Below, piece after piece: positions 1 to 64,000 of a DNA stretch of 64,000 nt. How positions within the stretch are numbered: position 1 is the stretch's first letter; each line of letters starts with the position of its first letter. A model generated the notes under the pieces. That model had not been told where the DNA came from. It did not search any database and saw nothing but the letters and a program-made list of their open reading frames with translations. Both the position numbers and the translations under genes were made by a program. The DNA is from Mytilus trossulus (lineage: Eukaryota): assembly GCF_036588685.1 (NCBI RefSeq), contig NC_086378.1, positions 85,994,001 through 86,058,000 of the forward strand, written 5' to 3'.

Positions 1-303
1 ACATTTTGTATGAAGCGCTTCCGCGCTTCATTCTAAAAATGTACGCACGGTCAACGCTTTTACCACCCTATAAAGTTTCAAAAAGAAGTATTCAATACTT
101 ATAATTTCATTTTTTAAAGCTAAAATCATGAAAACACGATTTTTATCCAGTTTTATTTAATTCACCTGTGCACTTTTTTGTGGGACCTCGTGTCATCATG
201 CATGATAAATGTTATTGTCTGATGCAATTGTTTACGGAATAACATGTTAGCCAATCAGAATAACGTATTATAATGAAACTTACATCTAATGTAATTATTA
301 GTT

Positions 304-520
304 GATAGATAAAAGAAGATGTGGTATGAGTGTTTATGAGACAACTCTTCACCCAAATCACAGCTTGTAAAAATGTAAGTTTACCATTATAGGTCAAGAA
401 GGTCTTTAACACGGAGCCTTGGCTCACACCCAACAGCAATAAAGAGCGTCAAAAATGACTAGTGTAAAACCATTCAAACGGGAAAACCCATGGTCTAGTC
501 TATATACAAAACGAGAAACA
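304..520 (+). mobile_element. Abundant interspersed repeat (AAGAAGATGTGGTATGA..GCCAATGAGACAAC family), truncated copy
   Basis: Same motif recurs at ~1686-1825 (-), 4897-4936, 31540-31650, 43283-43595, 45535-45690, 47165-47420, 56279-56360 and 58870-58905 (-). Superfamily cannot be assigned from sequence alone. Confidence 0.7.
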
Positions 521-1685
521 AGGTTGTTTTTCCTAATAAACGTGAGACAACCTAAAATAGCCCAACTGCATCTAACGTTCGCGTCTCCGAATGTCTCGTT
601 GTGACGCTTGGCTTCGAATTCAAACTTAAATAAGGAGGGCCAGATCTTTTCTGTAAAGGTGTTTTATGCTTTTTTGAACTATTGTTTTGAAAATATATGT
701 TTTGTTAACTGTTAATGAACCACCTCTTGTCCCCTTTATATTTTACCCTGTTTTGCTTCTGCAGTAGTTACCTCACTGTTTGATTTAAAAATAAGAAAAG
801 CTTTATACCTCGTCTTGAACTGACAACCCGATAGTTTGTATCCTGCCCCTGTCGTCACGATGCAGTTTACTGTCATATCCATATTGTATGTGAAAAAGGC
901 GGTCATAAGTTGATAATACATCAGCCTGAAAAATACAAACATTTCTAATATTTCCAGAAGTTTATTTCATATCGATGCTGTATTTGGTCAGTCTTTCAAC
1001 CTTCAGTCTCTCAGCTTCATTTTCATACATTATAATGTAGTTATTACGGATATTAAGCCTAATTACAAATTCTAAACAAAAATACTATGCATCCATTTAG
1101 ATATGATTTTGTCAAGTAAGATTTTAAGTAACAAATAAAAGGAAAGACGCAAAAACCACAATACCAATAAAAACAGACAACACAGCGATCAAAAATGGAC
1201 AAAAACAACAATAACAAAACATTACACACCAAAAATAAAATAAGTCGGGGGAAATTATTTTTATGTAAAATTTACATTCCTTTTGTGTTATACTTACAAC
1301 AGTTTCTCGTTTTCTGTGGTCGTATACGGTAGTACAAACAGGGTCTAATTCTGACCGTGACCACGTTTTTATGCCTCGCCAATGCCTCGAGCCATCTCCG
1401 ACTGTAGCCAAGTGATTTCTTGTTATTCTTTCCGTTCTCTGTTGAAAAAATAATTATATTTTATATGACAGTACAATTGCAGAATAACAGTATTAATCGT
1501 CGGTTGTTGATAGGTCATCTAGGTAATATTGTTGATAATTCCAGGTATAGTATTGCCTCCTTAAATATGGTTACTTTTTGATCATTGATCATACTCTTTT
1601 TTTAAAAGTTATGGAAAAATGAAAAATAAAGTATTATCATGGGGTCGCTTAATTCGTTTTTCTTCTACAATATGCTAGTAATCAA

Positions 1686-1825
1686 GGCCTTTTATAGCTG
1701 ACTATACGGTATAGGCTTTGCTCATTGTTGAAGGCCGTACGGTGACCTATAGTTGTTAATGTCTATGTCATTTTGGTCTCTTGTGGACAGTTGTCTCATT
1801 GGCAATCCTACCACATCTTCTTTTT
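1686..1825 (-). mobile_element. Second copy of the GAAGATGTGG..GCCAATGAGACAAC interspersed repeat
   Basis: Plus strand reads GTTGTCTCATTGGCAATCCTACCACATCTTC, the reverse complement of the family 5' motif; colinear with the copy at 43283-43420. Confidence 0.75.
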
Positions 1826-2147
1826 ATATTCTTCTTCTTCTTCTTCCAAGAAAGGAACCGTATTCATGCTGAATGTGTATGGTCCCGTGAAAACTTAGCG
1901 CATTGCCGGGCAAGGCAGCAAGTCGTCTCAAAGTTATATACATTTAAAACATTCGCCAATATACAATCATTAAATTATGTACACTCTAAGCTATTCACTT
2001 CCTTCCTTTCAACTATAAAATAGAAAAAATGCAGTAATTGATCTTCCTTTGTAGATATGTGTGTAAGTAGATTGATTGACTTTTGGAACTTAAAACCCTT
2101 TTAAGGTCAGTAAAGGACTGGAACGTATCGTCAGGGGACCATGAATA

Positions 2148-2364
2148 CCGTATAGCGGGTTATTTTCGCGGGTGTAAAATTTCGCGTTTTTCATTGAATA
2201 AGGTATACGAAAAATTTTGGCGGTTATTATTTTGGCGGACTCAACATTTTTAACATTACCTTTGCATGTACACTTTTAAATTGGCGGAATTTATTTTGGC
2301 GATTTTGTTCTATCCGCGAAAATAAGCGAAAATTTACACCCCGCGAAAATAACCCGCTATACGG
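2148..2364. mobile_element. MITE, Tc1/mariner-type (TA target duplication)
   Basis: TA|CCGTATAGCGGGTTATTTTCGCGGGTGTAAAATTTCGC ... GCGAAAATTTACACCCCGCGAAAATAACCCGCTATACGG|TA: ~38-bp near-perfect TIRs. Confidence 0.85.
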
Positions 2365-2689
2365 TATTTTGATCGGGAGAATTACGGAAATTGTTACCCA
2401 CGCAAACAGAATGGTGGCGAAACCTATACTTACTGACAATACGTTTTTCCATATTCCATCTAGTTCTCCTGGATTTGGTTCACTCTTACCATACAAAGAC
2501 ATTCGTTTCCCATCATCATCCATGTTACAGCCGACTTCTCCTACACGTTTCAGACTTACGTTACTATGTTCTTATTAACGTTGTAAGTCTTTCCTGTCAC
2601 GTCATAAACGTTCTGTCATTGTTAAAGGAACAGTATCTATTATATAAAACATTCAGCACTATTTAGTTACTTCAATGATTATGGAAATA

Positions 2690-5600
2690 TCAAATTTTCA
2701 TTGTAGAAAGCTGTACCGGTAAATGATTAAGGATGACCAGTAGACGATATTACAGTCGGTCAAAGTCATTCATTGATTATAGACTTTTGTATCGGTATTG
2801 CTAGTTACGACCAGTTGAAAATACAACAGTCAGTCACACGTCCATTGTTGAATATTAGAAAAGCTGTATCGGTATTGTTTATTACGACCAGTTGACAATA
2901 TAACAGTCGGTGACACCTCTAGTATAGACTACAGAAAGCTGTACCGGTATTGATAATTATGACCAGCCGACAATATTACAGTCGTTAACACTTCTGACGT
3001 TGATGAAAGAAAGCTGTGCCGGTATTGTTAATTATGACCAGTAAACAATATTACAGTCAGCCATATGTCTGTCATTGATTATAGAAAGCTGTACCGGTAT
3101 TGTTAATTATGACCAGTAGACAATATAACAGTCAGTCATATGCCTGTCATTGATTATAGAAAGATGTACTGGTATTGTTAATTATGATCAGTAGACAATA
3201 TAACAGTCAGTCATATGCCTGTCATTGATTATAGAAAGATGTACTGGTATTGTTAATTATGATCAGTAGACAATATAACAGTCAGTCATATGCCTGTCAT
3301 TGATTATAGAAAACTGTACCGGTATTGTTATTATGACCAGTAAACAATATTACAGTCAGTCATATGCCTGTCATTTATTATAGAAAGCTGTACCGGTATT
3401 GTTATTATGACCAGTAGACAATATAACAGTCAGTCATATGCCTGTCATTGATTATAGAAAGCTGTACCGGTATTGTTATTATGACCAGTAAACAATATTA
3501 CAGTCAGTCATATGCCTGTCATTGATTATAGAAAGCTGTACCGGTATTGTTAATTATGACAGTAGACAATATTACAGTAGGTCACATGCCTGACATTGAT
3601 TATAAAAAGCTGTACCGGTATTGTTAATTATGACCAGTAGACAATATTACAGTAGGTCACATGTCTGTCATTGATCATAGAAAGCTGTACCGGTATTGTT
3701 AATTATGACAAGAAGACAATATTACAGTAGGTCACATGTCTGTCATTGATTATATAAAGCTGTACCGGTATTGTTAATTATGACCAGTAGACAATATTAC
3801 AGTAGGTCACATGTCTGTCATTGATTATAGAAAGCTGTACCGGTATTGTTAATTATGACCAGTAGACAATATTACAGTAGGTCACATGTCTGTCATTGAT
3901 TATAGAAAGCTGTACCGGTATTGTTAATTATGACCAGTAGACAATGTGTACAGTAGGTCACATGTCTGTCATTGATTATAGAAAGCTGTACCGGTATTGT
4001 TATTATGACCAGTAAACAATATTACAGTCAGCCATATGTCTGTCATTGATTATAGAAAGCTGTACCGGTATTGTTATTATGACCAGTAGACAATATTACA
4101 GTCAGTCATATGTCTATCATTGATTATAGACAGCTGTACCGGTATTGTTAATTATGACCAGTAGACAATATTACAGTCAGTCATATGTCTGTCATTGATT
4201 ATAGAAAGCTGTACCGGTATTGTTATTATGACCAGTAGACAATATTACAGTCAGTCATATGTCTGTCATTGATTATAGAAAGCTGTACCGGTATTGTTAT
4301 TATGACCAGTAAACAATATTACAGTCAGCCATATGTCTGTCATTGATTATAGAAAGCTGTACCGGTATTGTTATTATGACCAGTAGACAATATTACAGTC
4401 AGTCATATGTCTGTCATTGATTATAGAAAGCTGTACCGGTATTGTTATTATGACCAGTAAACAATATAACAGTCAGCCATATGTCTGTCATTGATTATAG
4501 AAAGCTGTACCGGTATTGTTAACTATGACCAGTAGACAATATTACAGTCAGTCATATGTATGTCATTGATTATAGAAAGCTGTACCGGTATTGTTATTAT
4601 GACCAGTAAACAATATTACAGTCAGCCATATGTCTGTCATTGATAATAGAAAGCTGTACCGGTATTGTTATTATGACCAGTAAACAATATTACAGTCAGT
4701 CATATGTCTGTCATTGATTATAGAAAGCTGTACCGGTATTGTTATTATGACCAGCAAACAATATTACAGTCAGCCATATGTCTGTCATTGATTATAGAAA
4801 GCTGTACCGGTATTGTTAATTATGACCAGTAAACAATATTACAGTCAGTCATATGTCTGTCATTGATTAAATAAGGCTGTACCAATATTGTTTATGATAG
4901 ATATAGGAAGATGTGATGTGAGTGCCAATGAGACAAGTAATATTACAGTAGGTCACATGTCTGTCATTAAATATAGAAAGCAGTACCATCCGGTATTGTT
5001 TATACTGCCAGTAGAGAATATTACAGTCGGTCACATGTCTGTCATTGATTATTGAAAGCTGTACAGGTATTGTTTATAATGACTAGTAGGCAGTATTACT
5101 GTCAGCCATATGTCTGTCATTGATCATAGAAAGCTGTACAGGTATTGTAAATTATGACCAGTAGACAATATTACAGTCAGCCATATGTCTGTCATTGATT
5201 ATAGAAAGCTGTACCGATATTGTTATTATGACCAGTAGACAATATTACAGTAGGTCACATGTCTGCCATTGATTATAGAAAGCTGTACCGGTATTGTTAT
5301 TATGACCAGTAAACAATATTACAGTCAGTCATATGTCTGTCATTGATTATAGAAAGCTGTACCGGTATTGTTATAATGACCAGTAAACAATATTACAGTC
5401 AGCCATATGTCTGTCATTGATTATAGAAAGCTGTACCGGTATTGTTATTATGACCAGTAGACAATATTACAGTCAGTCATATGTCTGTCATTGATTATAG
5501 AAAGCTGTACCGGTATTGTTATTATGACCAGTAAACAATATTACAGTCAGCCATATGTCTGTCATTGATTATAGAAAGCTGTACCGGTATTGTTATTATG

Positions 5601-5720
5601 ACCAGTAGACAATATTACAGTCAGTCATATGTCTGTCATTGATTATAGAAAGCTGTACCGGTATTGTTATTATGACCAGTAAACAATATTACAGTCAGCC
5701 ATATGTCTGTCATTGATTAT
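2690..5720. repeat. Satellite DNA, 74-75 bp monomer, subfamily A (left of the LTR element)
   Basis: Tandem GATTATAGAAAGCTGTACCGGTATTGTTA(A)TTATGACCAGTAGACAATATTACAGTCAGTCATATGTCTGTCATT; degenerate at the left edge, homogeneous from ~3060. Confidence 0.95.
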
Positions 5721-5887
5721 TATCGTAAAGTGGTTTTACTAAAAACTGCATGTAATAACAAAGACGTCTAAACTGTATGAATTTGTATTGAAGACTAAAG
5801 ATACAATATTAACGTCATAAGAACACGACGTCCGATCTAAAATGATGGCGCGTTACGTTAACGTTCTTCTGTGCGTAATTTCTAACA
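5721..5887 (-). repeat. 3' LTR of BEL/Pao element
   Basis: Base-for-base match to 11424-11590; minus strand starts TGTTAG and ends ACGATA. Confidence 0.95.
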
Positions 5888-6010
5888 TTCTCCGGCCCAC
5901 GAAAAGTAAAAATTTAAAACTTGTAAAATAATTAAAGTCTCTCGGTTAAAAAAACTTTTACCACAGTTCATAATATAATGTCACTTTGAATTTAACGTTC
6001 GATTATCTGT

Positions 6011-9000
6011 TCATGTTCTCCCTGTAGTCAAAGTCCTGATTCGTTCTACTGCTACACGTTTTGCCTTGCGATCTTTCGGTGAGTTTGAATCATGATCCTG
6101 TTCCTTTGTGTCGCATGTGTTGACTTCATTCGTACTTATTTCCAAAGGGTAAAGTTTCTTTATTGGCCTTGATGTTATTCCGTTTTTCGTTCTTAACATA
6201 ACTGACCTTATGAGTCCATCTTGTCCAAAAACAAGTTCTTTTATAATAGCTAGTTGCCAATTAATCCTGGGAGTTTCGTCGTATATTTGAACGATGTCAC
6301 CAACTTTGATATCCTGTTCCTTATTACCGTTGATGCGATGAAATTCGCGTAAAGCGGTTAAATATTCCTTCTTCCATCTACACCAGAAATACTTAATTAT
6401 CTGGCATTGTACTGTATAAAGTTTGTTTGAGGAAGAATGCGTAAAGTCTTGTACAAGGTTGTCGTCGACGTGTTGGTTGCTAGGATACGGTAATGATACG
6501 ATTTTCCTTCCATATAATAAATGAGATGGAGTCAGTGGGTCCTCGTCTATCGGATCTGTAGATATGTATGTCAACGGACGGTCATTTAGAATCGCCTCTA
6601 CTTCTATTACTGTAGTATTAAGTACATCTAAACTCACATAAGATCGTCCTAAAACTTTCTTGATACAATTTTTTGTTAATCCAATAAGTCTTTCCCAAAA
6701 ACCGCCATACCAAGGCGCTCGCTTCGGTATGAACTTCCACTCTGTCCCTTGACTATTCAATGTTGCTTGAAGTGTTGGTGATGAAGTTAGCCTTTCAATT
6801 TCTTTCGCTGATGCTACATATGTTGTCGCATTGTCAGATAACATGATTTTTGGGAGTGATTTCCTACTTGAGAATCTACGGAAAGCTAAAATAAACTGTT
6901 CTTCTGTTAAATCTGTAACTATTTCTAAGTGTACAGCTCTGGTGCTAGCGCACGTAAAAAGACATATGTATGCCTTACTGTCTTTTCCATTCTTATTCCT
7001 TACTTTTAACGCTCCAGTAAAATCTACACCAGTAACAGTAAAAGGAGGCGCTTCGCGCAGTCTGTCTTTTGGTAAAGGTGGTGCTTCTGGGGTACGGTAA
7101 TGTTGTCCTGTAACTTTTTTACATGTGACGCATTTACGCAAAATAGTTTTCACGTTTTGACGGATTTGCGGTATCCAGTAAGATTGTCTCAATAATGTAA
7201 CTGTGCCGTTAACTCCTGAATGTAAGCTTCGCTTATGTGCATCTTGTATTATCAAATTTGTGAGTTTGTCATGTGCTGGTAAAAGTATCGGATATTTCGC
7301 CATATCGCTAATCGGTGCATTGTGTATTCTTCCCGCACAACGAACTAATTTGTCCTCGTCCAAATATAATTTAAGTTGTTTGAACAGAGAATGTTTTGAC
7401 TTTCCAGTTCTTTCTAAATCGACGTAAATATCCAAGTATCTGTTTTGTTGAATATCTTTTATCCACATTAATGCTGATCTGTCTATTTCATTCACGGCCA
7501 ATTGACTAGTGGTCCTTTGTCTTGTCCTACAATTTTCAATAAATCTGATGACGTAGGCAGTAACATGTAGCAACTTATTGGAAGTGTCAAACCTTGAAAT
7601 GTCTACTATTCCAGAAATATGGGCAATGTTAATAGAATTCCTGTCTGTGTTATCCTCGGTAGTTTGTGTATTTTCTGTGTCTTCTAAATTTGTAAGAATT
7701 ATTGTTTCATTGCCATTCCACTTAGGCCACAAGTTTTCTTCGTTAATCCACGTTGGTCCTTTAAACCAGAGGTCGCTGTCGGCAAATTTATCAAAGTCTA
7801 CTCCACGCGATAAAAGGTCAGCTGGATTTGAGTTCGTTGGGCAATATTTCCATTGGTATTTCTCTTTAAGTTTCTTGATCTCTTGTACTCTGTTTCTTGT
7901 GAAGACGTTAAGCGGTTTTGTTGTGTTCATCCACTGCAAGACAATTTGGCTGTCAGTCCATAAAAATGCGGTAGAAAAATGTATATTTTTTCCTATATAA
8001 TCCAATAACCTTGCGCCAATTACTGCTCCCATTAACTCTAGCTTTGGTATTGTTATCTGTTTTAACGGAGCAACTCTGCTTTTTGCCATAACAAGCGAAC
8101 TTTGTTTTTCTGTCACAATATATGCGCATGCTCCGTAAGCTTTAGCACTTGCATCAGTAAATATATGTAGGGTTGAGTTCGAAATATCTTCCTCTCCTTG
8201 AAGGTACATGCGGGGTATTTCCGTTTCTAGCGCCTTTTCTGTATTTTGAGCGATTTCTGTCCATTGTTTTGTAAATTCTGACGATAACGACTGGTCCCAA
8301 TCATGTCCATTCGTCCATAACTCCTGTAAAAACATTTTATTTCTCACTGTGATTGGGCTTAAAATTCCCAACAGGTCGTATATTCTAGATGTCTGTTTTA
8401 GTACATCTCGTTTTGTAACAGCTTTGTTTTTATTACCAAGTGCATCCTTTTTAGCAAATGTAATTGTGTCTTTCTCAGCATTCCATTTTAAACCAAGTAC
8501 CTTGATAATTTTGTCATTGTCCACAACACTGTCTTTTCTTGCAAATTCCTGTAATATCTCACTATTTGAAGCCCATGATCTAAGATTAAATCCTGCGTTG
8601 GCAAATAATGGTCGAGTCTGGTTGTAGTAATTTATTAAATCGTTTTCTTCTGAAAAACTTGAAATAATGTTGTCGACGTACAGGTCATTTGTTAACCTCT
8701 CTGTCCAGGTGCACACGTTGTCTTTCAAATGTTTCAGCAAAACAGCATTCAAAATAAAAGGAGAGCATGTTGCACCGAAAAGAACGGATTTAAAACGGTA
8801 AGTTACTAACTGTCCTGTTGGGTCTGTTGGGTTGCTGTACCAATAAAATCTTGTAACGTCTCTGTCCTTTTCTTCTAGTCCCACATTAAGAAACGCTTTC
8901 TCGATGTCTGTTGTTACTGCATATTTATGTAGACGAAACCTGAGAAGTATTGCAGCTATGTCGTTCAGATTTGGTGGAATGTTTAGTAAACAATCATTCA

Positions 9001-11407
9001 GTGAAGGGATATCAGGTGTTTCACGGCAACTGCAGTCGTACACTATTCTTATTGGGGTAGTTGCAGAATCCTTTTTCACCGGGTGGTGTGGAATATAATG
9101 TACTTTTCTGTCTTGTGGAATTTTGTCGTCAACTTTTTCTATAAAGCCTCTTCTCTGCTGTTCTGCGATGATTTCTCCATATTTTGTTAACATGTTTGGA
9201 TCTTTTCTTAATCTATTAACAACGTTTACTGTCCGTCGATATGCAATATGTCTATTCAATGGTAGTGTTGGGTGGTCCTCTTTCCATGGAAGTTTTGCAA
9301 AATAGCGGTTGTCATAGTAACGGATCGAAGTTTTTTCATACACGTCCTGAAATTCCTGATTAAACTTAAAATCGGCGTCCATATTCTCGGTCCCAGTTGT
9401 TTCTATCTTCCAGAACTTTTCTAGATCAAACTCTTCTCGTTTGGTTGAAACAATTACATTCATCATTGATGCGTTTGTGTTCACTGAGTGGGTTCCTTTC
9501 AGAGGTCCTGAGAGTAGATATCCTAGTTTGGACCTTACTGCTGTAGGTCCCTCGCCTCTGATGTTCTCATCCTCAACTATGTTCCAATATTGGTCAGCTC
9601 CAATAAGTAATCCTATTTCAAATGATGCATCTTTATTTACGGCGTGAGCTAATCTTAAATGTTGTAAATACGGCATAGTTTTGGCAGTATGAATGTAAGT
9701 CGTCAATGGTGCGGCTATTTTTGGTACAATTAAAACATCTACTGAAATATGGTCGCCATAAATAGTCTGTAACTTAACTGTTGCAGTATCTAGTTGTTGA
9801 ACTCTGCTGTTCTTGTCAGTGTCTCCAAATCCCGATAATGCTATTGCCTCTCTTCCTGTTGGTCTTATATCTAATGTATCTGCTACTTGCCTAGTTATAA
9901 ACGACCTTTGGGCGCCTTCGTCGAAAAGTATATTGGTGTCAATTGTTTGTCCTCTGTAGTTTAGTGGTGCAATTGTGGTCTTCAACAAAACATTTGGGCG
10001 ATCACGGCCTAGAGATGAATATAAAACTGTTGTCTCAGATTCCTCCGCGTTGTGTGTTTGTACTGTACATGTACTACTTGTACTTGCAGTTTCTTTGTCG
10101 TGGTCTTTGTTGCATAGGCTTGTGTGGTGACGTCTTTTACATTTTTTGCAGTTTGATTTTGATTTACAATCTGCTACACTGTGTCGCCCTAAACAATTAA
10201 AGCACAGTCTTTCCTTTTTTACAATTGTCATGCGGTCGTTTGGATCAGTATATTTAGTACATTCTGATGAATAGTGGGGCTCCTTGCAGTATGCACAGTT
10301 TATGGTATGAGATTTCTGTGTTGAATTGGTTGAATTGTTTTTTGGCCAGATTTTACGTGATTTTGTATTTGTGTAGAACGTAGCTGTAGCGCTCGGACTC
10401 TCACCTGTTTCTGTACTGTTACCAGACTCTAAAATGGCCAGCTCCTTAAAGATAGATCTCCTAAGATCACCGAGAAACCAATCTGTTGAACCGTGTTCAC
10501 GAGTCAGGTTTTTGCGTATTTCACTGGGCATTTTGTTGAGTATGACTGGTACTAATAACGAGCCGTATGAGTCTTGAGCCTGTCCGAGAGATTCAAGGCC
10601 TCGTATGTATGTTTCTGTCCTGTCGTAGTAGCTTCTAAGGTGCGTAAGCGTATTCTTTGGTGCGGGTATGTCTAGTAATGCTTGCATGTACGACTGAATT
10701 ATCTTATGCTTTTGTCCGAATCTTTCATGTATGAGTTCAATAGCTTTGTTGTAGTTTGTGTGCGTAAGAGCAAATCCGGCAATGGTGTATGACGCTTCTC
10801 CTTCTAGTAAAGATTTTAGGTAGTTGAACTTTTGAACGTCGGTTAGAGTGTTGTTGTTGTGAATTGCGGAATCAAAAGAATCCCAAAAGGATTGCCATTC
10901 AAGTACGTTTCCGTCAAATGTAGGTAAATTCAATTTCGGTAGTTTATGAAAGTTGCTGCTATTGACGCTTGAATTTGAACGTAAAGACGTGAAATTGAGG
11001 TCAGTATTTTGTGAGTCATCTCTTATGCTATATACAGGACCAACATTTTGAATGGGTTGCAGTATCTCATTGTGTGGCGAAAAACTTCTAGCGGCTGCAT
11101 TTAAATTTGATGTTTGAGCTTGAATAAATTTACGAATTTTGCGTATTTTCGTCTCTAAATTAAATTTATACTCATCTGTGTCAAGTATCTCTTGCTCTAT
11201 ATCCTCCTCTTGTACACTATCCAAAATGTTCTTATCCAAATCCTTTAGAATATCTTGCTTTTCCTTCAATGTATCCAAAATTGTTTCTAACTCGTCCTCT
11301 TCCGGTTTATCTTCTGTTTCACTTCTCTCCTCAAATCTTCTTAAAATCCTAGAAACTGCGCTTCTGTGTCCCGCTCGAATAGATTTAAGCTTTGTAGTCA
11401 TCTTCAT
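6011..11407 (-). CDS. BEL/Pao Gag-Pol polyprotein, 1798 aa (Gag with three zinc knuckles, aspartic protease, RT, RNase H, integrase)
   Basis: LPKLNLPTFDG..WQSFWDSF gag motif; CAYCKEPHYSSEC / CFNCLGRHSVADC / CKKCKRRHHTSLC knuckles; LFDEGAQRSF protease; DIEKAFL, FGATCSPF and LYVDN RT; FTDASAKAYGAC RNase H; HHCC zinc finger plus GVDF, SDNA and WERL integrase; FWCRWKKEYL C-terminal domain. First ATG is at 11407 (MKMTTK). Confidence 0.96.
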   Translation of the reverse strand: MKMTTKLKSIRAGHRSAVSRILRRFEERSETEDKPEEDELETILDTLKEKQDILKDLDKNILDSVQEEDIEQEILDTDEYKFNLETKIRKIRKFIQAQTSNLNAAARSFSPHNEILQPIQNVGPVYSIRDDSQNTDLNFTSLRSNSSVNSSNFHKLPKLNLPTFDGNVLEWQSFWDSFDSAIHNNNTLTDVQKFNYLKSLLEGEASYTIAGFALTHTNYNKAIELIHERFGQKHKIIQSYMQALLDIPAPKNTLTHLRSYYDRTETYIRGLESLGQAQDSYGSLLVPVILNKMPSEIRKNLTREHGSTDWFLGDLRRSIFKELAILESGNSTETGESPSATATFYTNTKSRKIWPKNNSTNSTQKSHTINCAYCKEPHYSSECTKYTDPNDRMTIVKKERLCFNCLGRHSVADCKSKSNCKKCKRRHHTSLCNKDHDKETASTSSTCTVQTHNAEESETTVLYSSLGRDRPNVLLKTTIAPLNYRGQTIDTNILFDEGAQRSFITRQVADTLDIRPTGREAIALSGFGDTDKNSRVQQLDTATVKLQTIYGDHISVDVLIVPKIAAPLTTYIHTAKTMPYLQHLRLAHAVNKDASFEIGLLIGADQYWNIVEDENIRGEGPTAVRSKLGYLLSGPLKGTHSVNTNASMMNVIVSTKREEFDLEKFWKIETTGTENMDADFKFNQEFQDVYEKTSIRYYDNRYFAKLPWKEDHPTLPLNRHIAYRRTVNVVNRLRKDPNMLTKYGEIIAEQQRRGFIEKVDDKIPQDRKVHYIPHHPVKKDSATTPIRIVYDCSCRETPDIPSLNDCLLNIPPNLNDIAAILLRFRLHKYAVTTDIEKAFLNVGLEEKDRDVTRFYWYSNPTDPTGQLVTYRFKSVLFGATCSPFILNAVLLKHLKDNVCTWTERLTNDLYVDNIISSFSEENDLINYYNQTRPLFANAGFNLRSWASNSEILQEFARKDSVVDNDKIIKVLGLKWNAEKDTITFAKKDALGNKNKAVTKRDVLKQTSRIYDLLGILSPITVRNKMFLQELWTNGHDWDQSLSSEFTKQWTEIAQNTEKALETEIPRMYLQGEEDISNSTLHIFTDASAKAYGACAYIVTEKQSSLVMAKSRVAPLKQITIPKLELMGAVIGARLLDYIGKNIHFSTAFLWTDSQIVLQWMNTTKPLNVFTRNRVQEIKKLKEKYQWKYCPTNSNPADLLSRGVDFDKFADSDLWFKGPTWINEENLWPKWNGNETIILTNLEDTENTQTTEDNTDRNSINIAHISGIVDISRFDTSNKLLHVTAYVIRFIENCRTRQRTTSQLAVNEIDRSALMWIKDIQQNRYLDIYVDLERTGKSKHSLFKQLKLYLDEDKLVRCAGRIHNAPISDMAKYPILLPAHDKLTNLIIQDAHKRSLHSGVNGTVTLLRQSYWIPQIRQNVKTILRKCVTCKKVTGQHYRTPEAPPLPKDRLREAPPFTVTGVDFTGALKVRNKNGKDSKAYICLFTCASTRAVHLEIVTDLTEEQFILAFRRFSSRKSLPKIMLSDNATTYVASAKEIERLTSSPTLQATLNSQGTEWKFIPKRAPWYGGFWERLIGLTKNCIKKVLGRSYVSLDVLNTTVIEVEAILNDRPLTYISTDPIDEDPLTPSHLLYGRKIVSLPYPSNQHVDDNLVQDFTHSSSNKLYTVQCQIIKYFWCRWKKEYLTALREFHRINGNKEQDIKVGDIVQIYDETPRINWQLAIIKELVFGQDGLIRSVMLRTKNGITSRPIKKLYPLEISTNEVNTCDTKEQDHDSNSPKDRKAKRVAVERIRTLTTGRT

Positions 11408-11422
11408 CTGGTCACGGTACCA
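11408..11422 (-). other. Primer binding site, tRNA-His type
   Basis: TGGTACCGTGACCAG is complementary (one mismatch) to the 3' end of invertebrate tRNA-His as I recall it (..CUGGUCACGGCACCA). Confidence 0.75.
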
Positions 11423-11423
11423 A

Positions 11424-11590
11424 TATCGTAAAGTGGTTTTACTAAAAACTGCATGTAATAACAAAGACGTCTAAACTGTATGAATTTGTATTGAAGACTA
11501 AAGATACAATATTAACGTCATAAGAACACGACGTCCGATCTAAAATGATGGCGCGTTACGTTAACGTTCTTCTGTGCGTAATTTCTAACA
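11424..11590 (-). repeat. 5' LTR of BEL/Pao element
   Basis: Identical to 5721-5887; followed by the PBS on the minus strand. Confidence 0.95.
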
Positions 11591-12280
11591 ATTATAGAAA
11601 GCTGTACCGGTATTGTTATTATGACCAGTAGACAATATTACAGTCAGTCATATGTCTGTCATTGATTATAGAAAGCTGTACCGGTATTGTTATTATGACC
11701 AGTAGACAATATTACAGTCAGTCATATGTCTGTCATTGATTATAGAAAGCTGTACCGGTATTGTTAATTATGACCAGTAGACAATATTACAGTCAGTCAT
11801 ATGTCTGTCATTGATTATAGAAAGCTGTACCGGTATTGTTATTATGACCAGTAGACAATATTACAGTCAGTCATATGTCTGTCATTGATTATAGAAAGCT
11901 GTACCGGTATTGTTAATTATGACCAGTAGACAATATTACAGTCAGTCATATGTCTGTCATTGATTATAGAAAGCTGTACCGGTATTGTTAATTATGACCA
12001 GTAGACAATATTACAGTTGTTAACATGTCTCTCGTTGATTTAAGAAAGCTGTAATAGTATTGTTAAAAATTACCAGTGAAAAATATTACAGTCGGTCAAA
12101 CGTCTGTTGTTTAAGACAGCCCTTCCAGTATTGTTAATTATGACCAGTTGAGAAAGTCGGTCAATTGTCTTTTATTGAGTATAGAAAGCTGAACTGATAT
12201 TGATTAAGACAAATAGTCGATATATCAGTCGTTACACGTTTGTCGTTGATTGAAGAAAGCTGTACGAGTTTTGTTAATAT
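11591..12280. repeat. Satellite subfamily A resumes, then a degenerate transition zone
   Basis: Period 74 (ATTATAGAAA at 11591 and 11665); monomers decay from ~12010 to ~12280. Confidence 0.9.
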
Positions 12281-15200
12281 TACAGTCGGTCAAATGACTG
12301 TCATTGTTTATCGAAAGCTTTATAGTATTGTTTATTATGACCAGTGGACAATATAACAGTCGGTCAAATGACCGTCATTGGTTAATGAAAGCTTAATTTT
12401 ATTGTTTTTATGACCAGTGGACAATATAATAGTCTGTCAAACGACTGTCATTGTTTAAAGAAAGCTTTATAATATTGCTTATTATGACCAGTGAACAATA
12501 TTACAGTCGGTCAAATGACTGTCATTGTTTAAAGAAAGCTTTGTAGTATTGTTTATTATGACCAGTGGACAATATTGCAGTCATTCATATGACCATCATT
12601 GATTACGGAATGCTGAATCGGTATTGTTTATTATGATTAGTAGAAAATATTACAGTTGTTCACGTCTGTCACTGGTTATAGAAAAGTGTACTGATATTAA
12701 TGACAAGTATATGATTAAACACATTTTTCTAGAGGTTATTATGATGTTAACCGGGATGATTGTGACCAGTGAACAATATTACAGTCGGCCTATGACTGCC
12801 ATTGGATATATAAAGCTTTAAAGTATTGCTTTTTTTTTACCAGTGTACAATATTACAGTTGGTCAAATGATTGTCATTGGTTATAGAAAGCTTTATTATA
12901 TTGTTTTTATGACCAGTTCACAATATAACAGTCGGTCAAATGACTGTCATTGGTTATAGAAAGCTTAATAATATTGTATATTATGACCAGTGGACAATAT
13001 TCCAGTCGGTCAAATGATTGTCATTGGTAAAGGAAAGCTCTATTATATTGTTTTATGACCAGTGAACAATATTACAGTCGGTCAAATGACTGTCATTGGT
13101 TATAGAAAGCTTTATATTATTTATTATGACCAGTGGACAATATTACAATCGGTCAAATGATTGCCATTGGTTAAAGAAAGCTTTAAAGTATTGTTTTTTA
13201 TTACAAGGGAACAATATTACAGTCGGTCAAATGACTGTCATTGGTTATAGAAAGCTTTATAATATTTATTATGACCAGTGGACAATATTACAGTCGGTCA
13301 AATGATTGTCATTGGTTAAAGAAAGCTTTAAAGTATTGTTTTTATTACCAGGGAACAATATTACAGTCGGTCAAATGACTGTCATTGGTTATAGAAAGCT
13401 TTATAATATTTATTATGACCAGTGGACAATATTACAGTCGGTCAAATGATTGCCATTGGTTAAAGAAAGCTTTAAAATATTGTTTTTATTACCAGGGAAC
13501 AATATTACAGTCGGTCAAATGACTGTCATTGGTTATAAAAAGCTTTATAATATTATTTATTATGACCAGTGGACAATATTACAGTCGGTCAAATGATTGC
13601 CATTGGTAAAAGAAAGCTTAATAATATTGTTTTTATGACCAGTGGACACTATTACAGTCGGTCAAATGACTGTCATTGTTTAAAGAAAGCTTTATAGTAT
13701 TGTTTATTATGACCAGTGGACAATATTGCAGTCATTCACATGACCATCATTGATTACAGAATGCTGTATCGGTATTGTTTATTATGACTAGTAGAAAATA
13801 TTACAGTTGTTCACGTCTGTCACTGGTTATAGAAAAGTGTACTGATATTAATGACCAGTATATGATTAAACACATTTTTTCTAGAGGTTATTATGATGTT
13901 AACCGGGATGATTGTGACCAGTGGACAATATTACAGTCGGCCTATGACTGCCATTGGATATATAAAGCTTTGAAGTATTGCTTTTTTTCTGACCAAGGTA
14001 CAATATTACAGTTGGTCAAATGATTGTCATTGGTTATAGAAAGCTTTATTATACTGTTTTTATGACCAGTACACAATATAACAGTCGGGGTCAAATGACT
14101 GTCATTGGTTATAGAAAGCTTTATAATATTGTGTATTATGACCAGTGGACAATATTACAGTCGGTCAAATGAGATTGTCATTGGTTAAAGAAAGCTTTAT
14201 TATATTGTTTTTATGACCAGTGAACAATATTACAGTCGGTCAAATGACTGTCATTGGTTATAGAAAGCTTTATAATATTATTTATTATGACCAGTGGACA
14301 ATATTCCAGTCGGTCAAATGATTGTCATTGGTTAAGGAAAGCTTTTTATTATATTGTTTTTATGACCAGTGAACAATATTACAGTCGGTCAAATGACTGT
14401 TTTTGGTTATAGAAAGCTTTATAATATTATTTATTATGACCAGTGGACAATATTACAATCGGTCAAATGATTGTCATTGGTTAAAGAAAGCTTTATTATA
14501 TTGTTTTAATGACCAGTGAACAATATTACAGTCGGTCAAATGACTGTCATTGGTTATAGAAAGCTTTATATTATTTATTATGACCATATTATTTAGTATG
14601 ACCAGTGGACAATATTACAATCGGTAAAATGATTGTCATTGGTTAAAGAAAGCTTTATTATATTGTTTTATGACCAGTAAACAATATTACAGTCGGTCAA
14701 ATGACTGTCATTGGTTATAGAAAGCTTTATATTATTTATTATGACCAGTGGACAATATTACAGTCGGTCAAATAATTGCCATTGGTTAAAGAAAGCTTTA
14801 AAGTATTGTTTTTATGACCAGTGGACAATATTACAGTCGGTCAAATGACTGTCATTGGTTATAGAAAGCTTTATAATATTATTTATTATGACCAGTGGAC
14901 AATATTACAGTCGGTCAAATGACTGTCATTGGTTATAGAAAGCTTTATTATATTATTTATTATGACCAGTGGACAATATTACAGTCGGTCAAATGAGATT
15001 GTCATTGGTTATAGAAAGCTTTATAATATTATTAATTATGACCAGTGGACAATATTCCAGTCGGTCAAATGATTGTCATTGGTTAAAGAAAGCTTTATTA
15101 TATTGTTTTATGACCAGTAAACAATATTACAGTCGGTCAAATGACTGTCATTGGTTATAGAAAGCTTTATATTATTTATTATGACCAGTGGACAATATTA

Positions 15201-18175
15201 CAGTCGGTCAAATAATTGCCATTGGTTAAAGAAAGCTTTAAAGTATTGTTTTTATGACCAGTGGACAATATTACAGTCGGTCAAATGACTGTCGTTGGTT
15301 ATAGAAAGCTTTATTATATTATTTATTATGACCAGTGGACAATATTACAGTCGGTCAAATGACTGTCATTGGTTATAGAAAGCTTTATTTTATTATTTAT
15401 TATGACCAGTGGACAATATTACAGTCGGTCAAATGAGATTGTCATTGGTTAAAGAAAGCTTTATTATATTGTTTTTATGACCAGTAAACAATATTACAGT
15501 CGGTCAAATGACTGTCATTGGTTATAGAAAGCTTTATAATATTATTTATTAGGACCAGTGGACAATATTCCAGTCGGTCAAATGATTGTCATTGGTTAAT
15601 GAAAGCTTTATTATATTGTTTTTATGACGAGTGAACAATATTACAGTCGGTCAAATGACTGTCATTGGTTATAGAAAGCTTTATATTATTTATTATGACC
15701 AGTGGACAATATTACAGTCGATCAAATGACTTTCATTGTTCAAAGAAAGCTTGATAGTATTGTTTGTTGTGACCAGTGGATAATATTACAGTCGGTCAAA
15801 TGACTGTCATTTGTTAATGAAAGCTTAATGATATTGTTTTTATGACCAGTGGATAATATTACAGTCGGTCAAATGACTGTCATTGTTTATCGAAAGCTTT
15901 ATATTATTGTTTATTATGACCAGTGGACAATATAACAGTCGGTCAAATGACTGTCATTGGTTAATGAAAGCTTAATTTTATTGTTTTTATGACCAGTGGA
16001 CAATAAAACAGTCGGTCAAATAACTGTCATTGTTTAAAGAAAGCTTTATAATATTGTTTATTATGACCAGTGAACAATATTACAGTCGGTCAAATGACTG
16101 TCATTGTTTAAAGAAAGCTTTATAATATTGTTTATTATGACCAGTGAACAATATTACAGTCGGTCAAATGACTGTCATTGTTTAAAGAAAGCTTTATAAT
16201 ATTGTTTATTATGACCAGTGAACAATATTACAGTCGGTCAAATGACTGTCATTGTTTAAAGAAAGCTTTATAGTATTGTTTATTATGACCAGTGGACAAT
16301 ATTGCAGTCATTCACATGACCATCATTGATTACAGAATGCTGTATCGGTATTGTTTATTATGATTAGTAGAAAATATTACAGTTGTTCACGTCTGTCACT
16401 GGTTATAGAAAAGTGTACTGATATTAATGACCAGTATATGATAAAACACATTTTTCTAGAGGTTATTATGATGTTAACCGGGATGATTGTGACCAGTGGA
16501 CAATATTACAGTCGGCTTATGACTGCCATTGGATATATAAAGCTTTAAAGTATTGCTTTTTTTTTACCAGTGTACAATATTACAGTTGGACAAATGATTG
16601 TCATTGGTTATAGAAAGCTTTATTATATTGTTTTTATGACCAGTTCACAATAAAACAGTCGGTCAAATGACTGTCATTGGTTATAGAAAGCTTTATAGTA
16701 TTGTGTTTATGACCAGTAGACAATATTACAGTCGGTCAAATGATTGTCATTGGTTAAGGAAAGCTTTATTATATTGTTTTAATGACCAGTGAACAATATT
16801 ACAGTCGGTCAAATGACAGTTATTGGTTATAGAAAGCTTTATAATATTATTTATTATGACCAGTGGACAATATTGCAATCGGTCAAATGATTGTCATTGG
16901 TTAAAGAAAATTTTATTATATTGTTTTATGACCAGTGAACAATATTACAGTCGGTCAAATGACTGTCATTGGTTATAGAAAGCTTTATATTATTTATTAT
17001 GACCAGTGGACAATATTACAGTCGGTCAAATGATTGTCATTGGTTAAAGAAAGCTTTAAAGTATTGTTTTTATTACCAGGGAACAATATTACAGTCGGTC
17101 AAATGACTGTCATTGGTTATAGAAAGCTTTATAATATTATTTATTATGACCAGTGGACAATATTACAGTCGGTCAAATGATTGTCATTGGTTAAATAAAG
17201 CTTAATTATATTGTTTTTATGACCAGTGGACAATATTACAGTCGGTCAAATGACTGTCATTGTTTAAAGAAAGCTTTATAGTATTGTTTATTATGACCAG
17301 TGGACAATATTGCAGTCATTCACATGACCATCATTGATTACAGAATGCTGTATCGGTATTGTTTATTATGATTAGTAGAAAATATTACAGTTGTTCACGT
17401 CTGTCACTGGTTATAGAAAAGTGTACTGATATTAATGACCAGTATATGATTAAACACATTTTTTCTAGAGGTTATTATGATGTTAACCGGGATGATTGTG
17501 ACCAGTGGACAATATTACAGTCGGCCTATGACTGCCATTGGATATATAAAGCTTTAAAGTATTGCTTTTTTCTGACCAGTGAACAATATTACAGTTGGTC
17601 AAATGATTGTCATTGGTTATAGAAAGCTTTATTATATTGTTTTATGACCAGTACACAATATAACAGTCGGTCCAATGACTGTCATTGTTTAAAGAAAGCT
17701 TTATAGTATTGTTTTTTATGATAAGTGGACAATATTACAGTCGGTCAAACGATTGTCATTGGTTAAAGAAAGCTTTATTATAGTGTTTTTATGACCAGTG
17801 AACAATATTACATTCGGTCAAATGACTGTCATTGGTTATAGAAAGCTTTATATTATTTATTATGACTAGTAGACAATATTACAATCGGTCAAACGATTGT
17901 CATTGGTTAAAGAAAGCTTTATTATAGTGTTTTTATGACCAGTGAACAATATTACATTCGGTCAAATGACTGTCATTGGTTATAGAAAGCTTTATATTAT
18001 TTATTATGACTAGTGGACAATATTACAGTCGATCAAATGACTTCCATTGTTTAAAGAAAGCTTTATAGTATTGTTTATTGTGACCAGTGGATAATATTAC
18101 AGTTGTTCACGTCTGTCACTGGTTATAGAAAAGTGTACTGATATTAATGACCAGTATAGAATTAAATTCATTTTT
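12281..18175. repeat. Satellite subfamily B (72-75 bp monomer) with higher-order repeats
   Basis: Tandem CCAGTGGACAATATTACAGTCGGTCAAATGACTGTCATTGGTTATAGAAAGCTTTATAATATTATTTATTATGA. A ~200-bp marker block (..AAACACATTTTTCTAGAGGTTATTATGATGTTAACCGGGATG..) recurs at ~12580, 13730, 16305, 17313 and partially at ~18100. Confidence 0.95.
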
Positions 18176-18915
18176 GTCGAACCTTCGACTTTTGTCGAAA
18201 AAGCGAGACTAAGCGATCCTACATTCCGTCGTCGTCGTCGGCGGCGTTTACAAATATTCACTCTGTGGTTAAAGTTTTTGAAATTTTAATAACTTTCTTA
18301 AACTGTACTGGATTACTACCAAACGTGGACAGAAGCTTGTTTATGATCATAAGATAGTATGCAGAAGTTAATTTTGTAAAAATAAAATTCCATTATTTCC
18401 GTTTTTTACTTATAAAAGTGTCATAAAGATATTGTTAAATTCCAATTAAATAATAATTCTAGGATTATTTAATACCCTGTTATAAATGGACTTAGTTTTT
18501 CTGACTGAAACATTATATTCACTCTGTGGTTAAATTTTCAAAAAAATAATAACTTTCTGATACTATTTTTAATTTGTACCAAACTTGGACAGAAGCTTGT
18601 TTATGACCAAAAGCTAGTATCTAGAAGGAAATTTTGTTAATATTTTGTACCTGTGTATCTGTATTTTACTTATAAATGGACTTAGTTTTTCTTTCAGTTA
18701 ACATTACATACCATTTGCAGTTAAAGTTTTTAAAACATTTATTAGATTCATAAAGTAACTATCCTGGATTTTTACAAAACTTGGACAGAAGCTCCTTACA
18801 ATCAAAAGATAGTATCAAGAGGAATATTTTTATTGATTTTTTCCCTCATTTCTGTTGAGCCTGTGATTTTCAGCAAAAGTAGGCGAGACACTGGGTTCCG
18901 CGGAACCCTTACAAA
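18176..18915 (+). mobile_element. Non-autonomous Helentron/DINE-like element
   Basis: Flanked by T-runs with no TSD. 5' short inverted repeats GTCGAACCTTCGAC..GTCGA, then (CGT)n(CGG)n microsatellite, internal ~190-bp tandem units, and a 3' hairpin GGGTTCCGCGGAACCC. Related copies at ~59140-59805 (-), 21416-22557 (-, interrupted) and 26950-28390 (-, interrupted). Confidence 0.75.
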
Positions 18916-19239
18916 TTTTTTCTAGAGGTTATTGATGTGTAAACCGGGATGATTAACTCACAAACTGAATAAGCTTTTCGTAGCTTAAGTGTATTTATTC
19001 ATGGTCATATATGCACTTAAATAGACACAACTGTAATGCATTTGTTTTTTAATCTCTATTTGCCGAAATATCCTGGGATCCCTGCAAGCTTGTGTCAACC
19101 ATGAAAAGATTAAGAAAGTAGTTTCAGAAACATGGTTTATCGAAGTGTAAACTTAGAGAAAAGTTCTAATTGACCAATCCAATTCAAGTACATGTATTTA
19201 TCAATTTGAAAATCATATAAGAATTATTAGACAACATTA

Positions 19240-19415
19240 GTCTGTCAAATGTGTGTCATTGGTTAAAGAAAGCTGTACCAATATTGTTTATTATGACCAG
19301 TAGACAATATTACAGTTGGTCACATAGTTATCAAAAGTACCAGGATTATAATTTTATACGCCAGGTTATGTCTGTCACATGTCTGTCATTGATTATAGAA
19401 TGCTATATCAGTATA
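19240..19415. repeat. Terminal decayed satellite monomers
   Basis: GTCATTGGTTAAAGAAAGCTGTACC..TATGACCAGTAGACAATATTACAG motif, split by a ~40-bp foreign fragment at ~19325-19364. Confidence 0.7.
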
Positions 19416-19421
19416 AGTTAA

Positions 19422-19630
19422 GATGAGGTTGTGAGTTCGAAAATTGTACTGGGCAGTTGCATTTGACCTCAATCTTAGTTTTCCTAAGGAAGGTGGGTGG
19501 TTCTCTGTTCTCTCAGGGCATTCCAGTTCATCCACAAATAAAAAGTTACCACCACCAAATAGCACAATAGTAGTGAAAGAGGCATTAAGCACCAATCATT
19601 TAATCTTAAATATTAAAAAAAAAAAAAAAA
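19422..19630 (+). mobile_element. Decayed SINE-like fragment
   Basis: B-box-like GAGTTCGAAA, a body GGTGGTTCTCT..CCAGTT..CCACAAATAAAA, and GGCATTAAGCACCAATCA followed by an A-run. Confidence 0.4.
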
Positions 19631-20572
19631 GAAAAGCTGTTTGGAACTTTTAAGCAAGTGCTCATCAACCACAATTAAGCACTAAATGTTAAGATGTTAT
19701 CTATCAAATGAATTTTAAAGCAGATCATCCCAGACAATTTCTTATCATACAGTTTATTCAAAAACTCATGTCAAACCATAAATAGTCCTGTAATACTTGC
19801 AACTGGACATTTAGCATCCAACAATCAATCAAATAAACCATTTTTTTTCTGAACATTACACAAATCTGACAAAACTTCATTATATTATACAATATAGAGG
19901 CAGTAAATTTAACACAGACTAATAGATATTACATATTTTATTTACATAACAAATGTATATGTACAGTATGCTATCACAGACAACATGCATAAAAATGCTC
20001 ATAAAATATAAGAATACAGGAATGTGTCTCTGTCTAAAGACATTCTCATTAATAAAATGATATTTTTTTTTAGATCAAAAGGAAGAATATTTTTACTGTT
20101 TATTACTTTCAATTTACCACTAACTCATGGATATATTTTCAAAAATGTACACCAAAACATTAAGAAATATTTTTTTTTACCAATGTTAATTCTTACTCAT
20201 GTACTCGTGCATCATTGAAGAACACATTCAACACTTACATTAGTAATAGGATGTCTGAAATGGAAACATTTTCCATATATTTTGACAATAAAACAGTGAA
20301 AAAGCACTTCAGTAGATTCCTGTATAGCATAGGTACCCTTATAGGCATTTATAATAAATTAATTCAGAACTGTAATTACAAATTCAGGAAAGAATGATTA
20401 ATTTATCCTATCTTTTACTCATGTTTTTTTTATTTTCATTTATACAAATATTTCTCTTTATATACTGAAAATTACAGCACTCATCCATCAACACTTGTGA
20501 ATGTACTGTTTTCATTGATATCACATGACTTGGAACTTTGTTTTTATCACATGACTTTGTTCTCCATTGTTA

Positions 20573-23500
20573 TCACATGACCCCCTGTTCCATCATTCTC
20601 CATTGTTGATTGGCCATCTCACTCCCAATCTGCATTTTGGTCCACATCTTTTTATGTGTTTTAAGTGCCATCTGGAAAATAAAGATCTTCTTTGAACATA
20701 AGAATTAAAAATAGTCTAAAGTAGTATATAGCAAAACCATTGTGGGCTGGCAGCCGATTTTATTTGAGTTATTACTCTGTAACATATATACTGGGTTAAA
20801 TAGAAAAAACAAATAATTTGGCATTAATTAATTGATCAAACAGCTAGACATTTACAGCATTTCACTGATAATTTAGGTAAAATTGTGGATTTTTTTTTTG
20901 GAAGAAAACAAGAATGTGTACCAAGAACACTGATGCCCCATCCGCTCTATCATTTTCTATGTTCAGTGGACAATGAAAATGGGGTAAATACTCTAACTTG
21001 GCATTAAAATTAGAAAGATCATATCAAAGATTACTATGTTTCAAGTTGATTGGACTTCAACTTCATCAAAAACTACCTCAACCAAAAACTTTAATCTGAA
21101 GCGAGACAGACGGAGGGACGAATGAACGGACAGAGGCACAGACCAGTAAAACATTTAAAAAAAATTTTTAAGATGTTACCTCTGCAATTTCAACTTTTCT
21201 TTCCCAATTTTTGACTTTTCTCTGGATTTCATAAAGATCAGCTTTTTCTGTGACATAATCCATGACATCAGGTACTCGGAAATCTGTCAATTGTTGTCGA
21301 AGTTTACGGTTTATTTTCTCAGCTTTGGCTCGTTCCTATTAAAATATATATCATATATTTTTATCATTACCATGTTTAATAAATTATCTCCCTTTATCAT
21401 TCAACTTTTATGTAATGTTAAACTGGAAGAAAAACTAAGTCCATTTATAAGTAAAATACAAAAAAAATGGAATTTTATCTTATTTTAAATTTTCTTCTGG
21501 ATACTATCTTATGAACATAAACAAGCGTCTGTCAAAGTTTGGCAGAAATCCAGGATAGTTCAAGAAAATTATTAAAATTTCAAAAACTTTAACCACGGAG
21601 TCAGGGTTTCCGCTGGCGGTCGCCATTTTCGCAATTTGCGAAAAAATAATAATTATGGCGATTAAAATTCGTCATTGGCGAAAGAATTTGGCGAAAGAAA
21701 TATATATAACGATTTATTTTCAGCCATCTTGTTTATTTACTTTTTTTCAGGGTTTCTCTGATTTTACCAATCAGACAATACTCGGAATTCACCTTGAACT
21801 CGTTAAGCCTTTGAGAGAAAATCAATAATCAGCTGATTGCATTCATAGCTATGACATCAAAGGACTAATTAATAAAAGTGTTGAGTGTATAATATGACAA
21901 AATGATATGATTAAATGGCTTCTGTCACATGTCACAAAAGAGATTTATTAACCACTTTGCGACGCACGTGTTTGAGGCAAAATTTGTACGCTTCCTCACC
22001 TTCTTTAATAATAGTTCAGAAAAGAAATTGTTGTTATGATGAAAAATGTTTAAAAGCAAGAAAGGTCTCTGATTCAAAACTTTATCATTTAACTTTCATA
22101 TAGATCATTGATTTGAGTGGGTACTTCAAAGTCGTTTCAGTGACATGTGTTTCAAGCATATAGTTTTACTTATTTACGATGGTCTAGAAAAGAAAACTGT
22201 CGTTATGAAGAAATCTATTCAAAAGGTTGGCATGAAAGTAACCCTTCAATGTAATGACTGCACCTTACACGAGGGATCAATTCCAAGTGATAAGATGCTT
22301 CGTTTTGTTGTAAAACAACTTCTTATTTAGGGGGAGGGGGGCTAAAAAAAAGAAAATTTTTAAAAGAAAAATAAATGTGTGTTACTTGGCGATTAAAATA
22401 ATAAAGTGGCGAAAAATATATTTTTCTGGCGAAAGAGGTGGCGAAAAAAATAATTGACCCAGGGGAAACCCTGCACGGAGTGAATATATGTGGCCGCCGC
22501 CAACGGAATGTAGGATCGCTATGTCTCACTTTTTCAACTTAAGTTGAAGGCTCAACAACAATGTGTCCTTTCCAGTAAATATTATTTGTATTGTATTGTA
22601 TGTTGTCTGTACCGGTATGTATAACTTTTTGATAAAATTTTACTTTTTCTTTATATCAATATAAAAGATAGATATTATCAGCCAACCTTTCAATACTTTC
22701 ATTGTTGTATAGAAAACATTAGCTTGAGGAATCTAGGTGTCAATCAATGACATCTTATATTTTTGCATTTATATATCTGGTGCTATTTATAGTAAATCTG
22801 TTACATGTATTCACAATGTTTTCAGACTCAAGGCAATTTTGAGTTTTACTCAATGTAAAGATGCATGCCTATTATTGTTCTTAATTTTTTGGTTGCTGTC
22901 ACATTGATATATACCAATAGATATAGAAGATTTTATTGTAATCATATTATAAGCAATGGATTAAGATTTGTTCATACATCTTCTACCACTGTAGTTTCAG
23001 CATCTATCTTTGTCAATAGTTCATTCCGTGATGATATTTCCGATTTCAATCTTTCAGATTCCATTGTCAGTGTATGTAGCTTTTTCTGAAAAGATCAAAT
23101 TAAAAACACATGAATGATAAATTTATTTCAACTTTAAAAGCCATCATTCAAGTTACATCTATGCAAGTGCATATATGTATATATATCTTGAAATACAAAT
23201 TAAGTTATGATAATGAATTCTAATTACTTCCCTTTATCAGCTCTGTCACATATCATTTCCTTACTAAAATAAATTTACAAATATATAGTTCATAGATGCA
23301 TCATGGTAATAATTTTAAAATGAGAAAATGTAGAAACAAAACTCTCTTAATTTATAATTTACTAGAACAGATTTTGTTTAAGGAGGCTCAAGGATATAAT
23401 AATTTTGGAAAAAAAAATAGTTATTTTTCATTATAAATTTTATTTATTACTTTTAATATATATATGTTACTTTTTTTTTATCATATGGAACAAAAATCAT

Positions 23501-26500
23501 TCAAAATTAACAATTTGTGTTTGCCCCAGATGACTTTTAAAATGAATATATATATATATCATTGAAAAAGCTCCAAATTATCTCCCTTTGATGCAAAAAT
23601 GCTATTACTTGGCATTAAAATTAAAAATCTTTTTTTAACTCATCAGTGATCCATATTTTTTATTATCATTTTCAAATAAGCTGTATTGAAACTCAACTTT
23701 TGTAAAATTTGAGTGATTTCTGTAATTTAGTGTTTTTTTTATTTCCATATTACCTTTTTTTCTCCTTTTAGTTCAACAGAAAAAAAGTAACTTTACAAAA
23801 ATGTATGCTTCTTTCGAAGGCAGATTGTGAGCGTAAATAAATGGTGACCACATCTTTTTATTTTATTTTTCTATTGAGTAAATGATAAAGTTCATTCGTA
23901 GAAAAATATAACGAAATCCTATATTAAAATAAAATTTAACCTGAGAGCCACCTTAATTGCTTTTTTCTTAAATTTTGCCTTCATCCCTCTGTCTGATAAT
24001 TTTCCATCTCCAGCAACTCAACTGAGGTTTTTCTTCATCTGAGGAGACTGAAAACGCAATGACATCATCAACAAACATGGCCTTGGAAAATAAAAATATA
24101 TACTTGTTTCTCTGCTACATCTAATTTGAGGACCATCACCCTTGTTGAAATTGTACCCAAGAAACACCCTCTGGACTCATAGAAAATGAGTAAGCAGTCT
24201 TATATAATTGTTTACCTAATATACTCATATCTTTTATAAATGTTTATTTTAAATAAAAAAATGATTAAATTGATGACTTACTTTATATGAATTTAATACT
24301 TGTAAAGATTTACTGGCTTTTAGTTTTAGATCCATGAGTTCTGTATTTTTCTCATCAATTTTTTCTAAATACTGTTCGTTTTCAATCTTTAATTGTTGGA
24401 AGTCAACTTCATGTAATGCCTCTCCCATTTCTTCTTTCTAAAATGGAAATTTATAACAAATCCTGTAATACATGCATGTTATTTAAATCTGTATTCAATT
24501 TTACTTATAAAGCCAAGGCTCTGTGTTGAAGACTTTTGACATATTATTGTTTACATTTTACACATTGTATCTTGGACGGAGAATGGGTATGATGTTTCTT
24601 CAATTTAGGGACATTTTAAAAAATAAAAGTGATTTAAATTGACATTTAAGAGAGATGATATACAAATGCTTTTACTGTGTATCATATTTTACATTAACAT
24701 CTTCTAATAGAAATCCTTCAAAATTGTGTTAGAAATTATTACATCTTGATTGACAACCCTAATTGATATATCATTACTCTGAAATGAATAGACTGTTGCC
24801 ACAGACTCACAACAACACATGTACTGTACCTGTTTGAACTGAAGATCTAATTTCATTTTCTGTACTTTTAACTGTGAATTCTTTAGTCGTAATTTTTCCA
24901 CTAATGTGTCCTGCAATGAAATATCAAAACAATTCAGACTATTTACAATCAAACATTATTTTTTTTTAACATTCCTTACATAATTAGATACAATTCAGAA
25001 TAACCCTGGTGCCCATGAATAACACTGTGTGATCTCAGAATCTAAGTAAATTTCTTCTGTACCATTCATAAACACTTTATATTCCCATAATGCTTCACCA
25101 TATCTGAACTAATGGTCTGTTCAATTTTAGAATAGTACAAATCAAAAGTTGATAAAGTGCTGAAAATTGGAAATATTTTCCAAAACTTTGATATTTTAAA
25201 TGGTATTTTAATTTCACTAAAGAGCAAAGAATTTAACTAGAAGTTTAAACAAAACTATATACTTACACCATATACAATAGATGATATATAGTGATATCTA
25301 CCATAAATAACTAATGCAGAAAGTTAACTTGGTGTGTTCAACAAAACCAACAGTCGTCACTTACCCTGGAAAGAATTTTGTTTTCAAAATGTCTGGAAAC
25401 TTTTTCAGCTATAACTTTGCCTGTTCTCTGATTAACTGCTCCTTTCAAAATGTCTCTTTCAAATTCATAACTTTCTTTCTTGGTTTCACTCAGTGTTAAT
25501 TCACATTCTTCCATTATCGCCTGAAAATAATACAAATCATGTTTAATATAAACAATCATTCTAGTCTTCAATATTGGTGAATGTGTATAAAAGTATTCAT
25601 AAAAGTTTTATTTACCCCACTTATCCAGTGATTAAAAGAAAACTACCAAAATTTGTTCATAAGAAATGTTTCAACAAGTGAATTTGATATTGTTTGTTCG
25701 TTCAGGTAAGATAAAGAAAGAAAATAGTTTGACTTCAGTGAACATAACATATCTGAGGCTAGCTACCAACTTAAAATCTATGTACAACAGCAATTTTATG
25801 TACATGAAGTTTGCATCTTGATGAAGAATTTATTAACTTGCCTTTTTTATATACTACTGAAAGTGGAGAAAAGAATGTCAAGTTCATGAATAGCTATTGG
25901 GTACTGTGGATTCACAATTATTCTTTCGATACAAGTTTTTCGTTGATTTTGTACATGTGCTGGCACCAAAATAGATGTTCAGCTAATAACAAATTTTCTA
26001 TAGGTTTATATGCAGACTTCAGCAAAACAACAAAAATTTAAGTCTTCTTTAATCCATAAAAATGTGTACCCACTAATAAAATAAATGAATCCGCAGAAGT
26101 ATTTATTGAGACAGACAGATAAATTGACATAAATAAACTGTATCTATTTACTGTGGGTTTGATTAACTTTTTTAAGAGTGAGATCCCTTTACGTTATGTA
26201 CCCTTACAAAAAGATAAGACTCAGCTACTCTACTCAAAACACCTACTCTAAAATTGTCAATAACTCTTTCACAGTTGTCTCTGTATTTTTCTATATCTTC
26301 CTTTAGATCATCTAATTCCTTCTGGGCTATATCACATTTTTGCTCTGTTGTTAATCGAAGTGATTTGTCCAGATTAGCTCCCCTTGACTTGGATCGTTTT
26401 CTGTTCATTCCTCTTGATAGATCTTGATTAGATGATGACACTGTTAACCCAGCTCCGATCCCACCCAGTGGTCCTCCTGAATCTTTTGGTTCACTCTTCT

Positions 26501-29500
26501 TAAGATACTTTTCAAACATTTGTGTCTCATTTTGTAACACTTGGTTTTCAATCCTGAAAATATTAAATATGTGGGGTTGTGCATTAATCGGTAATATGTA
26601 TCAGCATTGACAACAACATGTATTGTTATTTGTTAAATTAAAACTGGCCAAAAACTTTTTTTCAATTTTTTTCATAATTTTTCCTTAATCCTGCATTGTG
26701 ATTCATACCACTAGCCCTGTAGCCCCAGACTGGTGGAATTCGCCTTTTCAGAATCTAAAGGACTATGGGTGATCTCTTTGTTTGTACACCAAAATGAAAA
26801 TAATGCTACGTCATTGGCTCATTTTTATTGTTTAGAACGTTTTCAACCAATCACAACGTTTTGGTGTACTCTTTTGAAAATATTACCCAGAATGCATTAG
26901 ATTCTGAAATGGTGAATTCGTTCAAACAACCGAGGTAGAAATAAACAAACTTAAACCACAGAGTGAATGTAATGTTACACAAATGTGGCTGACAGAAAAA
27001 CTAACTACATTTACAGGCGCGTAGCTCCCTATACGCCAACACGCAGTTGCGTGCACATCGATTTGGCATGCAAAATAAAATTGCAAAATAAACATTTATA
27101 AATATTTATAAATTAAATGTTTAAAGGAAACACATATGTTGTCACTTTTTTAATTGATGAAATGTCATTAAATAACGACATTTGGTTTCAAAATAGAAGT
27201 TTTATTGAATATCATGACAAAATCGGACAGTAACTTGTATCTTTTCATGCTTTTACAAGATTTGAATTTGTTATACTCAGTCTAAGACATGTAATTTCGG
27301 AGCACATTTTACAGAGTACGGTTTATCTGTTTGGAATGAGATGTACCAATCGGCATTACATTTTTCAGAACCATTCGATATCGTTAAAAATATAACACGG
27401 CGATGTGTTCGACAGACTACAGAGCCAATCACCCTGCAAACACGCCAAAACAGTATTGGAAAGTCTCATTATAATTTGCGTTTATAGACCATATGATAAT
27501 GGAACTGGAGAGTGTAGTCGCGTCTGGTATTATCAGAAAATCGCTTCTTTGTGCCGTATCTGCTGCTTCGTGTTGTAGGAAATATAACAAACTAACAAAT
27601 TTCAACATTTTCTGAGACATACGAAACTGACCTGGTATGTAATTTGACGAATTCAATTGGGAGGTCGCTCGATGGCGAATACGTACGTTGCAGGTTTATA
27701 ACATCTCGTAAGTGCTACAATGGAAATCTATCAGTGTACTACGTCTGTTGTACGATTAACAATGCACAGCTACTGGTTATCATTTCTAGCATTACTGCAT
27801 ATTCATCGGTGTTGCAGTGTTAATATTGACAAGGTAATAGAGAAGTTCGTTTTTGCCTAGACCCGAAGAGCAGATTTTGGACAATTTTTAGTAAATTCTG
27901 TATAAGAAAAATGTGTAGTTCATGTTTTCAATTAACCATGACTTACTCTATTCAGAAGCTTTATTAATAGTTTTACATTCATAAATTGTTTATAAGTCCT
28001 ATCTACATGTAGCTCCTCTTTCAACTGCCCTATAACCGAAAACCAAAAAAACAACATTTTTCTGCGTAAAAGGGCCCCAAAATTTTTTCGCCTCGCTCCG
28101 CTCGCCGTGGGTTGCTTGCACATTGTTTCTTTCTAGCTACGCCCCTGATTTATAAGTTAAATACAGAAAGACAGGATTACAAAAAAAAAAATACTTCTGG
28201 ATACTCCAATGTGAATGCATCTTATGATCAAAACAAGGTTCTGACCAGGTTTGGTAGAAATTAAGGAAAGTTAATAAATTTTCAAAAACTTTAACCACAG
28301 AGTGAACATTTTAATAGATGCCACTAATGATAACACACAGATAAGTGATTGTAAGATCACTATGTCTCCCTTTTCTACATTTTCATCGTTGAAATGCAGA
28401 GGATCACTATAAGACCCATCATGCAAGTTCTTTAGTCATTCAATATGATGCGCATTAAAAACATATATATGTGTGAAATTAAAATTAAATGTTTGTTGCG
28501 TGACTACGAGCTGTTAAATAAGATGCAAGGCTGTTCTTGTATGCCTTTGCATCTTCTATATATATTTTACAGTCATATTGGTAAGGTATATATTCCAATC
28601 TTTGATGGTGCGTGGAAAAAAGCTGTATAAATTTGTGACAAAAATTGCAAGCTCAACAAAAATTACACACTTAAATATATAAGTACAAGGGAGAAACTAC
28701 ATTAGTGTTTACAGTGCAGTCCGGTGTATCTGTGCACCGAAGACTTATGACTTCACTTAATCAACTGATAAATTACAATATTTGGATAATATTGTGTAAA
28801 CACATTCATAACATACTTTTATTTCAAAAAATCTTCTGTTTGTATGGTTTCATCCTCTAGATTTTGTGTAATGTGTGTCCAAAATTAGGGAAACTCTTTT
28901 CTGAGAGTTCCTTCAATGTCCGGTTATCCCGCGCATTCCTTCCAAAAATAGCTTATTTTATAATGGAAAGATTTTGTACTACAAAATATAGCTGAGTTTG
29001 AACCAAGCACACTGACAAGGATGCAGAGTAAAAATTAATTCAATCTGATGATGTAATTTTTTTTAATTGAATTGGCAAAATGTGGTCATGATGGTTAATC
29101 TCGGGAATGCTGTTATCAATACATCTTATCGCTATTTGTCCGCCATTACTGGACACAGGGTCCGGTAAAATTTTGACGTCACAATACAAAATATCTGATG
29201 CTTCAATGGAAAAGTGATTGTTGTATGGGTCAAAAATTCAATTAGCCGGGTCAGCTGGGATTAGCGATAAGGTGTATTAACTTTTATTCTTAAACTTATC
29301 AATTTTATTCTTTTATCTCTTTGGAAGGCTTAAACAATAAACAAGAGCGATTTGATTTGTGTTACTGTATTGATATGACAAGAACAGCTAATGCACGATA
29401 TCACTGGCTGCACGGACACCGGGGACCCTTGTCCTATAATATATGACTTCGCATTCTTATTCAATTTTTAACGTTTTTATATACTGATAATGATATTTTC

Positions 29501-30010
29501 ATCTATTTTTTCTGAATGCGAATTGCACATTGATAGTAAAAAAAAATATCAGAACAGTAAAAGTCAGTTAATAGAAATAGTAATTAATGCCCCCGAGGTC
29601 ATATGTTATAGGACTACGGGGACCCCACTGTATAATTTTTACAAGAGAGATGTCCTGCGATTAAATAGAGATACTCTGTGATCACAACAAAGATTGAAGA
29701 TACCCATTGAAAATGGAAATTTTGAGGTGGCATTTTAACATCGGAAATACACATGTATGCACGAATCCGAAGTCTACTATATTTAGATGTCACATAACGT
29801 TTCTAAAGAGTAAAGGATCATTCATTTATTGAAGATTATTCGCTGGGTGTGTATATATGGGTCGGATCCATATGGATAGCCAATTTTGTGTGTTAAATAT
29901 TACATTTTCTGTTGTATCAGTTTGTCCAGCTGTTCATCATTTAGATCCATCAGGGGATCGTCCCCAGCTTCGTTACTTGTGTCCAAACTCATACTTTCCG
30001 AGTCCGCCAT
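20573..30010 (-). CDS. CCDC113: Coiled-coil domain-containing protein 113 (CFAP263), 8 coding exons, 389 aa
   Basis: Exons (minus): 30010-29904, 26553-26247, 25520-25365, 24910-24830, 24437-24282, 23085-22978, 21335-21180, 20671-20573. All are GT-AG with consistent phase. Peptides ETQMFEKY, RSKSR..LTTEQK, EKLRLKN.LKVQ, EALHEVDFQQLKIEN and WERKVEIAEMALKTHKK match remembered human CCDC113. Confidence 0.92.
20907..21152 (-). mobile_element. DINE/Helentron-like short repeat (second family) in CCDC113 intron 7
   Basis: AAACAAGAATGTGT..GATGCCCC..AAGTTGATTGGACTTCA..AAAAACTT..GACGGA; homologous to 57640-57908 and 32461-32580. Confidence 0.7.
21602..22473. mobile_element. hAT-type non-autonomous element
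   Basis: TIR CAGGGTTTCC..GGAAACCCTG; exact 8-bp TSD CACGGAGT (21594-21601, 22474-22481); subterminal GGCGAAA repeats. It splits a Helentron-like copy. Confidence 0.88.
23382..23952. mobile_element. Kolobok-like MITE (TTAA target)
   Basis: TTAA|GGAGGCTC ... GAGCCACC|TTAA. Confidence 0.7.
25904..26096. mobile_element. Tc1/mariner-type MITE, decayed; same family as 51522-51729
   Basis: TACTGTGGATTCA ... TGAATCCGCAG; body colinear with the copy at 51522. Confidence 0.7.
26736..26919. mobile_element. Small MITE
   Basis: GAATTCGCCTTTTCAGAATCTAA..TGGGT versus ACCCAG..TTAGATTCTGAAATGGTGAATTC: imperfect ~35-bp inverted ends. Confidence 0.65.
27014..28147. mobile_element. Non-autonomous DNA transposon with 5-bp TSD
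   Basis: TIR CAGGCGCGTAGCT..AGCTACGCCCCTG; ATTTA duplicated on both sides; removing it restores a Helentron-like repeat (..CTACATTTATAAG..). Confidence 0.8.
29119..29279. mobile_element. Small MITE
   Basis: AATACATCTTATCGCTA ... TAGCGATAAGGTGTATT inverted ends. Confidence 0.7.
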
Positions 30011-30622
30011 ATTGCTTGTTTTCGTTGCTAATGGTTGACATCCGGGCACTATTGTCAATTTTTTAAGGTGGTTCTAAAATCAATATTTCAAAATCCGTAG
30101 TTGGATTTTTTTAAATGCGTTTCATATATAAAACCTTTCTAAACAGTTGGATCAGGATACCCTTTTTTGTTTGTTAATTTGTTGCGTGTTCTCAAAGAGA
30201 AAGTTTTTGATTCAATTAACTAGATATTTTTTCTCTAAAAACTTCACAATTTTTAATTATATAAATAATTATAAGAAATCATTCAACATTCTTTCAGGGC
30301 CGAAGTTTTTATTATAACATTCTCAGATTTTTTCATTAACTTTGCTGTAAAAAAGGTATTTTAGTTTTGCTCTTTTTTCATGAAGACTATGCATGTTTTG
30401 TATCTTCCTCCTTTATTAAGAGCACCACCATGGGTTATGGCGTAAATGAGGACATTTAAACACACTGTATCGGTATGCGACCATTTGATATGGTACCCAG
30501 TTTTTCAGCCCTGGCTGTGACGGGTCTTAATTACTGCCAGAAAGTTAACCTCCCCCAAATCATTCAATAAGTACAATAGATCATGATAGGAAAATGTGGC
30601 GTGAGTGCACATTAAACATACG

Positions 30623-30779
30623 CAAGGACGGATCCAGCAGTTTTCAAGGGGGATTGAGGGGTCCCAAACCAGAAAAAAAGGAAGAGTGGTTCCAACCATA
30701 TGTCCACATTCAAATACATTGATCTTCAAAAAAGCGGGGTTACACTCCCCCCCCCCCCCCCCTTCTGGATCCGCAACTG
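30623..30779. mobile_element. MITE with 5-bp TSD
   Basis: CAAGGACGGATCCAG ... CTGGATCCGCAACTG; ATACG duplicated at 30618-30622 and 30780-30784. Confidence 0.75.
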
Positions 30780-31009
30780 ATACGAACCTGATTGGCTAGT
30801 CCAATAAAAAAAGAGACATATAATCATTTGTTATGTAGTAGTCTGTATATGTCTCTGGTTCTGCTAAGTTGTGCATGATTAAAACTTAAAACGTAATGGT
30901 TATATATTGTTTACAGCTTTATATGTATAAAATAAGAGATATGAATCGCAATTATGCATAGAGTGCCTGCATGAGTGTTTAGATAACAGAATCTCAGTGC
31001 CATACGGGA

Positions 31010-31500
31010 AGGTTCGGCCACAGTTGTTTTGGCCATTCAACCAGTTTAGGCAAACTTTGTTAGTCGTTTCGGCCATGCCAACAACCAGTTCGGGCAAACT
31101 TTGTACTAGAGTCGTTTCGGTCATACTACCAGTTCGGCCAAACTTTGTGTTGTCGTTTTGGTCATAAGTGTCGTGCATTTTTGCCACGCATTGATCTTAA
31201 AGTCGTGAATAGTAGTCTTGAATTGCCCGGCCAGTGACTAAGTATTTAGAACAGAACCCCCAAAGACGTTTCGGTCGCGGATATTTCGGCAATACTAACA
31301 TTTCGGACAAACTTTGTTAGTCGTTTCGGCCATAGTTGTTTCGGCCAAACTTTGTTAGTCGTTTCGGCCATAGTTGTTTCGGCCAAACTTTGTTAGTCGT
31401 TTTTGACCAATCTTTGTAAGTCGTTTCGGTTATAGTTATTTCGGCCAAACTTTGTTAGTCGTATCGGCCATATATTTTGTTAAGTCGTTGTGGCAAAATT
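31010..31500. repeat. Minisatellite (~37-38 bp; GGCCAAACTTTGTTAGTCGTTTCGGCCATAGTTGTTTC), probably internal to a TE
   Basis: Two blocks (31010-31190 and 31300-31500) of CAAACTTTGTTAGTCGTTTCGG repeats. Confidence 0.8.
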
Positions 31501-31786
31501 GGCAGTTCTGCAGCTTTAAATAACGTAAAATAAATAGAATATGTGGTATGATTGCCAATGAAACAAATTGATATAGAAATTATCAACTTTATAAATCACC
31601 TAAATGCTTTCAATAATGAGAAAAGGCTATACCGCATGGTCAGCTATAAATCCACACCTTGAATTCCAAACTGTATAATTACTTACAAAATGACTTGTAT
31701 ATATCATCGTAACAGTTCATTTGTGTCTTGCTTCATGCAGCTGTACCTACAGTTATATGTTTACTGTATTCAAAGTTTATTATATA

Positions 31787-33504
31787 CTAGAACACACCCG
31801 CGAAATCGCGGGTATATACAGCTTGTAGATTGTTGTAGGATATTTTTTTTTTGTAAAAGATAGTATGTATGGGAAATTTCATTAAAGGTATCAACAGCCT
31901 TCTCCCTTGTTCAAAAGTCCGATATTTGTTTCCTATCTGTTAAATTCAAATATTTTCGTGTGTCTGGCCACAGACCAAAATTATTATCCTCCTTTGCTAC
32001 AATGCTGCTTTTGGTAAAAGTCAAATAAAATTAACAATTTGCACCGTTTCAAACATGAAATAAATCTAACTGCTTATATATAGACCATTATTAGTCTAAT
32101 AAAATATGCTTCTAGGACAATCCGTGTTTTTTTTTCATTTGAGAGCCTCACTAAGATGTCAATGGTAGGATATGCATCATGTATAAATGACTAAGGCTAA
32201 TTTGAGGGGTGGTCGGAGGGGTCCTGGTCCCGAAATCCCGCGCTTAAAACCATGAAATCCAGAGATGCAGAATTAAAAGAAATGCATATCCCGAAATCAC
32301 GAAATCGAAAAATATATTCCCGGATCCAGTAAGGATCAATCCCCAAATCCCGAGCTTAAAAACACACGATCCCGACGCCCCGAAAAATGCTCGCCTACTT
32401 TTAATCTCTACATTACTTTCATTTTTGCCAAATCACTATTTTCCCTTTCAACAATACATTTTTTATGCCCCATTTATGGGCATAATGTTTTCAGGCTAGT
32501 CTGTCCGTCCGTCCGTCCGTCCATGTCTGTCCCGCTTCAGGTTAAAGTTTTTGGTCGAGGTAGTTTTAGATGAAGTTAAGCATGTTTTACTTATTTTAAC
32601 ATATATGCAAGTGGTATGACCCCTTAAGTAGTAAACATTTCAAAGAAAACAGTAGAAAGAATCAGGGCCGACATTCTATACTAACATAAAAAGTCCCTGA
32701 CAGAATACAGATAGTCTCTATATATTGAAGTAGTATAATCGTAGTTTACATGTAGATAAACGCGAAAAATAATTATCTTCTCTAAGGAGGTATAATAGTT
32801 GTGGTTCTTGCGATCTAAACACCGTGATATGAAACGCGAAAAGTAATTGTCCTCTCTAAGGAGGTATAATAGTTGTGATTATTGCGATCTAAACACCATG
32901 ATATGGAGAACGCTTTGAATGGCTTATTTTTTTCTCTCCATTTTTTTTTATCCATCATACGATTGGTTGTACTTGTGTCAAATATTTTAATTATTTTAAT
33001 AGATATATATATACAACTGGTATGACCCCTTAAAAAGTAAACATTTCAAAGAAAACAGTAGACAGAATACAGAGAGTCTCCATATATTAAAGTATCATAA
33101 TCGTAGTTTACATATAGATAAACACGAAAAATAATTATTGTCCTCTATAAGGAGGTAATAATAGATGTGGTTCATGCGATCTAAGCCCCATGCTATGGTG
33201 AACGCTCTGATTGGCTTATTTATTTTTCATAATTTAGTTATCTATCATACGATTGGTTGTATTTGTGCATCTTTCAAACCGGAAATCTAATCTATGATTT
33301 AAAGTTAGTCCGATGATGGATTCATATCCGGACTCCTTTTTTGTCGTTTTTCTCCCAAAATAACTCAATCTGAATAATCATAAAAATGGATGACAAATGC
33401 GACTATGCATGTTACCTGTAGGACACAGAGGCATGATGATTGATTTATTGTGGAAGGAAGAGAAGCGACACCCAAAATGAGGTCTTCTCGTTTAATAGTA
33501 TAGA
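31787..33504 (-). mobile_element. Non-autonomous Helitron
   Basis: Minus strand starts A|TCTATACTATTAAACGAGAAG and ends with hairpin ACCCGCGATTTCGCGGGT + GTGTTCTAG|T. These are canonical TC...CTAG termini at an AT site with no TSD. Confidence 0.85.
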
Positions 33505-34392
33505 TCTAAATTAATGAGTCGTATTCAACCTGAACGCACCAGATAAAAATATATACCACTTTAGCGCATGTTGTCGCTAAAATGAGATGCAAATCCCAAT
33601 GGCAAATAATTGCAGAAAATAATATTGAGTCAGTTAATGCAAACTTTAAGGCTGTCAAACCCTTAAACTATTATTTGCATTATCTATAACATCAAGGGAG
33701 GCAAATACAATTGTTCCTAGAATAAAAAAAAATAGAAAGTACGTTATAAACAAGATATATTATATATACAATGTTACAGGCATTTTCTAAATTTAGGCAT
33801 TTTGTAAAATGACTGAATTTTTAGGCATTTTCTAAAATGCCTAAAGTTGACAGGCATTTTGTAAAATGCCTAAAAAAACCTAGTCATTTTGTAAAATGCC
33901 TGAAATTTTTAATAAAAATTTTACAAATTGCCTGATCTGTTTCAGGCAAATTGTGTAAATATGAAATACATGAAATAGAACATAAAAAAATAGTGTAAAG
34001 GTACAAAAAGGGTCGAGTAAAATAAATTTAAGATTATTCTTTAAAAAAATTAACAAGAAAATCTGTAGGTTTCTAAGACATGTAGGAGCCTGAATTGCTC
34101 ATCTTGCAAAATATTGAAAATAAAAGTATAATACACTTAAGGGACATTTTAACAATTGGTTAAGTAAAAAATAAAAAGGACATAATCACATATGAAGATT
34201 GAGTTGACGACTTCTGTTACCATTAAGTTGCCTCATAGGTCAATAATTGAATATGCATGAAATATTTGCCACTTGAAAAGCATGCGCCATTCAATGTCTG
34301 ATACTATCACTTGTTATCTGTGTTCAAATGGAAGAGGTTATCAAAAATGAAAGAAGGTATGCATCAGACTCAATGACAAAACAAGCTGTAAG

Positions 34393-35636
34393 GACGCAAC
34401 GTCAGATACTGCTACCATTTAGTGTAACATAAAAATGACGTTAAATTGGAAACGCGCTTTATCTAATTCTTCCTGCTTTCCTTTTTGGGTAAATGCAAAT
34501 TATAAAACACAGGTATAAATGCCGTGAGAATCAAATCCAATATGATTTTATAATTAACATAGGATATTCAATTTTACTGTTAGTAATTATGTGTTTTTGG
34601 AGGAATATTGCTGCATTATATATTCAACCCGAGTATGATTTTATACAAGCAGTGACTTACAATAGCTTATACTAATGATACTGAAGTTTTCTTACTTTTT
34701 GACAGTCTTATAGATATGTATTTTTGTAATGTGTGTATCATTTCGTTTTGTTGAAAGCAAGACATTTATATCTAGTGGAGGAAGGAACACGCAGTCGGCA
34801 TGCCGTTCCTAGCATATTACGCTTGTAGCGACGTCAAATTATGATAATGGACAAACTTGCAAGACATTTTCATTAATCCGTATTTTTTTATAGATAACCC
34901 TGTAATATTAATGTTATTTGGTGTACCAACTTCAACTTTAAAAGTACTTTTTATTGGTATAGTTATCAAGGCCTAAAAAATAATCTTCACAAAATCAAAT
35001 CTTCGTTTTTTTTTCCGTAAAAGTTTTGTGAAGGCATGAAAGTTGAACTCGGACATTTCCGCAAGACCTTGCAAATCTATTGTTTTGAATTTATGATGTA
35101 GCTCCATTTATTTTTCAATTCGAATTTCGGGAGCAAACACTTAGTACAAAACGATCGTGCATACAATTCAATGAATTATCTTGCTAAAATTTTATTTTTG
35201 AACTGAAATGTTTTCAGTTTCCGAATTTAATTTCCGATGGGACATTTCCGTACATTATATTCTTTTGAAAATATGTATGCAAATTTGAAATGGAGACAGC
35301 CATGTTAACAAATACTGAAATATATCACGTCATAGAATGTTCATGCAAAATTTCGAAGAGTTGCGTGCACTTTTCGCGAATTGTTCGAGTTTTATGTTTC
35401 GAGTTTGTTACATGGGACAACGCTAAGTTAACGTTTTTTCGGATAATCTGTGTCTTCCTAAGCCTAGGGATATTAAATTTTTATTCTTTTTCTATCACAA
35501 TGTGAAAATTTTAGAATCAATCTTTATTTTCATGTATAATTTGAAATATTTATTTCAGCATTTCTATTAAAAATATCCCGTCAAATATTTACTTTACGCT
35601 ATTTTTCGCAGTGGTAGCAATATCTAACGTTGCGTC
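34393..35636. mobile_element. Nested non-autonomous DNA transposon, 4-bp TSD
   Basis: TAAG|GACGCAACGTCAGATACTGCTACCA ... TGGTAGCAATATCTAACGTTGCGTC|TAAG. Confidence 0.8.
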
Positions 35637-35640
35637 TAAG

Positions 35641-36055
35641 GTTAGAAATCTATCAGATAAAGTTTTGACAGAGGTGGATGTTGGAGTGAATGTATTAGTT
35701 GCAATTCCCCATGTGGATTGAGAGAAAGGAGACCCGTGTAACCTTATGGCTGTTGTTACTGGTAAGGAAGAGCATGGTTATAGACTGGAAATTAAAGATG
35801 GAATACTACGTGGACTTTACACCAGGAATCAGTTTGGACTGTCTTTCAGTAACTTTATTGCTATTCAATTTGTAAATTATGATAATGAAATATCCTTTTG
35901 AAAAGCTGTTAGTAAAGTTCCTTTGTGTGATGGTCAGGGTTACACAAAATGTGACTGTAGTGCTGTGGTAAGACTAGATGTAATACTAAACGCTGTCCTT
36001 GCAAAAAGTCAGAAAAACTGTATAACAGTTGCTGTCATCCAATCATTACATGAAG
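35641..36055 (+). pseudogene. C-terminal remnant of KRBA2-like/Ginger2 transposase
   Basis: Manual translation VDVGVNVLVAIPHVD*EKGDPCNLMAVV..YRLEIKDGILRGLYTRNQF..EISF*KAVS..GQGYTKCDC, frameshift, then RCNTKRCPCKKSEKLYNSCCH. It has two stops and one frameshift and is absent from the ORF track. Confidence 0.75.
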
Positions 36056-37399
36056 CAAAAATAATTGCCATCTTCAGTGTTAAATGATTTAATTACAATT
36101 AAAAAAACTGTAACTGTTTAAATTGCATGCTATATTTTATGATTGAATAAAATCATCTGTTTGATATTTCCAGTCGTTAAATTTTGAGTACATTCCATTC
36201 AGTTTTAGTCTTTTAGGCATTTTGTAAAATGCCTTACAATATTTTCAGGCATTTTATAAAATGCCTGAAAAAAATAGTCAATTTGTAAAATGCCTAAATC
36301 ATGCATGCAGGCATTTTAGAAAATGCCTAAAAATTTCAGGCATTTTACAAAATGCCTAAATTTAGAAATTGCCTGTAACATATATAGATTCACTGCATGT
36401 ATACCGCTATTTTGGATTGTATATATAATAGCAACTTACATAATCTGTCTAGGCCTTTGCCTATGTCTGCATATTTTTAGACAGATTTGCAATTAATGTG
36501 TAAGACTATTTGATTTTATAAAGAAAAATACGTGATTTTTTTGGCATTATCAAAAATGATTGAACAAATAGTAAATATTTGTGTTTTTAGAATCAATTTT
36601 AAGATTTAACCATTTCAAGTAAGAGAACTCTTTATATAAAAAGTAAAAGTTTTTTGCTGGAATGATAGTGAAATTTTCATGTTTTACATCTGGCAATAAA
36701 ACAAGCTCGGTGACACTCGGACATCCTCCTTCGCCACGAAATATCCTACAAGCATCAAAAGTTGCGTTAAGCACCATTCAATCAATTAATCTTATTCTTG
36801 AAGTGATTTGAAGACTTTATTTCATGAAGGATCATGAAGCAATGGTACGAAATAAACTTTAGAGTGGGAGATGGCCATATCTTATTTTTCACTATCTCCC
36901 TCGTGAATATATAATTCTATAATGGTGCTAAAACGCATGCACTACTTCCCTACTTAGAAAACTGCTGACTAAGATCAGACAGGAGACATCAATGTGTGTA
37001 ATGGATGGTGAATAGAAACACGAAAAACTGTAGTTTTAAAACATTAATATCGTGTAGACATGTTTTAACTACATATTTCTGATAAGCTAACACCGGGAGA
37101 CACCTGGCTATATTTTATCAAACCATATCATTTTTTTTATCTTTTAGATTATTTTAGAAATAAAAAAAAAATATATGAGTCGTCCTCAGTTGTAATATAA
37201 ACTCCTTTCCGTTCCTATTTTTTTACAGCTAATTTTCTAAAGCATGTAGAGCAAGACTTAAGTGAGCTGGCTTGTTTTGTTTTTATATTGTATAATCATT
37301 GGGATAACACCTAATTAAATTCAAATATAATATATATAGAGGTAAAACTATGCCTATATATATTGTTTAAAGATGTCAATCTTATTTACAAGGCTTGTA

Positions 37400-39050
37400 T
37401 AATAATAATACTTTATTCAGAAGCAATACAGCTTATAGAATATACAATTTTACAATATTTTTTGAATGCATCAGTGAAATATAAATACAACAATTATACA
37501 CAATACATGCATGGCGGAGAATGAGACAAAAATTCATATGATAAATAAATAATACAACTACATATTACGAATTTTTTCAATATTAAACAAAAATTTACCT
37601 AAATTATTAAGTTTTTTTACATTGTGAACTGATAACAACTGTATAAGTTTAAAAGTGGATGGATATTGCCAATAATATTTCTTAATGTATAGTTTTCTTA
37701 CATCACTATATCTATTACATTCTAGAATAACATGGTATTCATCTTCTACAATATTGTTAGTGCACATAGTACAAAATCTATTTTCTCTATCTACATTGTA
37801 ATATCTGCCTGTTTCTATATTGAGGCTATGTGCGGAGATACGATATTTACATATAAAAGGTTTATATATTTGATTAACAGGTCTATCTAAATAAAACTGC
37901 AGTATATTATCTGTGTCATATATATATCTATAAAGTATACATTTTGATGAATTATTAAAAAAAGAATTAGCATCAGCAATAAAGGTATCTTTCATTCTTT
38001 GTTTTAGCTCATGTATGAATATATCAACATTATTTACACTTTGTTTTAGCCATACATCATGAAAACCATAACTACATAATATATCTTTGACTGAACAAGC
38101 CCAATTCGATTTGTCATTGGGTTTTTTAAATGAACTCTCCAACATATCTTCATAACATGCTTTAAGTATACAGTTATCAGTATTTAATAATTTGAACCAA
38201 AATTGAATCAGTCTTCTTTGTCTTTCATAATACATTGGATAACCTCACAATTCACAGTAAACCATGTTATTAACAGCAGTTTTTCTAACCTTTAGAATTC
38301 GTTTTAAAAAACATAAATGTACTTTCTCTATCACCAGCTTTATGATTACCCCACACTTCACAGCTATAATTAAGTATACTAGATACATATGTATCAAATA
38401 AGGACAGTAATGTTTCACAGTTATAATATTCATCTACAATTTTACTACATAATGCAAAAACAGCTTTTCTTCCTTGATTTGCTAACATTTTTTGAGTATG
38501 TAAAAAACTGCCATTATAATTAAAAAGAATACCCAAATATACAAAACTGTCACATATATCTATTTGGTTGTTATTCAAAAACCATTTTTACACTACCTCT
38601 ATTTCTAAACACTACAACTTTAGTTTTAGACATATTAATGTATAAATCATATTCCTCTGCCGAAGAATTTACAGTATTTATCATACTTTGCAGATCATCT
38701 ATGTTCTCACTGAATAAAACAGTGTCGTCTGCGTACATAAGTAAAAATAAATTTAAGGATTTCAATTCATATGACTGACAGCCATTACTGATTAGGTCTA
38801 CTTCCATATCATTGACATACAACGAGTATAATAAAGGGGATAAAGATTCCCCTTGCATCAAGCCAGTATTACAATTAAAAAAATCTGAAATTTTTCCATT
38901 ACACTTTATACAAGTTTTCAATTTAGAATACATAGATTTAATTACAGTAAGAAGTTTACCAGTAACGCCACATCTAACTAATCTCAACCACAATTTTACA
39001 TGAAAAACACTATCAAAGGCTTTAATATAATCAATGAAACAACAATATGT
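37400..39050 (-). mobile_element. 5'-truncated, frameshifted LINE (CR1/L2-group RT)
   Basis: FIDYIKAFDSV, GLMQGESLSPLLYSLYVND, LMYADDTVLFS, INMSKTKVVVF, YLG, YSCEVWG, C-terminal IETGRY..CTMC..EDEYH...C across four ORF fragments. The 3' end is AATAAA + (TAT)n at ~37400-37417. Confidence 0.9.
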
Positions 39051-41159
39051 ATAAACAATTATACAAGCAAAGCAAACAAGCCAACCAAAGTTTTGCTTTA
39101 CATGCATTAGGAAATTAGCTGTAATGTTTCTACATGGGAGCTTGAATTGTTGCTTGGCTATAACTATAGGGTTATTTTTCAGAGACGAAAATGAGTTACA
39201 TTTGTTTAGAAATTGGCGGCGTTTTTTAATACCGTTATATATATCACACCGAACAGCAAGTTGAAAAGGGATCCGAAAAGATGCATGTATGTGGTTATTA
39301 AAACAAATTTTGATAATATAAATCGCAGTTGAAATATTCGTTGACATGCATGATGTGAAAATCATCCCGATAAAAAATAGAACTGAAATAACCTACGTTC
39401 CTGATGCCGGCCATTTATAGAAATATAGTGTGACGGCGAAATTCATCTCTGACAGAGTGTGTTCTGAGATACTTAAGAATTGCTCAGATAAAAATATAAG
39501 TAAAATGTATACAATACGTATTGAGGTACTAAAGTGTCTTCTAATCAAAGCTGTCAAATTCACGTTCGCGGATTTCACCAAAATTCAATTTTAAAACATA
39601 CTAACGGTCTCGTTAATGTTAGCAATAGAACATGTAAATATATCAGTTAGTATTTGTTAGTTCATTTTACAAAACATTATATCGCTGCTGTTACTATGAA
39701 ATAATCATGACCACATTTTCATTATACTGAATAACCACAAATAGTTTGCCTTATTTTAGAAATGTAAAATACGCGGCGGCAAACGGTTCACGGCGGTGAC
39801 ACATTTTGTTTATCTCTTAAACTTTGAATTAAATCTCAGTTTTGCAATTGTATCTGAAACTTCTATAACTGTGTTAAATAAAGTAGTCTGAGATTGTATA
39901 CTGGACATGTAACAATAAAAAACGGTTCATATTCAAGTTGTTTGAAATCAGATTATAATTTACCACCGACTTTTTATCTGCTCTACGCTGCAGACGCAAC
40001 ACCAATCAAATACAATACATGATGTTCAGATTTATTGACAGCATTACAAAGACATAAAGATATAGGACATCTAGATCTCAAAATAATACCGGCTTCATAC
40101 AGGATAGTGGTATACATTAATCAGTAGTACCAACTGAAGATATAAATAGTGGTGCATTTGTACACTGGAGTCATACCATGATAGAGAGGAGTGTCGAGGA
40201 TTCAATTAGTGTTATTAGTCACTGCGTGTCACGTTTGTCTTTCGATTTTGTTCGTATTTACACTTGTTATAGTATTAGTTATGATTCTATTATCTTCAGG
40301 GATTATAGTTGGAAAAAGTTCGGTTATTTATTTTTTTAATTTTTTCTCTCTCTGTAAATATGCCTTAATCGGGCTTAATATGGCAATATCCCGGGATCTA
40401 AGGCAGCAATCATTTGATTTTTTTTTTAAGGGGGGGGGGGCTTTTTTTTACTTTCAATTTTAGTATTACATATAGTGGCAACTGAGAGTGAAACAAACAT
40501 TTTTTTTCTCAGGGCCAAAAACCAATTATTTTTCAGTTCTCCAAAAACTCCATATTTCATTTTTATTGAAAAAATATTCACGAAAGTTAAATAATCTAGT
40601 ATACTCCCACCTATTGTAACACTGGCTTTTCACTGATTTAAAATGCGTTAAAACTGAAATGACTGTATTGTAATCTTTTGTGAATTTTGCGGGAGACAAC
40701 TCGTACTTTACACGAGGCGCTGAGCCTCGTTTCTGCTATTTCTTGGGTGATGGTAGCCATTTTGTAGAAAGAATGACTCGACCTGTCACTGATTTCGGAC
40801 GATTTTCACACTACAGTTAAAACCAAATGAAAAAATAGATAGTGTAACTTAAAGATCATACATTTATCAACACATATAAGTCCACTCTTATGATTGTGAC
40901 CGTCATATAATTGTAATATTTTACCCCGTAATAAGGTGTGGTATGGACTTGAGTGTGCACGGTGTGGATTATCGTAGGAAAAGCGCCAAAAAGTGATCCT
41001 GTAACGGAAATATTTTTGGTGCTTGTTATTTACCATCTTATTTATCAATGTTATAAGTAACTTGGATACAAAATTTATCACACTTTGAGTCATCTGTGTA
41101 GAATATTTTCGTCTAAAGGGTTTTCGAGTTCGGTTCGCAGACTGACCACAAAGAAAAAA

Positions 41160-52709
<11,550 letters not shown>

Positions 52710-53459
52710 TGCTATATATGTCTGCTTGGGCTTGATACGTGTCTATTGTGATAACTAAAACTTTGCCATCAGCTACAGGGAACGCCTGGTGATGATGACG
52801 AATATTTATTAGTGAGCTGGTGTTGTGTCGACTTAATGCAAATTGTGATGACCTGAACAAATCAACAGGGCAATAGCAATACAAAGATAAACATGTCATT
52901 TGTTCACCTGTTATCATTCATATTATAGGGTAACGATACTCGCCCAGCGGCAAAACTGTTTCTTCTCAAATATATTAGTCATGTTTCTGACAGCTAAATA
53001 AGACATTTTAATTGTTTTATTGAATAAAGAACTATTTTTTTGCCAAAAAAGATTGAAAGAAAAGATGTCAACTTTCTTACTTTTTATCATTAATCATAAG
53101 TAGTGGTTTGAAAAATGGGGTTAAATCATTTAAGATATAGATTATTTTGTTTTTTTACTTTTTCACATAATACATGATATTAAATGAATGGAAAGATAAT
53201 ATTGTCTCTTGAACAGCATTGTTTATGTCAATTAGTTTGTTCATTTATGATGTATGTTTTGTTTGATGATTTTATAATTTATGTCTTGACAAGTGCTAAA
53301 ATTGAACCTGATATTTTCTGTTTTTATTTGAAGTAAAAGAAACTTATTAAGATTAAATATATTCCCAAGCATAATTGAAAAGAGGTGTAGCAAAATACTG
53401 ATATGGGCTGTATAATGTTTAATAAATAAATAGTAGGTAGGGAAAATGTAATAAATACT

Positions 53460-53473
53460 GTTGCCATAGAAAC
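53460..53473. promoter_or_regulatory. Candidate RFX X-box
   Basis: GTTGCCATAGAAAC, close to the palindromic X-box GTTGCCATGGCAAC; motif match only. Confidence 0.35.
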
Positions 53474-56400
53474 AAATATTGGTGCAAAGCTTTATACACA
53501 ACTGTCTAACAGGTGCTATCTTGTGAGCATCTGGGAAAGGTTTGATTTACAGAGCTGTTGAGAAAAGTGAGAGGCAATGTGTCCAGTAAGATGTATGCAT
53601 TGGCAGCTTCTTCTAGGTTCTTACTAGACTTGATATTTCACTGTTAAAAACAGTACACCTGTTGTTAGACATAAGGCTGGGCCATCAATTGCTTGACCTT
53701 TGAAAATTCTACACATGTTTAACATCTGATTATATTTAGTCTAAAAGATATTTATTTTCATACCAATGTCTTTTTAAAACTGTTTTCTGGGAATGTTTGG
53801 TAAACATGTTAGATAAAAAATTTGATACATCATTTAATAATGAATTTGAATAACACCCTTTAAACTGAATGCAGATATCAAATATAAATTTTATATGGCG
53901 GTCAATATTGAATCCATATCAATTATAAAAAGAGATTGTTGAGATTTGATAAGGTTTTAGATATTGCCAAAGCCGTGTTATGTACACTTTAGTATGTACT
54001 TAAACAAGTTTAATGCTGCTGTGTTCATGTAATACAGAGTTTTGGTTTTGATCGACTACAACCATTACCGTTTTTGATATCATCTGACATGGACGGCTGA
54101 TACATAATGATAGCCATTGTATAACTTCACCAGAATGTACAACTAGGTATATTATAAAGCTTGGAAGACAGGAATGTTTTAGGTACAATGAATTTATGAA
54201 TGTAAAGGTATTATTACTAATTATGATTTTAATTGCTGTTATATAATATTGTAAAGCAGGTCTCATTGGAATTATAATGTCTTTCAGTTTACAATGTATA
54301 GTTTATCATCACTGTATCGTCTGACTCTCACAGATCTGTTTTCATATAAATATTCTCATCATGTTGTTTATGGCTGGTTAATATCTGCATCAGAAAAGAA
54401 CATTCACATTAGCATTCGACTGTACAAATTGAGTCTAATATATGCTGACTAAAAGTCACTTTTATGATAACGGGTCTCAGGAGAAATGCATAAATGTCTT
54501 CATACAATGAGGTTATTGAAAAATAAATGATTTAAATAATAAAAAAACAAATCATATTATAAATATAGCAAGAGAGACCAGCCTCCAGGGAAAAATCATA
54601 TGAAGGTGCATTTATTGATGAAGATTATCATTAACATTGCTGTTATGATGTATTTGTGACAGTTGAGTGAGACTCCAAAGATCCTTACAAAGAAAGTTTG
54701 ATTAGCTCTAAGCTGGCATCACATAAATGTTCAACATTGTTCTTAAAGTGTTTAATTAAAGATAATAACAAACATCAGTCATACTGTGTATGCTAAGATA
54801 CACTTATGGTGCTGTCATTGTCCGAAGCACAACCTTTTGGTATAGATCTGAAATCTTTTTTGGCAATTATTTAAAATCAACACATCAGTGTATGTGTCAG
54901 TCAAAGGACCTTGAATGGATAATCTCAATGACTCAAATTCTCCTTCACAAATATTGTGCTTGGAGAAAACAGCTTTAACAATATATTCTATATAAAATTA
55001 TGTATTTACATCATGGTGAACAATTATATTGTCAGTATTAGAATATCCTGTGAAAAAGTACTTCAAATAAGGTTATTGTCTCTTTTAATTCAGTGGTGAC
55101 AAGTTGTTAATTTTTTGAATGATTGCTCTGTTTTTTCATAATTTACTGTTTTGTTAATTATTTCCATCTTACCTAATTTAATTTTTTCACATGTTGCCCC
55201 AGAAATGAGAGTTGTCCTTTTATTTTTTATTGTCATGTGGAAAAAGGGATTCAGTTTATTTCTTGTTGTAGACAAATTTTTCTTTTGATATTTCACTTGT
55301 GTTATTAGTTTCTTTTGTCTTGTTTACATGAAATTTCATTTGTATAAAACATTAAACCATGTGTATTTACAATTAATTTGAAATTGCTTTTGATCAAATA
55401 TGTCTAGAAAAAAGACAGTTCAGTTAAGTAAGTTTAAATGTGATATGTTTTTTGTATTGTTCATTTGTGAAATGAATATGAAATGAATTTGTCTACAACA
55501 ACAGAATGTTTATTTCAATCTGAAGTTGTCTCCCATGTAGATATTGCAAGGGAGATAATTATGAATATTTTCTCCCTTTCTTTATAAAAGTTTAAATTTG
55601 AGATGACTGGTTGAAGATTTATAATTTGATTCTGGTGCGTGTCATATCATAGAATACTTTTATATGTAAAGGTAGATGAACTAGCTGTGGTTCATGTCTA
55701 CCTATTGCCAAGTCAAATATGAAACATTTAATAAAGTTCACTCTTGTTTTTTATGGCCAAACTTTGAAGTTGATGAATAGTCCTAAAAATAATATGACTG
55801 TAATAAAAGGTACACAATAATGTTGAGAAATCAAATTAGAAAAACCATGAAAAAAGGTATGAATTTCTTGTAGTACTATTAAGCTGTGGAAACATTACAC
55901 ATGGTCATTATGAGTTGATGCAAACTTTTATTAGATGTGCCAACTAAGGATATTGCCAATTTGGCCCAGATTTAGTGATCATTGAGCATGGAAAGTATAA
56001 TTAGATGTGAAGTACTTGTCTAGGTATAGTGGGGTTTGTGAATACTAATGCATGTATTTAAATGCTTTCTTCTCACAAATTGAACGGTAGAGCACACGAT
56101 GTCTGAGTGGTAAAATTATCCTTCAACTTAAATGAGACATTTAAGTCCGACTAGTCTAAAACAATTTACAATGAGACATCAGCTGGTAAAATCTGCTAAG
56201 TGGATTGAAAAATGGGATCATTGGTTGTAGGAATTTGCGATACAACAGTTGCCTATTAGCAGCCTATCGACAGACTTTAGATAGATATAGGAAGATGTGG
56301 TGTGAGTGCCAATGAGACAACTCTCCATCCAAATAACAATTTAAAAAGTAAACCATTATAGACCATTGATATGAGTCTTCAACAAGCAATGTCCATGACA

Positions 56401-57639
56401 TTTCGAAACATGGGCTATAGAAGCAAAGGTAGATTCGATTTTTAGCAAAAACAAATTTTGCTGTTGTATAATGGTATCACGTCTGCATCGTCTGAAGACA
56501 CTCAGTTTCCAAACAATAACTTAAACTCTGAAATTTAAACACAAGGTTTAAAACCACAGATGGAAGGCTTGGATTAAAGGGGTTAAGGACCTAAAAAGGT
56601 GTCCAAATATTTTTCTAGTTTCCAGACAATAACTTGTGTGCAAGTGTATGAATCTTTCTGAAATTGTACCACAAAGGTTCCATACTAAATAAAGAAGGTA
56701 AGGATTTATTTTGGGGGCTTTGGTCCTAACTGTTGAGGAATTTAGGGCAAAAAAAACCAAACTTTTCTTATACCTTGAATTAATTGCATATCATGACCAA
56801 TTTCAATGGGGTTTTATTCTTAGAGGTTCTTTAATATGCTAAACCTAATCATGTTTTTAGATATTGGATCTTGATTGGTTTGTTTAAAAAAAAAAAGTTC
56901 TTGGACCACATTCATTATGACAGAAACCTATGCTGTGACAAATATTTAATCACAATCCAAATCCAAAGCTGTATCAAGCTTGAATGTTATGTCAATACTT
57001 GATCCAAGTGTTCAGGGTTCGACCTATGCGGTCGTATCAAGCTGCACCATGTGGAGCATTTTATGTCTGCAATAGTGCGGCAAAAACAGAACTGAGGTCA
57101 CATTGCAGATATACTAAACAACAGCAGTCAATTTCGAGAAAAAAGATAATTATAGTACATATATTCTTGAAGTATTAAAGATTTTAATTGAATAACGAGA
57201 CAAGTTTTTCCATGTAACAATTAAAAAGTTCATTGCAGCTAATGATTAACAAAAATATACAAAAAATAATGCGTTGCATGCACGCCAATAAAGACGAAAA
57301 TGATGTAGTAGCTAGCAACTTTGGGTCAATGTACAGCCTGCAACAATAAAAGAAAAACAACACTGCATGGCAAGAAATAAAAAAATGAAATGACAATCGT
57401 AAGGGAGCTAGGATGTTTTTGGAAACGAAAAGGTAGGACAGCAGGTTTGAGTGAGAAAAAAATACGCTGGATGACAAGTTATGTAAAAACAAGTCGAGAC
57501 AAAGATTTCACAACTTAAAAAGGCTGAATAAAAAAATCATAACACCCAAAAAAAATCAATTGTGGAATGGAAGGTGGTGAGTGGTGTTGCAAGGTATTTT
57601 TTTTTCTTTCTTTTATCATTTTTGAGGTAAAATAAATAA

Positions 57640-57908
57640 AAACAAGAATGTGTCCCAAGTACACGGATGCCCCGCTGGCACTATAATTTCCATGTTCCAT
57701 GGACCGTAAAATTGGGGTCAAAAGTCTAATTTGGCTTTAAAATTAGAAATATGTCATAAGCATCAAGTGTACTAAGTTTCAAGTTGATTGGACTTCAGCT
57801 TCATCAAAAACTACCTTGACCAAAAACTTATACCTGCGGACGAACGAACAAACGGAGCCACAGACCAGAAAACATAATGCCCCTCTACTATCGTAGGTGG
57901 GGCATAAA
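57640..57908 (-). mobile_element. DINE/Helentron-like short element, apparently complete
   Basis: AAAACAAGAATGTGTCC..GGATGCCCC ... ATGCCCCTCTACTATCGTAGGTGGGGCATAAAAA; terminal hairpin, GACGAACGAAC microsatellite and A-run flanks. Confidence 0.72.
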
Positions 57909-59139
57909 AATTAGGATTTTTAAACGTTCGATCACCTTTCGATGTGCCTAATTGACACCAACCTGACACAATGAACAACTTCGTGAACCCTAATTTGTTC
58001 TCAATCATAATGTCATAATTTGACACGACTCAATCTTTACAATGAAAATAAATGTTACAGCGTAGTCTCGCGTGAGTCTTGCATTTAAAGCAAAAAAATA
58101 TGCGATAATCTATGCCAGGATAGGAGAGATTTTGGAAAAGTTTTTATTTATTTTTAAATAAATGAAAAATATTTTTTTCATATTAGTTGTTGTGAAGTGC
58201 ATTTACAATCCTTTTAGAATTTTTTGTCTATATTTTGCATTGTACTAAACAAAAACCTACATCCTTTTGATTCTGTTCAAATTCGTGCAATTGAAAATCC
58301 CCGTGTATACTTGATATACATTTGGAAAAACATCCATCTTTGTGTAATAGAATAAAAGTTTTAGAGTAACACAATCACCCGAGTAAAAAAATGAAAATGA
58401 GAAAAAATACATGATGTCTGACTAGCTACACAGTGGCATGGGTGGATTACAGAACGAATGATACGTTAATGTTTTAAAATGCACTAGATGCGTATTTCGA
58501 CAAATAACGAACAAAATTATTAAAAAAAGATCGAAAGGGACCAAACAAGTATATCGCCAAAACCGACCAAGGAATCAGAGCTTTGCATGAGGGAGAATTA
58601 TTCCTTTATAGTTTCCCAAATTCATGACCGTAAATATTATTTAAGCAATATCAGTATTTTTCAGCAAGTACCAAAGTAATGGGCCACTAAGCTGGTGATA
58701 TCTCGGCGAACACGGCAAACATACATGAAATATTTGCAACTGGACATTAAGCAAACAACAATCATACAATCTGAATTGTCGCATAACCGTGACATGCTAA
58801 TCATCCAGGTTCTCTGTAAATGTATGCGTGCCTATAATTCTTTCATCCACTTCATTTCAACTTTGGTGGATAGTTGTATCATTGGCGATCATACCACATC
58901 TCCATATTTTCATAAAAATGGTCAACCCTATTAATATTGGATTGGTTGTGATTAGTACGTGCTCATATTATGGACAAAGAGTCTTCTCCTTATGTATATA
59001 GATGCTTAAATCGCTGGATATTGTACCAAAAAGTTACTGTTTGCTAATTAAAGTCCTATGTTAGATTATTTTGAGATGCTTAAATAAAACCCGAGACTTA
59101 TATACATCTGCATACATTTCTATGTTTGAAAAAGATGGA

Positions 59140-59805
59140 ATAAGGCCGGGTTCGCGGAACCCAGTTTCTCGCCTACTAGTTATTGCTGTAAATCGCAGGC
59201 TCAACGAAAATGAGGAAAAAAATCAATAAAAATATTTCTCTTGATACTATCTTTTGATCGTAAGGAGCATCTGCCAAAGTTTGGTAAATATCCAGATTAG
59301 TTTATAAATCTAATAAATGTTTTAAAAACTTTAACTGCAGACTGTATATCATGTTAACTGGAAGAAAAGTCCATTTATTAGTAAAATATAGATACACAGA
59401 AACAAAATTTTAACAAAATTTCCTTCTAGATTCTAATAAGTCAAGTTTTGTCCAAGTTTGGTACAAATTCAAAAATATTAAGAAAAATGTTAAAATTTTA
59501 AAAACTTTAATCACAGAATGAATGTAATGTTTCCCCAGAGAGAAAAACGAAGTCCATTTATGATGTAAAATAAGGAAAAAATGGAATTTTATTTTTACAA
59601 AATTTACTCTTGGATTCTATTTAATGATCATAAACAAGCCTTTTATCCAAGGTTGGTAGAAATCCAGTATAGTGTAAGAAAGTGATTAAAACTTAAAAAA
59701 TCTTTAACCACAGAGTGAATATTTGTGGACGCCGCCGCCACCGACGGAATGTAGGATCGATAATTGTCTCGTTTTTTTTCGACTAAAAGTCGAAGGACGA
59801 CAAAA
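59140..59805 (-). mobile_element. Helentron-like element, inverted copy of 18176-18915
   Basis: Reverse-complement match from CGCGGAACCCAG..CTCGCCTAC to CGGAATGTAGGATCG..TCGACTAAAAGTCGAAGG. Confidence 0.8.
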
Positions 59806-60881
59806 AGGAACATTATAAAAGAAAAATGAACTTCATCCTCAACATCATCAGAATAACATCTGTCGCATATTATTACTTCATAAAGCACATTTGGATTTAT
59901 ATATCGCCAAGTTTCTTCTTTGTGACTTGCGATTACTTATTCTGATTTTTGAATATTGTACACAAGATATTTATTTTTACGTTAAAATACGTTGCTATTG
60001 GATATTACAAACTGCATCAATATGTGATGAGCTTTCTCAATCCGCTACTTTTTAAATTTATTGTAATAAAAGTTGGCAAGGCTTGCGTATTCTTCTGATC
60101 TTTTAATTCAAATACACGGTAATTTGATTATTGCAATTATATTTCTTTAACGGTCCCAGTGCCACGAAGTCATTATACATATCAATAGTAGTCCATTGGT
60201 TGATGTTGGTAAGGATTTAATGTATACTTTACAATTGATATATATCAGTTTCTTTTATTAATCAGACCCCCTCCCCCCAATAAAAAAACAAACGGCATAT
60301 TCTACACTAGGCATTATATAGACGGATGGCGAGTACTAACCTTACTCCAAGGTGTTTACTCTGGTTCGCCATTATTTTCTATCAATGGACCACTAAACAT
60401 TTTACAGCACTCAATCTTCTACATTTTTTTTATGTTAAAAAGGTAATTTAAAAGTTAAAAAATACGGGGAAAATAAATCATTTTTTTTTAGTAAACAGTA
60501 TACTTTGACATGAAATTATTTGGTCAAACACCTATTTTATTTACCTGTTGTAAATATCAAGACCATTTTTTTTTAAATCTGATTCCACAAATTACTTTAG
60601 TTGTTGATATTCACAAAAACAAAAATACAAATGAGTGTAAAACAACGAATGATCAATGTAAATAAAACCACGTGTGTCGTCTACTCGCTACAACAGAAGT
60701 ACTAAGCGTGCCACTACATATATCACTACTCCAAATCCATATATTGAAATATCTTTTTAATTAAGGCATGACATCGGTTGAAACTTTCTGGTAATATTTA
60801 AACTGCATTATTTATACAAATAAATTAAAAGAATATTAATAATATATGTGTTTATACTAATTTTCAATATAGTTCCCTAGC

Positions 60882-60896
60882 GTCACACGTAGCAAC
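60882..60896. promoter_or_regulatory. Candidate RFX X-box upstream of CFAP20
   Basis: GTCACACGTAGCAAC fits GTNRCC-N0-3-RGYAAC with one mismatch, ~170 bp before the ATG of a ciliary gene. Confidence 0.4.
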
Positions 60897-61063
60897 TAAA
60901 ACCAAGCGCGACCGTATCGCCACCCTTGACAACTTCTCTAACTTAACCGACACACAACTGAACCTTCACTTGACAACTGTCCACCACGAGAGAAGGAGCG
61001 TATTAGTGTGCTGTCCAGGAGGACTAAGAACTTAGAATTTTTTCACTATTATAGACAATAACA

Positions 61064-63494
61064 ATGTTCAAGAATACATTTCAAAGTGGATTCTTATCCA
61101 TACTTTACAGTATTGGAAGTAAACCGTTACAAATTTGGGACAAAAAGGTAAGTTATTTTCATTCTACACACCGGTTGTCATTACCATAGTGATACATTGA
61201 TGTCAACATGAAAACCTTTAACTTCATCTAATAATAACATGACAGTATTCTTAACTTGCTTCACAATAAGTTAAATATTATATGGGGTAATCATCAGATT
61301 TCTATTTCGAAAAATTAAGGCATTTGACAAGCAAGAAACTTTATTTTTGTTGACACACGGAAGTGCACGTGTAAACAACTTACAATTGTTTGAATGATAT
61401 ACTTTATACACAAATATTTTAAATTTATACACTACCATCGTGGTTTATGGTGTCGGAAGTTCACAATTATTATTTTTTTCAAAGTAATGTCACTTTTAGT
61501 AGCCATATGTGATGTTGATGTTTATGAAGATGGAGATGTTTGTCATCTCGCTTCATTGAATTCTATGTCATTATTTTCATTCAATTGCACATTAACGAAC
61601 AGTTTATAAGAAAAACATTACTAGTTAATGATAAATTAAGTATGTTATATAATTTTGCATGGAGTTAGACCTCCGTTGCCAAGATAGTATTTTGTTTCCT
61701 GATCATCAACATCATGGCCGCCATTTGCATTCTAATAGACAATATTATAACATCATGTTATTCTCGTTTTAGGTTAGAAATGGTCATATTAAACGTATAA
61801 CAGACAACGATATCCAGTCCTTAGTTTTAGAAATTGTTGGAACAAATGTCAGGTATGTACTTAATCAACAATAAACAATTATTTCTTTGTTTTGAAAAAA
61901 GAGATAATTTTGAATTATCTCCCTTTAGTTACATCTATGGTAACACATAATCAAACACAAATATACATGCATTTTGTTATTTAATGAGACAAATATAGCT
62001 TACTTTCATTTAATGCAATTAAAATTATTCCTATTTATACAAAGCATAACATATTCATTTTAATTAAGTTAAATTCTGCATCTTATATTATTTTAAGCAT
62101 CTTTATTATGTCAGGTGTTATTTGCAGTGATTCTGTAACACAATAATACTTGATACCTGTAACCAATTTTGAAACTATTTCCTATAAAATGCTAATCTTT
62201 TTAATTTTTGATGCTGTAAGTGTTAAGATTATTTGTTCTTGCAACATAACAAGTTTGAAAAAATTTTCTACAAGTATATAAATGCCCATTTTATATTAAA
62301 TCTTGTATGTTCATTGGCTGAATTTTAGAATTAATTATTGAACGAACATGCTTAATATTTCTAGTTACAAATGTAGCGGTATGAATAATATGTTGATATT
62401 TCCCTTTTCTATTTATAGCACAACATACATCACATGTCCAGCAGACCCAAAGAAAACATTAGGAATTAAACTTCCATTCTTAGTTATGATCATCAAGAAC
62501 TTAAAGAAATATTTCACATTTGAAGTACAGGTAAGAATGTAACAATTATATTTTTTATTTAAAGTATACCTAAAAATGTTAAATATGTAATTCTTTCAAT
62601 ACCATTCAATATAAGCATGACATGTGAATATATTAAATGAAGGAACTTATCTTGACAAAAAAACCATGTTACTTTAAAAGAACACATTGGAATTCTGTTT
62701 AGTATATGAAATATAAAAAAATGAAAACACAAATGTGCATAGTTCTTCAAATGTTTTTTTATTGTTTCTGTTGCAATTTAGTAATATAAGTGACCAGTCA
62801 ATAGACAATGGCTTAACCATGATGATCCTTTTATAACTTTTCTTTATTTAATATTTAAGGTCTTAGATGACAAAAATGTGAGACGAAGATTCAGAGCTAG
62901 TAACTACCAAAGTACAACACGTGTAAAACCATTTATATGTACTATGCCAATGAGGTTAGATGATGGATGGAATCAAATTCAATTCAACTTGTCAGATTTC
63001 ACAAGGAGAGCCTATGGAACAAATTACATTGAAACACTTAGAGTACAGGTTAGTATTGTATTGATTACTTGTCTAACAATATGTATAAATCAGGTTATAT
63101 TGTCACAATCTTATCTTTAAACTTGAGGTTAAGGTCTAGGATATTATGGTCAAATAAAATAATATATTGTACCACACAAACAAATAGTTACTTTATTTTA
63201 CATGAACAATTAAGAAATTGGTCCTCTTCAGGAAATAGTGTAACAAAGAATTGAGAGATGGTAGCCTTTCAACACTTTTATAACAAAACTTTTGATGTAC
63301 AGTTTTGCATTTTCCATACCCATTTATTACAGTGATATTCTGATATTTATTGTTCCTATTTCTTTTTTCAGATTCATGCCAATTGTCGAATTCGTAGAGT
63401 TTACTTCTCAGACAGACTATATTCAGAAGATGAATTACCTGCAGAATTTAAATTATACCTTCCGGTGCAAAATAAAGGAGGCGTGAAAGCATAA
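61064..63494 (+). CDS. CFAP20: Cilia- and flagella-associated protein 20 (BUG22/GTL3), 5 exons, 195 aa
   Basis: Exons: 61064-61147, 61773-61852, 62419-62530, 62860-63048, 63372-63494. Translation [130 protein letters not shown] is near-identical to known CFAP20. Confidence 0.97.
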
Positions 63495-64000
63495 CAAAAT
63501 GAATAATTAGACAGTGTATATAAATTATACGAAAAATAAAAATGTTCAAATGCTACTCAAGAACTGAAGGTGAATTATTGTGAGAATGCTGGATATTAAG
63601 AGATGCTGCCTGTTTTTACAAATGTCTTGCAAAAATGTTGTACGAGAGACCAATCAAACATGGCTGATTCCTGCCTAGAGTCTCGTTGAATATGCCATGA
63701 TCATATACAAAACAAAGTGTTCATTTTAAATTGTCATTGATGTCATATTTCATATATCTCTTGTTGCATGAACAGTTATTTTCATATTTATAGGAAGACT
63801 CGGTGCAATTATACAGCCAGATTTAAAAATTGTTTATTAGTTTTGCATAAATGATTTGATATTATTGTCTTTCTGGAACAAAATGACATTAAGTGCTTTA
63901 AAAACAATGTTTTCAAATTTTATACTGTGTTTATATTCCTCACATTTAGTACTTATTGATGTGCAGATAATAATTTAAGGTTTAAATTTGGTTGTATTTG

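Follow-up and report, generated by a model that had tools for sequence, protein, structure and literature searches.

Three genes follow each other along the Mytilus trossulus contig within the window, that is, the whole stretch of 64,000 nucleotides analysed here: CCDC113 (minus strand), the catalytic subunit of casein kinase II (CK2α, plus strand) and CFAP20 (plus strand), in that order. This neighbourhood is real and very old, and its kind is well known. We consider it probable that we are looking at a conserved microsyntenic block that goes back at least as far as the ancestor shared by molluscs and vertebrates, made of separate transcription units and held together by their packing, in which the spacers were later enlarged by transposable elements. 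That the three genes work together, or are switched on together, is a reading not supported here.

Three genes and the DNA between them

The coordinates of all features are collected in Table 1. The earlier note had placed the three genes at these positions and on these strands, and there we find them. The orthologues that it named are also borne out, by the Pfam profiles PF13870 and PF05018 and by exon-wise matches to human CCDC113, to CFAP20 chains and to CK2α proteins; orthology is here a matter of exon-by-exon searches.

Table 1. Genes, spacers and repeats in the window (position 1 is its first letter)
Feature	Position	Strand	Remarks
CCDC113/CFAP263 CDS	20573-30010	-	ATG 30010-30008, stop 20575-20573; eight coding exons
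CCDC113 exons	~29903-30010, 26241-26537, 25359-25526, 24815-24901	-	approximate except ATG
CCDC113 exons, continued	~24279-24437, 22978-23088, 21174-21335, 20573-20672	-	approximate except stop
Divergent spacer	30011-41159		11,149 bp between CCDC113 and CK2α start codons, with many young interspersed repeats
Repeats in divergent spacer	31785-33505, 34393-35636, 37398-39048		copies 90-99% identical on many contigs
Reverse-transcriptase ORF	38571-39365	-	PF00078 RVT_1, E 1e-22
CK2α (casein kinase II catalytic subunit) CDS	41160-52709	+	ATG 41160, stop 52707-52709; twelve coding exons
CK2α exons 1-6	~41160-41255, 44562-44672, 45218-45319, 45915-45965, 46464-46525, 46799-46882	+	
CK2α exons 7-12	~47525-47635, 48337-48438, 48772-48870, 49747-49897, 50771-50863, 52599-52709	+	
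CK2α-CFAP20 spacer	52710-60837		8.1 kb, CK2α 3' side and intergenic DNA
Repeats in CK2α-CFAP20 spacer	57640-57910, 59148-59809		copies 80-84% identical
CFAP20 transcript	60838-63500	+	5' ends of spliced contigs 60838-61026; 3' UTR continues beyond 63500
X-box-like (RFX-type) motif, candidate	60882-60902	+	CFAP20 5' end, imperfect
CFAP20 coding exons	61064-61147, 61773-61852, 62419-62530, 62860-63048, 63372-63494	+	ATG 61064, stop end 63494

The exons of CCDC113 were located with PF13870, with phmmer against the PDB and with exon-by-exon tblastn using the orthologue from a metagenome contig (L072, see below). Two of them match PF13870, the CCDC113_CCDC96 coiled-coil, at 56 and 47 bits (cut-off 31.6), and residues 210-262, 298-350 and 40-130 of human CCDC113 are recovered by PDB phmmer with E values of 5e-15, 1.6e-12 and 2.5e-12, collinear with the mussel exons. 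CCDC96, which we take to be the partner of CCDC113 at the N-DRC/radial spoke, comes far behind, with 2e-7 on the one exon that matches both proteins and no match otherwise; a CCDC96-like paralogue is found at a separate mussel locus, on contig C7.

Ten core exons of CK2α are collinear with CK2α proteins in tblastn, and two candidate tail exons were added from AG/GT borders. Identity of the exons to CK2α of other animals ranges over 85-95%, with 95% reached against Dreissena CK2α over five exons, and the locus is the only one of high identity in the genome, every other being at most 41% identical. A single-copy CK2α is expected to have a general duty and broad expression, and cannot be cilia-specific.

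Concerning CFAP20, four exons match PF05018 above the cut-off (best 98.6 bits), covering profile positions 1-30 and 53-184, while the fifth comes from the reading of the ORF and from RNA joints. Exon 4 matches residues 93-155 of each of the solved bovine, human, Chlamydomonas and Tetrahymena CFAP20 chains (E 1e-35 to 2e-39), and a weaker second locus with a CFAP20 domain is present on contig C7. Each of the four GT..AG introns is supported as a joint in spliced contigs from all four public RNA runs, all exons are covered within one contig of 1301 nt and within another of 1502 nt, and the exon lengths total 588 nt, in frame. These RNA contigs give CFAP20 a 5' end of its own at about 60.84-61.03 kb; in the one 6-kb stretch searched in four runs no contig bridges CFAP20 to CK2α, and there are almost no contigs at 59.9-60.9 kb. 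Nothing in that stretch points to co-transcription of CFAP20 with CK2α or to an operon-like join on that side. Both CFAP20, at the inner junction, and CCDC113 are axonemal proteins, present as chains in solved axonemes (PMC7987202, PMC11643634).

The spacers contain dispersed repeats whose copies are 80-99% identical across many contigs, and short tandem repeats also occur in the divergent spacer. The RVT_1 fragment and these many-copy repeats agree with the heavy transposon turnover that the earlier note had read in the spacers. It had also seen no other host gene between the three, and we likewise recovered only transposon debris, from a Pfam search of the ten longest spacer ORFs (no domain apart from the reverse-transcriptase fragment) and from the repeats, a limited search that may have overlooked a host gene of small size with many introns. 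A BEL/Pao polyprotein encoded in the window shares 97% identity with a protein of Mytilus trossulus, in support of the molluscan origin that the earlier note had set as its condition. Past CCDC113, the next mussel gene encodes an SLC6-type transporter.

Age of the neighbourhood

The same triplet is present in L072, an 11-kb metagenome contig of animal lineage (ERZ1740065 NODE_2616), where CCDC113 (1463-3257, minus), CK2α (from 4190, plus) and CFAP20 (7268 to about 8300, plus) agree with the window in order and orientation (minus, plus, plus). There the whole block takes up about 6.9 kb, with about 0.93 kb between the start codons of CCDC113 and CK2α and at most about 1 kb from the last CK2α coding exon found to the CFAP20 start. 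Over 53 residues of CCDC113, L072 and Mytilus are 72% identical, L072 and human 66%, and Mytilus and human 64%; for CK2α, L072 shows about 88-91% identity to each of the bilaterians compared, which does not discriminate phyla, and the relatives of its single long ORF are all unnamed. From the identities in CCDC113 and CK2α, L072 appears to be a separate deep lineage, about equally far from Mytilus and from mammals. Among about a dozen metagenome CFAP20 loci with 3.5-10 kb of upstream DNA, CK2α stands beside CFAP20 only in L072, the others being probably protists and uninformative on animals. A scan of genome bins of bacteria and archaea yielded no more than two contigs from contaminating eukaryotes, neither with CK2α beside CFAP20.

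In mammals the comparison proposed earlier was with human 16q21, where CCDC113 is presumably divergent from CSNK2A2 and CFAP20 lies downstream of CSNK2A2 on the same strand. Its order stands, on published cattle and pig gene lists and on the name of a human locus. Cattle chromosome 18 carries USB1, MMP15, CFAP20, CSNK2A2, CCDC113, PRSS54 and GINS3 in this order (PMC7057717), pig chromosome 6 has the same order as cattle (PMC8227816), and a human GWAS locus at chr16:58,253,460 is named CSNK2A2/CCDC113 (PMC11245064). The proposal that the block is ancient is thus upheld by its recurrence in the deeply diverged L072, compact and in the same orientation, and by the order in mammals; the sampling behind this age consists of three lineages (Mytilus, L072 and mammals).

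We then compared the triplet with its surroundings. Six genes that neighbour the triplet closely in one or both of these two mammals, cattle and pig, were searched for in the mussel, and all of them (6/6) lie on the same 91-Mb contig, C6, as the block (86.0 Mb), 4.5-77 Mb away from it: KATNB1 at 9.3, CNOT1 at 12.9, COQ9 at 56.6, NDRG at 68.3, USB1 at 71.5 and CIAPIN1 at 90.5 Mb. The control gene CK2β is on contig C2, and the CFAP20-like and CCDC96-like paralogues are both on C7. The triplet is therefore better kept than its surroundings, the six neighbours being megabases distant on the same contig. Since they are spread over 80 Mb of one chromosome, local order has otherwise been lost there, and since all of them are on C6, which points to chromosome-scale orthology with the mammalian region, common descent is the simple reading.

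A full-text literature search found no discussion of CCDC113-CK2α-CFAP20 synteny. Irimia et al. (2012) listed 600 conserved pairs in human, mostly head-to-head, using a criterion of at least four major lineages, against the three in which we see this adjacency; about 0.015 conserved pairs are expected by chance in their randomisations (PMC3514665).

What may have kept the genes together

In the reading that we favour, the single-copy, essential CK2α is flanked by two axonemal genes, CCDC113 head-to-head and CFAP20 tail-to-head downstream, and each of the three would be its own transcription unit. The ancestral state would likely have been tight packing as in L072, with the promoter and UTRs of each gene abutting or overlapping those of its neighbours, so that nearly any breakpoint would harm an essential gene or the promoter of its neighbour. 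Transposons inserted later would have lengthened the spacers, which now measure 11 and 8 kb in Mytilus and tens of kb in mammals, and the order would have been carried along amid the reshuffling of the remaining chromosome. We infer that packing and cis-regulatory entanglement, not shared function, kept the genes together. It should be said that a break within the large, repeat-filled spacers of mussel and mammals would in many places do no harm, and yet the order held. Persistence despite such spacers fits selection, and also plain luck in slowly rearranging genomes.

Luck of this sort is the substance of the first alternative, which is possible although we lean against it: the three genes would be ancestral neighbours that have not yet parted in slowly rearranging lineages, with no selection on their linkage. 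The mollusc Lottia retains 448-492 of the ancient pairs (PMC3514665), and a rough calculation from about 6% adjacency survival would predict some dozens of triplets with two conserved adjacencies genome-wide. The genes are, moreover, separate transcription units, and between the spacers of L072 and Mytilus there is no non-coding conservation beyond 10-14-mers at chance level. On the other hand, all the other mammalian neighbours tested are dispersed, the block persists in a third deep lineage, both orientations are kept besides the order, and the number of conserved pairs expected by chance is very small.

Two further readings invoke regulation. The first, which we hold to be unlikely, is a constrained neighbourhood, where the three genes would share a regulatory or chromatin domain that dates from a compact ancestral form, in which one bidirectional promoter served CCDC113 and CK2α; following the genome duplications of vertebrates, this domain would have steered CSNK2A2, the copy retained there, to expression in testis and ciliated tissue. 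The mussel lacks the spacing of bidirectional promoters, in which divergent starts are separated by less than about 1 kb; from L072 it may be supposed that close divergent spacing is ancestral, though it is absent from the mussel. CSNK2A2, the vertebrate paralogue that retained this neighbourhood, is the testis-enriched one. If this reading were true, ancient gene order would be linked to the sperm role of CK2α'. If the linkage is constrained, it would be a clear instance of an essential housekeeping kinase that has stayed fixed for over half a billion years with a tissue-specific structural gene on either side, and the duplicates CK2α and CK2α' would offer a natural test of the influence of gene order on how such copies divide their labour.

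The second, distinctly unlikely, is the one put forward in the earlier note, namely a co-regulated motile-cilia and sperm module with shared regulation, in which CK2α may act on the pathway of both its neighbours. Two of the three genes do encode axonemal proteins, the testis enrichment of CSNK2A2 would agree with it, and the L072 spacing is compatible with a bidirectional promoter. Three points nevertheless stand against it: the sole catalytic CK2 gene of the genome must be broadly expressed, CFAP20 starts separately with no link to CK2α transcripts, and the divergent mussel genes are separated by 11.1 kb of young repeats. The sperm phenotype of CK2α' belongs, besides, to a vertebrate-only paralogue, and in mouse the defect chiefly concerns the shape of the sperm head rather than the axoneme. 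A strict RFX X-box (GTNRCC N0-3 RGYAAC) is found at none of the three starts, in the window or in L072, which may also count against the module. Imperfect X-box-like motifs lie at 60882-60896 (CFAP20) and at 30024-30039 (CCDC113), and L072 has similar ones; none rises above chance, and an 11-mer common to the CFAP20 site of the mussel and to L072 7179-7189 is at chance level as well (BLAST E 1.8). Of the papers centred on CCDC113 that a literature search listed, none names CK2. Conserved head-to-head pairs are in general enriched for co-expression (PMC3514665), a point in favour of the module.

That the triplet arose independently in each of the three lineages, or is an artefact of assembly or annotation, was entertained as only three lineages are sampled and has nothing positive in its favour; it is most improbable, given that the window and L072, which come from unrelated assemblies, agree in gene order and in both relative orientations, that all six mammalian neighbours share the contig of the block, and that spliced RNA contigs support the CFAP20 part of the assembly.

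For practical use, the block can serve as a synteny anchor for telling CCDC113 from CCDC96 orthologues, and it marks which mussel chromosome is the counterpart of the 16q21-type segment of mammals.

Comparison with known systems

Conserved mollusc-vertebrate pairs have already been catalogued by the hundred, and the triplet is an ordinary addition to them. The closest likeness is with conserved ancient microsyntenic pairs or blocks (CAMPs; Irimia et al. 2012, Genome Res 22:2356), in which, as in the mussel block, unrelated genes are kept adjacent from molluscs to vertebrates, head-to-head is the commonest type, the surrounding order is lost and retention is seen in slowly evolving genomes. The difference is that bidirectional promoters are marked by distances of less than 1 kb, while the mussel head-to-head pair is 11 kb apart.

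Genomic regulatory blocks resemble the triplet in that a housekeeping gene is locked beside tissue-specific genes over long evolutionary time. However, such blocks consist of a developmental gene and of bystanders carrying its enhancers, whereas the triplet contains no developmental transcription factor or signalling gene and gives no evidence that its CK2α introns harbour conserved non-coding elements.

The 16q21-type segment of mammals has the same three genes adjacent in the same order, but with other flanking genes (mussel USB1, NDRG, CNOT1 and the others are megabases off), and its kinase is the CK2α' paralogue, while the mussel CK2α predates that duplication. Finally, the presence of all six mammalian neighbours on one mussel contig is what is known from ancestral linkage groups (Simakov et al. 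2022, PMC8809688); these hold chromosome membership and not order, whereas the triplet holds order and orientation as well.

Gene models and spacers of the mussel block

The earlier note had placed CCDC113/CFAP263, CK2α and CFAP20 on the minus, plus and plus strands, and our reconstruction (see Table) agrees with it in strands and in edges, the outer stop codons ending at 20573 and 63494. Gene models were searched one exon at a time, and orthology is assigned from these exon matches. The CCDC113 exons were located from open reading frames and from tblastn matches to the orthologue in L072, a metagenome contig (ERZ1740065 NODE_2616) discussed below. The gene scores over the Pfam cut-off for PF13870, and three of its exons, each searched separately against all solved structures, had human CCDC113 (8j07_i2) as top match, collinearly over residues 40-130, 210-262 and 298-350 of 377 (E 2.5e-12 to 5e-15), whereas CCDC96 gave 2e-7 or no match with the same exons. 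A second PF13870 locus of the genome (C7:36.8 Mb, at 36.795 Mb) is likely the CCDC96 orthologue. Past the 3' end of CCDC113 the next host gene is an SLC6-type transporter; the window also contains an intact BEL/Pao polyprotein and an adjoining satellite array. This polyprotein shares 97% identity with a protein of Mytilus trossulus and has bivalve proteins as next named relatives, which makes the genome that of a Mytilus mussel and bears out the mollusc supposed in the earlier note.

The CK2α core, located with CK2α proteins, comprises ten exons ending at 49897, followed by two Ser/Thr/Pro-rich tail exons with AG/GT borders, which may be alternative or consecutive. Identity to Dreissena CK2α is 95% over five exons. 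A whole-genome six-frame search found no second CK2α, all other matches being at most 41% identical; as the sole catalytic CK2 gene of the genome, it must therefore serve all CK2 functions. The whole-genome CK2α search also returned tandem arrays of intronless kinase-like ORFs (270-289 aa; 28-29% identity to the CK2α core).

CFAP20 exons amount to 588 nt in frame, and each of the four introns has GT..AG borders. Every joint is present in spliced contigs of four public RNA runs, with the full set of exons covered by single RNA contigs (1301 and 1502 nt); solved CFAP20 chains match exon 4 at E ~1e-39. The 5' ends of the spliced contigs fall at 60838-61026, no RNA contig of the four runs bridges CK2α to CFAP20, and 59.9-60.9 kb is almost free of RNA contigs: CFAP20 is its own transcription unit. 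A second CFAP20-domain locus, likely CFAP20DC-like, lies at C7:29.155 Mb, 7.6 Mb from the second CCDC113/CCDC96-domain locus, which may be coincidence. A CFAP20 gene (GC 0.23) also occurs in CAXXVR010000009.1, a 1.72-Mb contig filed in an uncultured Desulfobacterium genome bin, and is eukaryote DNA within a bacterial bin.

The window (C6:85994001-86058000) has a GC content of ~0.31, in an assembly of 1.30 Gb. The divergent spacer measures 11,149 bp from the CCDC113 start codon to that of CK2α, and 8.1 kb separate the CK2α stop from the CFAP20 transcript. The heavy transposon turnover proposed for the spacers is evident, with three young dispersed repeats between CCDC113 and CK2α, one of which overlaps a reverse-transcriptase ORF. 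No other Pfam domain was found in the ten longest spacer ORFs and, within the limits of this ORF-based look, no other host gene separates the three. The short repeat at 57640-57910 reaches a summed RNA-contig depth of 1e4-1e5 in all four runs, compared with tens to thousands over the exons of CFAP20. A tRNA search of this place was negative, and the sequence resembles a mussel repeat that is transcribed in great abundance.

Table. Coordinates of the block, its surroundings and related loci (window positions unless a contig is named)
Feature	Position	Strand	Remarks
CCDC113/CFAP263 CDS	ATG 30010, stop codon 20575-20573	minus	8 coding exons
CK2α CDS	ATG 41160, stop 52707-52709	plus	10 core and 2 tail exons
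CK2α tail exons	50771-50863, 52599-52709	plus	
CFAP20 CDS	ATG 61064, stop ends 63494	plus	5 exons
CFAP20 exons	61064-61147, 61773-61852, 62419-62530, 62860-63048, 63372-63494	plus	
Repeats, divergent spacer	31785-33505, 34393-35636, 37398-39048		copies 90-99% identical, many contigs
Reverse-transcriptase ORF	38571-39365		overlaps 37398-39048
Repeats, CK2α-CFAP20 spacer	57640-57910, 59148-59809		
BEL/Pao element	5716-11595		polyprotein 6011-11464
Satellite array	11591-18131 (~6.5 kb)		74/147-bp unit
SLC6-type sodium:neurotransmitter transporter exons	L097 2640-5951, L098 317-5859 (pieces of C6 beside the window; C6:85.964-85.990 Mb)	minus	
L072 CCDC113	1463-3257	minus	
L072 CK2α	from 4190, tail exon 6168-6260	plus	
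L072 CFAP20	7268 to ~8300	plus	
L072 K/E-rich ORF	8581-9408	minus	275 aa
Mammalian neighbours	C6: KATNB1 9.3 Mb, CNOT1 12.9, COQ9 56.6, NDRG 68.3, USB1 71.5, CIAPIN1 90.5		
Kinase-like ORF array	C3:16.309-16.365 Mb		~30 copies, period ~1.89 kb
Kinase-like ORF array	C4:20.130-20.150 Mb		~11 copies, period ~1.89 kb
Kinase-like ORF array	C1:26.001-26.028 Mb		~15 copies, period ~1.7 kb

Conservation of the block in other lineages

The decisive locus is L072 (11.2 kb, GC 0.43), found by scanning metagenome contigs with CFAP20 exon 4, in which gene order and both orientations are those of the window. Its block takes ~6.9 kb, with divergent start codons ~0.93 kb apart and at most ~1 kb between the last CK2α coding exon found, the counterpart of mussel exon 50771-50863, and the CFAP20 start. 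A 53-residue stretch of L072 CCDC113 shares 72% identity with Mytilus and 66% with human (Mytilus-human 64%), and the CK2α of L072 is equally distant (88-91% identity) from every bilaterian tested; L072 is thus no close relative of Mytilus and represents a third deep lineage. Convergent with its CFAP20 is a K/E-rich ORF with a weak, sub-threshold match to CCDC34 (E 0.002), whose relatives are all unnamed; nothing comparable was observed within 30 kb past mussel CFAP20, a stretch in which repeats and a transposase-like ORF were all that could be seen.

In the human 16q21 arrangement with which the earlier note compared the block, CCDC113 is divergent from CSNK2A2, and CFAP20 lies downstream on the CSNK2A2 strand. 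Mammalian adjacency and order come from published sources, namely cattle chr18 (USB1, MMP15, CFAP20, CSNK2A2, CCDC113, PRSS54, GINS3; PMC7057717), pig chr6 (GINS3, CCDC113, CSNK2A2, CFAP20, MMP15; PMC8227816) and a human GWAS signal at chr16:58,253,460 labelled CSNK2A2/CCDC113 (PMC11245064). Agreement between mammals, a protostome and L072 as third deep lineage makes common descent the simple reading, the triplet being inherited from at least the mollusc-vertebrate ancestor, in line with the bilaterian survival proposed earlier.

Six single-copy genes near the triplet in the cattle and pig lists were located in the mussel genome; their human copies lie within ~1.3 Mb of the triplet. All six are on C6 (91.4 Mb), the contig carrying the triplet at 86.0 Mb. 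C6 makes up 7% of the genome, which puts the chance probability of six out of six at ~1e-7. None is beside the triplet, whose immediate flanks differ from the mammalian ones. Controls fall elsewhere: CK2β is on C2, while C7 carries both the CCDC96-like locus and the second locus with a CFAP20 domain. Since the neighbours share C6 yet are scattered, C6 is orthologous to the mammalian region with its order thoroughly shuffled, and the triplet, better kept than its neighbours, is an island of kept order.

Regulation and persistence of the block

The block had also been proposed to be a co-regulated motile-cilia/sperm module containing a kinase. Where the present evidence bears on this proposal at all, it speaks against it: the genome has a single CK2α gene, CFAP20 has a separate transcript, and the 11 kb of young repeats splitting the divergent pair leave mussel CCDC113 and CK2α without a shared core promoter. 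The sperm phenotype invoked in its favour belongs to the vertebrate-only paralogue CK2α' (CSNK2A2). That this paralogue owes its testis bias to the shared neighbourhood seems to us improbable. No strict RFX X-box was found at the three starts. The starts of CFAP20 and CCDC113 carry imperfect X-box-like motifs, which have look-alikes in L072 and are not above chance; if real, they would point to a separate cilia-type promoter for each ciliary gene. CK2 goes unmentioned in the papers focused on CCDC113 that the literature search listed. The 0.93-kb spacing of L072 allows a compact ancestor in which CCDC113 and CK2α shared a promoter.

We think that the block was kept through ancestral compactness around an essential gene. 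Promoters and UTRs of the three genes would have abutted, leaving almost no harmless breakpoint, and the transposon insertions that later enlarged the spacers would have happened not to break the block. A serious rival is neutral survival without selection on linkage, since several hundred surviving pairs would, as a rough inference, lead one to expect dozens of surviving triplets.

No discussion of this synteny was found in a full-text search of the literature; the kind of block is well known, and this example may already be in published supplementary lists of conserved pairs. Most likely the triplet represents the type of conserved ancient microsyntenic block described by Irimia et al. 2012 (PMC3514665), who counted 600 conserved pairs in human and 448-492 still present in the mollusc Lottia, mainly head-to-head, against ~0.015 expected by chance.
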